Part shown: positions 1 through 64,000 of the stretch, in pieces
How positions within the stretch are numbered: the stretch's first letter is position 1
Layout: each line of letters starts with the position of its first letter
Source of the DNA: an uncultured virus (IMG/VR IMGVR_UViG_3300027785_000021)
Lineage: Duplodnaviria; Heunggongvirae; Uroviricota; Caudoviricetes
DNA length: 64,000 nucleotides
IMG/VR virus record: IMGVR_UViG_3300027785_000021
Coordinates: 1 to 64,000 of that record
Reading direction: 5' to 3' (one strand)
Notes under the pieces: generated by a model
The model's input: the letters and a program-made list of their open reading frames with translations, nothing else
Told to the model about the DNA's origin: nothing
The model's database searches: none
Made by a program: the position numbers and the translations under genes

Positions 1-1
1 T

Positions 2-814
2 GACATACAACAAGCTGAAGTAAACGAGTCTTATAAAATAGAACTTCTTTACAAAGAATTAGTAAAAAAAATAGATGAAAAGATAGCAAAACTAGCTGCT
101 ACAACTACTGCAGATACTACAGCTGATATAGAAAGAAAACAAGCTGAGATAGAATCTTTAGAAAAACAAAAACAAGACTTATTAAAAACTCAACCTACTC
201 AATCAACTACTGGAAAAACATATCAAGAATTACTTAATGAGAAGTGGCCAGATACTAGTGGTTATTTATCAACACCATTAGGTGATAATCTATTTAATAA
301 TGCAGAAAGTAAATTTATTGAAGGAAAACATTTGTATGAAATAAGACCTGTTGGTAATGGTAAATTTGAATATAAATTTATAAATAATAAAAATTCTTTT
401 ACTAGAGCAATTCCTTATCCTGATAGATATGTTAAAGTAGTAACTGAGGAGTTAAATCAGCCTAATGGAGATACAATAGTTACTATACAACCTGGAATTT
501 TAAGAAAAGAAGGTAATGGATTTGTAGTTGAAAAAAAAGCAGAGGTATTTTATGCTAATTCAAATACAATAAATAATAAAGTAGGAGCTACAACTGCAAC
601 ATCTACCGGTAAAGTAGACACAACAGAAATTGATGCTAAGATTACTAAAGCTAAAGAAGAACTATCTGCTGCCAGATTAGCTGCAATTAATGAATCATCA
701 GTAAGAGTTGCTCAGGCTATGTCACAAAAAAATAGTAAATTTGTTAGTGAGGAACAAGTATCTGAAGATACAGTCCTTGACCAATTGAGAAAGATAAATT
801 CTTGTTTTAAATAA
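2..814 (+). CDS. C-terminal part of a large putative virion cargo/ejection protein (5'-truncated by the window edge)
   Basis: The frame of track ORF 332..814 is open back to position 2 (DIQQAEVNESY...); coiled-coil/Thr-rich; ends ...KINSCFK; 11 nt upstream of the RNAP gene. Confidence 0.75.
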   Translation, partial: DIQQAEVNESYKIELLYKELVKKIDEKIAKLAATTTADTTADIERKQAEIESLEKQKQDLLKTQPTQSTTGKTYQELLNEKWPDTSGYLSTPLGDNLFNNAESKFIEGKHLYEIRPVGNGKFEYKFINNKNSFTRAIPYPDRYVKVVTEELNQPNGDTIVTIQPGILRKEGNGFVVEKKAEVFYANSNTINNKVGATTATSTGKVDTTEIDAKITKAKEELSAARLAAINESSVRVAQAMSQKNSKFVSEEQVSEDTVLDQLRKINSCFK

Positions 815-825
815 ACTCTTAAGAA

Positions 826-3800
826 ATGGCATGTGCATTAACTACTGAACAATATATACCTGTAGTAGAAAACTTAATTAAGTTAAATCCAGAAATATAT
901 AGAAACTTTGACAATGCTGCAAAGTTTATTCTTGAAGCAGATTTAACAGATGAGCAAAAGAAATTAGCTCTACATAACATGGCTCATATTTACAATGGGC
1001 TTTCTGGTTTAGATGAAACAAAATATACAATTGGCAAGGGTGTTGATATTATCAACCTTGTCACAAAAATTGATGATACTAAGGACTATGTAAAAAATGC
1101 ATTTGTTATTCTTGAAATTAAAAAACCAAGATTGCAAACTTTTGAAGGTGTATCAACTGCAATAGATAAACTTGCAAATCAAAGATTGATTACACCACAG
1201 GATATAATTCCAACTCTTACGTTGCTTAAAAATTATATTAACACTCATAAATTTGAAACTATTGATGACAAGACTGAAGCAATAGATCAAATACGTGGTG
1301 CATTAAAAGATGTTATCACAAACTTATCTAATGTAGACACTGCATATAAACAAGTGTTGTTTAATCAGATAGATAGTTTTATAGACACGTTACAACCAAA
1401 GTCATCTTATATATCAATAAACTCAATAGCTGAAGAAGCAGAGCTTTCTAATGTTCTTGTGACATTTAGCGATGGGCGTATGATTGAAGTTTTAGGAGTT
1501 GATGGTGTTTTGTTTCAAGTTGAAGATGATAGTTCAGTTGTTGAACTAGATATGACAGATGTCATTAACAAAAAAGATGCACGTCCTGCAGATTTTTCAG
1601 ACTCAAATGATGGTAAGCAAGTTTTCAAAGAAGATTTTCTTTTATCAGGATTATCTATAAGTGCAATTGATCCAGCTGAACAAGAAGTTGTTACTACTGA
1701 ATTAAATAAAATGGCGTCACCTTCTTCAGGTGTAAAGATAACTGCTGTAAGATTAAGTGAACTTGGTGATATGCGTGTTGCTCGTATGAAAGAAGTAGCA
1801 AATGATGATCCTCAGAAAGCTGGATTAATAAATAGAAATCATGAAACATTTGAGAACTCAACTCAGGTTGCACAACTTGAGTCTGATCCAAATGCAAAAG
1901 TATTAACTGTGTCACGTCCAAAAGCTAGTGAGCAGGACTTTGCATTAGTTGGAGAGATACTTTCTACTGGTTCAAAGTTTCATATTTATTCAATGGACAA
2001 CTTTGTATTTGTCTCAGCAGATAATACAACAGAAAGACTTGACATGTCCAACCCAGGACATTTAGAACTTTTAAAAGCATTGTCTTTAAAAAGAACTGGA
2101 GCTGTTACTGAAAACATGCAAGAATCAGATATTACATCTCTTGTTGCTTCTCAGAAATTGTTTCAAGAATTTAAAGATAAGATTTCATATAAAATAAAAA
2201 ATGCATTTGCTTCAGGTACATCAGTAGAAGTTACTGATGAATTTATGCAGATGTATGATTTTACAAATTCAAGATCAACAACTCCTGTAAAAACATCACT
2301 TAAGGAAATAATAGAAAAAAATCCTCAAATGAGTAAGGTTGTTACAGTTGTAACTTTAAATTCAAATGGTGAAATAACCATAGAAGAAGAACGCAAATTA
2401 CCATTTTACTATACAAAGGTTGTTGATTATAAAATGAAATCAATAATCTACAAACAAGTAAAGTTATTATCTGGTAATGAGCGTATTCAGGTAAAAACTC
2501 CTGATGGAAAGGCTGTGTATTTAACTGAGATAGAGTATTCAAATCAAATGAATCTTGAGCCACAGATTAGAGAAATGTTTAAGGCTGAAGATGAACGTTT
2601 GCTTAGTCTTATAAATAATGGACAAGATACGTATAAAGCAAACAAAACTCCAAACTTTGTTATCAAGTTTAGAGCAGATGGTACAATAACGTATGCAATA
2701 GCTCAATCTGTATGGCAATTAGAAAATCCAGAATTCTTTGCAAAGTTTATTACAATTGTATCTGATGTTATTAGTAATCAGTCTACTGGTAAGACAAAGG
2801 GTAAGGCTGTTGAACAAATGGATCGCAACACGTATCAATTCCAACCTATAGCAGTAAAAGGTGGCAAAGGTATGGCGTTAAGTATTGGATTTGCAGTATC
2901 TGCTCCAATGACTGTTAAAGGCTCACCATTAAAACAAAGTCAATTACAAATTGAAATACGTCCATTTAGTAAAGGTGCAGCAAGAGAAAAGTATCAAAAA
3001 ATTATTGTAGATTCTGGTACAAAGGCTGCATATAACATTGTGCTTCCAGAAGCTGAAATCAACAAGTTAGCTAAAGCACTAAAAGAAGGTGCAACTGTAC
3101 AGCGTGTAAAGATGGAAGTTCCATCATTGGCTAGTTTAGATTTAAACAATCCAGAACAACTTCTTGAGTTTTATACTGCTGTTTATGATTTGGCACAATT
3201 GCCTACAACACCTGACAGTGTAAAAGAATTAGCTAAAAACGTAGTAGATGCTCAGAACAACTTTACAACTCTTGTAATGGATACTGTGACAAAACGTTTT
3301 AAAGAAAATCCAACAAATGAACAAACTGGAAAGGGTGTTTTTGATGAATTTCTTGAAGCATTGAAAGAAGACTTTGCAGAAAACTTTACAGTAGATAACT
3401 TATTTGCATATGAAAATGCTGAAGGTAGACAAATACTAAATATTGTATCTCCAGATAATGCAGGTGATCCATATAACGCTCGCTCAACTTACAACAAATC
3501 TTTAAAAAATGTAAAGATACTTGAGTCATCAGGTAGACGTTCTTTTAAACTTGTTGCAAAGTCTGCAGTAAATGTTGCAAAAGCTGATGAAGCTACTGAG
3601 AACATGGATCATACTCAAGCAGAAAAGGATATTATAAATGAAGTAGCAGAAAAGGAAAATGCTCCAGTAAAAATTACACCAGAGAATCCAACTGATGCTC
3701 CACTTCCATTAAGTGATACAGGTAAAGAAGATGTAACAAAACAAGATAATACTGATGAAGCAGAAAGTGAGGATGATGATGTTATTGATATACCACCATT

Positions 3801-6800
3801 TTCTATTACTCTTGATTCAGATTTTGAAGTAGCAACAAAAGAAGATATAGCATCTGAAGCAGAGTGGTTGGCAGAAAACTTACCTCAGTTTGGCATTGAT
3901 GCAACTTCAATGCGTGACATAATTAATCTTGCACGTATTGATGGCACAGTACTAGGTATGTTTAAGGACAAAGTAATATATCTTAATGATGTTGTTACAG
4001 CAAAAGGAACTGTTTTTCATGAGGCATTCCACGGTGTGTTTAGATATCTTCTTTCTGAGAATGAGCGTAAAGCTTTGATCAAACAGGTAATGGATGATCC
4101 AAAACATTCTGCTAAGTTTTCAGCAGAAAATGTTAAGGAGTTTGCAAGAGTTAGAAACATGTCTGTTACAAATTACGACACGCTTGTAGAACTTATTGCT
4201 GAAGAGATACTTGCAGATGGTTTTCAAAACTACATGGGCAAAGAAAGAAAGACAGCTCCTAAAACAGCAATGCAGAAATTCTTTGACATGTTGAAAAAAT
4301 TAATTAACTTCTTTGTCAGAAATAAGAATGAAATTGATTATGTGTATGGTCGCGTAAAACGTGGATACTACAAAACAGCATCAATCAAGTCAAACATATA
4401 CAATGGGCAAGTTGCGTATGAGCTTATACCAGGACTTAAACAATTCTATTTGAATGAGGAAGGTAATGTTGCAAGAGCAAAGTCTGTACTATCACCAGGA
4501 GAACAGGATCAGTTGATTAATATGGTGGTTGGTGTAATGTTTCAGGATAATGTTCAATCAGACACATTTGATATAAGATTCCAACGTGCTGTTGACAAAG
4601 TGCTAAATGAAGTATACAGCATGGAAAAACTTGTTGCTCAAAATCCTGAAAAGCGTGATTTAATAGAACAAAAGTATAGTCAAATAATATCTACTTACAG
4701 GTTTATACTTGGAGGTAGAATGAAAGGTTTAAATGTAAATGATATCAATCTTACAGGTGACATTAAATTTGATAATAAATCAGAAAAGAATGGTGAAAGT
4801 CTTATCAATGGTGAAACCATAGACAATACAATGGGTCAATATTCATTTGAAGTTTTGTCTAGACTTACCAAAGATAAATATGATAAAGCAAACTCTGTTA
4901 AAATACAACGCGATAATGATGAGTTTACACTTGACACTGATGAAATAGAAAATACATTTACTGGTGAAAATGCAAATGAAGTACAAGATGACGAAAGAGT
5001 TTCTGCAAAAGAAGAAGTTGAGAACAATGATTTTGATTCAGGAATGGGTGAGCAAAACAGAATGGATTCATATGTTTCTCAAATAAGAAGATTCTTTTCA
5101 ACATTAAGAAGTGATGAGTTTGATGCTGAAACAGGTGTCAACTTTCCACGTATGATTGATGGTCAAGTTTTATTTCCAACATTACTAAAAATTACAGCAA
5201 GCGTACAGCCAAAAAATATCATTGATACGATTGGTATTATGTCTGAGCAGATGATTAAAGATGGATTTGAAGCAGTAGGTAAAGATTTAAAAATAATTTA
5301 TGATGAGATTCAGACAAGAACAAAAGCTGATTCTCAAGGTGTTGCACAAACAAACAAGCAACTTTTAAATTTGATTACTGAAGTGCTACATGGCGTAGAA
5401 CTAAACTATGTAATGTTTAATGTAGCATCACCTAAGAAAGTTGTAATAGATGAAGTGCAAGGTGGTAATATTGAAAGTGCACTTCAAGAAAAAGATGTTA
5501 CATTTAGGATGTTTGATAAAGTTATGGATGCTGACATTACAAAAAAACGTAATGACATAGTAGCTAACTTCATTAAAAAACATTCTACTGAAGCATCAAC
5601 TCAGGAGTTTAAAGATGCAGTACAATTCTTAAAAACTTTTGGTACTACATTCATGAGTACTCCAGATATATTGTCAAGTCAATTTGGTCAAACACTCAAG
5701 TTAGAGCAATTGACAAATCAAGTTCACAATGCGTTGACAACAATTGGAATGACTGTTCCTAGATCATTAGTTGAGCTTTCCATTTTGGCAATGAATGCTG
5801 AAGAAAACAAAGTAACAAATGATGTAGATTTAAAAATACAAAAGTTTTATGATATAAACGAAAGCTTTGTAAAACAGCAACAGTATCTTGAGAAAGATTT
5901 TTTCAGAAGTTTAGTAGCTATACTTGATTCTGCATACTTGGAATCAGGAGCACCAAACTCACGTATTAGAAATATACTGGACGATGACAAAACAAAAAAT
6001 AAAGATGCAAAACGTTTGCTTGTTATTTTGAAAAAAGCATCTGCGTATGCTGTTAAATATGATCCAACAGATATTCCTAGTGTAATTAAGAATGCAGAAG
6101 GAAAATCAATATTTCGTTTTGCAAAATACAATCCATTAATCATGCTTGGTCAGCGTTTGCAAACAATGACTTTAGAAGAAGCACTAGCAGATGATCCTTA
6201 CTATGAGAACACGCTTAGAACATTTTTGGAAGATAATGTTTTACTTGGTGGCTTACTAAAAGGCGAAGTCAACAAGGACACAGAAAAAATAAACTTATTT
6301 TTGCAAAACTTTACAGTTGCAATGTTTGGTGGTGTTCAACAACGTATTGGGGATGTAGCTAAAAAAGGACAAACGTTTAAATCAGTAGATGAAAGATCAT
6401 TGCACATGTTGCAGATTCTTGCTTTCATGGATAGAAAAACAACTGCTAATAAAGCTGGTACAGAAGTAACAACTTACTTTAGATCTTTTCATCAATTAGA
6501 AGCAACATCTACAAACTTTTTGATATCTGCATTATATGAACCTTTTACATCAAAAGATAAAAAGGAAACAAATGATAGAGGTCAAATACTATATCAAGGT
6601 AAACATTTAAAAATTGTAGAAGATCTTGTTGGTATTGTTGGTCAGGAGTATAACAGAATGTCACGTGAATGGGCACGCAGACTTGATCTAAAACGTGATT
6701 ATGAAAGTGGTAAAAGTAATGAACTTGTAAATAAATATAATGCTGTACTAGAAGACGATGGTGTTACTATTAATGTAGACAGCAAAGACTTGAGAGCATA

Positions 6801-9800
6801 CAAATTTAATATTCTAAGTGACTTTTTTGAGAATGATGAAAATGCTTCATTAAATGAAGATTTAATTGATCTTGCAAAAAATCAAGTACCATTTAATGAA
6901 ATAGATCCTAAAGATTTACTTGAGGCACTTGATGAATATGCAAGGAAAGAATTTCAAGCATATCTTGATACTCTTGAAAAACTTGGTGCAATTACAAAAG
7001 TTTCGATACCTGTTGGTAAAGAAATAGTTGATCCAAGACCAGGCGCAAAAGTTAAGTTTCCTACTCAATATTACACTTCAGATATGCTACCAAAGACTAT
7101 TAGTCAAGGTTATGCAGCTTCTGACAAAACAAAAATCAGTGACGCATACAATCAACCATATGGTGCAAAAGCAGATAGTGCATTAGATCCAATAGAGAAT
7201 TTACTTTTTGATATGTTCATGGGTAATTGGAGAAACAGTTTGCACTTAAATCAGTTGATGGATGGTGACATGGCTTTGAATGTTAAGAATGCTCAGGACT
7301 ATGTAAAACGTTTGAAAAAGATTGTTGCATCTGGTTCCAACATGAAAGATGGAACACATAGAGTTGCATACATGAATACAATTACTGGATTTATACATGA
7401 GCAAATGCCACAGTATGGTCCTTATTATTCTAGTGGAGAAATCATTTCTGATTTTACTATTCCTAGTGAATTAGTACGTGAGCAACTTCTTGAAGGTTAT
7501 GAGAAAGCAATTGATGGTGTAAAAGAAAGTATCAATGGTAGCACTGTCAAATGGGCTGACATGATGCGTGAGGTGTTTGATGGTCAAAGTATTTCAACAT
7601 TAATGCATCAAATGGATATGCATGATACTCTAGGAAGACTAGATGAACGTGGCATGTATATTTTAATTGCTAAACATTATAGAGCATTGACAGAGCAAGA
7701 GACAAAATATCTTGAGTCAATGAAGATTGTGAACAATGCTAAGAAGACAATTACAGCAGATAGAAACATTTATCACAAATTATCTGAAGGATACATTGAT
7801 AGAACAGATGTAAGTACTCTTATAATTAAACCAAATACAGATGAATCTGTAGCTGATGCAACTGCACGAGTATATGATGAACTTCATGGATTATACATGC
7901 AAGCATATGACTTACGTAAAGATCGTGAGCTAGCTTCAACAGAAGCTGATACAATTAATGAAACAGCAAGAATAAATACTGAAATTGAAAATGTTTACAA
8001 ATCAATTCATGAATATTATGAACCAATGCCTCATCGTAAAATACTACATGACATTTTAAGTTCAATGGAAATATTTCAAATTGATCAGTTGATGGATACC
8101 ACATCTTCTAAAAATGCTACACTGTTACCACTTGATGTAATGAAAGCAGAAAGAACAGAAAGTGGATACATTAATTTTAGAATGGCAGCATTGGATGTTC
8201 CTAATAGTGCTAAATATCTACAGGTAGAAACAAGTGGAGTCAAAGACAAAGCAAAACATTCTGTACAAGCTAAGATGTTGTTACCAGCAAATATTGCTGA
8301 AGATCAATTTAGAGAGGTTATAGAAATAGAAGCTAGAAAAGCTGGAGATATTTTGACTGAAGATGATATTCTTTCAATAGAAAATGTAAAACGTTCTCTT
8401 AATGACTATCAACTTTCATTGCGTAAATCTACAAAAGCTAGATTATTATACTTTACTGAAGTTCTCAGAAAAGGTGATGACTTTGAGCTGGGTAAAATAT
8501 TTACAATGATACGTGAAAGCCTTCAGTTGCAGAGTGCTCCTAAAAATATCCTGGACATGTTTGCTGTTAAACCAGATGGCAAACCAGTATTCAGCCCTAA
8601 TTTGAGTTTGATAAGAACTACACTTGAGTATTATATGATTGCTCAGTACAGTAAAAATGTGACTGATGAGAAAGTATCTGGATTTAAAAACTTCCATGAA
8701 AGTTCATTTGGTTACAATGTACTAGTTGACCCTGCCACAAATCAGGTTATTACAACAGAAGAGTATGCTGCTAATCCAGAAGCTTTTAAAGATAGAAAGT
8801 TACGTTCAAGGCCTTTGGGTGTTAGTATTGAAACACAAGCAGATGGTAGTAAGATTTATTTTGTTGAAGCTATAATGCCAAAACCATTCTTTGAAAATCA
8901 ACAACAAGAAGCATTCTATAAACAAAATCTAACCAAAATGTTTGCTACTCGTATACCTACTGAGGACAAGCGTTCTATGATAGTAATTAAAGTTGTTGAT
9001 TATGTTGATTCATCTAAAATGAATAACATTATTGTGCCACATTTTGTGCATCTATTATCAGGTTCTGACTTTGATATTGACTCCTTGTTTGGAAGAATGA
9101 TGTCATATTACAAAAATGGAAAAGGTAACTATAACTTGTATGGAGATTATAGTCAATATAAAGACATAGATACAGGTCAGTTTATTGAGTTTATGCATTA
9201 CATGTCAAAACATGAAGACATTGGTCCTTTGATTAAACAACGCAAAAAAGAACTAATAGAGCAAGGCACAATTGAAATGCCAATGGGTGGTGCGCTGTTT
9301 GAAATTATTGAAAATCTAGGATTTACAATTGAAGATTTGACAGAACATTTTGACCAGAAAATTGTAAAGTCAAAATACACAGACCAAAAAGATTTTACAA
9401 GTTACATGTTTGAGTTGACTAAAGAATCAAAAGATTTTTATGTCAATGCAAAAGAATTAGCTGAACAAAATCCAGAAAATAGAGAGCTTGCAAAAACAAG
9501 AAATGCGTATGGTAGAGAACTTGGTGATTTAAAAGCAATTAGAAAACAATCTGTTGACGAGCAAAGAGTCTTAAAAGAAAAAATGCGATACATTGATACA
9601 ATGTTTGAGTATCAGTCAATTATGGATGTGCTTGCTAAGTTTAATATGCCAAGTAATGTTTCTCAATTCAATGCAAGACCTGCTTTCTCAGAAATGGTAT
9701 CACCTAAATTTCAGAATCAAAATCTTGCTGCAAGTATAAAGATTCTTGGTAATGAAGCTGTGTTTAAGTATTTGTACATAAACCAACGCTCATCTACTCA

Positions 9801-12800
9801 AGAGTTTAAAGATATACTTGAAAGATTTGGTATTGATTTAAAAACAATATCTAAAAAATCTAACTTGTTTACTCCTACCAGCATGATTGAGTCAAAGGTA
9901 GAAAACAACATGAATAAGGATGGTATTGGACGTACTGCTGTAATGAATAAGTTTTTATCTCTAGCAAGTCAATATAATTTAAAACTTTCTGACAAAGGGA
10001 TAGTTTGGGCATATCAAAAACTAGACAAAAGCATTGTTCTTAAAGATACGTTTGGCCAGCTTAATGAAAATGAAGACAGAGTTATTGCAATCATTGGTAA
10101 CATACTTGGTATGTTTGCAGATGGTGCTAAGGACCCAATACCATCAGCTCTTCAAATGAATGAGATAAATGCTAGTACAACACTAGCAATGATAGGTGTA
10201 GGGTTAGATCCAGACTTTGCAGTAGCCTTTAACTTCTTACCTGAAGTGCGTAAAGCTGCATTAGCAGTTCAGCAATCTCAATTTGCATTATCAGAAGACT
10301 TAGAACAAGATTATTTATTTTATAATCAGGCTATTAAAAATCAACTTTCAGATTTAATTGAAGAAAATGAAGATGCATTTAATAAATTAAAGTCTGCAGG
10401 ATTCTTTACAAGCAAGTCATTTAAAGATTTTGCTGTTATGGATGACCCATTGGCAGTGCGAATTGGATTTGAAGCACAAAAATTAAATATTTACGCTCTC
10501 AAGAATAATGAACTTACGCCATCATCAATTGGTTTTGAAATGGTTTATGACAAAACTAATGAGATGCTTACTGAGGCTGAGATGAAAATGGTTCTTCTTA
10601 CATTCTATGCAAAACAAGCACAACAAACATGGGCTATTAATAGAGCTGCTAGTATAACAAATTTATTCAAGCGTTTGAATCCAAGTCTTGTAGCATTTGA
10701 CAAAATGCGTGATAATATAACTGAGCTTATTGAAGATGAAAAACTCTTTACGAAAGAGTCAGCTGCTAAGTTGTTTGAAGATGATCAAGTATGGTCTATT
10801 TTAAAAGATGCACTTGACGATGCCAATGAGCAATTTTCAAAAATATTCTTAGAAAGAACACCTTTCTTTAAACCAATTACTAATGCATTTAAAGGATATT
10901 TTGAAGATCCAAAAACTGTTGCAAATACTTTGACAAGTTTCTTGTCACTTAACAAGTTCAAGATGACGTTTCCTGCGTCAAGAACTTCTGATAATGAATA
11001 TGTACAGTCAATATATGATAAGGATGATGAAATGATTTTAAAAACATTCTCACCTGAGTATTGGTTTACAAATGACCTATTTGCACAAGTAGAAAAATTC
11101 AGAGAAAAGTATCCTAAGAATGAGTTTCTAAAATTATTACGTTCTGCAGATTCAAAAAATACAGCAACAGTAATTTATAATGGTAAATCTTATCAAGGTA
11201 TCAATGAAAGATTCATATCTATGATAAGTAAAGCTAAAGTAAAAGGTGACTATGCAGGAAAGGTAGCTGATGCTATTGCTCAGTTGTATAACAGTGGCAT
11301 GGTAGAAGAACGACAGTTTATTAAAAACTTATTTTATCATGATGTGGTAAGAACAGGTCTTCAACATAAAGAAGGTTCTTTCATAGGACTTATGCCAGCA
11401 GAGTTATTGATTCCATTGTCTGGTTATATTCAGGAATTCATAGATGGTATTCAAAATGTAACCACTAGTCCAAATTTTGAAGAAGCTTTTGAGAACTTTA
11501 TTAAAGCATACACTGGTGAGACAACAGATACTGGTGTAGTAACATTCTTTGATGAGATGTTTACTCAACTTGCATATGCTGCGTCTTCAGAAAATAACAA
11601 TCAAAAGATACCTAAGTTTAAAAACAAAGGTAAGGATGGTAAAATGAACACGCGTTCTGTAGTATTTTCAGTAAACTTTAAAAAACCACAGTTCTCAAAA
11701 CCATTGGTAAAAGCGTTTTTAGATCAATCTGTAACTCCTGATTCAGAAAGTTTGACAACTGCCAAAGTGAAAGCAATAAACTTTACACTTGACGCATTAG
11801 ATTTGCAACTTCCAGAAAGTATTGATTTGGCAAAAACTGATGTTATAAACATTGCAGATGCGCTTACTGACGAGTTTACAATAAGATTGTCAAATAAGAA
11901 TGAAAAAGCAAATGTGACATTAGGTAAAATGTTTGGTGTTGTAAAAGATATGAGTGAACCTGATTCATCTGAGTATGTATTCCCAAGTATACTAAGAATT
12001 GGTATAAAAACATTTGTTCTACAAGGAGTTGATGGTAACGCTGCTGGTGGAAAATCAATTGGCTCAAATCTTTATGATTCTATTGTTGGCAAAACAACAT
12101 TGACAAACGTTGGGACTTACGCTAAGTATTCAGTGATACCTGATCAATATGCGTCAGAAGCTCTTAGTCCAATAGCATTTACAACAGAAAATGCAAATGC
12201 ATACAAACGTTACATTGATAAGAAAGAAGCAATTGTATTTAACACTAACATTATTGATACTGCTAAGAAAGATGAAAAAATTAGTACAACAGTAAATGAA
12301 AATGTTAAAATACCTGACGATTTAAAAGACCCTACTGAAAATGTAATTATAGAACAAGATCCTTCTAAAGACCAATTAGAAAAAAATGCAGGTGATATAG
12401 TAGATGGAATATCTTCTGAGAAAGGTGCTTCAAAATCTCAGATTGAATTTGGCAATGATCTTTTAGATCAGCTACTTAAAAATGTAATGGGCGAAGGTAC
12501 ATCAAATGTTTCTGAGGTTCCAAAGTTACAACGAGGTAGGTATGTAAAATATAATGGTGAAACTTATATTGTCACTAAGCAAAATGAAGATGGGACATGG
12601 CAAATATATAATCCACTACTTGAAGGTGCTAAAGCTAAAATATCAGTAGCAGAAACAAATATGAAGACTCTTGAAATGATTGCAAAAATTATTGAGTATA
12701 AAGATTCTGAATATATAGTAACATCTAAAAATACTATCATATCTTTGACAACTAATAAAAAGATGATGTGGGGTGAGAATGATGGAAACAGAAAGGCAAT

Positions 12801-12885
12801 TCTAGGTCTTGCTGGTCAAAATAAAACCATTATTAAACCAACTAATAGACCAAGCATTGATCCAACAGACGAAAATAATTGTTAG
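826..12885 (+). CDS. Giant crAss-like virion-associated two-barrel RNA polymerase with N-terminal zincin-like domain (4019 aa)
   Basis: GSDFDIDSL catalytic DxDxD loop at 9061-9087, preceded by ATRIPT (R-x-P, 8950); FDGQS near 7576; HEAFH at 4018-4032 with downstream EEILAD (4201); size and context match crAss-like virion RNAP genes. Confidence 0.88.
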   Translation: MACALTTEQYIPVVENLIKLNPEIYRNFDNAAKFILEADLTDEQKKLALHNMAHIYNGLSGLDETKYTIGKGVDIINLVTKIDDTKDYVKNAFVILEIKKPRLQTFEGVSTAIDKLANQRLITPQDIIPTLTLLKNYINTHKFETIDDKTEAIDQIRGALKDVITNLSNVDTAYKQVLFNQIDSFIDTLQPKSSYISINSIAEEAELSNVLVTFSDGRMIEVLGVDGVLFQVEDDSSVVELDMTDVINKKDARPADFSDSNDGKQVFKEDFLLSGLSISAIDPAEQEVVTTELNKMASPSSGVKITAVRLSELGDMRVARMKEVANDDPQKAGLINRNHETFENSTQVAQLESDPNAKVLTVSRPKASEQDFALVGEILSTGSKFHIYSMDNFVFVSADNTTERLDMSNPGHLELLKALSLKRTGAVTENMQESDITSLVASQKLFQEFKDKISYKIKNAFASGTSVEVTDEFMQMYDFTNSRSTTPVKTSLKEIIEKNPQMSKVVTVVTLNSNGEITIEEERKLPFYYTKVVDYKMKSIIYKQVKLLSGNERIQVKTPDGKAVYLTEIEYSNQMNLEPQIREMFKAEDERLLSLINNGQDTYKANKTPNFVIKFRADGTITYAIAQSVWQLENPEFFAKFITIVSDVISNQSTGKTKGKAVEQMDRNTYQFQPIAVKGGKGMALSIGFAVSAPMTVKGSPLKQSQLQIEIRPFSKGAAREKYQKIIVDSGTKAAYNIVLPEAEINKLAKALKEGATVQRVKMEVPSLASLDLNNPEQLLEFYTAVYDLAQLPTTPDSVKELAKNVVDAQNNFTTLVMDTVTKRFKENPTNEQTGKGVFDEFLEALKEDFAENFTVDNLFAYENAEGRQILNIVSPDNAGDPYNARSTYNKSLKNVKILESSGRRSFKLVAKSAVNVAKADEATENMDHTQAEKDIINEVAEKENAPVKITPENPTDAPLPLSDTGKEDVTKQDNTDEAESEDDDVIDIPPFSITLDSDFEVATKEDIASEAEWLAENLPQFGIDATSMRDIINLARIDGTVLGMFKDKVIYLNDVVTAKGTVFHEAFHGVFRYLLSENERKALIKQVMDDPKHSAKFSAENVKEFARVRNMSVTNYDTLVELIAEEILADGFQNYMGKERKTAPKTAMQKFFDMLKKLINFFVRNKNEIDYVYGRVKRGYYKTASIKSNIYNGQVAYELIPGLKQFYLNEEGNVARAKSVLSPGEQDQLINMVVGVMFQDNVQSDTFDIRFQRAVDKVLNEVYSMEKLVAQNPEKRDLIEQKYSQIISTYRFILGGRMKGLNVNDINLTGDIKFDNKSEKNGESLINGETIDNTMGQYSFEVLSRLTKDKYDKANSVKIQRDNDEFTLDTDEIENTFTGENANEVQDDERVSAKEEVENNDFDSGMGEQNRMDSYVSQIRRFFSTLRSDEFDAETGVNFPRMIDGQVLFPTLLKITASVQPKNIIDTIGIMSEQMIKDGFEAVGKDLKIIYDEIQTRTKADSQGVAQTNKQLLNLITEVLHGVELNYVMFNVASPKKVVIDEVQGGNIESALQEKDVTFRMFDKVMDADITKKRNDIVANFIKKHSTEASTQEFKDAVQFLKTFGTTFMSTPDILSSQFGQTLKLEQLTNQVHNALTTIGMTVPRSLVELSILAMNAEENKVTNDVDLKIQKFYDINESFVKQQQYLEKDFFRSLVAILDSAYLESGAPNSRIRNILDDDKTKNKDAKRLLVILKKASAYAVKYDPTDIPSVIKNAEGKSIFRFAKYNPLIMLGQRLQTMTLEEALADDPYYENTLRTFLEDNVLLGGLLKGEVNKDTEKINLFLQNFTVAMFGGVQQRIGDVAKKGQTFKSVDERSLHMLQILAFMDRKTTANKAGTEVTTYFRSFHQLEATSTNFLISALYEPFTSKDKKETNDRGQILYQGKHLKIVEDLVGIVGQEYNRMSREWARRLDLKRDYESGKSNELVNKYNAVLEDDGVTINVDSKDLRAYKFNILSDFFENDENASLNEDLIDLAKNQVPFNEIDPKDLLEALDEYARKEFQAYLDTLEKLGAITKVSIPVGKEIVDPRPGAKVKFPTQYYTSDMLPKTISQGYAASDKTKISDAYNQPYGAKADSALDPIENLLFDMFMGNWRNSLHLNQLMDGDMALNVKNAQDYVKRLKKIVASGSNMKDGTHRVAYMNTITGFIHEQMPQYGPYYSSGEIISDFTIPSELVREQLLEGYEKAIDGVKESINGSTVKWADMMREVFDGQSISTLMHQMDMHDTLGRLDERGMYILIAKHYRALTEQETKYLESMKIVNNAKKTITADRNIYHKLSEGYIDRTDVSTLIIKPNTDESVADATARVYDELHGLYMQAYDLRKDRELASTEADTINETARINTEIENVYKSIHEYYEPMPHRKILHDILSSMEIFQIDQLMDTTSSKNATLLPLDVMKAERTESGYINFRMAALDVPNSAKYLQVETSGVKDKAKHSVQAKMLLPANIAEDQFREVIEIEARKAGDILTEDDILSIENVKRSLNDYQLSLRKSTKARLLYFTEVLRKGDDFELGKIFTMIRESLQLQSAPKNILDMFAVKPDGKPVFSPNLSLIRTTLEYYMIAQYSKNVTDEKVSGFKNFHESSFGYNVLVDPATNQVITTEEYAANPEAFKDRKLRSRPLGVSIETQADGSKIYFVEAIMPKPFFENQQQEAFYKQNLTKMFATRIPTEDKRSMIVIKVVDYVDSSKMNNIIVPHFVHLLSGSDFDIDSLFGRMMSYYKNGKGNYNLYGDYSQYKDIDTGQFIEFMHYMSKHEDIGPLIKQRKKELIEQGTIEMPMGGALFEIIENLGFTIEDLTEHFDQKIVKSKYTDQKDFTSYMFELTKESKDFYVNAKELAEQNPENRELAKTRNAYGRELGDLKAIRKQSVDEQRVLKEKMRYIDTMFEYQSIMDVLAKFNMPSNVSQFNARPAFSEMVSPKFQNQNLAASIKILGNEAVFKYLYINQRSSTQEFKDILERFGIDLKTISKKSNLFTPTSMIESKVENNMNKDGIGRTAVMNKFLSLASQYNLKLSDKGIVWAYQKLDKSIVLKDTFGQLNENEDRVIAIIGNILGMFADGAKDPIPSALQMNEINASTTLAMIGVGLDPDFAVAFNFLPEVRKAALAVQQSQFALSEDLEQDYLFYNQAIKNQLSDLIEENEDAFNKLKSAGFFTSKSFKDFAVMDDPLAVRIGFEAQKLNIYALKNNELTPSSIGFEMVYDKTNEMLTEAEMKMVLLTFYAKQAQQTWAINRAASITNLFKRLNPSLVAFDKMRDNITELIEDEKLFTKESAAKLFEDDQVWSILKDALDDANEQFSKIFLERTPFFKPITNAFKGYFEDPKTVANTLTSFLSLNKFKMTFPASRTSDNEYVQSIYDKDDEMILKTFSPEYWFTNDLFAQVEKFREKYPKNEFLKLLRSADSKNTATVIYNGKSYQGINERFISMISKAKVKGDYAGKVADAIAQLYNSGMVEERQFIKNLFYHDVVRTGLQHKEGSFIGLMPAELLIPLSGYIQEFIDGIQNVTTSPNFEEAFENFIKAYTGETTDTGVVTFFDEMFTQLAYAASSENNNQKIPKFKNKGKDGKMNTRSVVFSVNFKKPQFSKPLVKAFLDQSVTPDSESLTTAKVKAINFTLDALDLQLPESIDLAKTDVINIADALTDEFTIRLSNKNEKANVTLGKMFGVVKDMSEPDSSEYVFPSILRIGIKTFVLQGVDGNAAGGKSIGSNLYDSIVGKTTLTNVGTYAKYSVIPDQYASEALSPIAFTTENANAYKRYIDKKEAIVFNTNIIDTAKKDEKISTTVNENVKIPDDLKDPTENVIIEQDPSKDQLEKNAGDIVDGISSEKGASKSQIEFGNDLLDQLLKNVMGEGTSNVSEVPKLQRGRYVKYNGETYIVTKQNEDGTWQIYNPLLEGAKAKISVAETNMKTLEMIAKIIEYKDSEYIVTSKNTIISLTTNKKMMWGENDGNRKAILGLAGQNKTIIKPTNRPSIDPTDENNC

Positions 12886-12887
12886 GT

Positions 12888-13475
12888 ATGGCACTAAAAT
12901 GTAGAACAGATATTAAAAAAGCAATTACAAAAAAAGCAATTGCACCACATGTTTCAAAGAATGTTCAACAGACTTCTTTTGATAGATTGTTTATTTCTAA
13001 TGAGGCATTTCCTAGTGGCAAATCACAAGTTTACAAGGTTGCTGAAAGTATAGTCAATAAAACTAATAAAGATTTTAAGGGTAATATCGCATATCGTAAT
13101 GAGATGAGCAATGGTCAAGAGATTGTTTTTAATCCATCTCAGGATATTGTCACTGTTTATTACAATGAATACTTGAAAGCTGTTACTGAACAAGAGGCAC
13201 GCGCAATACAACGTGCTGATGCTGAGCGTGCAGGTATAGAGTATGATGATGATTATCTTTTTGACAATGAAGAATCTAGTAATCCTCTTTATGATATGTA
13301 TGAAGATATGGCAAACCTAGAACTAACTCCAGCAGTAATTGAGTATCTTTATAGTGATGGTAGTAAAAGAATGCGTATTGATAAGTTTGCACAAGCTGCT
13401 AAAGACTTAGCAACAAACTTACGTGGCATGAACTACACTAATGATGAGATACTTGAAAAAATAAAATGTTTATAA
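12888..13475 (+). CDS. Small putative cargo/linker protein (195 aa)
   Basis: ATG 2 nt after the RNAP stop; its stop lies 1 nt before the next ATG; Cys only at residue 5 and the penultimate residue. Confidence 0.75.
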   Translation: MALKCRTDIKKAITKKAIAPHVSKNVQQTSFDRLFISNEAFPSGKSQVYKVAESIVNKTNKDFKGNIAYRNEMSNGQEIVFNPSQDIVTVYYNEYLKAVTEQEARAIQRADAERAGIEYDDDYLFDNEESSNPLYDMYEDMANLELTPAVIEYLYSDGSKRMRIDKFAQAAKDLATNLRGMNYTNDEILEKIKCL

Positions 13476-13476
13476 G

Positions 13477-16400
13477 ATGAGTGCATGTCCAAATATAAAT
13501 GACCAAGCCTGGAAAGATTTACTAATAGCTTTAGGTAATGAAGCAGATGCAATGACTGCGTTTGTTATAAATAATAATGAGATTCCATCTGTTGACAAAG
13601 CAAAAGATTTATTAAAACAATTGCGTATTCAGGATAAGGATGAACAACTTTCTCTTGCATCAGATCAGTTTAAGTTAAGCAGATCAGTGCAGCAGCGAGC
13701 AATGTTGGAAACAGTAAAACTACGTTCAAATCTTGCACAACGTGCCACTATAGAGAAACTAATAGAGATGAATGATTTATATCAAGATTTTCTTAACTCA
13801 AACATTGAAGCAGCAAAAAATGGTAGCCCTATTGAAAAAACGTTAAGTGTATCCAAGTTCATTGGTTCTTCTGACTTTAAAGGTGATCCAAAAGAATATG
13901 AAGCATTCAAACTGTTTGGTACATTTATGCATGAGTTGCTTGAAATTGGACAGGTTGAGGCACTGAAGTCAGGTAAAACAATTGCTCAAATTTACAATGA
14001 GGAGTTTTTTGAAAAAGCTTATGAGGCATACACTAAAAAAAATCCATTTGAAATACAGAAACTTACAAAAGAAGAGATGTATGAGATGGCATTTGGATTA
14101 GTACAGCATGTTAATAGTAAAAATGCTAGTGGTTATGTGATACTTCCAGAGGTTACAATTGTTGGAACATCTCTTTCTGGTAGTAAGGTTATTGGGCGTC
14201 TTGATATTTTGATGATTGACTCAGTGGGACGTGTTCATATCTATGACTTTAAAACTAAAAAGATTAAGTATCTTACTGAGCGAAATCCATTCAGTGGACA
14301 AAATGAAGTTGTAGTTGACAAGGCTCTCATAGAACTAGCCAACAAAAGGTATCCAATTGCTAATACACCTGGCGTAGCAACAGAATTTCAAAAAATATCT
14401 TTGCGTTCTACATATGATGTATGGATGATGCAGTTAGATATTTATGACAACATCCTGAAACAAGGAGGCATTGATGTAGCAAATAAAACTATATCATCTT
14501 TAATGTATCAGATTGATGAAAATGATAATTCATATGTTGCTAGTGTACTTCATGTATTTGAAGATCAGGAGTATTATGATCAAGCACGTAGTGCAAGATT
14601 AACTACAGATGGTTATTGGTTCTCAAATGTTGATTCAACAAATGATGTTGTGTTTAAAGTAAAACGTGCAGCTGCTATTGAAATACCAACAGGTGAATTT
14701 ACTGAAGAAGAAATAAAAAGTAAATCACCAGAAGAATTATTTGACATTAATCCTACTGATAAAAACATGAAAGATTTTGTCAAAGTTCTTGATGACATTA
14801 TTGATGGACAAATTGCAAAGATTTATGAAGATATTAATGAAGCAAAAAACAAACCTAATCGCGATAAAAAGTATGAAGAACTTCTTGCTGCGCGTAGAGA
14901 TACACTGAATAACTTTAAGAAAATTGTAGACAAACTTAAAACTACAAATCCAAATGCACTTGTAAACTCCGCTAACTTTTTTAATGCTCTTAATGTTATG
15001 GAGCAAGACTTGGAGACAATGAGCAAAATTTCAAGAATGGCTCTTGATGCATACATGACTGGTTCACCAAATGACAAAATACGTAATCTTGATAAGGTAC
15101 GTGAAGCATTTAATAAAAGTGTAGTACTTGACGCTGTAATTGAAGTAATGAATCAGATTGTTAATGAGGCTGCAGAAAATGAAGAAAACAAAATTGGTGT
15201 AGATAGTCCTGTGAGACAACGATTGACACAACTTACAATCTATGCAGAACAAATACAATCAGACTGGAAGAAAATTGGTATGGCCAATGCTGTTACAGTA
15301 ATGATGTCTCCAGGTGAATCTGTATTTGGTAAAGTAAATGAACAAAAACGCCAAGCACTTGAAATAGAATTAGAACGCTTAAATGAAGAAGCTGAAAAAT
15401 TAAAAACAAATCCTAAACTTGGGTTATACAAGCAAGCAAAAATTAAATTCTTTAGTCTTACAAACAAAAACTTTAGAGAAAAAGTAAAAGAAGCAATGGG
15501 TCCTAATGGCTCTATTGTACTTGCAGAAATATCAAGAGTTGAAAAACGTATTATGCAAATTGAAATGTTACTTCAAGGATTTGAATTCTCAGAAGAAGCA
15601 ATGGAGAAATACATTAGTGGGGTTACTGATCATACACAACCTTTTTATGCTGGTATGCCAAATCCTTATGCTGGTTCTGATACAATACTTGGTGGTTGGA
15701 TGATGGATTCTGCTATTGCCTCAGCATCAAATTCTGACTTGGCAATTTCTGCATTTACAACAATGCTCAAAGATTTTAAATCTCAAGCAGAATACAATGT
15801 AATGAATGATGCCAAACTACAAAAGTTTGATAGATTACGTAGACAACTTCTTGACAAAGGTTTTTCTGTTGAGGATTTGAATAAAGCAGTTTCAGAATGG
15901 CGTGAAGTATCTTTTTATGATTCAAAAACTGGTGAGATAACAAGTAAAAAAATACTTACTTATATTAAACCTTTCAGTGCTGAGTATGAAAACACATACA
16001 AAGGATTCCAACAAAAGCTACGTATACTGAATAAAGAAGTATATGAATTGCGTGCTGTGTATAATGAGAAGTTTAATACACCAGAAAAAGCAGACGCAGA
16101 ACAAAAATACAACGATAAAAAAGCTGAGAGAGATAATCATAATAATGGTATGATTGAGTGGATGTTGAATAATGCCAATCTACCATATGTTGATGAATTT
16201 TATAATTTACAATTAAAGCTTCCTGAAGATATACGTGATGCAATGCAGAAGATATATCTTGAGCAAGAAGTAATTTTACACAGTGTTGGTAGAGGTAATG
16301 AAGTTTTACTTGAAGAAATGGATTTTGACAGACTTCAAGAACTTGATGCTGCATTAAAAGATTTACGTTTACAAGCAATGGAACGTAGTCCTGAGTATGC

Positions 16401-19400
16401 TGAGTACATGGAAAAACTTGATGAGTTGTATGAGTATGATACCAATGATAACTTTTTCAGGGTTATGGAGAAAAATGCTAAGGTGCTTTACTCTGATGAC
16501 AAAGAAAAACTTGACAAATGGTATGGTTTAAATACAGTAACACGTCCAACAGCTGATTGGTATGAAGCAGTAAGTGAATTATATGACCAACGTGCAGAGT
16601 ATCTTTCAAGTGATCCTGAAATTAAAGAGTTGTTTGATAGAAAAAAACGTATCATGGCTCCTTACAAAAATGCAGGAAGATTTAATCCTAAGTATTTGAC
16701 TGATGAGGAAGTTATGGAACTTGATTCTATTGAGGCTGAAATAGAAGATATCATTGAAGGTAAAAAAGGCACACCTTCAACTCTTACAAAAGATGAAAAA
16801 AGAGAAGTTGCAAGGATAACTCAAGAAATAAGAAAACTTGTTTCATTTGAAATTAATCCAATTTACAATAAAGAGTTTGACACTAGATATAGAATTCTTG
16901 AGAATGCTTATACTCAGATTGTGTTATCACAAAACAATCTCACACTTGCAAGAAATAAAGGTGTGGATGCTGATATACAAGCAGCTGAAGATGATGTTAT
17001 ATTTGCTGTTACTAGATTTGGTAGAGTAGAAGGTGAATTTCAAACATGGTTTGAAAAAAATCATTACAATAAGTATGAAAGTATCACAGTTAAAAAAGAT
17101 TTAAGAGCATACAAGGTTCCTAAATCATTTAACTTTGAAAGACTTCCTTCAGCTACTGTTGTAGATAAGTACATGGAACAAGTACCAAATCCAAAATATT
17201 ATAAAGTAAAACGTTTACGTCTTGGTAACTGGACACTGGATGACAAAAGATTATCAAATGCACAAATAGAAGAATTACAAGAAGATCCTGAAAATATAAA
17301 AGCACTTCATGTTTCTGGTAGATTGAATATGAAACCAGGAGCTTACAATCCAAATTTTATAAAAGGACCTGAAGGTGTTCCATTACCAAAAGAAATAAAA
17401 GTAGACAGTGATGGTCATTATTATATTGATCCTAAAGCTGGTCCAAGTAAAAACATTAGTGATAAATATCTTCAGCTTTTAAATAACAAAGAACAGTTTG
17501 ATTTTTATAATAGCATGATGGATATATACTTTGATTTACAAAAGAAAATTGAAGGTAGAAAAATTGGATACCAAGTTCCAGGATTTGCGTCATCTTTGAT
17601 AGAAGGTATTGCAAATGAGAGTTTTGGAAAAGGTTTTTCTAAACAGTATAAGTCATTTGTTGACAAGCATTTTAAAGCAATGGGTCAACAAGATATGTCA
17701 GAAAACATTTATGGTGATATTAGTTCACGTATAAGAATGCGTTTTTCTAATCAATTAGGAGAAGAAATACAATCTTCAGATGCGATTGGTTCTTTTATGA
17801 AGTGGACTACTGAAGCTCACATGAACATTTCTATGCAAGAAGTTGCACCTGTATCTAAGGGATTTATTGAGTTTATGAAACTGCAGCGTAATCAATTGGC
17901 AAAGGATCGTTTGAAAGGTGAGATTTATGTTACAGATGAAAAAACTGGAGAAAAAACAAAAATTGACATAGAGAAAAAACTTGCTGAGATAGATAATCTT
18001 TTAAAGATTGTTGAATTTGAAAACAAGAAGTTCTTGTATGGTATAACTGAAAACACAACTGATGCTGGTAGAGCTACAAAAAAAGTTATTGATGGATTCT
18101 TTAAGTACACTAGTTTTATCAGAATTGGATTTGACATTGCCAATCAAACAAAAAACTATACGTCAGGTAATGTTCAAGCTTTTTTAGCTGCTGGTGGTAG
18201 CGATAGCGCACACTACAGTAAGAAAGATTGGCTTTTTGCAAAAGGTAAAGTATATGGATACAGTGGATTTTTGTCAAACTATCTTAAGGATTGGGGACGC
18301 ATATCTGACTTGTCTGAAACAACAATGCTTTATAGAATGATGAATCCTGCACAAAAAGATATTATTAAATACTTTCAAGATTCATCAGGTTCAAAAGGAC
18401 GCAGGCTTGCTGAGAAATTAACATCTATTGGTGATCTTGGATATATGCTTCAAGATAAAGGTGATACAGAAATTGCAGTTACAGTAATGTATGCAATAAT
18501 GAATAACTATAAATTTGAACAAATTGAAAGCATTGATCCTATTACAGGTGATAAGATCTTTAAACGTGATGCTAAAGGTGAAATTGTAATGGTGTCATCT
18601 CATGAGGCATACATTAAAGATGTTGATGGAAACTTGGTTATCAGAAATGATGTAAACTATACTAAAGAAGATGAAAAGCGTATAAGAAATATTATTTATT
18701 CAGAAATGCGTAGAGCACAAGGTAACTATGCTAGTGCAGATCAAACAGAATTTGAAAGTAGGGTACTTGGTAAGATGGTTTTCTTTTTTAGAAAATTCTT
18801 GGTTCCACAATTCTTAAATAGATTTGGATACTTGCGTCCTAACTGGGAAGGTTCAGAAGTATCAATTGGATATTGGAGAGCTTTTGGAAGAGCAATGAAA
18901 CTTTTTGGTGTTGGAAATACTATGAAAGAATTTCTTGTGGGTTCAGATACACTTTCTAAGATGGGACTTTCAGGTGGTGTAAAAACATATGTAATAAAAG
19001 ATCCAAAAACAGGTACTGTTGTTAAGACAGTTGATGCTGGAGATTTTTATTCAAAACGTGTGCATCATGCAAGACGTGATGCAATTGCAATGGCATTGCT
19101 CACAGTGATTAGTATGTTGTTATTATCATTTGTAAGGCGTAGAGATGATGATGATGAGGAGTTGAGTATACTTGAAGGTAATGCAATAAGAGTTATTTGG
19201 GGTACAAAAGCAGAAACTGTTTCTATGTTTCCAGTTGGAGAAGGTTCTCAGGAGTATGTTAAGAATTTTACTACAGCAATACCATTTGTACGTGAATTCT
19301 CAGCAACAATTAAGATGCTCAACCATGGTTTAAAATATGGCATGGCTATGACAATGAATGGTGGTGAAGAACCAGATCCAAATTATGATTCTGAATTGTA

Positions 19401-19563
19401 TCAGGAAGTTTGGAAAGATGCTTTCTATTCAAGAAAATCAGGAGCTTATGAAAAGGGTGATGCAAAATTTGGAAAAGATTTTGTAGATTTAACTGGTCTT
19501 AAAAACTTTAGAGATATACTTGATCCAAATTATAAAATTGATGTACTAAAACGTAATCAATAA
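13477..19563 (+). CDS. Giant putative ejection protein with N-terminal PD-(D/E)xK nuclease domain and C-terminal hydrophobic helix (2028 aa)
   Basis: GTFMHELLE, E...GRLDILMID...IYDFKTKK and QLDIY are RecB/Cas4-type motifs (about 13918-14445); long helical middle; hydrophobic AIAMALLTVISMLLLSFV at 19081-19134. Confidence 0.78.
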   Translation: MSACPNINDQAWKDLLIALGNEADAMTAFVINNNEIPSVDKAKDLLKQLRIQDKDEQLSLASDQFKLSRSVQQRAMLETVKLRSNLAQRATIEKLIEMNDLYQDFLNSNIEAAKNGSPIEKTLSVSKFIGSSDFKGDPKEYEAFKLFGTFMHELLEIGQVEALKSGKTIAQIYNEEFFEKAYEAYTKKNPFEIQKLTKEEMYEMAFGLVQHVNSKNASGYVILPEVTIVGTSLSGSKVIGRLDILMIDSVGRVHIYDFKTKKIKYLTERNPFSGQNEVVVDKALIELANKRYPIANTPGVATEFQKISLRSTYDVWMMQLDIYDNILKQGGIDVANKTISSLMYQIDENDNSYVASVLHVFEDQEYYDQARSARLTTDGYWFSNVDSTNDVVFKVKRAAAIEIPTGEFTEEEIKSKSPEELFDINPTDKNMKDFVKVLDDIIDGQIAKIYEDINEAKNKPNRDKKYEELLAARRDTLNNFKKIVDKLKTTNPNALVNSANFFNALNVMEQDLETMSKISRMALDAYMTGSPNDKIRNLDKVREAFNKSVVLDAVIEVMNQIVNEAAENEENKIGVDSPVRQRLTQLTIYAEQIQSDWKKIGMANAVTVMMSPGESVFGKVNEQKRQALEIELERLNEEAEKLKTNPKLGLYKQAKIKFFSLTNKNFREKVKEAMGPNGSIVLAEISRVEKRIMQIEMLLQGFEFSEEAMEKYISGVTDHTQPFYAGMPNPYAGSDTILGGWMMDSAIASASNSDLAISAFTTMLKDFKSQAEYNVMNDAKLQKFDRLRRQLLDKGFSVEDLNKAVSEWREVSFYDSKTGEITSKKILTYIKPFSAEYENTYKGFQQKLRILNKEVYELRAVYNEKFNTPEKADAEQKYNDKKAERDNHNNGMIEWMLNNANLPYVDEFYNLQLKLPEDIRDAMQKIYLEQEVILHSVGRGNEVLLEEMDFDRLQELDAALKDLRLQAMERSPEYAEYMEKLDELYEYDTNDNFFRVMEKNAKVLYSDDKEKLDKWYGLNTVTRPTADWYEAVSELYDQRAEYLSSDPEIKELFDRKKRIMAPYKNAGRFNPKYLTDEEVMELDSIEAEIEDIIEGKKGTPSTLTKDEKREVARITQEIRKLVSFEINPIYNKEFDTRYRILENAYTQIVLSQNNLTLARNKGVDADIQAAEDDVIFAVTRFGRVEGEFQTWFEKNHYNKYESITVKKDLRAYKVPKSFNFERLPSATVVDKYMEQVPNPKYYKVKRLRLGNWTLDDKRLSNAQIEELQEDPENIKALHVSGRLNMKPGAYNPNFIKGPEGVPLPKEIKVDSDGHYYIDPKAGPSKNISDKYLQLLNNKEQFDFYNSMMDIYFDLQKKIEGRKIGYQVPGFASSLIEGIANESFGKGFSKQYKSFVDKHFKAMGQQDMSENIYGDISSRIRMRFSNQLGEEIQSSDAIGSFMKWTTEAHMNISMQEVAPVSKGFIEFMKLQRNQLAKDRLKGEIYVTDEKTGEKTKIDIEKKLAEIDNLLKIVEFENKKFLYGITENTTDAGRATKKVIDGFFKYTSFIRIGFDIANQTKNYTSGNVQAFLAAGGSDSAHYSKKDWLFAKGKVYGYSGFLSNYLKDWGRISDLSETTMLYRMMNPAQKDIIKYFQDSSGSKGRRLAEKLTSIGDLGYMLQDKGDTEIAVTVMYAIMNNYKFEQIESIDPITGDKIFKRDAKGEIVMVSSHEAYIKDVDGNLVIRNDVNYTKEDEKRIRNIIYSEMRRAQGNYASADQTEFESRVLGKMVFFFRKFLVPQFLNRFGYLRPNWEGSEVSIGYWRAFGRAMKLFGVGNTMKEFLVGSDTLSKMGLSGGVKTYVIKDPKTGTVVKTVDAGDFYSKRVHHARRDAIAMALLTVISMLLLSFVRRRDDDDEELSILEGNAIRVIWGTKAETVSMFPVGEGSQEYVKNFTTAIPFVREFSATIKMLNHGLKYGMAMTMNGGEEPDPNYDSELYQEVWKDAFYSRKSGAYEKGDAKFGKDFVDLTGLKNFRDILDPNYKIDVLKRNQ

Positions 19564-19636
19564 TTTTGATGATAAAAAAATAATTACTATCTTATTACTG
19601 AGGTAGTGCAGCATTAAATACTAAAACTGAAGAAAA

Positions 19637-20758
19637 ATGGTTTACAAAGTTTATAAAAGCAACAACTATATAATTATTATAGATGAGAATGATAATTATT
19701 TTGAGGAACATTGCGCTAATGTTCTTGTCACAAAACTACTAACACCTAGCACTACTTATGATATTACATTTTTCAGAACAGAAAGTGTACCTCAAGCATT
19801 TTACAGCATACCTTTTGCAAACATCAGACAACAATCTGGTGCACCATATGCAAACGTTGCTACTTGGGAGTCGTGGTATACACTTAACACAGGTCTTTGT
19901 AGCAATGCAGCAGTTTTAAATTCAATCCTTGCAACCTTGCAAGCACAAACAGATGTTGAAGGTGTGTTTGTTATAGATACTGGTAATTTTGATAAAATTG
20001 TTTTGCAAGTAAAAGTTTGGGATCAAGATAGTCAATCATATATTGCAATATACTACTATAATCCTGATGGTACTTTGTATACACCAGTAGGGCCACTTGA
20101 ATGGGTTGGGCCTGGAGGAAGTGTAAATGCTACCATTATAAGTCCACTTGGAAATACTACCACTTGTGGTAATGCAGTTGCAGTTACTTATTGTGCTGCG
20201 CAAGCAACAGAATTTTTTGATCAAGGAACTACATTAGATGATATTCTCACAGAGTTAACAACTGGAACACTGGATGTAAACATTACAAATCTAAATATTG
20301 CTGTTACTGCTACAGATCTTGACATTAGAGATTTAGTTTGTGCAACTGATTCAGTATCAATATGTTCTGATGGTGTAATTGTAGCATCTGCAAGTCCATT
20401 ACCTGTAGGATTGTATGCAGATGATTTAGTTTCACTAGCACCTGAAAGATTAACTACAACAGGAGGCCCTACATATCAAGCATTAGATGTAAATCAAGTT
20501 CCTTTTGTGAGAACACCTAATCTAAAAGTATATATAACAGGAACAGGTTTTATTGCAGTACCTGTATATTCAATTACATTCTTTAATAGTGGTTCTGATA
20601 ATGAGCAAATTACTTTTGATGGTGGTACAAGTTATGAAACTATTCCTCCAGGTGTTTCTATATCAATGGATGCTGGAGGTAACAATACTTATCCAGCAAG
20701 TGCATTTGGATATGACGTTCTTGGAAGTGGACCACTTATTATAACTTATAACTCTTAA
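19637..20758 (+). CDS. Putative tail/structural protein
   Basis: Thr/Gly/Val-rich, beta-type composition; VTATDLDIRDL segment reminiscent of phage fibre proteins; first gene of the tail block. Confidence 0.6.
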   Translation: MVYKVYKSNNYIIIIDENDNYFEEHCANVLVTKLLTPSTTYDITFFRTESVPQAFYSIPFANIRQQSGAPYANVATWESWYTLNTGLCSNAAVLNSILATLQAQTDVEGVFVIDTGNFDKIVLQVKVWDQDSQSYIAIYYYNPDGTLYTPVGPLEWVGPGGSVNATIISPLGNTTTCGNAVAVTYCAAQATEFFDQGTTLDDILTELTTGTLDVNITNLNIAVTATDLDIRDLVCATDSVSICSDGVIVASASPLPVGLYADDLVSLAPERLTTTGGPTYQALDVNQVPFVRTPNLKVYITGTGFIAVPVYSITFFNSGSDNEQITFDGGTSYETIPPGVSISMDAGGNNTYPASAFGYDVLGSGPLIITYNS

Positions 20759-20760
20759 TT

Positions 20761-22092
20761 ATGAAAACATTTATAAATAGAGATCTGCCTAATGATGAAT
20801 ATCAAGCAGCAGTAGGTGCAAATAACCCATCTGCAAGTAATGTATTTGCAACTATAAATGATATACCTGCAGTTTCATCAGGTATTTGGGGTATATCAGA
20901 TGCAAGTGGAGTATATACTTACTATACCACTTTTACTCTTGCTATGGCAGCAGCAGTAGCAGGACAGACTATTGAATTATTTGCTGATGTTACAGAAACA
21001 GGAAATGTTACTATTGCTATGAAAAGTGGAGTTATTATAAATGGTAATGGTCACACATATACCTATACTAATAACTCTGGTATAATGTTTTCTGATTCAG
21101 CAAATGCTAGTGGTACATTTGCTTTTTATAATATAAATATTACAAGAACTAATACTACATCAACTGGTGCTGTAATATTTGCCTTTACAGCAACTTCTTT
21201 ATATGCTACGTCAACAGTTGACTTTAATAGTTGCGTTATTAAGTATACTGTTACATCTGGTAACTCACAAATTGCATCAACAGATGCATTGAAATCAGCA
21301 ATATTAAATAGTGTAAATTGTGTTACAAATGGTGCTGGTACTGCATTTATTGGATCTCAAGTTATTACATTAAATAATGCTATTATTACATGTAATGGAA
21401 CTTCTAGTGGAGCATATAGTTGTACTTTAAAGCAATGTATAATACAAACTCAAAGTGGATGTGGTATTAGCAACTCCACAACAAGAGAATGTGTTGTCAA
21501 CTGTATAACAAGTGGTATAGGTATTAATGCTGGTTCTTCTTATAATTGTACTGTTACAACTAATACAGGAAATTGTTTTGATTCTACTGGTCCTCTTGTT
21601 AATTCAGGTTCAGGATCAGCAAATAATTGCGTTGCTATAACAACTTCTGGAATTTGTTATTATTCAGTTGTAACCAATGGTTGTTGGGGGTATTCTTCTA
21701 CAAATCATGCAATATTTATTCATTTCAATTATGGTGATGGTAGATATAAATACTATAATGGATTTTTCAGCTCTGGTGGTGCTATTGTGGCAAATGTTCC
21801 ATCTGGTGCATATTTAATAAATTGTACAATATCCTCTACTTGGAATAATGCAGGAGGTCATGCAGTCAGGATAAGTGGAACAGGCAATGATAGTTCTGGA
21901 CAAGCAAAAAATCAAATTATAAATTGTGTACTTGAGACTGTAAATGCATCAGCTAATTGCATAAATTCAGTAGCAGCAAGTGACTGTAAATACTCAAACA
22001 ATTCATTTAAAATTGCATCCACACCAGTTAATGTTAATGTGACACAAGGAATAATTAATACTCAAGATAATCAAGGAAATATATTATTATGA
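20761..22092 (+). CDS. Putative tail spike / right-handed beta-helix receptor-binding protein
   Basis: N-terminal ANNPSASNVFATINDI anchor-like motif; TLAMAAAVAGQTIEL and IINGNGHT resemble pectate-lyase-like beta-helix starts; periodic NC/SC repeats. Confidence 0.65.
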   Translation: MKTFINRDLPNDEYQAAVGANNPSASNVFATINDIPAVSSGIWGISDASGVYTYYTTFTLAMAAAVAGQTIELFADVTETGNVTIAMKSGVIINGNGHTYTYTNNSGIMFSDSANASGTFAFYNINITRTNTTSTGAVIFAFTATSLYATSTVDFNSCVIKYTVTSGNSQIASTDALKSAILNSVNCVTNGAGTAFIGSQVITLNNAIITCNGTSSGAYSCTLKQCIIQTQSGCGISNSTTRECVVNCITSGIGINAGSSYNCTVTTNTGNCFDSTGPLVNSGSGSANNCVAITTSGICYYSVVTNGCWGYSSTNHAIFIHFNYGDGRYKYYNGFFSSGGAIVANVPSGAYLINCTISSTWNNAGGHAVRISGTGNDSSGQAKNQIINCVLETVNASANCINSVAASDCKYSNNSFKIASTPVNVNVTQGIINTQDNQGNILL

Positions 22093-22403
22093 TAACAAAA
22101 ATAGATATCTTATTAGATTATAATGAAATAATAAGTAGTGTTGAGTCAGTTGTAACAACACATATGATAAGTGATTTATCAGGAAATGAATCTTTATCTT
22201 ATCAAAGTTTTATTGATTTGGTAAATAGCAAAACTCCAGAAAAATATAATCAAGTTTTTATAACAGAGGAAGATGTAAAAAGATATGTTCTTTTATTAGT
22301 TGAATCATTAGAAGTTAAATCAATGCATGATGTACTTTATGATGCTTTATCAGACTCTGAAAAATTAGTATTTGATAACTTTTATAATACATTTACAGTT
22401 TAA
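22089..22403 (+). CDS. Small acidic protein, possible fibre chaperone
   Basis: Overlaps the stop of the spike gene by 4 nt; 104 aa. Confidence 0.5.
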   Translation: MITKIDILLDYNEIISSVESVVTTHMISDLSGNESLSYQSFIDLVNSKTPEKYNQVFITEEDVKRYVLLLVESLEVKSMHDVLYDALSDSEKLVFDNFYNTFTV

Positions 22404-22405
22404 TC

Positions 22406-23584
22406 ATGGCAATAACAACAGTGACAACATCAATGGCAGGTGCTATTAACTACACAGTAGTTACTGATAGTTCGGCAGATTGGAGTAGTGTATCTAACTC
22501 AACTTATTTTTATAATAAGGCAGATAAGTTAGTGCATTATAAGGATTCTACAGGAGTTGTCCAAGAAATATTTAGTGCAGCAGCAGGAGGAATCACAGTA
22601 GGTACAACAACTTCAACAGGAACAGATGGTAGAGTGTTTTTTCAAGCAGGAGGAGTAGTTCAGCAAGATGCCGCATTCTTTTGGGATAATACTAATAAAA
22701 GATTAGGAATAGGTGCTACACCTGCAAGTACAGTAAGTCTTGATGTAAGGTCGCAAGGTGCATTATCAACTGACATAGCATTTAGAGTTAGGAATAGTGC
22801 TGATACACTTAATACTTTTCAATCAACTGGTGATGGTAAGACAAGAATGCAAGGTTCAACATATTATACTGAATTTGACCCAGCAAATGGCTTGTATGTA
22901 GGCAATAATTTTGGTAACATGATTAATTTAAGTGGTGTTTTACAAGGAACATCATGGTTTAATGCTGGGGCTGATGGCAAATTAGCAGTAGGTAGAACAA
23001 CTGCAAATTATAGATTTCATGTTAACAGTAGTACTACTAATCCAAATATACCTGCTTGTTTCAATAGCAATAGTGATGTTAATGGACAAAATGGTATAGC
23101 ATTTACAACCACATGGACTGGAAATGATTTTGGAAATATTGGAGGAATTTTAAAAATGAAACATACGCATCTTGGCGGAAGTGGTGTATTTCAAAATTGT
23201 CAATTTGACTTTGACTTAAATTATAATAATTCTACCCCAACAACAAGAGCATCAATTACGGGAAGGTCAAATATTTTAATAGGAACTCCAACGGAAAATA
23301 TAGCTGATAGTCATACTATTTATATACCCAACGGTACAGCACCAACAGGTTCAATTACAGATGGATATAAACAATACTCAAATGACATAACAACAGGCAA
23401 TGCTGCTCCACATTTTAGAACAGAGAATGGCTCTATTGTTAAGTTGTATCAAGAAACAACAGCAGTAACACCTGCCACAGTAGTTAGTGGAAGTGGTGGC
23501 ACTGTAAAACACGATGACACTTTTGATGGCTATACGCTTGAAAAAGTAGTTAGAGCATTGCGAAATTTAGGAATCTTAGCATAA
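22406..23584 (+). CDS. Putative tail fibre protein
   Basis: FFWDNTNKRLGIG...LDV fibre repeat motif; C-terminal VVRALRNLGILA. Confidence 0.7.
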   Translation: MAITTVTTSMAGAINYTVVTDSSADWSSVSNSTYFYNKADKLVHYKDSTGVVQEIFSAAAGGITVGTTTSTGTDGRVFFQAGGVVQQDAAFFWDNTNKRLGIGATPASTVSLDVRSQGALSTDIAFRVRNSADTLNTFQSTGDGKTRMQGSTYYTEFDPANGLYVGNNFGNMINLSGVLQGTSWFNAGADGKLAVGRTTANYRFHVNSSTTNPNIPACFNSNSDVNGQNGIAFTTTWTGNDFGNIGGILKMKHTHLGGSGVFQNCQFDFDLNYNNSTPTTRASITGRSNILIGTPTENIADSHTIYIPNGTAPTGSITDGYKQYSNDITTGNAAPHFRTENGSIVKLYQETTAVTPATVVSGSGGTVKHDDTFDGYTLEKVVRALRNLGILA

Positions 23585-23596
23585 AAAATATATAGT

Positions 23597-23908
23597 ATGG
23601 CAATTTTAATTAGAGCAACAGAAGAAAAAAAGATTACAATTTCAGGAACTGACATTGAACTTACACAAGTTTATGGTAGAATTAGATTCTTAGGAGATTT
23701 TCCAGGTACTACTATTGAAGGTGAAGTAGCAACATTTGCTAACATAACAACATTTGAAGAAGGTAAAATGCTTTATACAGATGTTCCTATTGGTAACTAT
23801 AAAGCTAATCTTGAGCCAACAGAAGTACAATCTTTAGATACAGCTCACAAATATGCTAAGATAGCTTATGAGCAACAAGGATATGAAGTAATAATTGATA
23901 TGCTATAA
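23597..23908 (+). CDS. Small protein downstream of fibre, possible fibre chaperone
   Basis: 103-aa ORF following the fibre gene. Confidence 0.5.
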   Translation: MAILIRATEEKKITISGTDIELTQVYGRIRFLGDFPGTTIEGEVATFANITTFEEGKMLYTDVPIGNYKANLEPTEVQSLDTAHKYAKIAYEQQGYEVIIDML

Positions 23909-23942
23909 GCTAAGTAAAAATGCTTGTATTAAACAAAGATAA

Positions 23943-24176
23943 ATGAAAGAGTTGAAAACAAGATGGAATGCACCAACTCCTAAGTTCTGGAAAATAGTAC
24001 AGAAAATTGGATTAGCTGCAGGTGCAATAGGTACTATATTAATTGCAGCACCTATTGCTTTACCTACTGCTTTTGTAACAATCAGTGGATACCTTGTAGT
24101 GACTGGTAGCATTACTGCTGCCTTGTCACAATTGACTGTTATGGATTCTTCTAAAAAAGATGAGATGGTAGACTAA
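23943..24176 (+). CDS. Small two-TM membrane protein (holin-like)
   Basis: RWNAPTPKFWK followed by two hydrophobic segments; 77 aa. Confidence 0.55.
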   Translation: MKELKTRWNAPTPKFWKIVQKIGLAAGAIGTILIAAPIALPTAFVTISGYLVVTGSITAALSQLTVMDSSKKDEMVD

Positions 24177-24448
24177 TCATCATCTGCCAGTTCATCATAA
24201 ATTGCTTTCTCAGAATCACTGAGACTTTCATAGGTGTATACAGGTTCAGAAAGCATCTCATCTTCTGTAAAATAATATGCAGAATCTTTATATCCAAATA
24301 TTGAATCTTCTTTCTTCTTATAGAAGCATTTAAAGTTTCTTGTCAAATATGAGATTGTGTATCCAGTCATTTGATTTATTCTTTCAATAGAATATCCAGA
24401 TTTTATCAAATCATGAATAAGATTTATGTCATGTACATCTCCACTCAT
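24173..24448 (-). CDS. Hypothetical protein (possible HTH)
   Basis: LIKSGYSIERINQMTGYT resembles an HTH; overlaps the neighbouring gene. Confidence 0.5.
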   Translation of the reverse strand: MSGDVHDINLIHDLIKSGYSIERINQMTGYTISYLTRNFKCFYKKKEDSIFGYKDSAYYFTEDEMLSEPVYTYESLSDSEKAIYDELADDD

Positions 24449-25050
24449 GGACCAAAGTAATGAAAACCTTCATTCACAATATCTGCGTCATTACCTTCAA
24501 CAATATTCCAACACATTGTTCCAAGATTAGATGTTACTTGTTTATTCTTATCTTCTTTCTTAACAAAATACTTAGAGTTTGACATGTACTGGTAGTCACC
24601 AGATTCATTAAATGCATCAGCATATTGACCTATTGCTTGAAATACAAGATCCCAAGTGTACTCAGGATACTCATTAAAAAACCAAATGAATCTGTCATAA
24701 AGTTCTTTAGGGTTTGTGCGATAAGCATGTGCTGAATCAGGACGTTTTCCTTTAGGAAAATGCTCATTGTACCTGATGATGTTTTCTTCCCATTCTTCAA
24801 ATGGTACTTTCTTTTTTGGTGGTGCTTTTTCTAATATCTTTTGACCATTGCGTAAAACTCCTTTTCCAAGGGTTGTTAGCACATAGATACCATTCACTTC
24901 TTTCATGTAATCAGATAAAGCAAGACGATACTGCTCACTGCGTACATTAATGAAATTTGAATGCTCATAGCCATTGAACATAGAATGTAACACGTAGAAG
25001 CCATTTGGACTAAGCTTGTGCTTAACCAAGTAATCAAAGAATTCTTTCAT
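24445..25050 (-). CDS. Hypothetical protein, possible winged-helix replication-associated protein
   Basis: 201 aa; YVLTTLGK wing-like segment; function inferred only. Confidence 0.55.
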   Translation of the reverse strand: MKEFFDYLVKHKLSPNGFYVLHSMFNGYEHSNFINVRSEQYRLALSDYMKEVNGIYVLTTLGKGVLRNGQKILEKAPPKKKVPFEEWEENIIRYNEHFPKGKRPDSAHAYRTNPKELYDRFIWFFNEYPEYTWDLVFQAIGQYADAFNESGDYQYMSNSKYFVKKEDKNKQVTSNLGTMCWNIVEGNDADIVNEGFHYFGP

Positions 25051-25051
25051 G

Positions 25052-25303
25052 TTAGTTTAATAAATGTTCGTATTTTTTTTCTTTTGCAGATGCAGAGTGT
25101 TCTTGTAAGGGAACAAATCTGTCTGCTCTATAGCCAATCCAGGGTAAACCATATTTGGTTCTTCCTTTATTTGTCACACCTTTAATGATGTAGACTTTTT
25201 GCTCAAAGTTATTGATGAACTCAGTTTCAACTGAATAATTCATACCTTCTTCAATTTCTCCTCCAGGAGGTAGTTTGTCAGAATTAATGCATAAAACTTC
25301 CAT
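25052..25303 (-). CDS. Hypothetical protein
   Basis: 83-aa ORF in the minus-strand operon. Confidence 0.6.
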   Translation of the reverse strand: MEVLCINSDKLPPGGEIEEGMNYSVETEFINNFEQKVYIIKGVTNKGRTKYGLPWIGYRADRFVPLQEHSASAKEKKYEHLLN

Positions 25304-25316
25304 AATATAAAAAAAT

Positions 25317-25339
25317 AAGGCTGCTTTTACACAGCCTTT
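25317..25339. terminator. Putative intrinsic terminator hairpin after the RNR gene
   Basis: aaggctg-cttttaca-cagcctt with A/T runs on both sides. Confidence 0.5.
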
Positions 25340-25344
25340 TGTGA

Positions 25345-27252
25345 TTATCTAACAGGACAAGCTCCTCCTTCACAATCTGCAATGTCCATATCATCAAGAT
25401 TGATAGTACTATCAAATGATGAAATTGGAACAACTGTTGCTGAAAGCTCAAGATATTTCTCTTCTGTAATTTCTTCCAATGGTGCTTGATCAAAACCATG
25501 CTCATTGTGCAATAAGAAAGACACTGACTTAACATTGAAATAGTTACTCACCAGCCACGCTTTAATTTCATCAAGCTCATGCTTGCGATAGTAAATTGTA
25601 ACTGAAACAGCATTGTCAGACCATTCTGTTTGTAAACGTTTGATTACTTCAAGCTGATCAACTGCAGTCATGTCATTTGCTAGCAATGTTCCTTTTGGAA
25701 ACTTGCATGGAAATGATACTACAACAGTACTATGATCTTCAGTGCCATCAAAATTACGCTGGAACTCTAATGGAAACCCATTCTTTCTACACACATTAAC
25801 AACTGGACTATCAGAAGACATTCTAATTCTGCGTATGTAAAACTCAGAGTATGCAGGATGAGCACCAGAGGTCACTCCAGCTAACAAACTTAATGTGCCT
25901 GAAGGTTTTACTGTTGTAAGTTTTATTGATGGATTAAATCCATTCTTTTCACTATACTCAGTATCATACCTTCTTAGTAAATTGTAACACTCAGAAAGCC
26001 AACTACGTTGTTCATCAGAAGCTTGAAGATATCCTGTAACACCAATACCCATTCTCATGTTTTTGTGTACAATGTCTTCAGTTTCTTTGATTTCACATTT
26101 CATAGCCAAAGAATGTTTATTGATTCTGTAAAGGATTAAAGCTGTTTTAGCTAAATCAGCATACGAGTTGATATTTGGAAGATATATTTCTGCCAAGCAA
26201 CAAGTCTCATAATTAGCTAAAGACTGTTCTGCACATGGATTAAAACCCATTACTTCAGGATCTGGATATGTAGTGTCACCTGTTCTACCCATTCTGCGAG
26301 CAGCATCAAGATTTATTAAACCATACGGTTCACCATTACCATTGTAACCTTCCCAAAATTCTTCTGGCAACTTTGTTATGTCATCACATATTACTGAGTT
26401 GTTGCTCATTGCACGCCAGTTAGGAATTCCTCCAAGGTCCCAGCGTTTTGCACGTAGAAACTCAAAATCATCATAGTCACCTAGTGCAATTTGAGCTGAG
26501 CGTCTAACATTACCTGCAACAACAATACGTCCAATAATGTTCATAATGTCAAGGCAGTCAACAGGACGTACTCTTTTACCTGATCTTGCATTAAGAATAG
26601 TGTTAATTTCTCCAATACCCCATACTAAATCTTGTGGTCCTGATGCAGTTCCTCCAAAACCTTTAATAGGTGATCCTTTTGAGCGTATCAAATGACAAGC
26701 ATAAGTAAATCCTTTGCCTGTTATAAATGATGCTTCAAGCACACGTCTCATAAGTTCTACCCAACCTTCTCTTGAATCAGGCACAATAAAGTCAGCGTCA
26801 TTCACATCAATGCGCTCTACTTTTACCTTCTTCAAAATCTTAGGTATTTGGTACACATGCTCACGCTGAATGTTAAATCCTACACCTGAACCTAGCATAA
26901 GCATTTCAAATGCCCATGTAAAAGGTCTAATAGGTTCATCACAAACAACAAAGGCACAATTTTGCAAAGATGGTAGTCCTAATTTGTCAACGGTTTTTGT
27001 ACCTAATTGCCACAAAAATCTTCCTGCTACTGTACCTTTTAATTTTAGCATAATCTCTCTAAGTGCATGCTCTTCTGCTTCTGTAAATCCAACATTTAGT
27101 TGGTCTCTGCATGATTCAACCACACGTTCAATTGTATCAGACCATTCTTCTGATTTTCCACTTTTTGTAGGTCTTGAATATGTACGCTTATACGTAACAT
27201 AACCTACTGGTCCCCAAGGGGTAACGTCAGCGTTAGCTTTTGTTTCTGTCAT
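25345..27252 (-). CDS. nrdJ: Class II adenosylcobalamin-dependent ribonucleotide reductase (monomeric RTPR type)
   Basis: AGRFLW, LQNCAF, AGNVRRSA, NPCAEQ (radical Cys), TTVKPSGTLS and C-terminal CEGGACPVR; no small-subunit gene nearby. Confidence 0.93.
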   Translation of the reverse strand: MTETKANADVTPWGPVGYVTYKRTYSRPTKSGKSEEWSDTIERVVESCRDQLNVGFTEAEEHALREIMLKLKGTVAGRFLWQLGTKTVDKLGLPSLQNCAFVVCDEPIRPFTWAFEMLMLGSGVGFNIQREHVYQIPKILKKVKVERIDVNDADFIVPDSREGWVELMRRVLEASFITGKGFTYACHLIRSKGSPIKGFGGTASGPQDLVWGIGEINTILNARSGKRVRPVDCLDIMNIIGRIVVAGNVRRSAQIALGDYDDFEFLRAKRWDLGGIPNWRAMSNNSVICDDITKLPEEFWEGYNGNGEPYGLINLDAARRMGRTGDTTYPDPEVMGFNPCAEQSLANYETCCLAEIYLPNINSYADLAKTALILYRINKHSLAMKCEIKETEDIVHKNMRMGIGVTGYLQASDEQRSWLSECYNLLRRYDTEYSEKNGFNPSIKLTTVKPSGTLSLLAGVTSGAHPAYSEFYIRRIRMSSDSPVVNVCRKNGFPLEFQRNFDGTEDHSTVVVSFPCKFPKGTLLANDMTAVDQLEVIKRLQTEWSDNAVSVTIYYRKHELDEIKAWLVSNYFNVKSVSFLLHNEHGFDQAPLEEITEEKYLELSATVVPISSFDSTINLDDMDIADCEGGACPVR

Positions 27253-27429
27253 AATTATAATTTTAAGGTTTTATATAAAAAAAGGAAGGGCAACAAATAT
27301 CGTAAATTTTAAGTTTTGTGCCAAATGATTATAATAATTTTTTTTTTAAAAATGTGTAAGTAATTCCATGTAATTTCAGATATTTGTACTATCTTATACT
27401 TGAGGGAGGTGAGAGTACAAAAAAAGACT

Positions 27430-27936
27430 ATGAAAAAACTTTTTGTACTGCTTACATTATTGGCAATAATCTTGACATCATGTGATGCAAGTAAGCGTAT
27501 GCAAAAACGTTTAGATAGATATTGCAAGCTTTGTCCTTCAAAAGACAGTACAATTACTGTTACTGAATACAAAGATAAAATTGTCACTGTTCCTGGTGAT
27601 ACAACTATTGTTGTAGATAGTCTTTATTGTGATTCATTAGGTAATGTTTACATTAAAAGACTTTCTGAAAAAGATGGTGAACTTGTACGCCTTAAGCAAA
27701 CTCTTAAAAACAATAAACTTACAAGCACTGTAATAGTCAAAACTCAATATGTGAATGTTCCAGGAGTAACTATTACAAAAACACGCGATGTAATCAAAAC
27801 CTTACCAGCTAAAGAAATAAAGTATGTACCATGGTATATCAATTTTCTTGCTGTTCTTGGTGGTATCACGTTTTTATTAATTCTTTTTTACATAATTTAC
27901 AAAATAACCTTAGGAAAATGGACACATCAACTTTAA
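27430..27936 (+). CDS. Lipoprotein with C-terminal TM helix; putative unimolecular spanin
   Basis: MKKLFVLLTLLAIILTSC signal/lipobox; beta-rich middle; C-terminal TM WYINFLAVLGGITFLLILFYIIY; lies in the lysis cassette. Confidence 0.6.
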   Translation: MKKLFVLLTLLAIILTSCDASKRMQKRLDRYCKLCPSKDSTITVTEYKDKIVTVPGDTTIVVDSLYCDSLGNVYIKRLSEKDGELVRLKQTLKNNKLTSTVIVKTQYVNVPGVTITKTRDVIKTLPAKEIKYVPWYINFLAVLGGITFLLILFYIIYKITLGKWTHQL

Positions 27937-28217
27937 CAATTGTTTTATTTATTGCAGGATCAGTATTTACAATATTTGGTTTCTTTTTAAGAACAGCATA
28001 TATGGATACTAGAAAAGATGTTGAATTTTTAATGACAAATTATACAAAAATGAATGAAGAACTTGGTAAGCTCAAAGGTAAAATTGAACTGGTTCAACAA
28101 GAGAATCAATTAAAGTATCAAGCTATACAAGAACTTACGCAACTTGAAATAAAAAATCTGGCAAAAAATGTTAGTGAATTATCAGACGCTGTTAAACAAT
28201 TAATTTTAAGTAGATAA
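27918..28217 (+). CDS. N-terminal TM + coiled-coil protein (holin/antiholin-like)
   Basis: ATG 27918 MDTSTLTIVLFIAGSVFTIFGFFLR then heptad coiled coil; directly upstream of the endolysin. Confidence 0.6.
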   Translation: MDTSTLTIVLFIAGSVFTIFGFFLRTAYMDTRKDVEFLMTNYTKMNEELGKLKGKIELVQQENQLKYQAIQELTQLEIKNLAKNVSELSDAVKQLILSR

Positions 28218-28219
28218 CT

Positions 28220-28906
28220 ATGGAATTAAATTTATCCAAAATCAAACAGGTTCCTTTGTCAGAAAGTCAGTATGTCAAAGAAGAAACTAAAAAAACACAA
28301 ATTGTGTTGCATCACACTGCAGGAAACTCTTCAGGTGTTGGTACAATAAAAATGTGGAATGCAGATGACAGAGGTAGAATTGCAACATGTATTGTAATTT
28401 CTGGTAAAGGTTTATCATCAGATACAACTGATGGTGAAATTTGTCAAGCATTCTCATCTAAATACTGGGCATACCATCTTGGAATTAAACCAGATGTTTT
28501 TAGATCAGTAGGAGTACCTTACCAAAGATTAGATAAACTTGCTATTGGCATTGAAATCTGTAACTGGGGACCATTAACTTTAAAGAATGATGGTAAGTTC
28601 TACAACTATGTTGATAGAGTAGTTCCAGTTGATCAAGTATGCACATTAGAGAAGCCTTATAAAGGATATACTTACTATCACGCATACACAGATGCACAGA
28701 TTGAATCTGTGAGACAATTACTTGTTTATTGGAGTAAAATTTACAGTATTCCACTTAACTACAACCTAGCAGATATGTGGAATGTTTCTGTAAACGCACT
28801 CAAAGGAGTTCCAGGCGTGTATACACACAATTCTTATAGAAAAGATAAGTCTGACATCTCTCCTCAACCAAAGATGATAGCAATGTTGAAATCCCTTAAA
28901 TCATAA
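28220..28906 (+). CDS. Endolysin, N-acetylmuramoyl-L-alanine amidase (Amidase_2 type)
   Basis: IVLHHTAG, AYHLG, AIGIEIC, YTDAQIESV, YTHNSYRKDKSD zinc-amidase motifs. Confidence 0.88.
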   Translation: MELNLSKIKQVPLSESQYVKEETKKTQIVLHHTAGNSSGVGTIKMWNADDRGRIATCIVISGKGLSSDTTDGEICQAFSSKYWAYHLGIKPDVFRSVGVPYQRLDKLAIGIEICNWGPLTLKNDGKFYNYVDRVVPVDQVCTLEKPYKGYTYYHAYTDAQIESVRQLLVYWSKIYSIPLNYNLADMWNVSVNALKGVPGVYTHNSYRKDKSDISPQPKMIAMLKSLKS

Positions 28907-28909
28907 ATC

Positions 28910-29095
28910 ATGAATAAATTACAAATCCTAGGTATTGCAAGACACATTTTAACTTTCGCAGGAGGTTTTCTTGTTGTACGTGGTTATGTAGATGAGTCTA
29001 CATTAACTGAAATTATTGGTTCTGTTGTAACACTTGCTGGTCTTATCTGGTCAGTAGTAGACAAAACTCCTACAAAAGATGGCAGCGAAGGTTAA
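28910..29095 (+). CDS. Putative two-TM holin
   Basis: GIARHILTFAGGFLV...IIGSVVTLAGLIWS; directly after the endolysin. Confidence 0.7.
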   Translation: MNKLQILGIARHILTFAGGFLVVRGYVDESTLTEIIGSVVTLAGLIWSVVDKTPTKDGSEG

Positions 29096-29225
29096 TTCAG
29101 TAGCTAACACATCTTCATTGAAGAAATCAAAAGTTTCTAGACCAGGTGTCCATTCTAAAACAAAGACATCATATTCTAAGAACTCAAAACACTATCGCAA
29201 GAGCTATAAAGGGCAAGGGCGATAA
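29079..29225 (+). CDS. Small very basic protein (48 aa)
   Basis: Not in the ORF track: MAAKVNSVANTSSLKKSKVSRPGVHSKTKTSYSKNSKHYRKSYKGQGR; no acidic residues. Confidence 0.6.
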   Translation: MAAKVNSVANTSSLKKSKVSRPGVHSKTKTSYSKNSKHYRKSYKGQGR

Positions 29226-29269
29226 AAGATGCTACTATGCTTAATGTTTAGTGGTTTTTCTTCTTCTGT

Positions 29270-29298
29270 AAAAAGTCCCCTAGTAATAGGGGATTTTT
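29270..29298. terminator. Bidirectional intrinsic terminator between convergent blocks
   Basis: aaaag-tccccta-gtaa-tagggga-ttttt. Confidence 0.8.
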
Positions 29299-29325
29299 GC
29301 TTTCTACAGAACTTGCTTAATGTTA

Positions 29326-30147
29326 TTAAGAAGCGGATGTCATAGTCAAGTGTTGTAATTCATGTTCATCAGGAAATACTTCTTCAAAATCAGAATCTGA
29401 TAATTCATCTATTGGACAATCATCAAGATTAAACATTGTTGAAAATACTTCATGTACTTTAACTTGGTGATCCAACCAATCTGATGGATGTGAGTCTTTC
29501 AAAGACAATGTAATATGATTATAGAAAGCCCATGCAGAATCAGTATCAACCTTGTAGTCAAAAGAAGGTTTACTAAACTCTTTCTTTATGTTATTGAGTT
29601 GCATAGTATTAATCACATCTTTTCTCATGAACAATTCACCTAGAATATCATGTTGTGCAGTGGTGCTTAATAATATTTCTTTCATAGAGTCTTTGTGTTG
29701 AACCAAAGAGTCCCAGTATTCACCAGCATTATTAATGTATTCACTAATAATACCTTCTGCTAAAAGATCTGCTGCACCTTTGTGCACGCGTTTGTATTTG
29801 CCAAATTTGCTGTTGTTCAGCATCATACCATTCATACAAACTTTTACAAGACCACCTAAATTGAATCTAAATGCTAATTGTTTGTTGTAGGAATTGGTAA
29901 AATTAGCAGACAGCTCTATGTCTGAATCTGCTTTGTAATTTAATCTCAACGTACCTAGAGCAATTTGCCCATCATTAGTACACCTGTAGTCTTCTCCAGT
30001 GATAATAAAACCAGCACTGGTTATTTCACTTCTCACACGATTAATCACACTTGCATGTGATATAGGAGTGTAAGTATCTGTTTTCTCTGGCAATGCAGTA
30101 GATAAGATTTTTGCATAGGCATCCATGCCACTTACTGTTCTTTTCAT
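29326..30147 (-). CDS. DUF932-like protein
   Basis: TYTPISH, NSYNKQLA..F..G....VCMNGM, KRVHKG, SAWAFYNHIT..K match my recollection of DUF932 family motifs. Confidence 0.7.
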   Translation of the reverse strand: MKRTVSGMDAYAKILSTALPEKTDTYTPISHASVINRVRSEITSAGFIITGEDYRCTNDGQIALGTLRLNYKADSDIELSANFTNSYNKQLAFRFNLGGLVKVCMNGMMLNNSKFGKYKRVHKGAADLLAEGIISEYINNAGEYWDSLVQHKDSMKEILLSTTAQHDILGELFMRKDVINTMQLNNIKKEFSKPSFDYKVDTDSAWAFYNHITLSLKDSHPSDWLDHQVKVHEVFSTMFNLDDCPIDELSDSDFEEVFPDEHELQHLTMTSAS

Positions 30148-32129
30148 AATTCTAATTTTAACTGTTGATATAAATTTGTAGGAATAACTTCTGACTCACT
30201 CTCAATCTTTTTGATTTCATCATAAATTTTGTTTAGATAATATTTATCATCTATGTTGTAATCTTCCCAAGCACGCATTTCTGCTTTGTTGAAAATAGTT
30301 TGATGTATTGGGCCACTTTCTAATTGTATTTGTCTTCCATCTGGATGACACTTGACAATCTTTGTACCTTTAGTAGATACAAAGTATCTGACAAGCTTTT
30401 GAAGTTTGCGTTCATAATATTCGCCAGCTTCAATGCCTTTTTCAATAAAAAACCAGTTGCCTTTTATTTTGGAACCAGTACAATAGTCAAATATGTTCTT
30501 GTTGCTTTGAACATAATCTTTGGGATCAACACCATTCACAAAATACTCATACCAAGCTTTTGGTATTATTAAGTTAGACTTGTTCTTGTGTAAAGGAAGT
30601 TCTTGAAATTCAAATCTACCTTTACATTTTGTCTTACCATCATCATAAATTGCAATGTAATTGTTGACGTCACCAATAATCATTTTTTGATAATCAACAG
30701 ATTCAAGTTGTAGTTGAGTCATATCTTCCCACTCTTTGCAAATCTCAAAGAAATAGGCTTCATCTTTTTCATCTATCACAAACTCTAAACCATCTGTATT
30801 TTGCATCAGAGGTTGTGAGTTAGGAATTCTTGTAGTAACCATTTCATACAGCATAGATAAAAGCAGCTGACCATTTACAGTAATCCTAAAAGTTAACTCT
30901 GGATCATATAAAAATGAATACTTGCTCTTACTTAAACCATAAGTAGAATTTAATATAATCTTGAAAAGATAATTTAAAGGATCTGACTTTGGATACTTCT
31001 TTCTTTCTTCAAAAAACCATTCATACAACTCACAGAAATCATCTTTTGGTATTTGTGCAGGAGACCATCCATTCTTGATAGCAAGATTAGGATAAAAACT
31101 TGTAACATCTACACTGACAATCTTTCTGCCAAGTTCTGGTTTATAAATGCCAGGTTTAATACAACCATGAATGCCACCTAGTGCATATACAGTATTGACA
31201 CCCTTGTGCAGCATGTTATAACTTGGTCCTTTTTTCTTGAGTTCTTCATCACCACCATCAAGAATTGTTGTATCTACAACTAGATTTTTAAACCAGTTAT
31301 GTACACCAATAAAGTCATGAGTTTCAAACTTTACACATGGCAAAATGATATCGCGTATAACAACGTTTTTACGATATGTCCTCATGTCTCTAATTTGTTT
31401 TTTATCAAGACCTAGCTTCTCAGAAAGAAAATGAAGAAATATTTCCTTGGAAATCCTTGGCTCACTAGCAGAATATAAATTGACATTATAAGTTTCACTA
31501 AGTTTAGCACGCAGATTAATCTGTGATACCATAACTCTTGTACCCTTAGAATCTTTCATATTGAATATTGCCTTGGTAGATTTAACATCATTAATACAGT
31601 AGTCAACTACCATATCTAATGTTTCTCTATTCATAACTCTCTCATAATGAGGGTGTGGCATTTCTTCAACATTGTGCCAGTCCATACTAAACTGTGTCCA
31701 TTTTAAAGATGTACGCTTGGCGTTACTATCCCAATGATTAAGTTTATATATATCAACACATTTAATTGAAAGTTTGAATTCTGGATAATCAACAAACTCA
31801 TTTCTATCAGATTTACCAATTACATACTGAGCATATTCATATATTCTATCTGCAAGAGATTCACCATCTGCACTTGGATGTAAAAACTCATCTTTGTTTT
31901 CTAGTATAAACTCAGTAATCTGAGCATCAAACGCAAGATTATTATATCCAAAATGCCAATCCTTAGATTTTCGTGATTCAATGAGAAACTTAATAAACTT
32001 TGCAGCATCATTTTGGTGTTTGTCAATAATAAAAACTTTTCGTTCATCTTTATTATATGGTTCAAACACTGCAACAAAACAATTCACAATGGTTTCATAA
32101 TCCATTACCCAGAATTCTCTTTCTCTCAT
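30144..32129 (-). CDS. polB: Family B DNA polymerase with 3'-5' exonuclease
   Basis: ExoI DYET, ExoII GYNNLAFD, ExoIII YCINDV; motif A SVDVTSFYPN, motif B KIILNSTYG, motif C QNTDG. Confidence 0.92.
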   Translation of the reverse strand: MREREFWVMDYETIVNCFVAVFEPYNKDERKVFIIDKHQNDAAKFIKFLIESRKSKDWHFGYNNLAFDAQITEFILENKDEFLHPSADGESLADRIYEYAQYVIGKSDRNEFVDYPEFKLSIKCVDIYKLNHWDSNAKRTSLKWTQFSMDWHNVEEMPHPHYERVMNRETLDMVVDYCINDVKSTKAIFNMKDSKGTRVMVSQINLRAKLSETYNVNLYSASEPRISKEIFLHFLSEKLGLDKKQIRDMRTYRKNVVIRDIILPCVKFETHDFIGVHNWFKNLVVDTTILDGGDEELKKKGPSYNMLHKGVNTVYALGGIHGCIKPGIYKPELGRKIVSVDVTSFYPNLAIKNGWSPAQIPKDDFCELYEWFFEERKKYPKSDPLNYLFKIILNSTYGLSKSKYSFLYDPELTFRITVNGQLLLSMLYEMVTTRIPNSQPLMQNTDGLEFVIDEKDEAYFFEICKEWEDMTQLQLESVDYQKMIIGDVNNYIAIYDDGKTKCKGRFEFQELPLHKNKSNLIIPKAWYEYFVNGVDPKDYVQSNKNIFDYCTGSKIKGNWFFIEKGIEAGEYYERKLQKLVRYFVSTKGTKIVKCHPDGRQIQLESGPIHQTIFNKAEMRAWEDYNIDDKYYLNKIYDEIKKIESESEVIPTNLYQQLKLEL

Positions 32130-32578
32130 TATTTTTGTTCTTTGGATTTTTTGATTTTCTCAACAATTTCTTTTTTACCTTCTTCAGTAAACATGTCACC
32201 TAATTCAAATGCTGAGTGAAGAACATCACTAAACACTTTTGAATCATCATTAATTGCAAATCTTTTTACAAATGCAACAATGTCATTGATGTCTTCTAAA
32301 TAATATTCATAGTACGCAGGAATAATCACGCGTTGTTCTTGCCATCCTTGATTTCCATCAGCACGTTTTGTAGGAACAATGTCACCTTTTTCTGTAAGGC
32401 GAGGCATCATCATTGGTTTCTCTTTAATATCTTTTGAGATAATAGCAAGAACCTTTTGCTCAGGATCAAATATTGCCTCATTATAAGGACAATCTTTGTC
32501 AACAGGCATCATACGAAATGTTGGTTTATCATTCCATTTAGTAGAATACACTACCATATTTTTAACACTAGAGTTCAT
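32129..32578 (-). CDS. Hypothetical protein
   Basis: 149 aa, translationally coupled to polB. Confidence 0.7.
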   Translation of the reverse strand: MNSSVKNMVVYSTKWNDKPTFRMMPVDKDCPYNEAIFDPEQKVLAIISKDIKEKPMMMPRLTEKGDIVPTKRADGNQGWQEQRVIIPAYYEYYLEDINDIVAFVKRFAINDDSKVFSDVLHSAFELGDMFTEEGKKEIVEKIKKSKEQK

Positions 32579-32596
32579 ATTACTTGATTTTTAAAA

Positions 32597-33124
32597 TTAC
32601 AATTTGTACGTTTCTTTTTCTTTATTGTATTTGTCACAAAGTTCACCAACTTCTTGTAGCGTTGCTACATCAATTAGCAGCATTTCTGCATAGTCTTTGA
32701 AATACTTTTTAGGAAATATAAATGATTCTACATAAGCCCATTCAGGAGTATGTATACCATAATAGTCAGATAAATGCCTTTTGGCGTTTTGCGAAAACTT
32801 AGAATATTTACCTTGGATAAATAAATCATAGTCATACGCGCTTGGGTTCATGTCAAATATGTAAGCAACTCTACCATCGCAAAGTGGTACTACATAATCT
32901 AACAGGGTGTGTGTCATTAATTTGTTTTTTTCAAACGTTAACCACTGATCAGTATCTTCCTTTTGATAAATGCAAACAAGTTTGCGCTCATCATCTGGAA
33001 ACTCCTCTGGCCAATGCACATAAACCTGCACTGGCCTTGGATCTCTTGTACGCTTGAAACCAAGCAGAGGATACAAAAAAGTATAAGACTTTTGAAAATA
33101 CTGCTTATACATTTGTTTTATCAT
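32597..33124 (-). CDS. Hypothetical protein
   Basis: 175 aa in the replication operon. Confidence 0.7.
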   Translation of the reverse strand: MIKQMYKQYFQKSYTFLYPLLGFKRTRDPRPVQVYVHWPEEFPDDERKLVCIYQKEDTDQWLTFEKNKLMTHTLLDYVVPLCDGRVAYIFDMNPSAYDYDLFIQGKYSKFSQNAKRHLSDYYGIHTPEWAYVESFIFPKKYFKDYAEMLLIDVATLQEVGELCDKYNKEKETYKL

Positions 33125-34164
33125 AATACTAATTCATTATTGTTAACAATAAACTTGTAAGGTAACTCAAAGTTCTTTGTTTCAAAGTGATACTTTGCCT
33201 CATCAAGCATTTTGTCAGTTTCCTCTTCCCATTTGGCAAGAGTTTCATCAGAAATTCTGATAGGAGCAATTTGCATAAATGGATCTACTACCAAGAATCT
33301 AAAAGTAATCTTATACCCTAAATACTTTGGCTGAGATGTATACACATGCTCTACTAATTTCTTGTAAATAGATGCTTGTATCCAGTATTTAAAATACTCT
33401 ATACTATCAGTAAATTGTGAAATAGATTTACCTGTTTTCTTCAGGTCATTTACACGAATTTCTTTAGCAGCATGATCTACTACAAGATTGTCAATAATGC
33501 CACGCAGGCCAAAATATGGATTGTCTGCAAATTTCACCAACTGAATCTCATTGTGTTTTTCAACAGGTGAGAAAGAATCTGCAAAAAAGCCCATCACATC
33601 CATAACTGAAACAGTTGATGTAATTTTCTCTACTACAGATTTACAGAAGTTATAAACTTCTTGATCAATGACAACACGTCCTTCTGCTTTTTTCAAATAG
33701 TCCCAATAAGCATTATGCTTTGTGTTAATCATTTTCTCTACTCTCTGTGCATCTGTTTTAAGAGATTGATACAGATTTATATCTTTTAAAACATCAAGTA
33801 TTGCACCTGAAAATTCTTCAAGGTTTTCACGCGTATCACCATCTTTTGTTAATTCTTTATAATGATTAAAGACTGTGTGTAACACACTGCGTGGATTGTC
33901 ACTTGGTAGGTCCTCAACACATATAACAAATTGATTGTCAAAGTCTTCAGGTTTTAATAATAAACAATGAATAAGTGAACCTTCAATCATGTTTTTGTCT
34001 ATAACGTCTTCTTTTTGTCCTAAAACATAATGTTTATAAAATGCTGCTGGACTAAATAATAATTTATTTAAACCAGAATAAGACATCAAAAAGTCTTTGT
34101 CAAAAAATTCTTGCTCCTTCTGAATACGTTCAGAAAGAGGTACTTGTGCTACAAATTTTCCCAT
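33121..34164 (-). CDS. PD-(D/E)xK exonuclease (RecB/Cas4/RecE-like)
   Basis: MSYSGL, GSLIHCLLL, E..GLRGIIDNL...NDLKKTG, YWIQASIY. Confidence 0.8.
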   Translation of the reverse strand: MGKFVAQVPLSERIQKEQEFFDKDFLMSYSGLNKLLFSPAAFYKHYVLGQKEDVIDKNMIEGSLIHCLLLKPEDFDNQFVICVEDLPSDNPRSVLHTVFNHYKELTKDGDTRENLEEFSGAILDVLKDINLYQSLKTDAQRVEKMINTKHNAYWDYLKKAEGRVVIDQEVYNFCKSVVEKITSTVSVMDVMGFFADSFSPVEKHNEIQLVKFADNPYFGLRGIIDNLVVDHAAKEIRVNDLKKTGKSISQFTDSIEYFKYWIQASIYKKLVEHVYTSQPKYLGYKITFRFLVVDPFMQIAPIRISDETLAKWEEETDKMLDEAKYHFETKNFELPYKFIVNNNELVL

Positions 34165-34170
34165 AAATTT

Positions 34171-34632
34171 TTAATTAGAATTTTCCATATCTGATGGAAA
34201 GTATTTACCCATAATGTTGCCATTATAACTGTTTGCTGTTAACACATCATTTTTCATTTGATGTGAAATCTCACAGTATCCAAGGTATTTTTTGGAATAA
34301 CACACTTCTAGAATCTCACGTTTAAAATAAGATGGTCCTACAAGTTCAAGTTCAAACTTTAACTCTTCACAAGAACCATAATAAGATTTCCATGTTGATT
34401 CTTTTACTACACGCTTGAAAGTTTTTCTTGTCTTTGTCTGCGTTTTCTCTCTGATAGAGATCTTTGTCTTTCTTTCACTGTATAGACTTTTCTTACCTAT
34501 GTAAAATCTTCCAGTAATTGTGTTGGTTATCATATAGACAAATCCAACAGCTTCTTCAAAATTGGGAAAGTCTTCAATAGAAAGAACTTCCTTACCTAAT
34601 CCATTGTTAGGGTTATAAATCCAATTGCTCAT
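34171..34632 (-). CDS. GIY-YIG family endonuclease
   Basis: GFVYMITNTITGRFYIGKK, YYGS, FKREILE, E, YNGNI. Confidence 0.8.
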   Translation of the reverse strand: MSNWIYNPNNGLGKEVLSIEDFPNFEEAVGFVYMITNTITGRFYIGKKSLYSERKTKISIREKTQTKTRKTFKRVVKESTWKSYYGSCEELKFELELVGPSYFKREILEVCYSKKYLGYCEISHQMKNDVLTANSYNGNIMGKYFPSDMENSN

Positions 34633-34650
34633 AAATTTAATGTTAGTACA

Positions 34651-34658
34651 CAAATTTA
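34651..34658 (-). promoter_or_regulatory. Bacteroidota-type -7 promoter box TAAATTTG
   Basis: Matches TAnnTTTG, 18 nt upstream of the GIY-YIG ATG. Confidence 0.45.
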
Positions 34659-35660
34659 AGGATTTTTAGCGACATATTTTTCCATTGCATTTTGAAGTTT
34701 AGGATAAAAATCATGTAATGCAACATCTTTACCATGATATTTTATAATATCACTTATGTCTTTTTCTCTTGGCAAATAAATGAAAGGTAAACCATACGTT
34801 TCATCATAATATTTCATTGAGCTTACACCTGCTTGATCACTGTCCATGCAAACTATTACATGTTTATACAGTGATTTATACTTTTCAATTTGTAACAAAC
34901 TCAATTTTGTACTTTCACTGTTTGGTGCAACACAATCTATAGTTAAACCAAGACTTTTAATAGCCATTACATCTTTAAGTGATGATGCTATTACCAGTGT
35001 AGTATGATTTTCTAATTGATCAGTACCTTGAGTGTAATTACCATTTTGTAAAAAGAATTTAAACCTTTTACTTTTAGGATTATACACCTTGTAAAGACCA
35101 TCTTTGGAAAAATAACCATAAATGTTTGTACCAATATTCTCAATTTTACCTGACACTTCTCCAGATTCAGAATTTACTTGTCCTATTGTATAAGATTGAA
35201 GTGGTAACACATTATACTTTTGAAGCATACTGCTACCTATGTTATACTTTAACCAAAACTCTGCGTCATGTTTACACCACGATCTTGTTGTATGTTCTAC
35301 AACAGACCATTTAATATTAGACAGCGTCATTTCAACTTCTATGTATTTACCAGTTTTGCAAAATTCATAATAATCATTAACAATTTTCTCAGAAGCTTTA
35401 AGATATGAAAGTTCAAATAATTCTTGTACTAACTTTATTGCATCTCCAGATTTGCCAGTTGAATGGCATTTGTAAACAATTTTGTTTTGCTCTTTGCTAA
35501 AAAATAAAAACAACGAAGGTGTTTTGTCATTGACATTGAAAATACTTTTGACTCTAAGGGTTTTACCATCAAAGTCTTGTGATAGTCCAAGATAATATTT
35601 AAAAATCCAAGCATCTGGTATATCATTGGCTGAATTAAAAAACTTTCTACTTGAAAACAT
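34656..35660 (-). CDS. DnaG-like TOPRIM primase
   Basis: Degenerate Zn-binding domain (DKTPSL...YKCHSTGKSGD), IASSLKDVM, APNSE, CMDSDQAG, KDISD. Confidence 0.82.
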   Translation of the reverse strand: MFSSRKFFNSANDIPDAWIFKYYLGLSQDFDGKTLRVKSIFNVNDKTPSLFLFFSKEQNKIVYKCHSTGKSGDAIKLVQELFELSYLKASEKIVNDYYEFCKTGKYIEVEMTLSNIKWSVVEHTTRSWCKHDAEFWLKYNIGSSMLQKYNVLPLQSYTIGQVNSESGEVSGKIENIGTNIYGYFSKDGLYKVYNPKSKRFKFFLQNGNYTQGTDQLENHTTLVIASSLKDVMAIKSLGLTIDCVAPNSESTKLSLLQIEKYKSLYKHVIVCMDSDQAGVSSMKYYDETYGLPFIYLPREKDISDIIKYHGKDVALHDFYPKLQNAMEKYVAKNP

Positions 35661-35664
35661 ATTA

Positions 35665-35672
35665 CAAATCTA
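35665..35672 (-). promoter_or_regulatory. Bacteroidota-type -7 promoter box TAGATTTG
   Basis: TAnnTTTG 4 nt upstream of the primase ATG, just after a terminator-like hairpin. Confidence 0.5.
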
Positions 35673-35681
35673 TAAAAAAAG

Positions 35682-35710
35682 AAAAAGGGTAAGCATTGCG
35701 CTCACCCTCT
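35682..35710 (-). terminator. Putative terminator after the SSB-like gene
   Basis: Minus strand agggtgagc-gcaat-gcttaccct followed by a T-run. Confidence 0.6.
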
Positions 35711-35725
35711 TAACTTTTGAAATTA

Positions 35726-36508
35726 TTACTTACTGCTAAATGGTAACTCAATGTCACTCATTGGTGTATCACCAGGACTTGGAAAATCATCTGCAATAGA
35801 ATCTGTTTTAGGTTCAATGCCAGTAGTTGGCTCAAAAGATTGAACTTCTTCAGCAGGCTCCTCAGTAGCAGGTCTTTCTTTAGATAGAATAATATGAACT
35901 TCAGAGTTGTACTCTATCAAGTTCAACGCTTTTCTGTCATCATCTTCTAGTGCAGAGAATGGATATAAGCTTTTACGTGGCTCTGCTTTAGGTAAGAACA
36001 ATCTGTAATTTGGATTAGTGTATCCTTCATTAAAGTATTCTTTACCAGCAATTGTAAAGTAACCCCATAACTCTGGATCAATAAGATACTTACGTACCTC
36101 AGTAACATATTCTTCAATAGTTTCACCTTCAACGCCTTTTTCATTCATTGCTTGTAAAATACCCATTTGCTTTGCAAGGTGATTCATCCAATTATAGATC
36201 TGTTGATCTCTTTGAATTTGCTTACCTTCATATGTGTATGTGCTAAATGCATATTGTCCAGATTTGATAGTACCAACTTGACCTCTGTATTTTCCAAGGC
36301 TTGGATTATTTTTATCAAGATCTAAACCAGCAAAATCATCACCTCTGTCAACACCTTCAAGTTTGATTGCGACAAAGTATGCTTCTTTATCATAAGATGG
36401 AGCATCCAAATATATATCTACAATTCTGCAATAGTGTGTACCTGGTTGGATTATTTTTGAAATACCATTACCACCTGCTTTTTCTTTAAAATCACTAGAC
36501 TTAAACAT
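35726..36508 (-). CDS. Putative single-stranded DNA-binding protein
   Basis: IQPGTHYCRI start; acidic tail ending DIELPF; adjacent to the Sak4-like ATPase. Confidence 0.55.
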   Translation of the reverse strand: MFKSSDFKEKAGGNGISKIIQPGTHYCRIVDIYLDAPSYDKEAYFVAIKLEGVDRGDDFAGLDLDKNNPSLGKYRGQVGTIKSGQYAFSTYTYEGKQIQRDQQIYNWMNHLAKQMGILQAMNEKGVEGETIEEYVTEVRKYLIDPELWGYFTIAGKEYFNEGYTNPNYRLFLPKAEPRKSLYPFSALEDDDRKALNLIEYNSEVHIILSKERPATEEPAEEVQSFEPTTGIEPKTDSIADDFPSPGDTPMSDIELPFSSK

Positions 36509-36527
36509 AATTTTTTGTTTTTTAATA

Positions 36528-37304
36528 TTAATCAATATAAATTTTATCCCAGTTTGTTACAATATTGCCATCTTCTCCTGGTTCAGAGATAACAATTTCT
36601 TGATTTCTCAAGTGCTCAGGGCGTGCGCCACAAGCTATTTCGTCAGTTGTCATAAAACTAAGAATGTTCTTTTTACCTTTTCTGTAAATGTATCCAATAG
36701 CATCTGAATTAGATGTAGTAATACGCTTTAACTTACCTGTCAAATCAAGATCAAGTGAGTTAAACTCTGCACCATTTTTCTCTAGTAGAGTATCTTTGAT
36801 GTGACCAACAAAAATAACATGAGGTGCTAAGGTTTTGACATAGTTAAGAACTTTCTCAAAAGCTTGACGTAACCATGGGTATCCAGCACCATTTGGCATA
36901 TTTAAAATATTACCATACTGTGCTTTATGCTTGGTGAACCATTCTTTACCCATAAGAGTTTTAGAATATAGTTCTTCAGCATAAGGTACGCATAATGATT
37001 CAAGAGCAGTAATAGTATCTAGTGCAATGTACTTATAAGGCTTCTTTGCTTCCATGATCATGTTACCAATAGTAACAATATCAGCAATAGATCTTGCTTT
37101 AAGTTTTATTGCTTCAACATAATCAGTACCATCTTCTAAATCAATAATAAGACAATTATCAAGTTGTGATAACAAAGTTGTTTTACCAACCTTAGGCTTA
37201 CTAAATATTACAAGATTCTTTGGACTTTTCACTTCAGCTTTTAACTTCTGCATTGGAAGAACAAAACCTGTTGGCTTTGCTTCTGGTTCTTTACTTGTTG
37301 ACAT
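36528..37304 (-). CDS. AAA_24/Sak4-like ATPase (recombination)
   Basis: FSKPKVGKTT Walker A, LIIDLEDG, IALDTIT, IFVGH, SDAIGY. Confidence 0.8.
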   Translation of the reverse strand: MSTSKEPEAKPTGFVLPMQKLKAEVKSPKNLVIFSKPKVGKTTLLSQLDNCLIIDLEDGTDYVEAIKLKARSIADIVTIGNMIMEAKKPYKYIALDTITALESLCVPYAEELYSKTLMGKEWFTKHKAQYGNILNMPNGAGYPWLRQAFEKVLNYVKTLAPHVIFVGHIKDTLLEKNGAEFNSLDLDLTGKLKRITTSNSDAIGYIYRKGKKNILSFMTTDEIACGARPEHLRNQEIVISEPGEDGNIVTNWDKIYID

Positions 37305-37914
37305 ATGATTTTGATTGTTTAATTAAGTCATTTAACCATGTCTTATTTGACAATGGCACATTGTGTTTGATACAATAGTAGTCACGCATGGTCATTGCAC
37401 TGTAATGGGTATCTTCTTTCTCAGAATACATACCACCTGGCATTTCTTCTTCTTCATAACCAAAACTTGGTGCAGTTATAACTTCAGCATATCTTGCAGT
37501 TACTGATGTAGAATTAACTAATTCTAAATCAGACGATCTTACAGCATATGTTGTGTTAGTTTTACCATCACTAGACGTTTCTACTTCTACATACTTTGAA
37601 GGATTAAGTTTCCAGTTTGGATTATTAACCAATCTGTACAACTTTCTGTTTACGCGATCATAGTGTTCTTTATCCCAGTCAAACATTTCTACATAGAAAT
37701 CTTGACCAGAAGAGAGTTCACTACTCCAAAAACGCACACATTCTAATCTTGTTTCTCCAAACTCTTTACCCATGTAACAGAGTTTAGCACCAAACTTTGG
37801 ATTGGAGATACCCATGTTGGTAAAAAGGTTTTCCCAAAAAGGAGCATAATCCACAGTAAGCTCTTTAATACCTTTTTCTTTTTTTGTTTCTGTTGCAGCT
37901 TTAAAACTACTCAT
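37291..37914 (-). CDS. Hypothetical protein
   Basis: 207 aa in the replication operon; C-terminal MTMRDYYCI motif. Confidence 0.7.
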   Translation of the reverse strand: MSSFKAATETKKEKGIKELTVDYAPFWENLFTNMGISNPKFGAKLCYMGKEFGETRLECVRFWSSELSSGQDFYVEMFDWDKEHYDRVNRKLYRLVNNPNWKLNPSKYVEVETSSDGKTNTTYAVRSSDLELVNSTSVTARYAEVITAPSFGYEEEEMPGGMYSEKEDTHYSAMTMRDYYCIKHNVPLSNKTWLNDLIKQSKSYVNK

Positions 37915-37934
37915 TTGTTAAAATTTAATTATTA

Positions 37935-38954
37935 TTACTTTGGTTTAAATGGCTCCTTTGCAGGCTCATCTACTTCAACAATTTCCATTTTTGCATAATC
38001 TGCCTTATACCATTGAATACCTGTCTCTCCAAACCTGTTTTTGAGAACATGCATCGCTAGTAAATACTTGTCGCTTGCAGTAATGATATACTTTTGAGGG
38101 CCATACCTGCTTATATTATACTTGGCTGGCCTGTTATACGCAATCATCACGTCTGCACATTGTAAGAGATAGTCGCTTCCAAAAACATCTGCTTCAGTTG
38201 GAAAATTCTCCAACTTACCTGGCTTCTGTCTTTCAGCATTGTCAATGTCTCTATTTAACTGAGTAAGAATTATAAATGTCACAGGTAGTGAATTCTTCAT
38301 CTCAGTCAACATTGTGGCAAGATTTTGCAATGTAATTTGTTTACTTGTTTCTGAAGCTGCTTGGCGAACCAATAGCGTGTGGTCAAGTGTAACCACAAAA
38401 GGTTTTTTATGTTCCTCATAGAAGCTCACAATCCAATACCTCATTTCTGATACAGTCATTGATCTATCTATAACATATTCTTTACGTGTTTTTTGTTTAC
38501 CAAGGTATTCCACTAATTTTGCGTGATCGCCTTTGGAAAAAGGAGGCATACCATCATCTTCTGCAGACTGTAGATATCTAATATCCATATTGTTTGCAGA
38601 AGACATTTCTCTAATGCCCATATTTCTTCCTAGCATTTCAAATTGAAAATGCAAAACCATAAAATCTTGTTCAGTATTTAATTCTTGTAGATTTCTGGCC
38701 AATGTTGCTGCGACAAGTGTCTTACCAACACCAGGTCTTGCTGCAAGAATATACAATGATTGCCATTCAATACCATTAAGACCAATTTTATTAAAACCTT
38801 CCCATGAAGTTCTTAAAGATTTGATTTCTTTTCTGGCACGTTTCTCAATATAATCAAGGCTTTCTTGTAGTATATCACTATACTTACGCCATGGTTTTAC
38901 ATGAGATGGGGGTCCATGAGATGCTGAAGATCCAGCCTCTGGTTTGTTATACAT
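37935..38954 (-). CDS. dnaB: DnaB-like SF4 replicative helicase (RecA domain only)
   Basis: AARPGVGKT, FQFEM, TLDHTLL, LTQLNR, ADV, LKNRFGETG. Confidence 0.88.
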   Translation of the reverse strand: MYNKPEAGSSASHGPPSHVKPWRKYSDILQESLDYIEKRARKEIKSLRTSWEGFNKIGLNGIEWQSLYILAARPGVGKTLVAATLARNLQELNTEQDFMVLHFQFEMLGRNMGIREMSSANNMDIRYLQSAEDDGMPPFSKGDHAKLVEYLGKQKTRKEYVIDRSMTVSEMRYWIVSFYEEHKKPFVVTLDHTLLVRQAASETSKQITLQNLATMLTEMKNSLPVTFIILTQLNRDIDNAERQKPGKLENFPTEADVFGSDYLLQCADVMIAYNRPAKYNISRYGPQKYIITASDKYLLAMHVLKNRFGETGIQWYKADYAKMEIVEVDEPAKEPFKPK

Positions 38955-38974
38955 AAATAAATTTTTTTGATAAG

Positions 38975-38982
38975 CAAATATA
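38975..38982 (-). promoter_or_regulatory. Bacteroidota-type -7 promoter box TATATTTG
   Basis: TAnnTTTG 20 nt upstream of the dnaB ATG, in intergenic DNA. Confidence 0.55.
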
Positions 38983-38998
38983 ATAAAAATTTGTCAAA

Positions 38999-39742
38999 TT
39001 ACCATACAATTTGAGTAGAGTTTTGACTTTTAAGTTCAGAATTTATCTTGTTGAATATATCATTGCAGTCCCACATTTTCTCACGTGCATATGCAGCAGA
39101 GGCAGGGTGACTTGCTCTTAAGATAACTTGAGAATCATCTAAAAGATCCTCTAACTCTTGTGCTTTTTTACCTAAAAATGCCCAGACAATGGGTTTTTTT
39201 GCGTTTATAGACTTAGAATTTAACATGTCTATAAGATACTTTACAAATGGATCCCATATTGCAAAATGTTTTCCAATTTTACCAACCTCAGTGGTAAGTG
39301 ATGTGTTTAGCATAAGTATACCTTGGTTACTCCAAGTGGATAAATCTGTACTCAAATCTTTTGTATCGTCAGTACTGTATACTGTTTTTGTTATTGCGCG
39401 ATGTATATATCGCAAAGATGTTTCAGCTTTACCAGTGTTACCACAGCTAAAAGCAATACCATCTGCAACACCTAGTTGTGGATATGGATCTTGTCCAACC
39501 ATCACTACTTTTAATTTGTCAAATGGACATTCTGTAAATGCCCTGAACACCATTCTGAGAGGGGGTGTAAACCTTATGTCATCATTAACAAGCTCCTCAA
39601 GAGTCTTGACTATAGTAACAAAATCCTCAGATACTAAAAATCCTTTTAGCAAATCATGCCATCCTGAATCACTTGATTTAATCATGTTGTACAGTTTTTC
39701 TGCAACATCTTTAGCATTAAGTTTAATTGTTTGTTTTTCCAT
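38999..39742 (-). CDS. ung: Uracil-DNA glycosylase (family 1-like)
   Basis: KVVMVGQDPYP, ADGIAFS, QGILMLNTSLT, LGKKAQ, ASHPAS. Confidence 0.88.
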   Translation of the reverse strand: MEKQTIKLNAKDVAEKLYNMIKSSDSGWHDLLKGFLVSEDFVTIVKTLEELVNDDIRFTPPLRMVFRAFTECPFDKLKVVMVGQDPYPQLGVADGIAFSCGNTGKAETSLRYIHRAITKTVYSTDDTKDLSTDLSTWSNQGILMLNTSLTTEVGKIGKHFAIWDPFVKYLIDMLNSKSINAKKPIVWAFLGKKAQELEDLLDDSQVILRASHPASAAYAREKMWDCNDIFNKINSELKSQNSTQIVW

Positions 39743-39751
39743 AACTTTTAG

Positions 39752-39759
39752 TAACTTTG
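39752..39759 (+). promoter_or_regulatory. Bacteroidota-type -7 promoter box TAACTTTG
   Basis: 16 nt upstream of the lone plus-strand ORF at 39776. Confidence 0.5.
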
Positions 39760-39775
39760 ATTAAATTAAAATTAT

Positions 39776-40150
39776 ATGTCAGAAGAAGTAATTAAATCAT
39801 TCTTACCATCAGGATCAGATGATCAAATGGTAGAGGTCATTAAAGAAGATGCTATTGTAAGCATCAAAATGAGTACAGGATACTATAAAAGAATTCAAAA
39901 TGTTATTGCATTTCTTTTAGAAGGTAAACCTGTATCAGAGGTGCAAGCATCTCATCAGGAAATTGCATCACGTAAAGTGTCAAAATCTTGGATTGTTCAA
40001 TATGAAACTCTTTTAATTCTTTGTAGAGAATTTGAAAAAGCTGCAAAAGAAGCTGACTTTTTTGAAAAAATGACTATTGCTGAACTTCGCGATGCTATGG
40101 AAAAAGCTGAAGAAAGGTTAGAAGATCAAGAAGAATCATCAAATCAGTAA
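39776..40150 (+). CDS. Hypothetical acidic protein, opposite orientation to its neighbours
   Basis: 124 aa; fills the gap between ung and the next gene; has its own promoter box. Confidence 0.7.
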   Translation: MSEEVIKSFLPSGSDDQMVEVIKEDAIVSIKMSTGYYKRIQNVIAFLLEGKPVSEVQASHQEIASRKVSKSWIVQYETLLILCREFEKAAKEADFFEKMTIAELRDAMEKAEERLEDQEESSNQ

Positions 40151-40533
40151 AGATAAATTCCAAGATCATGTCCTAGTGCAATACAACTTTCTATTGATGC
40201 TGACATTTCTTGTTTAGAACAATCTGCAAAACTTTTAAAACCTGCTGATGAAGAGCTGGTTGCTACAATGTAGAGGCCAGCTTTTTCTTTTACTATCATT
40301 TTTATTTCATCAATAGAATGACCAGTTGAGTTTGCAATCTCACGTATAAGTGCGTGAACCTTAGCAAGTTGCCCTGCTGTTTTATCGTCATTTGTAAGAA
40401 CAGTAATGTAAGCTTCTAGCTCCTGTCCTTTTTTAACACCCATGTTAAACAACTTGAGTTTACCTGCATCTTCTGGAGACGCAGGCAATATCTCAGTGCC
40501 ATTAATAATTACTTTGATTGTTGTATTATGCAT
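40144..40533 (-). CDS. NinB/YbcN-like protein
   Basis: KTAGQLAKVHALIREIA..TG....EIK...K and S....SKQEMS..IE resemble the NinB-like pattern. Confidence 0.5.
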   Translation of the reverse strand: MHNTTIKVIINGTEILPASPEDAGKLKLFNMGVKKGQELEAYITVLTNDDKTAGQLAKVHALIREIANSTGHSIDEIKMIVKEKAGLYIVATSSSSAGFKSFADCSKQEMSASIESCIALGHDLGIYLY

Positions 40534-41629
40534 ATGGTTCTGTATAAACAATTTTCTTAGGATCTATGTCTTTCAATGCTTCAGCAATCCAGTCCATATC
40601 TACTGTGTTTTTATAACCAAGAATGTGTATTGTTGCTTTATCATCAGGATTTAACCTTAGCAACCTTCCTATACGCTGATTACTTTGACGTTCATTACTA
40701 TATGAATGTAATATTATACCAGCTTTTAAATTTGGAATATTAACACCTTCATTTAGTTGCTGGACACAAGCAAGTTTTGTAATGTTTCCTGATTTGAATT
40801 GATATAAGTTTTCCTCACTATCTGAATTCTTACTATGATAACTATCCTCACAAATCCAATCTGCTTGCTCAGTAGTATTACAAAAGACAATACATTTATC
40901 ATGCATCATTTCTAATAATTGCTTTGCATAGCGTTCTTTTGTTGGAAAAGTCATTATAGCTTTCATTCTCATAATACGCTTTATCTGCGTTTCTTTTGGT
41001 GACATGATTCTTCTAAGCTGATCAGTCCAGTAAGCATATGCTTTTTGCTCACTATTTAAAAAGAATGAACCATCTTTCTTCTTGACTTTCATGTTGCGTT
41101 CATCACTAAGTGATAACATGTGCACCATAATTTTATAGTCATTAAGAATTGAATCATCAATAGCATCATCTGTTATGTAAGTGTATTGAATTGGACAGTA
41201 ATTAGCAACCATTTCACCTTTCTCAGAAGACTTGTATCTTGGAGGCGTACCTGTAAGACCAAGAATTTTACCTGAAAATGCATTAAGCCATGCATCATGA
41301 GAGTGTTTCAAACTATGACACTCATCAAGTATTACAACATCATACATGGTGCTGTCTACTTTTTTAAGTGAAAGATAGGTTGAGAACTCTAAATGTGGTA
41401 GCAAATGAGTCATTTTGTGCTTAATACACTCAGCTTTCCAGCTATCCCATACAGCTAGTTTAGGACCAACTATAAGGTAACGTTTAAACATACATGTAGG
41501 GTGTAACTTATCAATGTACTTTAGACCTATTAAAGTTTTACCTACACCCATTGATATGCCTAAACCTGCTTTACGCTTCCCCTGTATCGCCTTTAGGGCT
41601 TCTTCTTGGATAATCTCGCGGTTTTTCAT
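40526..41629 (-). CDS. SF2 (DExH) helicase
   Basis: MGVGKT, ILDECH, GLTGTP, LNEGVNIP, QRIGRLLR. Confidence 0.88.
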   Translation of the reverse strand: MKNREIIQEEALKAIQGKRKAGLGISMGVGKTLIGLKYIDKLHPTCMFKRYLIVGPKLAVWDSWKAECIKHKMTHLLPHLEFSTYLSLKKVDSTMYDVVILDECHSLKHSHDAWLNAFSGKILGLTGTPPRYKSSEKGEMVANYCPIQYTYITDDAIDDSILNDYKIMVHMLSLSDERNMKVKKKDGSFFLNSEQKAYAYWTDQLRRIMSPKETQIKRIMRMKAIMTFPTKERYAKQLLEMMHDKCIVFCNTTEQADWICEDSYHSKNSDSEENLYQFKSGNITKLACVQQLNEGVNIPNLKAGIILHSYSNERQSNQRIGRLLRLNPDDKATIHILGYKNTVDMDWIAEALKDIDPKKIVYTEPYA

Positions 41630-41870
41630 ATTTGTTTTCTCTTTTTGGAACAACTTTGAACATTTGCGTATTGTTTTCTTTTATTCCTCTAACACCTTTT
41701 TCTTCAAGAACTTTTGTCTTGTCAATCCATTGAATGTTTAGAAGAACTTTGTTAAAGAATCTTATAATTGCATTTGGTTTTTTTGATGACCATAGCAGTA
41801 ATCCTCTTTCATCTACTGCATCTTGTTTTGTTGTGGCTCCTATTATAAAATAGCCAATAAACTTTTTCAT
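41571..41870 (-). CDS. Hypothetical basic protein
   Basis: 99-aa ORF; KKPN.I.RFF.K.LL..W. Confidence 0.55.
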   Translation of the reverse strand: MKKFIGYFIIGATTKQDAVDERGLLLWSSKKPNAIIRFFNKVLLNIQWIDKTKVLEEKGVRGIKENNTQMFKVVPKRENKYEKPRDYPRRSPKGDTGEA

Positions 41871-41871
41871 T

Positions 41872-42288
41872 TTAAGTTAATTTAGATTGTGACAAATTCA
41901 TTTCTCTTGCTTCTTTTGGATGAGTTTCTACCCATTGATGGCAAGATAAACACAAAGGTATCCAGGTTTTCTTATCAAGATAATATAACCCTCTTCCCTT
42001 AGTATGGTGCACTGTCAAATTCTCCTTGAATTGACCCATGCACTCAGGCAATTTTGCTCTACATGTAGAGTTTAAAGGTTCATTTAAGAACTCTTTACGC
42101 ATCTTGCTGTATAAAACATCAAGTACGTCTTTTTTATCAGATTTTGGTTTAATTGATCTTTTGTTTGATGGTGTTTTAGTCACCTCTTGAGAGTACCAGC
42201 AGTCTTTGCAGTATTTATTACCCTCATGGTTTTTCCAGATCATTTTGTCCAGCTCACAGCTAGAACATTTTTTAAGTTTTACTTGCAT
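41872..42288 (-). CDS. HNH endonuclease-like protein with N-terminal Zn finger
   Basis: CSSC...CKDC; C....C...TVHHTKGRG...LCLSCHQWVE. Confidence 0.7.
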   Translation of the reverse strand: MQVKLKKCSSCELDKMIWKNHEGNKYCKDCWYSQEVTKTPSNKRSIKPKSDKKDVLDVLYSKMRKEFLNEPLNSTCRAKLPECMGQFKENLTVHHTKGRGLYYLDKKTWIPLCLSCHQWVETHPKEAREMNLSQSKLT

Positions 42289-42306
42289 ATAATTTATCTA
42301 GCAAGC

Positions 42307-42600
42307 TCAGATTTCTATGTTGTCAATGTCAATGAAATCACTGTCAGTTAGTTTATCTATGTCAGAGATATCAACAAGATCAGGTTCATGTTCAATAATG
42401 TTATCATCATTGTAATCCTCATCTCTTTTTTTAGATGGTCCATAATACAAAACACTTATCGCAAAAGGATCATTTACTTCATCTCCCCAATTAGCAGCCT
42501 CTAATTCTTTAAGCATTCTGTCCCATTCAAAATCAGACATTCCAGCATATTGTTCTACTTTCAACTCAATACATTTACCATTTGGTAATTGGTATAGCAT
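42307..42600 (-). CDS. Hypothetical acidic protein
   Basis: MLYQLPNGKCI; very acidic C-terminus. Confidence 0.65.
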   Translation of the reverse strand: MLYQLPNGKCIELKVEQYAGMSDFEWDRMLKELEAANWGDEVNDPFAISVLYYGPSKKRDEDYNDDNIIEHEPDLVDISDIDKLTDSDFIDIDNIEI

Positions 42601-42653
42601 GTTTAGCAAAATATTAAAGAACTAAGTTAAACTATTCTAACAAAAGCTTGGTA

Positions 42654-42661
42654 CAAATATA
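42654..42661 (-). promoter_or_regulatory. Bacteroidota-type -7 promoter box TATATTTG
   Basis: Intergenic TAnnTTTG upstream of 42600. Confidence 0.5.
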
Positions 42662-42695
42662 AGAAATATAAAAAATTTAACGTACTACATAGCTA

Positions 42696-43052
42696 TTAAA
42701 ATTCTGCTCTTCTAAAAAAATTTTGTACAAAGTCTTCTAATTCCATGGTGACACTGTCAACACCACTTCCACAGCTACTAATACTTACGTGTTTTGTGAT
42801 AACATTAATAACAATTAAAAGATTTGTATCCACGCAGTACTGACTGCCAATTCCAAATCCTTTGTCATCAGACCATTTATCATATGGAATCATTGCGCAA
42901 AAAATCATACGTGTAAGATAATCTGCATCATCCCATCTTTGTCTTCTTGAAAGAACCTCATGTACAACAGATACTAATGTACTTGCATTGTCATGTGTAT
43001 ACAGATAGACAGAGCTATGCTCTCCTATAACCTGTACTTGAGCACTTTTCAT
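42696..43052 (-). CDS. Hypothetical protein
   Basis: VYLYTH...RWDDADYLTRMIF...GFGI; start codon uncertain (43052 or 43067). Confidence 0.65.
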   Translation of the reverse strand: MKSAQVQVIGEHSSVYLYTHDNASTLVSVVHEVLSRRQRWDDADYLTRMIFCAMIPYDKWSDDKGFGIGSQYCVDTNLLIVINVITKHVSISSCGSGVDSVTMELEDFVQNFFRRAEF

Positions 43053-43218
43053 ATTAATTTTTTCCATGATTTTTTGTAGATTAAAAAAATACAACATTCT
43101 ATCCACGCAATTTGAAATGTAATCTTATACTTGTAAGCAAACACCAAAGGCATTTTCTCCAAGTAAAGACCTAGACCAAACTTTCTTGAATAGAATAATA
43201 TTTTGACAAACAAATGTT

Positions 43219-43650
43219 TCATTTTCCTGTACTGCCAAATCCACCTTCACCTCTTTCAGATGATGATAACTCAGCTACTTCTATGATTTCTACAAATGGT
43301 AATTTCATAATGACAAGTTGTGCCACTCTATCTCCAATATCATAAACATCACCTTCTTCAAGGTATCTAAATTTAAGCATAAGAGAACCTCTATAACCTG
43401 AATCAATTACACCAACAGAATTGGCTAAATTCAAAGTTGTTTTACTTACTGAACTTCTAGGAAATAAAAGACCAACATAACCTTCAGGAATTTCTAAAGA
43501 TAATCCTGTGTCATATGTCACCATTGTACTGTCTTTATTCCACTCTTCACTGATGGCTACTAAGTCCATACCTGCGTCACCAGCTTTAGCGTAACAAGGT
43601 ATTACTGCGTCTGGATGCAGCTTTTTTATTTTTAATTTTATATTACTCAT
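43219..43650 (-). CDS. dut: Trimeric dUTPase
   Basis: AGMDL, PRSS, GVIDSGYRG, RVAQL, RGEGGFGSTG. Confidence 0.95.
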   Translation of the reverse strand: MSNIKLKIKKLHPDAVIPCYAKAGDAGMDLVAISEEWNKDSTMVTYDTGLSLEIPEGYVGLLFPRSSVSKTTLNLANSVGVIDSGYRGSLMLKFRYLEEGDVYDIGDRVAQLVIMKLPFVEIIEVAELSSSERGEGGFGSTGK

Positions 43651-43654
43651 ATAT

Positions 43655-43662
43655 CAAAGTTA
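43655..43662 (-). promoter_or_regulatory. Bacteroidota-type -7 promoter box TAACTTTG
   Basis: 4 nt upstream of the dut ATG. Confidence 0.5.
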
Positions 43663-43763
43663 AAAAAAAGTTAATTAAAATATCCAATTATCAATAATTC
43701 ATGTATATTTGTACAGACAGCTTCGACTCTGTTTGTTTTTTATGATTATTTTAATTGTTACTA

Positions 43764-43792
43764 AGAAAGGGGGATTTAGGTCCCCCTTTTTT
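43764..43792. terminator. Intrinsic (bidirectional-looking) terminator
   Basis: aaaggggga-tttagg-tcccccttt immediately after the stop of 43794..44060. Confidence 0.8.
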
Positions 43793-43793
43793 A

Positions 43794-44060
43794 TTAGTCA
43801 AAAATATAAGACACAGTGTTGTTAAATGGATCAAATTCCATTTGATTTGTCTTACTGTAAGTACCTGGTTCTAACACCATTTTGTCATGCTCATCATGAG
43901 TAATAACTGTAGGGTTTTTTACTATTAAATCAATTGCTTGATCAGTTTTGTGTTTATACCCAAAAGGTTTATTAGCAGTCATTATGTGCTTTTGTGGCTC
44001 ACCACCTGGTGTTAATTGTAGTTTTGTGGTTGATTCCCAACCATTTGTGTGATTATCCAT
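43794..44060 (-). CDS. Small His-motif protein (HDEH...LEPGTY...QMEFDP)
   Basis: Motif recalls the small partner gene of DUF6745-like proteins; TAATG coupling to the upstream gene. Confidence 0.65.
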   Translation of the reverse strand: MDNHTNGWESTTKLQLTPGGEPQKHIMTANKPFGYKHKTDQAIDLIVKNPTVITHDEHDKMVLEPGTYSKTNQMEFDPFNNTVSYIFD

Positions 44061-44767
44061 TATGATTCTGATTTTAAAAGTTTAATATACTGTTCTTTAC
44101 TTAAATGATATGGTCTGCAATCTTTACTTGTTGATGAGTGTTTTGCTAAAATAACATCTCCTTGTCTATAAATATACTCAGGATCTGTAATGTTCAACTG
44201 GACAGTCCATGCAATTGCTTCAAGTGCATCTTTACTTCTACCAATATTATTTGGTACATAAATCCAATACTCGCGATTTGTTGTGCTACACCAGCATCTT
44301 ACTGCATAAATAGTAGCATTTTTAACACGAAATTCACTTTTTTCTTCAGGAAATAATCTTGCACCTTCAATTTCATACAGTTCATACTCATCTTTCATTG
44401 TTTTTGAAACTTCTGTATTGTTCTCTAACCAAGAAACACCTTCTTTTTCAAGAGTTTGTTTGTCAACAAGCACTGGTTTTAATTCCTTAAACAAATCAAT
44501 CACACCAATTGCTTTAAAATACAAGCGTCTAATTTCAATATTCTTTTCTGCAAAAGCCATTGACACAGTTATATCTGGAGTATCATTCCAAGAGTGTTCT
44601 ATGGAATCAGCAAAAGATTGAACTTCTGGATGAGTTTTGCCACCAATAACATTGTTATAAAAATTGTCATAAGTTTTATAAAGTTTTTTCCAATACATTT
44701 TAGCAGAATTCTCGTCCACTGGCATGTTTTCCATGTAATACTGTTTTGTTTTTTCTTCTGTTATCAT
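44060..44767 (-). CDS. DUF6745-like protein
   Basis: EKNIEIRR....IG, VRCWCSTTNREYWIYVP, ALEAIAWT. Confidence 0.6.
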   Translation of the reverse strand: MITEEKTKQYYMENMPVDENSAKMYWKKLYKTYDNFYNNVIGGKTHPEVQSFADSIEHSWNDTPDITVSMAFAEKNIEIRRLYFKAIGVIDLFKELKPVLVDKQTLEKEGVSWLENNTEVSKTMKDEYELYEIEGARLFPEEKSEFRVKNATIYAVRCWCSTTNREYWIYVPNNIGRSKDALEAIAWTVQLNITDPEYIYRQGDVILAKHSSTSKDCRPYHLSKEQYIKLLKSES

Positions 44768-45462
44768 AATTCTTGATCATTTAAGTTTTCTGCATACTCT
44801 TTTAAATCAATACAAACACCTGTTAATGATTCTTCATAGCCCACGTATTCAAGACTGGTAACTCTAAAAATATAATTGTCATAATCAAGTTTTGCAGCTT
44901 CTGCAACACCTTCTTCATCCCATTGTTCAGTTTGCCAACCAGACCATTCTGCATTAGGAACATTACCGTTTAGAGCTTCTAATGCTTTTTCTATAAAATC
45001 ATCTTGTAATGATTCACATAAAGTAATTAACTCAGTACTGAGAAAACCATTTTTTACTTTAGGAACTATTGATACTGTACCTCCATCAAGAATATTCTCA
45101 ATGTTGATTTCTAATTCATCAAAGTAAAACTTTTTGGGTATTTTTACAACTATTGCATTTTCAATTTGAAGTTCTAATGACTCAGTTGTGTCCTCACTAT
45201 AAATATCTTCACCTTCAAACATTTTTGTCACAGGATCATATACAGCTATACCATTGGCATTGAACTCACCAGCCCAAGAGCCATAATCAAGAATGCTACA
45301 CATTCTATCAACCAGCCATTCAGCTTCAGGATCACTTGATGATTCTCCATCAACTTGTATATATACCCAGCCAGAGTCTCCTCCACCTTCCCAGCATATT
45401 GCTACTTCTTTGCCATCTTGTGATTTCTCATCACACCATTTTATTACATCTTCTATTGTCAT
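44764..45462 (-). CDS. DUF6878-like acidic protein
   Basis: WEGGGDSG and YGSWAGEFNANG motifs; adjacent to the DUF6915-like gene. Confidence 0.55.
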   Translation of the reverse strand: MTIEDVIKWCDEKSQDGKEVAICWEGGGDSGWVYIQVDGESSSDPEAEWLVDRMCSILDYGSWAGEFNANGIAVYDPVTKMFEGEDIYSEDTTESLELQIENAIVVKIPKKFYFDELEINIENILDGGTVSIVPKVKNGFLSTELITLCESLQDDFIEKALEALNGNVPNAEWSGWQTEQWDEEGVAEAAKLDYDNYIFRVTSLEYVGYEESLTGVCIDLKEYAENLNDQEL

Positions 45463-45857
45463 GGTAATTTTGTTTTTGATTGTTTAACATAATCTGATTT
45501 TTCTTCTGCGATTTCTTTAAGAACTTTTCTTCCTTCGCCAGGTTTGTACATCCATCCTACGATGTTCATGTTGTCAAGGTAATCTTTGATTGTAGGAATC
45601 CATCCAATGTCTTCCATGCAATGTTGTTCGCCAAGTGTTCTGACAGGTACTTTTTTACCAGCAGAGTTTACTATGTATACGCCAAACTCTTTCTCACACC
45701 AAAAGATACCTTCTGCATGATGGCGTAATGCTCTATGACGCATATCTGGATAATGCATCTTAGTTTCGTCAAACCAATTATGAATTGGTAAATAATCTTC
45801 TGCCTCACCTCCCCATTTCTTTGCAGAGGAGATGCTGTGATGTAAAGGATGTGACAT
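45459..45857 (-). CDS. DUF6915-like His-rich protein
   Basis: MSHPLHHSISSAKKWGG..EDYLPIHNWFDETK...RHRALRHHAEGIF...VPVR.LGEQH..ED.G.IPT. Confidence 0.75.
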   Translation of the reverse strand: MSHPLHHSISSAKKWGGEAEDYLPIHNWFDETKMHYPDMRHRALRHHAEGIFWCEKEFGVYIVNSAGKKVPVRTLGEQHCMEDIGWIPTIKDYLDNMNIVGWMYKPGEGRKVLKEIAEEKSDYVKQSKTKLP

Positions 45858-45858
45858 A

Positions 45859-46029
45859 TTATATAATTTTGATATTAACTTCTGAGACAACAATCCATGT
45901 GCAATCACTATTGATTACATATACGCCATCTTCAGTAGTATAATCTTCTGGGCACTCCCATACATTCTCATCATAAGGATAAACAGTAACTGTTTCACAC
46001 GAATGGTCTATCACTATCAGCTTCTTCAT
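45859..46029 (-). CDS. Hypothetical protein
   Basis: Short ORF tiling the operon (MKKLIVIDHS...). Confidence 0.5.
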   Translation of the reverse strand: MKKLIVIDHSCETVTVYPYDENVWECPEDYTTEDGVYVINSDCTWIVVSEVNIKII

Positions 46030-46312
46030 CTGTGACTTCTTTTTTTGATGGATCAAGTAATGATTTTTGCTTATTGTTCTTGCGTTCTATTTCATCAATT
46101 TTCATTTCAATTACAGGACGCGAATAAGGTTTGACAACTCCATTGTCATTGTAGTATCTGATTCTCTCTATCTTGTGCAAAAGACCTTGCTCAACAGGCA
46201 TATAGTCTGAAAAAAAATAATCTATGTTTCTTATTTTTCTCCAGTCCATATGACTCCAATCTGTTGTCAATGCACTTAACTGATTTCTCAGATACTTTTC
46301 ATTATTTGTCAT
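45995..46312 (-). CDS. Hypothetical protein
   Basis: 105-aa ORF tiling the operon. Confidence 0.6.
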   Translation of the reverse strand: MTNNEKYLRNQLSALTTDWSHMDWRKIRNIDYFFSDYMPVEQGLLHKIERIRYYNDNGVVKPYSRPVIEMKIDEIERKNNKQKSLLDPSKKEVTDEEADSDRPFV

Positions 46313-46613
46313 CGCTTGTTTCTGGAAAAGGAACTTCTTCTAAATCTTTAGGATTTTTGATTTCTAACCTTAATTCTTTAATACCAAATTCTACAGCCAT
46401 GTAAGTAAGTTTTGCAACTGCTGCCCACATTGCATAATCTGCTGGCATACGAGATGTATAGTAAAAAGAATCCATGTTATCACCAGGTATTACTTCAAAT
46501 TTTGATTGTGATTCATTCACAATTAGTTTAACTGAAGCTGTTATCACTTTGCCATCTTTGTTTACGTAATCTTCTGTAAGCGTATAGCTTTTGCTTGTTA
46601 CATTAATATCCAT
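46302..46613 (-). CDS. Hypothetical protein
   Basis: 103-aa ORF tiling the operon. Confidence 0.6.
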   Translation of the reverse strand: MDINVTSKSYTLTEDYVNKDGKVITASVKLIVNESQSKFEVIPGDNMDSFYYTSRMPADYAMWAAVAKLTYMAVEFGIKELRLEIKNPKDLEEVPFPETSDDK

Positions 46614-46619
46614 GATTTT

Positions 46620-47177
46620 TTAGTTTTGATTTTTGTTAATACTATCTAAGATTTCTCTATAGAATTTGTCATAGTTTTCTTTAAGTAGATTTGAAAATGT
46701 ACCATCAACATCTGATTTGTCAATCTTTTCATTGCTGTATTCTTCATCATATTCTAAAGAAATTTCACCAGATGTATGGCGAATAATGTCATAAAGATGC
46801 AATGCTGCGTTTTTATATGACTCTATTTGCACCATTACTACTTCTGCTCTATCAGGTGATAATGATGGGCGAATGTTTGTGTCAATATGTTCATCTTTTT
46901 TCCTTTTTATAATCCATGCTTCAGTAATAAATGCTAAAGCAACAGGTTTGACTACTTGAATTGCTTGCTTAACTGCAGCAATAAATCTAGGTTTGTCTTC
47001 TTGTGTATGTAATGCAGCTAGTTGAGGTGCAGCAACCGTTACAAACTCTTTATTGTCATCTTGTGTTAGGAATGCTACTAACATTGGCATTTCACCATTT
47101 TCATTCATGTATTTTACTGCAAAGTTTTTATTTTGTTCTTGAAACCTTGCAATTGCTTTGTCTAGTTCTATATTCAT
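46620..47177 (-). CDS. Hypothetical protein
   Basis: FITEAW...R.EVV...E motif; ATG 47177. Confidence 0.65.
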   Translation of the reverse strand: MNIELDKAIARFQEQNKNFAVKYMNENGEMPMLVAFLTQDDNKEFVTVAAPQLAALHTQEDKPRFIAAVKQAIQVVKPVALAFITEAWIIKRKKDEHIDTNIRPSLSPDRAEVVMVQIESYKNAALHLYDIIRHTSGEISLEYDEEYSNEKIDKSDVDGTFSNLLKENYDKFYREILDSINKNQN

Positions 47178-47187
47178 TACATATTTT

Positions 47188-47436
47188 TTATTTAAAGAAT
47201 TTCTCAAAAATCTCTTGAGCAGCACTTTCTGCCCATGCTATCATATTGTCTTCATCTGAATCCCAACATCCATCATATACAATACCAGCAGTATGCATAG
47301 CTTTACCCATGATGTAACCCATTATTTTATAATCAGGACCATCACAATTGGTAAAATCTATTACTACTACTGGTTTTGAATGTTTAGTTGATTCAGAGTT
47401 TGTGACAACTATAAAGTTGTTAAACTCATGTTCCAT
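47188..47436 (-). CDS. Hypothetical protein
   Basis: 82 aa; resembles the C-terminal half of 49978..50370 (see findings). Confidence 0.6.
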   Translation of the reverse strand: MEHEFNNFIVVTNSESTKHSKPVVVIDFTNCDGPDYKIMGYIMGKAMHTAGIVYDGCWDSDEDNMIAWAESAAQEIFEKFFK

Positions 47437-47437
47437 A

Positions 47438-47629
47438 CTATTTCCATTTCATGTTAGGATTTGTCTTATAATTGATATAAGCTTGCGCTGCTCTTTTGCT
47501 AGCGAAATATCTGATTGCGTTTGAATCAGATTCTTTTACATACAGCCATCTTGTAAAAAAGATGAATACATTACTCTTGTATAATACTACATACTTATCA
47601 GTAGCTACTTGTTCTAATTTATATTCCAT
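47438..47629 (-). CDS. Hypothetical protein
   Basis: 63 aa; preceded by TAACTTTG at 47659-47666. Confidence 0.55.
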   Translation of the reverse strand: MEYKLEQVATDKYVVLYKSNVFIFFTRWLYVKESDSNAIRYFASKRAAQAYINYKTNPNMKWK

Positions 47630-47666
47630 AACAATAAATTTATGATGTTTACATTTACCAAAGTTA

Positions 47667-47981
47667 CTACAAACTTTTTGATTTAAACTTAGGAGAACAT
47701 CCTAAACGAATTGATACACTAAACCCACGTTTTTCATGGGCTGATAGCTTAATAGATTTGTCATTCATGTGTTTTTGAATAATCTCTTCAAACTTTTCTT
47801 CTTCAAGTTCATAATCCATAAATGGTATTGCAAGCTGTCCAAGTTCATTCTTGTCAGCTTCAGCCATCATTTTGTCAAAATCTCCTATAGGAGTACTGTT
47901 AGCAAATAGCTCTCTGTAACAGTTCATTGCAACGTTATCAATACGTTTTGCTCTGGGCATTCTTTTTTCAGTGGTTGCCAT
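47667..47981 (-). CDS. Hypothetical protein
   Basis: 104 aa; CYRELFANSTP...LGCSPK. Confidence 0.65.
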   Translation of the reverse strand: MATTEKRMPRAKRIDNVAMNCYRELFANSTPIGDFDKMMAEADKNELGQLAIPFMDYELEEEKFEEIIQKHMNDKSIKLSAHEKRGFSVSIRLGCSPKFKSKSL

Positions 47982-47985
47982 AATC

Positions 47986-48210
47986 TTAAATTTTTACGTT
48001 CATTAAATGTTCTGAAATTGCAGTAAGCTCTCTCATTGCTGTCTCATCATCAAGTGTTTGCAAATTTACAACAGTTTGAAACATTGACATGCATCCACCA
48101 ATAAATCCTTTACGCATTTCAGTGTATTGTAAATCATTTTTAGGCATTTCACCAAGACCAATAGCTTCCATCATTTTGTCAAATTCTACATCTACATTAA
48201 ATGTTGCCAT
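47986..48210 (-). CDS. Hypothetical protein
   Basis: 74 aa; Q..EMRKGFIGG. Confidence 0.6.
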   Translation of the reverse strand: MATFNVDVEFDKMMEAIGLGEMPKNDLQYTEMRKGFIGGCMSMFQTVVNLQTLDDETAMRELTAISEHLMNVKI

Positions 48211-48215
48211 AATAA

Positions 48216-48401
48216 TTATTTTTTCTTTAAATGTTCAATTACTCTTTCCCAATAACTTCTAGCTTTCATTCTACCATCTTGATATGGTGCTAATGAATGA
48301 GTTGCTATGGCAGATTTTAATGATTCTTCTTTAGCTTTCTCATCACCATGTAGTTTAATAGCATAAGCATACATTTCATTAGCTTTTTCTTTTTCTGTCA
48401 T
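48216..48401 (-). CDS. Hypothetical protein
   Basis: 61 aa; MTEKEKANE...YWERV. Confidence 0.6.
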   Translation of the reverse strand: MTEKEKANEMYAYAIKLHGDEKAKEESLKSAIATHSLAPYQDGRMKARSYWERVIEHLKKK

Positions 48402-48493
48402 AATCTTGATATTACTAGATAATTTGCATAAGCATCTTCATAGGTCTTTGCCCATATTCTGTAACCATCAATTATAAATAGTTGTTTTTCCAT
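48398..48493 (-). CDS. Micro-protein (31 aa)
   Basis: Not in the track: MEKQLFIIDGYRIWAKTYEDAYANYLVISRL; overlaps both neighbours. Confidence 0.55.
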   Translation of the reverse strand: MEKQLFIIDGYRIWAKTYEDAYANYLVISRL

Positions 48494-48645
48494 TAGTCTT
48501 CTATTTTAGTTTTTATTAAATTAATTGCTGTTTTAAAACCAGCTAAAAAACCTACATATAAATCAGGTTGAGGTTTACCATAGCTTTCTTCTATCATATA
48601 CTTTTCAGCCATTTCTCTTAAAATATCATCAGTTATGTCTTCCAT
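48493..48645 (-). CDS. Micro-protein (50 aa)
   Basis: Not in the track: MEDITDDILREMAEKY...GFLAGFKTA; TAATG coupling on both sides. Confidence 0.55.
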   Translation of the reverse strand: MEDITDDILREMAEKYMIEESYGKPQPDLYVGFLAGFKTAINLIKTKIED

Positions 48646-48881
48646 TAGTCTTCTGTTATTAAGGTTAAACCATCATTTTGAGCAATCATGTCTATTGAAA
48701 ACCAAATTTGGTTCATGGTTGCTTCATTTGTCAATGCAGTGTTTAGTATTTCATGTGATTGTGCATCATCGTCACAGTTGTAACGATATTGTATGTCATC
48801 AATATGCCATAAATTGTCAACAAAATATCCTTCTCTGCGAAGGATTTCTTTAGCTTTTGCTATTTGTTTTGCTTGTGTCAT
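48645..48881 (-). CDS. Hypothetical protein
   Basis: 78 aa; GYFVDNLWHIDD. Confidence 0.6.
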   Translation of the reverse strand: MTQAKQIAKAKEILRREGYFVDNLWHIDDIQYRYNCDDDAQSHEILNTALTNEATMNQIWFSIDMIAQNDGLTLITED

Positions 48882-49032
48882 TTTGTTCTAAATATTGAAT
48901 AACATACTTGGCGTAAGATGTAAGCACCTCATGCCCTTGAAACTCAAAGGATTCTTTTTCATCCTTGACACTCTTCTCATAAAGAGATTTAAACTCTTCA
49001 AAGAGTTCATCAGTAAACTCAAACGTACTCAT
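48850..49032 (-). CDS. Hypothetical protein
   Basis: 60 aa; F.FQGHEVLTSYAKYVI.YL. Confidence 0.6.
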   Translation of the reverse strand: MSTFEFTDELFEEFKSLYEKSVKDEKESFEFQGHEVLTSYAKYVIQYLEQNDTSKTNSKS

Positions 49033-49033
49033 C

Positions 49034-49495
49034 TTACTGAAGATGTACAGTTACTGAAATAATAGTTCCCTCCTCATCATAATGAGCATACACAGGATAC
49101 ATTCCATCTCCAAATGCAGTACTAAATGCTAAACCAGCACCCGTGTGACCCATTTTAAATGAAAGCTCACCATGTCCATCTTCTGACAAAGTTGCTTGTG
49201 CACATGCATTGTAGCTAAATCCACTTTTTGGATTAGGTCGCTCTGCAATTTGCCAATCATGCTCTGATATTAGAACATTCATGGTTTTACCATATTCTGG
49301 TAACACCTCTTCATAGTTTGCAAAATCCTTTCCATAAGTTAAGGTTCTACCAGTGTGTTCATTTTTGTAGACTCTAATGTCTTCAAAATCTTCATTCTCC
49401 CATTCAGAATCAATGTAGCATGGATCACAGATCATTAACTGACCTGAATCCACAGCAACATGTCCTATGAGAACTTCTGTTACAGTTTCTGCCAT
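49034..49495 (-). CDS. DUF4241-like protein
   Basis: VAVDSGQLMICDPCY and FSTAFGDGMYPVY motifs. Confidence 0.6.
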   Translation of the reverse strand: MAETVTEVLIGHVAVDSGQLMICDPCYIDSEWENEDFEDIRVYKNEHTGRTLTYGKDFANYEEVLPEYGKTMNVLISEHDWQIAERPNPKSGFSYNACAQATLSEDGHGELSFKMGHTGAGLAFSTAFGDGMYPVYAHYDEEGTIISVTVHLQ

Positions 49496-49625
49496 AGCAT
49501 TTGTTTTTGGTTAATAAAAAAGTTAATTCTAGTCTTTCCCAGTGTCCTCAGATCTATTCCCTGCAGGCAACCTGTAGCACGGTTTTTAGTTACTCTAGTT
49601 TTAGCACCCTCATATGTAGGGTCAA

Positions 49626-49700
49626 GCTGAGAACTCATTCGCGTTGTAGTGCAAGTTAGCACTCCATCAAACTTCTTCCTTTCTCAAGGGAACAACACGT
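49626..49700 (-). ncRNA. Candidate structured RNA: junction plus pseudoknot
   Basis: Minus strand P1 CGUGUUGU/ACAACGCG; P2 UCC/GGA with loop CUUGAGAAA; P3 AGUGC/GCACU; loop UUGAGAA complementary to downstream UUCUCAG; intergenic. Confidence 0.45.
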
Positions 49701-49890
49701 CCAACATTACTGCTGATATTTTATTTATACTCCTCAATGTTTTGGAGTCCAACCTATTCCTGGTAGTCAACAGATATGCTTTTAACCACTTGATTGCTTG
49801 TACTTCAATAACACAATTCTATACAAGTATAAAAAAGTGTATCATGATTGACGTTGAATGACTCTGGTTTGGCTAGCTGATAATCTTTAA

Positions 49891-49974
49891 TTAGTTAAAT
49901 CCTTTTCCACAATGCATCATAGCATTAATTTTCTCTCTTTCTAGCCATGCTAGATACTTAAATAATCTTTTCAT
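49891..49974 (-). CDS. Micro-protein (27 aa)
   Basis: Not in the track: MKRLFKYLAWLEREKINAMMHCGKGFN; starts 3 nt after the upstream stop. Confidence 0.45.
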   Translation of the reverse strand: MKRLFKYLAWLEREKINAMMHCGKGFN

Positions 49975-49977
49975 ATT

Positions 49978-50370
49978 TTATTTATTTTCTTTTTTAACTA
50001 ACTTGAATACTTCATAAGATTCTTCTTCTGCCCATGTGATAATTTCTTCTTCTCTGTCCATATTGTAATCATGTATAAAGAATGACTGATGCATAAGCTC
50101 ATGCATGATTAAACCCATAGCTTCAATATCATCATTACATCTAGCAAGATTAATGAATACAAATCTTTTGTCATTTTGATCATAGTCACCATATTCTTTT
50201 GGTACAAAATTGCTCCATCCTGCTATGTATGCACTATCTTTTGTATTTGCATGAGCTTGACATTCTTTTAAAGATAATCCATGCATTTCAGTTACATTAA
50301 AATAATTAAATACATCACAGGGATTGTAACTCAATAAGAGTATATATCCAGCTCTAAAAATTGTTATCAT
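49978..50370 (-). CDS. Small HExxH zincin-like protein
   Basis: LIMHELMHQ plus downstream EEEIITWAE. Confidence 0.6.
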   Translation of the reverse strand: MITIFRAGYILLLSYNPCDVFNYFNVTEMHGLSLKECQAHANTKDSAYIAGWSNFVPKEYGDYDQNDKRFVFINLARCNDDIEAMGLIMHELMHQSFFIHDYNMDREEEIITWAEEESYEVFKLVKKENK

Positions 50371-50615
50371 TCTTCTGATTTAAAGGTTTCGTTGTAGTAT
50401 TCTTCTGCTGTTATATTTACTCTGTCAAAGAAATCTGCTCCAAATATATCTCCTTGAGTAAATGCTGTCATTATCTGCTCTTTCTCCATTTCTTTGGCTT
50501 GTTCAATTATTTCTTTTCTTTTTGCTTGATATTCATTTTTATTAATAAGTTTCATATCATACTCATTATCCAAATAAAGTAATTCACTTGCCATAAACTC
50601 TACTGCTGTTTTCAT
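50367..50615 (-). CDS. Hypothetical protein
   Basis: MKTAVE...EQAKEMEKEQI..AF...AEEYYNETF. Confidence 0.65.
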   Translation of the reverse strand: MKTAVEFMASELLYLDNEYDMKLINKNEYQAKRKEIIEQAKEMEKEQIMTAFTQGDIFGADFFDRVNITAEEYYNETFKSEE

Positions 50616-50618
50616 ATC

Positions 50619-50945
50619 TTACTTCTTTTTAAATTGTTCAAACCATTCTTTGAGCAGTTTTTTACCATTGTGTTCTAATTCACCTGATAAAAGTTGAAAT
50701 TCTTTAGGTAAATAACTACTTACATCTGATAGACTTTTTGCTATTGTAACTTCTTTAGATAGTATATACTTAGCAAAATTTATCATATCTTCCTCACTAT
50801 ACATTCTTTCAGCCTGCCATTTAGCACCTGCTATAAAATCATTTTTACATCTTTCTGCATGAATTACATTAGATAAATGTATATTATTTACCAGTCTCCA
50901 TTCTTGTAGATATTTTTCAGCAGCTTCTTCTAATTGTGTTTTCAT
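50619..50945 (-). CDS. Hypothetical protein
   Basis: LEEAAE...FIAGAKWQAERMYSEEDM...WFEQFKKK. Confidence 0.65.
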   Translation of the reverse strand: MKTQLEEAAEKYLQEWRLVNNIHLSNVIHAERCKNDFIAGAKWQAERMYSEEDMINFAKYILSKEVTIAKSLSDVSSYLPKEFQLLSGELEHNGKKLLKEWFEQFKKK

Positions 50946-51136
50946 AACTTCTTTTTTTGTTCTAAATAATCAATAATAAATCCAATAGCAACTAGTATAT
51001 TCATACCACAGGATGCTATTATTTCATGAATGTCCTCATATATAGTGGACATCAAATGTACGTGACCTACCATCCAGAATGGTACAGATAAGTTTTGGCT
51101 TATCCATACAATTAAATATTTAAAGAAGTGTTTCAC
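50942..51136 (-). CDS. Small membrane protein
   Basis: WISQNLSVPFWMVGHVHL; hydrophobic; start is GTG. Confidence 0.55.
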   Translation of the reverse strand: MKHFFKYLIVWISQNLSVPFWMVGHVHLMSTIYEDIHEIIASCGMNILVAIGFIIDYLEQKKKL

Positions 51137-51354
51137 AACTTTGTTTTTCTTCTTCTCTGTATTCTTCTGATATATGTAAACATGCTATCAAATACAAAAT
51201 AATTAAAGAATGAAACAAAAACCAGTATTAACCAATTCCATAATCCAGGATAACATAATGACATATACATGACTATACCTGTACTACCAATTATTGCCAA
51301 TAAATGCATAATTACCATATATGATAACATCCAAGTTCTAGTCCCCTTCTTCAT
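51133..51354 (-). CDS. Small two-TM membrane protein
   Basis: Two hydrophobic segments and a basic tail. Confidence 0.55.
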   Translation of the reverse strand: MKKGTRTWMLSYMVIMHLLAIIGSTGIVMYMSLCYPGLWNWLILVFVSFFNYFVFDSMFTYIRRIQRRRKTKL

Positions 51355-51529
51355 TGTTAGTTCTTTTTATGGTTGTTTTATTTTTAAGTCTTGTTTTTCT
51401 TTTAGCAAGTTTGTCAGTTGCTTTTATTCTTTTTCTTTTATTGGTAAATTTCATAACTTTAAATTTAATAAATTTAATAAATAAAATGTAACTCTCAATG
51501 ATTAAACCAAGAGTTACATAATATTTCAA

Positions 51530-53398
51530 TTACAAAGTAACACGTTCCTTGATAAGTTTGTCTATCTTACGTGACATGTATCCTACCATTTCTCTTGGTA
51601 GATTTTTGATATCTGTCATTTTGATAAAGTAATCAAACATTTGAATGGAAGGAACAGACTCCTCAATAGCAATCTGAATCACTTGAAAACCAAGATTTTG
51701 TGCTTTAGTGACTTTTTCACGAGTATCACGTATGGCTTCTGAACCATTGTAGTCATATGCAGAAGGTTGACCATCAGAAAGAACAAATATAATACCTGGA
51801 TTTTCTGTATGTTTTCTGATACGCTTAGCAGTAGCAAGGATTGCATCACCATCACGGTTATTGCTTCTTGCGTCTACTGAACCTAATGCATGTTGTTCTA
51901 CATGATATCCTGGCTCACGATAAATTCTAATTTGAGTTGTTCCACTACCTGATTCATCAGCAGTATGACCATACATAAAAAGTTTAACATCGCGCATACC
52001 TTTAAAGACTTCATTGATAAACACTGCAGCTTCACGTGCTTTCTGTATTTTACTACCACACATAGAACCTGACTCATCAATCAAAACACCTACACAAATA
52101 TCATCAGTCTTTACTTGACCATAACGCTCATATACAGTTGGAACTCTTTGAACTGCTTCTGCAATTTTATTAGTATCCAATCTACCTGAACGCATTGATC
52201 TCATAGAAAATTGATAATTCTTGCTTTTACGTGAAAATAACTTCTGAAGTACAGCAGCTTTAGTTGTATCAATTCTTTTAAGACAATCTTGATAATTCCT
52301 CTTGTTAGAACTTGATTTAATAAAACTAACAGTCCCATCAGTAGTTATGCCTTCATCATCATAGTTGATTTTTGGTTTTGGTGCTGACGATTCACTTGTC
52401 ATATCATCTACAAAATCATTAAATGCTGACATTTCTTCTTCGTCACTTGCATCAGAGTCATCTTCACCAAATGTTGATTTCATCATTTCTTTGGCAAGCT
52501 CATTGATTTCAGACTTATCCATTTCTGGTTTACCTGGATCACTACCAGAACCTGAAGGAGATTTCTTTTCATCCTCACCATCATCATCACCTTCACTATC
52601 ATCTTTACTACTTTTTGGTGGTTCTTCTTCATCCTCAGCATACTTGTATACTATGTTAGCAAGACTAGAAGCCATAGAAGAACAGTCTTCAGATGTTTCA
52701 GGAATACCACCATGCTTTTTGAGTAATCTTTCAATTTGCTTTAATGGTTTAGCAAATTCATCAAGTTCTTCTTCAGTAACATTAGCTGGATACCTTAACA
52801 TTCTTGTGACAAGATCAAGTAATCTTTTCTGAGCTTTTTCCTCTGGATTCATTGGCACATAGTTTTTGTCATACAAATGATCTTTGTATTTCTGAACAAA
52901 CTTTAAGTAGCCAGGTAATCTATTGGCCAACTTCTTGTCCACACGTTCTGTATTCAAGATACTAAACATGTAATCTTTCAAAGAAAACCCTTTTCTATCT
53001 GTACTTCTACAAGTAATAGACTTACCATACTCGCTGGTTGTTTGCATAGACGCAAGCGCAGCATTTTGTATAGCAGCACCATAAAATGCATCTAAGATAT
53101 CAGGATTTGGTTCTTTAAATTTACCATCCTCATCTTTTAGCATGTGTATTGGAACCTGAATGTCAGTGCTTTTTTTAGGCTCAGCTGCCTTATAGTCAAA
53201 TGTTCTAGGAACACCAATAACTCTAAACATAGATCCAATCATCTTTGCAGATGTTTGAAGACTATCATTAGATCTTGTAAAGAAAGAAGAGTAATTACTT
53301 CTTCCACTATCCCAATTGAAGAATCTGTTTCTGTTGTCTTGGTATGTGTAGGCTTCTTCTTTTTTCCTACCAAACCAGTCTTTAGCAAATTTGCTCAT
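51530..53398 (-). CDS. vWA (MIDAS) domain protein, CobT/NorD-like partner of the MoxR ATPase
   Basis: LIDESGSM MIDAS, NRDGDAI, LSDGQP; acidic low-complexity linker; RSGRLD. Confidence 0.85.
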   Translation of the reverse strand: MSKFAKDWFGRKKEEAYTYQDNRNRFFNWDSGRSNYSSFFTRSNDSLQTSAKMIGSMFRVIGVPRTFDYKAAEPKKSTDIQVPIHMLKDEDGKFKEPNPDILDAFYGAAIQNAALASMQTTSEYGKSITCRSTDRKGFSLKDYMFSILNTERVDKKLANRLPGYLKFVQKYKDHLYDKNYVPMNPEEKAQKRLLDLVTRMLRYPANVTEEELDEFAKPLKQIERLLKKHGGIPETSEDCSSMASSLANIVYKYAEDEEEPPKSSKDDSEGDDDGEDEKKSPSGSGSDPGKPEMDKSEINELAKEMMKSTFGEDDSDASDEEEMSAFNDFVDDMTSESSAPKPKINYDDEGITTDGTVSFIKSSSNKRNYQDCLKRIDTTKAAVLQKLFSRKSKNYQFSMRSMRSGRLDTNKIAEAVQRVPTVYERYGQVKTDDICVGVLIDESGSMCGSKIQKAREAAVFINEVFKGMRDVKLFMYGHTADESGSGTTQIRIYREPGYHVEQHALGSVDARSNNRDGDAILATAKRIRKHTENPGIIFVLSDGQPSAYDYNGSEAIRDTREKVTKAQNLGFQVIQIAIEESVPSIQMFDYFIKMTDIKNLPREMVGYMSRKIDKLIKERVTL

Positions 53399-53420
53399 AT
53401 ATTCTAAATTAAATTAATAG

Positions 53421-53452
53421 AAAAGAGAGAAGGACACTGATGTCCCTCTCTC
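53421..53452 (-). terminator. Hairpin/terminator between the AAA and vWA genes
   Basis: Minus strand gagagagggaca-tcag-tgtccttctctc followed by a T-run. Confidence 0.55.
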
Positions 53453-53487
53453 ATTATCTACATCGCTGATCCTACTACAGCATGTCT

Positions 53488-54774
53488 TTAGAACGCAGAT
53501 ACTATGGAAAGTACCTTACTACGCTCAGACACGCCTATACCATCTTCAAAGAGAGGCATAATAGTAGAAAGCAATGCTTTATCTACTTCAAACCCATCAG
53601 ACACCAAACTTGCTGCCTGAAGTGTGTGACGAACTGAAATCGCAGAAGATAATTCCTGCTCTTTGTACTGCTTGCGTATCTCATTAGATACTTTAACGAT
53701 TGCTGTTGCAACTTTCTCTTCAACGCCAGTACGCAACATTAAGATTTTAATCTCATCCTCAAGTTTTGGATAATCAAGCTCAATAGGAAAGAAGCGGTCT
53801 AATAACGCTCTATCTATTGCATGTGTACCAGAATACTCAGAACCAATGTTAGCAGTTGCAAAAAATACTGTTCCATCAGATACAGGAATAGATCTTTCAC
53901 CTTCATCACAAGCGATGTCAATTGGCAAGTAACGTCTTTTATCCAAACATGGAAACAAGATATTATTTGCTGCAAGAGGTGAACGATTTAGCTCATCTAA
54001 AAGAACAATACCACCAGACTTAATGTGTCCAACAAAAGGAGCATAGTCAAATGATGAATGACCTTCTTTGTTGATGCGGTGAACACCTAGCAAAGCTGAC
54101 TGAGCATCTTGAACAGTACCCATGTCTTGAGTAAATAATTCTTTATTCATAGCTTTTGCCAAATGCACAAGAATCTCTGTCTTACCTGAACCTGTTGGTC
54201 CCATAAGCAAAGTATTCTCTCCACGCAATACATTACGCACCATCAAGAACCAGATGTCTGGATCAATGTGGAAACCACAATCCTCACGTTTTGGAACTGG
54301 ATAATGTGTAGCAATGGTACGTTTGATGTTTGTACCTGTTGGAATAGAACCTTCATCAATAGGTTTTACAGCAGTTTTCTCATCCCAGTCATACTTGTAG
54401 CCATAAGCTGCAAATTGTCCAGCAATAGATTTTACATGTTCAACATCATGTGTTCCACTATCTAACATATAGTCAATAGCAAAATCACAAACTTGTTGAA
54501 TCTTTTCTTCTCCTAGTAAAGAGATAGGGAATACAGATTTCTCAAAGAACAATGCTGTTACATGCTCTTTCATAATGTGTAAATGATCATCTTCTGGAAA
54601 ATCATACTCATCTGCAACAAATATAGTTCCTAGTGGGAACTTTGCAAATTCAGCAATAGGACCTGTAATTTTCAAGTCCTCTATACTTCTTGTCAGTTTT
54701 TTCTCAAACGCTTGACCAGGAAGTGTTTTTAATTGGTAACTTGTACCTTCAATAATTGTTTGCAATAGGATCAT
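53488..54774 (-). CDS. MoxR/CbbQ/CobS-like AAA+ ATPase
   Basis: GPTGSGKT, LLDELNR, ATAN.G..Y.G, ALLDRF, SVRH. Confidence 0.88.
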   Translation of the reverse strand: MILLQTIIEGTSYQLKTLPGQAFEKKLTRSIEDLKITGPIAEFAKFPLGTIFVADEYDFPEDDHLHIMKEHVTALFFEKSVFPISLLGEEKIQQVCDFAIDYMLDSGTHDVEHVKSIAGQFAAYGYKYDWDEKTAVKPIDEGSIPTGTNIKRTIATHYPVPKREDCGFHIDPDIWFLMVRNVLRGENTLLMGPTGSGKTEILVHLAKAMNKELFTQDMGTVQDAQSALLGVHRINKEGHSSFDYAPFVGHIKSGGIVLLDELNRSPLAANNILFPCLDKRRYLPIDIACDEGERSIPVSDGTVFFATANIGSEYSGTHAIDRALLDRFFPIELDYPKLEDEIKILMLRTGVEEKVATAIVKVSNEIRKQYKEQELSSAISVRHTLQAASLVSDGFEVDKALLSTIMPLFEDGIGVSERSKVLSIVSAF

Positions 54775-54860
54775 CTTACCTTATTTAAAAAGATTAATAA
54801 AAATTCATAGCAGTACTTAACTGCAACTTGTCAACAAACTCTTTTGAGTTAATACTTTTG

Positions 54861-55376
54861 TCAGAAACTTCCCTTGAAGTCATTTATGTCAAAATCTTTG
54901 GAGTCATTTCCTCCATTTTTCTTTTTGCTATCAACAAAAGCACGCATCTCAGCTATAATAGCTTTCAATGTTTGTTCGTCATTTGCCAATAAAGCAGCCA
55001 TAGCACGTCTTTGAGAATCTACAAAAAACTCTTTGTCATCATCACTAAGTGATTGCAATGCATTTTGAATTAGTTCTTTAATTTCAGGATTATTTAAGTC
55101 CTCTTCGTCATCACAATCTTGTTTTTGCATGTTTTCTTTTTCATAGCTTGCAAGTTGTTCTAAAACTTGATCACGTGCTTCAGAAAGCTTTTCATGAAGA
55201 AGATCAATTATGCCTAGTGCAAGAATAGGAGAACATTTCATCTTTACAACAGCACCTACAGGCGTACCATCTTCGCTAACTTCCATTGCTACTAACATGT
55301 GAGAAAAATAGCTTTTTCCTTTTAAATCTACTTCAAATAACTTATGAAGATCTGCTAAAATTGAGTTTTTGCTCAT
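54861..55376 (-). CDS. Hypothetical protein
   Basis: 171-aa ORF. Confidence 0.65.
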   Translation of the reverse strand: MSKNSILADLHKLFEVDLKGKSYFSHMLVAMEVSEDGTPVGAVVKMKCSPILALGIIDLLHEKLSEARDQVLEQLASYEKENMQKQDCDDEEDLNNPEIKELIQNALQSLSDDDKEFFVDSQRRAMAALLANDEQTLKAIIAEMRAFVDSKKKNGGNDSKDFDINDFKGSF

Positions 55377-55393
55377 ATTTAATATTTTAATAG

Positions 55394-55702
55394 TTATTTT
55401 ACTTCTTGAGCTAACTCTTTCATTGTTTCATCAAATTCTTCAATGAGTTCTACAATTGGCTTTAGCTTAGCCACTATTGAATTAAGTAATCCATAATACT
55501 GTGATTGCTTAAATTGGTCAACATGCTCCTCTGGTACTGAAATCGTAACGATTCCATTACCAAAAGGAGTTTCTACATTCTTGCTAATCATGTTTTTTTC
55601 AAGATTTAATTTCAATCCTGTTAAATACTTATCAAAACGATAGTATATCATGATTATTTCTTCATTTGTCAAGCCTTTAAATGCTTTTGATTGCTCACTC
55701 AT
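55394..55702 (-). CDS. Hypothetical protein
   Basis: 102-aa ORF. Confidence 0.65.
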   Translation of the reverse strand: MSEQSKAFKGLTNEEIIMIYYRFDKYLTGLKLNLEKNMISKNVETPFGNGIVTISVPEEHVDQFKQSQYYGLLNSIVAKLKPIVELIEEFDETMKELAQEVK

Positions 55703-56226
55703 GGTAGTTGAATTTGTGTTTGTAATTCATAAAAATTCTTTGGCAACAACTTGCGTCTGACAAATTCATCAATGACAGTACGTGTTGTTATTCCTAAGTT
55801 ACGCAAAGTTGCTGTTTTAGGCAAATCTAAAAACCAATCAAAGTCTTTTTCACCAATTTTGGCATGTGGAAACAGTGCATTCATAAGCATTGTTTCTGGA
55901 CCAAACAGTTTTTTTGATTTTAGAATATGCAAATACTGCTTTGCTTTCTTGTAATCAGCAACAATTTTGCTGAGTGTACTTGGAGAAAAACTTGCAACTT
56001 GTTCAGGTGTGTATTCTTTAAGACCATACATTAGTCTACGATACATACTACGTTGAATCATGTTAAGGTGTATTTTCTCAATCTCTTCCTGAGTAACTTT
56101 TACTCTATTAGAATGAGTGTTTTTGTTTTGTACAAGTTTGTCATACTTAAGCATTTTTGCTTGACCATTAAGATCGTAAGTAACATATCCTTGTGCTGTG
56201 GCTGTGATGGATGCATATTTTTCCAT
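55699..56226 (-). CDS. Hypothetical protein
   Basis: LN..QR.MYRRLMYGL..YT.E...TLRNLGIT...LLPKNFY. Confidence 0.65.
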   Translation of the reverse strand: MEKYASITATAQGYVTYDLNGQAKMLKYDKLVQNKNTHSNRVKVTQEEIEKIHLNMIQRSMYRRLMYGLKEYTPEQVASFSPSTLSKIVADYKKAKQYLHILKSKKLFGPETMLMNALFPHAKIGEKDFDWFLDLPKTATLRNLGITTRTVIDEFVRRKLLPKNFYELQTQIQLP

Positions 56227-56252
56227 TTTTAAAAAGATTAAAGGGTTAATAA

Positions 56253-56480
56253 TCAACGCTGTGCGTTATTTTTGTCATTGTTTCTAGACCATATAACATA
56301 GTCAAGAGGAATAAAATGTGATAAAAACTTTATCAAAAACATGTTTACTACTGTAAGTGGACTAAAAAGAATATGTATTAAATCAATAGATTCAAATTTG
56401 CCACAATCCTTTGCATAGTTAAATACTACTGTTGTGTTGAACACATACGCCAATAGGATAAAAAGATATAATACTATCAT
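56253..56480 (-). CDS. Small membrane protein
   Basis: Two hydrophobic stretches. Confidence 0.5.
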   Translation of the reverse strand: MIVLYLFILLAYVFNTTVVFNYAKDCGKFESIDLIHILFSPLTVVNMFLIKFLSHFIPLDYVIWSRNNDKNNAQR

Positions 56481-56483
56481 ACT

Positions 56484-56702
56484 TTATGGTAAAGGATTTT
56501 CAAAATCATGCGCTGAACATGGTGGAATTTTCTTGTTGTCTGGCAACTCAGCATCTCTGTTCATTTCTTCACGAAGCTCTTTCTCATAAAGTTCTTGATA
56601 TCTGGCTCTATCTTGCCAGTAAGCGTCATCTAATCCATCATATGGATCTTGTTCCTCTTCTTTTTCACGCAGTTGCATGAATAACTCTTTCATTCTGCCC
56701 AT
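56484..56702 (-). CDS. Hypothetical protein
   Basis: MGRMKELFMQLRE; acidic. Confidence 0.6.
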   Translation of the reverse strand: MGRMKELFMQLREKEEEQDPYDGLDDAYWQDRARYQELYEKELREEMNRDAELPDNKKIPPCSAHDFENPLP

Positions 56703-56703
56703 T

Positions 56704-56940
56704 TTAATAATTTATTGATTGATAATCTTTGATTTTGCTCAGCAACGCTTGATTAAAATTGGTAAAAAAGTTACAATAAGCTGTTGAGGTTCCAACATTT
56801 GCTTTTTCATCTCCTAAATAAGGAACAGATCTACATTTATTACTAATTGGAGTTTCTACGCCATCTTCATTACAATACGTTATTGTAACATTCAAATCAA
56901 ATCCAATTACAGATTCAATGACATCTACGTCAGTTCTCAT
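56704..56940 (-). CDS. Hypothetical protein
   Basis: 78-aa ORF tiling the operon. Confidence 0.55.
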   Translation of the reverse strand: MRTDVDVIESVIGFDLNVTITYCNEDGVETPISNKCRSVPYLGDEKANVGTSTAYCNFFTNFNQALLSKIKDYQSINY

Positions 56941-56944
56941 AATA

Positions 56945-57214
56945 CTACATTTTTAATTTAACAAATCTGTACAATACTATAATACCAGCAATAAAAATAA
57001 ATCCTAATAATGTCCAAAAAAATGGACGCATCATCTTTTGTTCAGATTCTAAATCATGAATAACAGATTCAATCATTCCAATTTGAGATTCTAGCTCATA
57101 CCTACGTTCCTTGTACCACTTTTCAGATGGTTCAGATATATGTAGATCTTCTAGTTCATTCATGTACTTGAGTTTCTTTTCTTCAAGTTTGTTAATTCTT
57201 TTACTTATACTCAT
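56945..57214 (-). CDS. Coiled-coil protein with C-terminal TM anchor
   Basis: MSISKRINKLEE...; FFWTLLGFIFIAGIIVLY. Confidence 0.6.
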   Translation of the reverse strand: MSISKRINKLEEKKLKYMNELEDLHISEPSEKWYKERRYELESQIGMIESVIHDLESEQKMMRPFFWTLLGFIFIAGIIVLYRFVKLKM

Positions 57215-57313
57215 TTGATTAAATTTAATTGTGAATACTATCCATAAAAAAGTGGATGCATACGTCATGTACACACCCACCTTCATGGTCTTTTTACAAC
57301 CACTGCAAAATAT

Positions 57314-57706
57314 CTACTGTTCCTTCTCCTCTTTCTCTTCTTTGAAAAACTTGTGCTCTAACATGCGAGGTAACAAATTAAGATTGTAGTCAATATCAGC
57401 ATATGTAACTGAACCTGTGGCATCAAATCCCATTTTGAACGCATACTTCAAACGCTGAATGTTGCTTTTTACAAATTGAAAAATTTCATCATTCTTTTTG
57501 TACTCTTGGTCTAAAAGATTCAAGTAATGTTCTTCTCCATTTTTTGCACGCACAACAGCTTCTTTCCAATATTCAATTTCATTACTTTGGTTGTCTATTG
57601 TTTCTAATGCTAAATCAAAATCAGCTTTTGTTAAAAGTGTCTCTTTAGACTTTGCATCATTTTTCTTAAGGTTGATACTTCCTTTTTTTGTTTTACTTTC
57701 TCCCAT
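57314..57706 (-). CDS. Hypothetical protein
   Basis: 130-aa ORF. Confidence 0.6.
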   Translation of the reverse strand: MGESKTKKGSINLKKNDAKSKETLLTKADFDLALETIDNQSNEIEYWKEAVVRAKNGEEHYLNLLDQEYKKNDEIFQFVKSNIQRLKYAFKMGFDATGSVTYADIDYNLNLLPRMLEHKFFKEEKEEKEQ

Positions 57707-57830
57707 GATCTTATTGGTTTTGATCCATTAAAAATACCTTTTAGGACAACATTGTCCTCTCTTAATCCATCTGTGCACATTGCACACACAATTGCTGTAT
57801 CTGATATACATCGTTTGCAAATACTCTCCA

Positions 57831-58109
57831 TCATTCTGATTCTTTTCCTAATTTAATCCAATCTGCATCACCTAATATCCATACATCTTCAATGTATCCT
57901 TGTGGATTAAGAACATATATAGTTGAAGGGAATTCAAGAACTATGTGATTATCAAGACGTTTTGTAATTTCACAAATTGTCTCTTTTTCATAGTTGAGTA
58001 CGCAATTTACGAATTTTTTCTCAGATCTTGTCAAGTGTTTTGAATAGGTCTTTTGTGCATCAGCACTGGTCACACCTAACAGGACCAAAATAATCATTAT
58101 TATTTTCAT
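57831..58109 (-). CDS. Putative exported protein
   Basis: Signal peptide MKIIMIILVLLGVTSADA-Q (Gln at +1, typical of Bacteroidota). Confidence 0.55.
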   Translation of the reverse strand: MKIIMIILVLLGVTSADAQKTYSKHLTRSEKKFVNCVLNYEKETICEITKRLDNHIVLEFPSTIYVLNPQGYIEDVWILGDADWIKLGKESE

Positions 58110-58360
58110 ATTTTTTCTTTTCTAATGTACGTAATATGAAACATGTCTTTTGTCAAAAAACCATCAACAATACTTCCATGTTTTAATAAATTCTGTGGTA
58201 TTTCGCTGAGGTTTGATATCTTATGAGTTGTAGAAGTTATTCTACTTCCCACATCAATGTTATCTTCTGCTATGTTATACATGCTTTTAATAACAATCCA
58301 ATCACCAAGATAATCTTTTTGTAAAAGATTGGACATAGGAATCATACCACTTTTCTTCAT
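58106..58360 (-). CDS. Hypothetical protein
   Basis: ORF overlapping the next start (ATGA). Confidence 0.5.
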   Translation of the reverse strand: MKKSGMIPMSNLLQKDYLGDWIVIKSMYNIAEDNIDVGSRITSTTHKISNLSEIPQNLLKHGSIVDGFLTKDMFHITYIRKEKI

Positions 58361-58518
58361 GCAGTTTAAATTAACCACAACAGAGAAACTCCTTGGTAAA
58401 CCAAAGAGTAACTCCATTATAGCAGAGATTGAGCTACTTTAGCTCAGGACATATCATAAAAAATGGAGCCTTGTGGTTATCCAAGCTCCAGCCAACCTTT
58501 TTAGTAGGATTTTTAAAG

Positions 58519-58559
58519 AGTAAGTTACTAACTAGTAAGTTACTAAGCAGTAACCTACT
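58519..58559. repeat. Three 11-bp palindromic units at 15-bp period
   Basis: AGTAAGTTACT (58519), AGTAAGTTACT (58534), AGTAACCTACT (58549). Confidence 0.7.
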
Positions 58560-58767
58560 TAGTAAAACCAGCCTTGTACTTAGCTTTTGCTATCTTCAGC
58601 TCCAACTTCTCTTGGTCAGTTTTAGCAAACACACTTTTATCAATAGAAACTCTGTTCTTATTGATTAGCGTGCTCAACTCCTGACGTAAGTTGTTGGAAG
58701 CGTTAGATGCATCAGACTTTGGTACAAGCTTAGCACTACCTCTAGTGGCATTGTTTGAATTCTGCAT
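58555..58767 (-). CDS. Small basic protein
   Basis: 70-aa ORF. Confidence 0.55.
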   Translation of the reverse strand: MQNSNNATRGSAKLVPKSDASNASNNLRQELSTLINKNRVSIDKSVFAKTDQEKLELKIAKAKYKAGFTK

Positions 58768-58796
58768 ATGTTATAATTAAAAAAATGAATACTAAT

Positions 58797-59051
58797 TTAT
58801 AGATTGTCTAGCGTAATCAAGCTGTCAAGTTCAGAATATTTACCTGAATACACATTTTTGCTATCAACACCTTCTACCCAGATACTATCTTCTGATACTT
58901 CCAGGTAGTATTCAATATCAATATTGCCACCAATTTTTACATCTTCAAATCTTTTAGCAGGATCAGCATTGTATACAGCTCCTATAAATAGTCCTGTTCC
59001 AAATGCTAATACTACTGATGCAATTGCCCACTTTAAATTTTCTCTTTTCAT
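58797..59051 (-). CDS. Small protein with N-terminal TM
   Basis: WAIASVVLAFGTGLFIGAV. Confidence 0.6.
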   Translation of the reverse strand: MKRENLKWAIASVVLAFGTGLFIGAVYNADPAKRFEDVKIGGNIDIEYYLEVSEDSIWVEGVDSKNVYSGKYSELDSLITLDNL

Positions 59052-59138
59052 TTGTTTTATTATTGGTTATTAAATTTCTGATAAAAAAAAAGGAGGAATG
59101 TATTACACACTCCTCCTCCTTGCTTTAACTTCCCACGG

Positions 59139-59429
59139 TTATTGCATTATTTCTCTAAGAGGTAACTCACTGACTTCTTTCATCACTTTGGTCACGTCTC
59201 CTGGTGTCAAATAACCTATAACATCACAAGTAATAGGTGTATCATACACAAGGGTAGACTCTTTGTCTTTAGGTCCCATGTGTATTACTGCAAGTTCATA
59301 CAAACCTTCCTTACCACCCTTAGTGTATTCTCCACGTATAACAGACACACCATAGTGGTTGTCAAAAAGATGATGAGAATATTCACCCATCCACTCATTG
59401 TTTTCAAATTTCAAGTCTTCAAATGTCAT
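59139..59429 (-). CDS. Hypothetical protein
   Basis: FDNHYGVSVI...GG..GLYELAV...YDTPIT.DVIGYLT. Confidence 0.75.
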   Translation of the reverse strand: MTFEDLKFENNEWMGEYSHHLFDNHYGVSVIRGEYTKGGKEGLYELAVIHMGPKDKESTLVYDTPITCDVIGYLTPGDVTKVMKEVSELPLREIMQ

Positions 59430-59458
59430 ATTTTTGATTTATAAGTTACTATTTTGTA

Positions 59459-59561
59459 GATCCCCTCTGTACTCAGTTGTAACCTATAGGTAGTATGTGT
59501 TATATACATACATCTAATTTCGATTACAACTGCCTGACCTTGGGAATCAGGAATGGTACAT
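59459..59561 (-). ncRNA. Candidate structured RNA: three-way junction plus pseudoknot
   Basis: Minus strand P1 UGUAC/GUACA, P2 CCUGA/UCAGG (loop UUCCCAAGG), P3 CAGUUGUAA/UUACAACUG; loop UUCCC complementary to 3' GGGGA. Confidence 0.55.
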
Positions 59562-59783
59562 TAAAAATAGACTACCCTACTAGAGAGTAGTCTATAACAC
59601 AGTTTGTTATGAGCACTGTATAAGCTGTTAGCTTTTTGAGCTGTTATCCATAGCTTGGAGAAAACATCAGTTAGTTCACTATTACCACCACAGTAATATC
59701 ACCTAACCTAGTTTTTTTCTTTGTTTGACTGTTGGTTAGACAGCTTAAGGGAATAAAAGAAGCTATATTAAAATCCCTTTTCG

Positions 59784-59904
59784 TACTCTCACAAGGTTGC
59801 AACCCTTGACTTAATTTTCCATACCACTGATGGTGTGCAAGTTACTGCCAATATAAATTGTATTCTTTATACACCTCTTCAGGTGTCCTGCTTGGATGAG
59901 AGTA
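59784..59904 (-). ncRNA. Candidate tRNA-shaped non-coding RNA (acceptor-like stem plus T-arm-like hairpin)
   Basis: 5' ACUCUCA pairs with 3' UGAGAGU, directly preceded by CAAGG-GUUGCAA-CCUUG (5-bp stem, 7-nt loop); internal hairpins. Confidence 0.5.
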
Positions 59905-60095
59905 ATAGGTTGTTTCAGTAGTTCCACAAGGGAACTTAACGCATACGCCATGAGTATCTAAACTCTGAGGGCAACAACAATGTATACTTAAATCAGGACT
60001 CTTACCTGCAAATCCCTACATAGTCAATAGGAATGGCTTTCTCATAAAAAACTGACTTGCAAATCAGAATAATATGATAAGAAAAAAGGGAGAAC

Positions 60096-60317
60096 TTAAT
60101 CTCCCATATCAACAGAGTACGCAATCCTTTTAACAGGATCAACATATAGACAGGATGAACCTGACCTATTACTAAATGCTTTCTCATAATTACCCTTAGG
60201 AAGAGTAATACCAGAGTTAAGCCAACCAAGCCAATTAACTCCTTGTGCTAACATATGTTGTTTAGCTTCTTCATAGGAGTAATACTTATCAATGGTAACT
60301 AATAGAATGTTTGTCAT
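60096..60317 (-). CDS. Hypothetical protein
   Basis: 73-aa ORF. Confidence 0.55.
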   Translation of the reverse strand: MTNILLVTIDKYYSYEEAKQHMLAQGVNWLGWLNSGITLPKGNYEKAFSNRSGSSCLYVDPVKRIAYSVDMGD

Positions 60318-60457
60318 AGACGTGGGTTTTAATGTGGTTAATAGCTATATAGTACGTAAATTCATTGTGTTATTGTGGCAAAAAACTAAAAGCAAAGAAA
60401 GGTATAGTGAGGGACTGATCCCCCACTCTTACCTCCTCTAAATCAGGTAGTTACTTG

Positions 60458-60955
60458 TTATTCACCACCTGGCAACATGCCTTTACCACTCTCAAGTGCT
60501 TTAGACGCGCTAACCTCTGCTTGATTATCGTGAGAAACATTCACATCATGCAATTGATCAGCAGTATCCCACTTAACAAAGCGTAAAATACGTTCTCCAT
60601 TGCTTGTCAACGCAGGACCATCAGCACCAGCACGCTTGATATAACTATCAATAGCCTCCTCATAGCTTACGTCATCACGCAGAAACTCCTTAGCTACATC
60701 AGCAGGTACTTGAGATTCTAGGAACTCAAGGGCTACCAATTTACCAGCTACTTGCAAACCTTTACAAGAGCTTACGAACTGCTCAAGCGTAGCAGTCTTA
60801 CCGCGTAATAAGCACGTGCGCTTAACTTCGCGAATCCATCCAGCGGTCATTACAATAGCACTTTGCTCTAATTGCACATAACCAAAATCAGCGTTTGAAT
60901 CATACGCTGTCACTACAGATCCCTTCTTTCCAGGGACAATTCTTACATTACTCAT
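60458..60955 (-). CDS. Early protein, paralog of 62059..62550
   Basis: Shares GY..LE...GWIR..KRTCL.RG, E..IP/VPADVAK..LRDDV...EAI..Y.KRAG.DG..LT..G.RI.RF, SHDN..EV. Confidence 0.8.
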   Translation of the reverse strand: MSNVRIVPGKKGSVVTAYDSNADFGYVQLEQSAIVMTAGWIREVKRTCLLRGKTATLEQFVSSCKGLQVAGKLVALEFLESQVPADVAKEFLRDDVSYEEAIDSYIKRAGADGPALTSNGERILRFVKWDTADQLHDVNVSHDNQAEVSASKALESGKGMLPGGE

Positions 60956-60987
60956 ACATCAAGAGTTTAAATTTATACTGAGTTCAA

Positions 60988-61003
60988 TGGGGGTTGCTGT
61001 ATT
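60988..61003 (-). promoter_or_regulatory. Repeated motif copy 1 (TGGGGGTTGCTGTATT on +)
   Basis: Exact 16-nt match to 62641-62656; 32 nt upstream of ATG 60955. Confidence 0.55.
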
Positions 61004-61218
61004 GGACAGATCAACGTGTTGTACACCATTCCCCATGGGTTGTTTATTACCTTTCATCACCCTGGGGAAAAAACTGCATGCGTATCGTATGTCAACCTAC
61101 ATTCCACCATTCATCTCCACCAAGAGGACAAAAAACTGCACAACTTGACGCAACGTGTGACAGAGTGTACTCCATCATCTATGCATCGTGTGTGCAGTTT
61201 GTCCCCAATGGGTGGTTA

Positions 61219-61458
61219 TTAGTAGCTCATGGGTTCCCCCATCTGGTTCTCCATTGAAGCTACATCAGCATCAATAGCTTTTTGCAAATGATGGCTTAAT
61301 AATTCAAGAGCAACTGTTGCACCTGCTAGTCTTTCAAAGCTTAGTTTTTTACTAAGTACTGAATAGCCACTAGCATCAATAGCTTTCTTGTCTTTATTAA
61401 GTTGATCAATTCTTGCATCAATCATAGCTACAACATCAATCAAAGTTCCTTTGTCCAT
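61219..61458 (-). CDS. Hypothetical protein
   Basis: MDKGTLIDVVAMIDARI... Confidence 0.6.
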   Translation of the reverse strand: MDKGTLIDVVAMIDARIDQLNKDKKAIDASGYSVLSKKLSFERLAGATVALELLSHHLQKAIDADVASMENQMGEPMSY

Positions 61459-61507
61459 AATACATAGTTTTAAAATACAGGGTGAGATACAGCACCCTGT
61501 TAACTGT

Positions 61508-61663
61508 TTATTTTGAGCCAAGCATTGGCATTAGCATACACGCCCAGAAGACGCACATGAATCCAACTGCTTGAAGCATGTGAGAGCCAAAGCTCATCAG
61601 CAAGCCACTAAATACCCCTAGACATAACACTGCCCAGAGGTATAAGATTACTGTCTTTGTCAT
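61508..61663 (-). CDS. Small two-TM membrane protein (51 aa)
   Basis: Not in the track: MTKTVILYLWAVLCLGVFSGLLMSFGSHMLQAVGFMCVFWACMLMPMLGSK; ATGA overlap with the upstream stop. Confidence 0.55.
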   Translation of the reverse strand: MTKTVILYLWAVLCLGVFSGLLMSFGSHMLQAVGFMCVFWACMLMPMLGSK

Positions 61664-61992
61664 ACCTTGCCATAGTTTTTAAGGGTGACAGAAACAGACT
61701 CAGATAGTTCAGAGTCATGTACCTCAGTGAACTTGCTTCTACATAGTAGAACAAACTCACGTGGATGACTCTTGTGTTTTGGATTAGTAACCCAGCACAC
61801 ATTCAGATTCAGGTGTAGACCTGATACTGTGGAGGCAAGAGGAATGACAACATAGCGTCCATTCTTCATATTGCCAATAGCGTATCTAACGCCATCTGAC
61901 TCCTCATGCAGAAACATATTTTGTATCTGCTTATCTTTCATGAACTCTGCAAGAGGTTGTGAGTCCATGAATGTAAAATTGTACTTACACAT
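61660..61992 (-). CDS. Hypothetical protein
   Basis: 110-aa ORF. Confidence 0.6.
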   Translation of the reverse strand: MCKYNFTFMDSQPLAEFMKDKQIQNMFLHEESDGVRYAIGNMKNGRYVVIPLASTVSGLHLNLNVCWVTNPKHKSHPREFVLLCRSKFTEVHDSELSESVSVTLKNYGKV

Positions 61993-62058
61993 AGTAATTT
62001 GTTTTAAAGATTAATAAAAGAGAAGCACGCCTATTTGACGTGCCTCTCATAGGACTGT

Positions 62059-62550
62059 TTAGAATGGTGCGTCCTCTTTCTTAACACCACCTGCTTTGGA
62101 AGCAGTCACCTCAGCGACATTGTCATGAGAGATGGTCATGTCAGTAATGATAGCAGCGCCATCATACTCACAGAATCTCACAATGCGTTTGCCACCTCTA
62201 GTGAGTAGCACGCCATCCTGACCTGCGCGTTTAACATATGGCTCAATAGCCTCGTCAAACGTCACGTCATCACGCAAGTTGGCTTTAGCCACATCTGCAG
62301 GAATTTCATCCTCCAAATACTCGCGCACTGCAATGCGTCCTGGAAGAGACTTGGTTGCAGCGACCAATTTCTCCAAACGCTCAACTGTACCTCTCATGAG
62401 GCAGGTGCGTTTAGAATCACGTATCCAACCGCCATCAAAGACAGTAGCTACGGTTTCCAGAACAATGTATCCATACTCCTTGTTAGTAGCATAGACGTTA
62501 ACTAATACTCCCTTAGTATTAGCTTTGATAGTTACAGCGTTTGTTGCCAT
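62059..62550 (-). CDS. Early protein, paralog of 60458..60955, with SSB-like acidic-PF tail
   Basis: ATG 62550 (MATNAV); ends KKEDAPF. Confidence 0.8.
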   Translation of the reverse strand: MATNAVTIKANTKGVLVNVYATNKEYGYIVLETVATVFDGGWIRDSKRTCLMRGTVERLEKLVAATKSLPGRIAVREYLEDEIPADVAKANLRDDVTFDEAIEPYVKRAGQDGVLLTRGGKRIVRFCEYDGAAIITDMTISHDNVAEVTASKAGGVKKEDAPF

Positions 62551-62561
62551 AATCGTGGGAA

Positions 62562-62632
62562 TGGTTGACCTGCACCAAAAGGTTAAATTAAAATTGTGTA
62601 CTATAATTCTAAAGGCCATAGTACGTATGCCT
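62562..62632 (-). promoter_or_regulatory. Two-hairpin leader element, copy A
   Basis: Stem gtactat/atagtac, loop aattctaaaggcc; second hairpin tggt-tgacctgc-acca; 11 nt from ATG 62550. Confidence 0.7.
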
Positions 62633-62640
62633 GAATATCT

Positions 62641-62656
62641 TGGGGGTTGCTGTATT
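62641..62656 (-). promoter_or_regulatory. Repeated motif copy 2 (TGGGGGTTGCTGTATT on +)
   Basis: Exact match to 60988-61003; just upstream of leader copy A. Confidence 0.55.
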
Positions 62657-62658
62657 TG

Positions 62659-62916
62659 TTAGATAACTTGTATCCACTCTACATCACCATGCTTGTCATA
62701 CTGCAATTCAGCATTGCGCAGGTAGTGAAACTCCTTGCCATCAATTCTGCTCTTGAATGTTGGAGTAGAACTGATGAGTCTTTCAAGGATGTCTATTGAA
62801 CCTTTGATCTGCATCGTAAGTGAGTTACTTAAGTCATGTAACTCTAGAATGCCATAGGCCTTATCATCAGTGATGTGATCAAGGACTACTGTTGGGTTTG
62901 TGATTATAACTCGCAT
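62659..62916 (-). CDS. Hypothetical protein
   Basis: ATG 62916 MRVIITNP... Confidence 0.6.
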   Translation of the reverse strand: MRVIITNPTVVLDHITDDKAYGILELHDLSNSLTMQIKGSIDILERLISSTPTFKSRIDGKEFHYLRNAELQYDKHGDVEWIQVI

Positions 62917-62925
62917 AACATAGGT

Positions 62926-63001
62926 GTGGTTGACCTGAAGTACCACAAGGTTCTAAATTAAAATGTGCATTGTAATTCTAATGGCCACAATGCTAATGCC
63001 T
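62926..63001 (-). promoter_or_regulatory. Two-hairpin leader element, copy B
   Basis: Stem gcattgt/acaatgc, loop aattctaatggcc; second hairpin gtggt-tgacctgaagt-accac; 9 nt from ATG 62916. Confidence 0.7.
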
Positions 63002-63390
63002 ATCATGAGTAATCATGTACGTAAGAGAGTAGGACAACAGTTAATAGAGTATCACAGAGAGATGATTAGTCTCCCTGTGGCTCGTCCTGCGCAGGCACTT
63101 GGCATCCCACCAAGTCTTTGAAATCACATGCAGTTGTTTCTGTAGTAAGCGTATGCTTCTGACAGAGACAATGCAATGATTTGTACTCCTGCAATGTAGT
63201 ATGTTTTGTACATTGTATAGGTTTTTTGTCCTGGATATCATGGGGGGTGCTGTGTTCTGGCGTGGACTGGGGGAGCTGTAGCATAGACAGTACCCATAAT
63301 CTCTTCCTCAGAGAAATTTCAGTACTTGAAAAATTTTTATATAGAAATTTTTTTTTGTAACTTATAGTGTAAACATAAACACATTGCGCA

Positions 63391-64000
63391 ATGAAAACAC
63401 AAAAAATTAACTTAATTAATGTAGACTTCTCTGGGTTTTCTGCTACTGAAGCAGATCGTAGAGATGGTGCAGTTGGCCACGTAAACTATGCGTTGTCACA
63501 AATTGATTTAGCTACTGGTATTGACACAGATTATAATGCTCGTGGTAGAGTATTATTTAACATCTTAGGACAAGCTTCTAATAACGATGGTATTAATAGT
63601 GGTAGTTCTCTTGTTATTGGTCAGAAGTATATTATTGACTATTTAGAAGAAGGTGATGATTTTACTAATGTAGGTGCTGCTGAGAATGCTGTTGGGGTAG
63701 TGTTCACTGCTACTGGTGAAACTCCTGACGTTTGGAATGGAAGCGTTTTACATGAAAACTTATCCAAAGATATTAGTGATATTGTTAGGAAGTATAGTGA
63801 TGCAGAATTTTACAAATGGGTATTTCTTGCAGATAGTGCACTTGCAAGTTTTAATAAAGGATTTGAATATATTGGTGGACCATCTGTGCTTACAGGTGAT
63901 GACATGTTTGATTATATTTCTGTTGATCCTGAGCTTGTTACTGAAAATGTAGAATATTACTATGGAAATATAACTCTACTTAACATGGATACTAGAATTT
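63391..64000 (+). CDS. Putative structural/fibre protein (3'-truncated by the window edge)
   Basis: Open frame from ATG 63391 to the end (MKTQKINLINVDF...); GSSLVIGQKYII...DFTNVGAAENAVGVVFTATG resembles a phage fibre repeat. Confidence 0.65.
   Translation, partial: MKTQKINLINVDFSGFSATEADRRDGAVGHVNYALSQIDLATGIDTDYNARGRVLFNILGQASNNDGINSGSSLVIGQKYIIDYLEEGDDFTNVGAAENAVGVVFTATGETPDVWNGSVLHENLSKDISDIVRKYSDAEFYKWVFLADSALASFNKGFEYIGGPSVLTGDDMFDYISVDPELVTENVEYYYGNITLLNMDTRI

Follow-up and report, generated by a model that had tools for sequence, protein, structure and literature searches.

The window analysed here is a stretch of 64,000 nt (positions 1 to 64,000 of IMG/VR record IMGVR_UViG_3300027785_000021, an uncultured member of the Caudoviricetes). 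It begins with four consecutive genes whose products are almost free of cysteine, and the few cysteines they have lie beside the gene junctions, one on either side. The locus raises the question of why each protein keeps a cysteine just where it meets the product of the neighboring gene. The genes, their six Cys codons and the recognizable motifs are as follows, with the proteins numbered as members of the proposed chain.

2–814, plus strand: member 1, 3' part of the gene (270 codons); the contig starts inside the gene.
803–805, plus strand: sole Cys of member 1, TGT, third residue from the end (...NSCFK, then stop).
826–12885, plus strand: member 2, the giant (4019 aa), which carries an HExxH motif of the zincin-like kind as well as DFDxD, a motif of the crAss-type virion RNA polymerase (RNAP).
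832–834, plus strand: Cys3 of the giant, TGT (MAC...), facing member 1; invariant in a 29-sequence alignment of the giant (A2).
4018–4032, plus strand: HEAFH (H1065-H1069) of the giant, a zincin-like metalloprotease motif; all sequences in A2 share H1065, E1066 and H1069.
9067–9081, plus strand: DFDID (D2748-D2752) of the giant, which is its version of the crAss-type virion RNAP motif DFDxD; all sequences in A2 share D2748, D2750 and D2752.
12880–12882, plus strand: Cys4019 of the giant, TGT, final residue (...DENNC) with the stop directly after, facing the adaptor; invariant in A2.
12888–13475, plus strand: member 3, a 195-aa adaptor.
12900–12902, plus strand: Cys5 of the adaptor, TGT (MALKC...); invariant in 9/9 sequences.
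13467–13469, plus strand: Cys194 of the adaptor, TGT (...KIKCL, then stop); invariant in 9/9 sequences.
13477–19563, plus strand: member 4, 2028 aa, with an N-terminal PD-(D/E)XK nuclease-like domain and without a C-terminal Cys.
13486–13488, plus strand: Cys4 of member 4, TGT (MSACPN...); invariant in 51/51 sequences.
13909–14304, plus strand: PD-(D/E)XK nuclease-like region, residues 145-276 of member 4 (phrog_1218 exonuclease, E = 2e-5).

A search for a terminal repeat found none, and the contig ends cannot be joined through the first gene, which does not run on across them; the contig is incomplete. The full length of member 1 is given by a 123-kb contig of the same phage (L006; P0237), where the protein is 2001 aa long and starts MAEELEMG. 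This phage genome of 123 kb carries all four members on one strand, with the adaptor as a separate protein. PHROGs assign the terminase, portal and major head protein in the genome, and in tblastn searches the terminase and portal share 23–26% identity with Crassvirales, Flavobacterium and Cellulophaga phages, the portal being 32.7% identical to that of the cultured cyanophage Lbo-JY46. Judged by these matches, the source phage is a distant crAss-like relative.

By homology with phages crAss001 and phi14:2, the four proteins are probably packaged and injected cargo that includes an RNA polymerase. The homologous cargo proteins (crAss001 gp47, gp50 and gp49; phi14:2 gp65-gp67) share with the window the zincin motif and the DFDxD motif of the RNAP, the latter named as catalytic in 10.1101/2020.03.07.982082. 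In crAss001, gp47, gp49 and gp50 are present in the virions and need partial unfolding for exit (PMC10172136), and the RNAP of this type of cargo enters the host cell (PMC10172136; 10.1101/2020.03.07.982082). Searches of PHROGs and Pfam with member 1, the giant and the adaptor gave no match, nor did PDB sequence searches with the giant and with its RNAP region give a real one, so that the RNAP assignment of the giant rests on the DFDxD motif and BLAST-level matches. Proteins annotated as RNAP catalytic subunits in crAss002 and crAssphage match its DFDID region, as does crAss001 gp50, and its HEAFH region can be aligned to gp47 of crAss001, in the C-terminal part of that protein. A Pfam scan of member 4 itself found no match at E <= 0.01; PF12705 is precomputed for many of its homologs.

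The adaptor has two conserved modules, an N-module that includes Cys5 and a C-module (about 65 aa) whose sequence ends in ...IKCL, and relatives carry 0–550 aa inserted between the two. Some homologs of member 4 are longer (2232–2296 aa), being extended by about 300 aa at the N-terminus. The idea that these are fusions of adaptor and last protein is unsupported, as profiles found neither adaptor module in them; the N-module profile had 0 matches in 323 proteins.

With member 1 completed from the 123-kb contig, the four consecutive proteins amount to 8243 aa and contain six Cys, each no more than five residues from a junction-facing terminus. The preliminary description had already claimed that Cys are confined to the neighborhood of the junctions, and this was borne out by a recount of the ORFs at 2–814, 826–12885, 12888–13475 and 13477–19563, which found zero Cys beyond the six terminal ones. 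The background rate, taken from 75 other ORFs on the contig, is 1.20% (200 Cys in 16,646 aa), at which 99 Cys would be expected in 8243 aa (Poisson P = 1.4e-34 for six). By chance, six Cys would all land in the 30 terminal positions that face junctions with a probability of about 2e-15. The spacers at the junctions are 1–11 nt long, and the start codons are tightly fixed because an in-frame stop lies only 2–5 codons upstream of each ATG.

The same arrangement is found among homologs, the counts of which include many related sequences and so do not represent independent events. Scoring Cys within 10 residues of a terminus, homologs of the giant have an N-terminal Cys in 112/119 cases and a C-terminal Cys in 119/119. 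First-member homologs have a C-terminal Cys in 84/87 (at -1 to -4 in all 84) and an N-terminal Cys in 0/87, and for last-member homologs the figures are reversed (N-terminal, 112/117; C-terminal, 0/117). A linear chain had been expected to lack Cys at its first N-terminus and at its final C-terminus, and in the window both ends agree with these counts: the complete member 1 has a single Cys, at -3, and none at its N-terminus, and none lies near the C-terminus of the 2028-aa protein. Internal Cys make up 0.003–0.034% of residues in homologs, against the 1.20% background. Retention of the terminal Cys in homologs, which had been suggested as a test, extends to about 22–30% identity.

Among 249 distinct junctions, 121 have Cys on both sides, 114 on neither and 14 on one only. 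Twelve of these 14 are accounted for, which leaves L107 and the 628/1007 junction of L114 as exceptions. The apparent exceptions in L101-106 arise from choosing the start of the longest ORF; the second ATG gives MSCTVKI. The Cys lie 1–9 residues before the stop and 2–8 from the conserved ATG. All six window Cys are encoded by TGT, and across the junctions the codons are 92 TGT and 29 TGC at C-termini and 107 TGT and 14 TGC at N-termini; as both codons are used, selection acts on the residue. The rule is followed by crAss001 (gp47, Cys at -3; gp50, at 5 and -9; gp49, at 5), by the prototype crAssphage and by Lbo-JY46. Some lineages tolerate internal Cys, such as crAssphage (9 Cys in the 6027 aa of gp45 and gp44) and P0217 (6 internal Cys). 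A sole terminal Cys without a visible partner occurs in crAssphage gp47 (at -2), in a 674-aa protein of Lbo-JY46 (at 5) and in a 718-aa protein of L111 (at 5).

The Cys pairs also follow gene breaks and fusions: they are present where relatives split a protein that is continuous here, and absent where modules are fused. Both crAss001 (gp47/gp50) and L101 have a break at about residues 1235–1275 of the window giant, with a Cys pair there, while the window giant is continuous and Cys-free in that interval. Conversely, 54 giants end in the adaptor C-module and lack the extra Cys pair, and in L100 the first protein and the giant are fused, with 0 internal Cys. The 37 complete chains comprise 10 with two members, 23 with three and 4 with four, and the architecture changes at least four times on the tree. 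The preliminary description had expected Cys at each junction across relatives, and this coupling to gene breaks fits the expectation. Its phrase "gene-ordered chain" needs qualification, since terminal Cys are present at every window junction but gene order along one strand is not required: in crAss001, gp47 is encoded on one strand, gp50 and gp49 on the other. A gene lies between the Cys partners in L111, L113, L114 and L120 (ferritin-like by Pfam in L111 and L120), and in L101 and crAssphage the gaps between partner genes are as wide as 77–130 nt. The distribution of Cys is real, as are its conservation and the strict way in which it tracks gene breaks.

The reading we prefer, with a probability of about 0.6, is that the cargo block (associated protein, giant virion RNAP protein, adaptor and nuclease-bearing protein) is joined head-to-tail by terminal disulfides. 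For the window proteins, both the link and the docking that would precede it are predictions from sequence. Each C-terminal peptide or module would dock onto the N-terminus of the member that follows, and once the virion is out of the reducing cytoplasm the facing Cys pair would form a disulfide. The four polypeptides would then make up a single head-to-tail thread of 8243 aa, comparable to a polyprotein stitched by disulfides. Such a thread would stay nearly linear because the links sit so near the termini (no more than five residues away here, and no more than nine from the junction-facing terminus in the relatives examined). Partly unfolded, it could travel C-end to N-end along the tail, after which thiol reductants of the host cytoplasm would part the members, a protease not being needed. 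The purge of internal Cys would preclude wrong crosslinks. The links may in addition set the stoichiometry and order of the proteins, and a role in ordering ejection is speculative. A thiol oxidase or thioredoxin was sought in 67 other ORFs of the contig and none was found; about 45 kb of the genome lies outside the contig.

A disulfide of this kind has been seen by cryo-EM in phage A4 (Anabaena phage A-4L), where Cys1715 of gp27 is bonded to Cys5 of gp26, with the C-terminal helix of gp27 inserted in a cleft of gp26 (PMC12002296). According to the A-4L genome (NC_024358), gp27 (1717 aa) has its sole Cys at -3, gp26 (1114 aa) has its sole Cys at 5, the two genes are consecutive and 5 nt apart, and the adjoining gp29 has no Cys. 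As in the window, the upstream protein has Cys only near its C-end, the next protein only near its N-end, and the genes are adjacent. A4 differs in having one such junction, whereas the window has three, in its smaller ejection proteins, which lack an RNA polymerase, and in its family (Saffermanviridae), which is not that of the window phage. BLASTP of A4 gp26 and gp27 against the window proteins gave a best E of 0.3. With no detectable sequence similarity, the precedent is an analogy, a likeness in design.

The terminal Cys could instead mark true head-to-tail contacts in which the link is a shared metal, another thiol-based bond or a non-covalent clasp. Junction pairing shows only that two ends act jointly, docking surfaces are suggested by the conserved modules in which the Cys lie (...IKCL with MSxCPN; DENNC with MxxKC), and assembly takes place in the host cytoplasm, a reducing place. 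We consider a link other than a disulfide unlikely. Two thiols are too few for the usual tetrahedral metal site and no conserved adjoining His or Cys partner was seen; moreover, in A4, the sole solved case sharing this signature, a disulfide makes the link, and crAss001 virions have disulfides elsewhere, those mentioned in the accessible text of PMC10172136 being in capsid and tail proteins only.

It is also improbable, in our estimate, that disulfides form with some other topology, with end members homodimerizing and middle members closing on themselves or polymerizing, or that they statically brace a cargo core within the capsid and have no part in threading. Sequence by itself cannot say which Cys pairs with which, a self-closing middle member would also fit the loss of both internal Cys on fusion, and the role given to the A4 bond is that of stabilizing a pentameric mortise-and-tenon pre-ejectosome rather than that of a tow line (PMC12002296). 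Homodimers, however, leave unexplained why first members have no N-terminal Cys (0/87) and last members no C-terminal Cys (0/117). The same polarity, with Cys at the C-end of the first member and the N-end of the last, holds in the two-member chains of L085, L100, L123 and Lbo-JY46, and the bond in A4 is a hetero-bond from the C-end of one protein to the N-end of the next-encoded one.

Translational bypass of the T4 gene 60 type, in which the ribosome would leave the C-terminal Cys codon and land on the N-terminal one of the gene that follows, giving fused proteins directly, is very improbable. It is brought to mind by the six TGT codons, the 1–11 nt spacers and the Cys codon of the giant abutting its stop, but a short take-off and landing at fixed distance on one mRNA is not what relatives have: gp47 and gp50 of crAss001 are on opposite strands, a whole gene (in L111 and L120 the ferritin-like one) separates the partners in L111, L113, L114 and L120, gaps extend to 77–130 nt (L101, crAssphage), and the Cys offsets vary (1–9 from the stop, 2–8 from the ATG). 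Bypass would also leave the purge of internal Cys unexplained. Chance, shared ancestry alone or a nucleotide-level signal at gene boundaries has a negligible probability, for although the homologs are related and TGT dominance is expected at 32% G+C, the odds are about 1e-34 (depletion) and 2e-15 (placement), the pattern persists to about 22–30% identity in differing architectures, TGC is also used, pairs arise anew where new breaks occur, and unrelated A4 proteins have the same signature.

The preliminary description did not know of any such arrangement having been described. A literature search found no account of junction cysteines or of a multi-junction rule in crAss-like cargo, and that part stands; the accessible texts of PMC10172136 and 10.1101/2020.03.07.982082 contain 0 matches to 'cysteine', and the cargo cysteines go unmentioned there. 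In print already are one disulfide of this type, in A4 (PMC12002296), which the accessible text of that paper neither frames as a general rule nor ties to gene fusion or fission, and Cys suppression in N4-like phages (PMC11445570). The giant virion RNAP of the latter and the proteins ejected with it (Schitoviridae ejection operon: N4 gp50-52, DEV gp71-73) are almost Cys-free, and the stated reason is passage of the envelope while unfolded (PMC11445570). Near-total absence of Cys of the Schitoviridae type is not what the window has: those proteins are essentially Cys-free, termini included, whereas the window proteins lack internal Cys and keep six conserved terminal ones. The RNAP is also organized differently, as one T7-like polypeptide of 3400–3500 aa in Schitoviridae and as split proteins with junction-facing Cys in the window.

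If the terminal-disulfide reading is extended, crAss-like cargo would be one modular thread in which terminal disulfides replace peptide bonds at almost any domain boundary, hence the free splitting and fusion of genes. The thread would be ejected end to end in fixed order, and reduction in the host cytoplasm would separate its parts, a redox-triggered substitute for polyprotein cleavage. We put this wider picture forward tentatively, with the odds slightly against it. The proposed thread resembles viral polyproteins in that one long unit is made or delivered and later separated into working parts; polyproteins are cut by a protease, whereas the joints proposed here would be reducible disulfides between separately translated proteins. 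For fused forms, the phi14:2 preprint supposes cleavage (10.1101/2020.03.07.982082).

Among the phages that carry the signature, crAss001 (from Bacteroides intestinalis), Lbo-JY46 (from Leptolyngbya boryana) and A4 are in culture, and for crAss001 virions both reduced and non-reduced mass-spectrometry runs have already been made (PMC10172136). The rule also has a use in annotation, where it can flag packaged cargo chains and help in correcting start codons, L101 being a case of the latter. The order and interactions of ejected proteins are an open question according to both the crAss001 atlas (PMC10172136) and a 2026 N4 paper.

The finding bears on how crAss-like phages pass polymerase-associated protein amounting to about 0.7–0.9 MDa through a narrow tail; in crAss001, gp47, gp50 and gp49 together come to about 694 kDa. 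In the human gut no viruses are more abundant than these phages. A conserved rule for which ends touch, readable from sequence, would amount to a wiring diagram of the cargo; it explains the differences from lineage to lineage in how the cargo block is split, and on its terms release should depend on a redox switch.

The chain occupies the start of the window as four consecutive Table-11 ORFs, their starts pinned by in-frame stops 2–5 codons upstream and their intergenic spacers only 11, 2 and 1 nt long:

2–814, + strand, first protein, visible part (open at the contig start)
826–12885, + strand, giant (4019 aa)
12888–13475, + strand, adaptor (195 aa)
13477–19563, + strand, last protein (2028 aa)

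The sole visible Cys of the first protein is residue 268 of 270 (ending NSCFK), and the giant has Cys at residues 3 and 4019 only (MAC at the start, DENNC at the end). In the adaptor they are confined to residues 5 and 194 (MALKC, KIKCL), and in the last protein to residue 4 (MSAC). A recount of the four ORFs agrees with the preliminary description, which had reported six Cys, none internal and all near termini. The 75 other ORFs of the contig contain 200 Cys in 16,646 aa (1.20%), a background that predicts about 99 Cys for the chain. The phage uses this residue freely elsewhere, as shown by a 138-aa protein containing eight Cys. This protein is listed here with two further features:

25345–27252, − strand, class II (B12-type) ribonucleotide reductase
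34171–34632, − strand, SegE-like GIY-YIG homing endonuclease, between replication genes
41872–42288, − strand, 138-aa protein, eight Cys in CxxC pairs (5.8% Cys)

A gene for a MoxR/CbbQ-type AAA+ ATPase adjoins a VWA/CobT-like gene (51530–54774, − strand); such pairs are usually a chaperone-like system and are unusual for a phage replication module. The G+C content is 0.40 in 60001–64000 versus about 0.33 across the remainder of the window.

The 78.6-kb contig containing the window begins inside the first gene, and the missing part can be read from another, 123-kb IMG/VR contig of this phage, with which the 270 aa agree at 100% identity. The full first protein is 2001 aa, starts with MAEELEMG, and has a single Cys at −3 (counted from the C-terminus). 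The whole chain (2001 + 4019 + 195 + 2028 = 8243 aa) retains six Cys, and with the first protein completed, its N-terminus and the C-terminus of the last protein are both bare, as had been anticipated. Upstream lie an 895-aa protein with zero Cys and, before that, a protein with four internal Cys. One part of the first gene occurs at both ends of the 123-kb contig (L006 and L007), in copies with 100% and 77% identity to the window; the contig looks like a circular assembly joined across two strains.

Cysteines in homologs of the chain proteins (terminal, no more than 10 residues from a terminus)
First protein: 87 homologs; N-terminal Cys, 0; C-terminal Cys, 84; internal Cys, 5 in 147,082 aa
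Giant: 119 homologs; N-terminal Cys, 112; C-terminal Cys, 119; internal Cys, 91 in 481,906 aa
Last protein: 117 homologs; N-terminal Cys, 112; C-terminal Cys, 0; internal Cys, 79 in 234,057 aa

The terminal-Cys feature is genuine, sharply delimited and strongly conserved, with C3 and C4019 of the giant and C4 of the last protein being invariant alignment columns. The survey of homologs proposed in the preliminary description gave the expected pattern, Cys being absent from the N-terminus of the first protein (0/87) and the C-terminus of the last (0/117) and kept at the facing termini. The three first-protein homologs without a C-terminal Cys are probably fragments, since they are shorter and have unrelated ends. 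Of the seven giants that lack Cys at the N-terminus, five are of reduced length and have atypical N-termini, and the other two are distant proteins (4636 and 4942 aa) with Cys at the C-terminus only; the five last proteins with no N-terminal Cys (1302–1814 aa) are missing the usual N-terminus.

The genome encodes a crAss-like terminase, portal and major head protein, 23–26% identical to those of Crassvirales, Flavobacterium and Cellulophaga phages, and the nearest isolate is the cultured Leptolyngbya cyanophage Lbo-JY46 (portal 32.7% identical). The giant has invariant HExxH and DFDID motifs; its HExxH region matches gp47 of crAss001, and its DFDID region matches crAss001 gp50 and the annotated RNAP catalytic subunits of crAss002 and crAssphage, DFDxD being the catalytic motif of crAss-type virion RNAP (10.1101/2020.03.07.982082). 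A PD-(D/E)XK nuclease-like region is present in the last protein. Since the crAss001 and phi14:2 homologs are virion proteins, we infer that the chain proteins are packaged. Precomputed Pfam matches reveal varying extra domains in giant homologs (P0147–P0230), namely RNase H, DUF1768/YbiA-like, 2OG-Fe(II) oxygenase and ART-PolyVal; these are lineage-specific insertions, and suggest that injected accessory enzymes may ride along the polymerase thread.

Junctions were drawn from all gathered loci as neighbouring same-strand ORFs (each of 100 aa or more, one of them of 1000 aa or more) separated by −60 to 200 nt, with neither ORF truncated where they meet and with the 40-aa flanks distinct.

Cysteines at 249 junctions (rows are related sequences, so the counts show consistency and not the number of events)
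Both sides: 121
Neither side: 114
C-side only: 7
N-side only: 7

Four of the 14 discordant junctions (L101, L102, L103 and L106) are start-codon artefacts of the longest-ORF rule, six adjoin a 162–165-aa ORF inserted between chain partners, in two (L133 and crAss001) the partner is encoded on the opposite strand, and two (L107, and 628|1007 of L114) are without explanation. The inserted ORF is ferritin-like in both loci scanned (PF00210, E about 1e-22; L111:16774-17271 and L120:17983-18471), those of L113 and L114 being similar by their termini. This ferritin-like gene, found in some distant relatives, lies exactly between chain partners, and its product has Cys.

Cys pairs follow the positions at which genes are broken. 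In locus L100, the first protein and the giant both match a single 4363-aa protein with zero internal Cys. The breaks of crAss001 gp47|gp50 and of L101 map to about residues 1235–1275 of the window giant, which is continuous and Cys-free there, and both breaks carry a Cys pair. The adaptor's two conserved modules flank a variable insert; the C-module (ending KCL) forms the extreme C-terminus of 54 giants, in which the extra internal Cys pair is absent, while the N-module gave no match among 323 proteins. The 66 distinct chains include 37 complete ones, with two (10), three (23) or four members (4), and partial chains extend to four or more. In a tree built by a quick method from 45 last proteins, and midpoint-rooted for drawing only, four architecture changes are needed; for the separate-adaptor state, well-supported branches make at least two of them unavoidable. 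One key row (L047) lies on a long branch.

Cultured and model phages show similar arrangements. In crAss001, gp47 (opposite strand) has Cys at −3 only, gp50 at 5, at −9 and at one internal position, and gp49 at 5 only. Prototype crAssphage gp45 has Cys at −2 plus two internal, and gp44 at 3 plus seven internal, with a bare C-terminus. In Lbo-JY46 (L056, PP438436.1, 8774-21680), a two-member chain comprises a 1552-aa protein, whose sole Cys is the last residue, followed by a 2748-aa protein in which position 4 is the only Cys; no homolog of the giant's RNAP region was detected in this chain by BLAST. With no adjacent partner visible, solitary terminal Cys also occur in three proteins of the cargo region: crAssphage gp47 (L138, BK010471.1; 857 aa, Cys at −2, followed by Cys-free gp46), a 674-aa protein of Lbo-JY46 (L056:2677-4701, MKKKC) and a 718-aa protein of L111 (2142-4298, MKKRC). 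These three possibly link to partners encoded elsewhere.

The best reading of these sequences, to which we give a probability of about 0.6, is a putative head-to-tail chain that disulfides would lock in the virion and that reduction in the host would open. Facing ends might instead be in contact by something other than a disulfide, which we consider unlikely; in cyanopodophage A-4L, where the sole Cys of gp27 is at −3 and that of gp26 at 5, a gp27 Cys1715–gp26 Cys5 disulfide is visible by cryo-EM, according to PMC12002296. Another disulfide topology, or a purely static brace, is a little less probable again. According to PMC10172136, crAss001 capsid and tail proteins contain disulfides, virions contain gp45, gp46, gp47, gp49 and gp50, and partial unfolding of cargo is needed; the word cysteine has no matches in that text. 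Translational bypass is very improbable, and chance or a nucleotide-level signal scarcely credible. Both Cys codons are used at junctions, so selection acts on the residue.

Cys suppression is described as a conserved trait of the N4-like ejection operon in PMC11445570, and passages of 10.1101/2020.03.07.982082 and PMC13434306 have no matches to cysteine or disulfide. We found no published account, supplements aside, of junction cysteines in crAss-like cargo. The two-member chain of Lbo-JY46 is a test system ready to use. What was in print as one disulfide and as a rule of Cys suppression widens here into a rule that spans several junctions and is tied to gene architecture, in another phage group that is very abundant.
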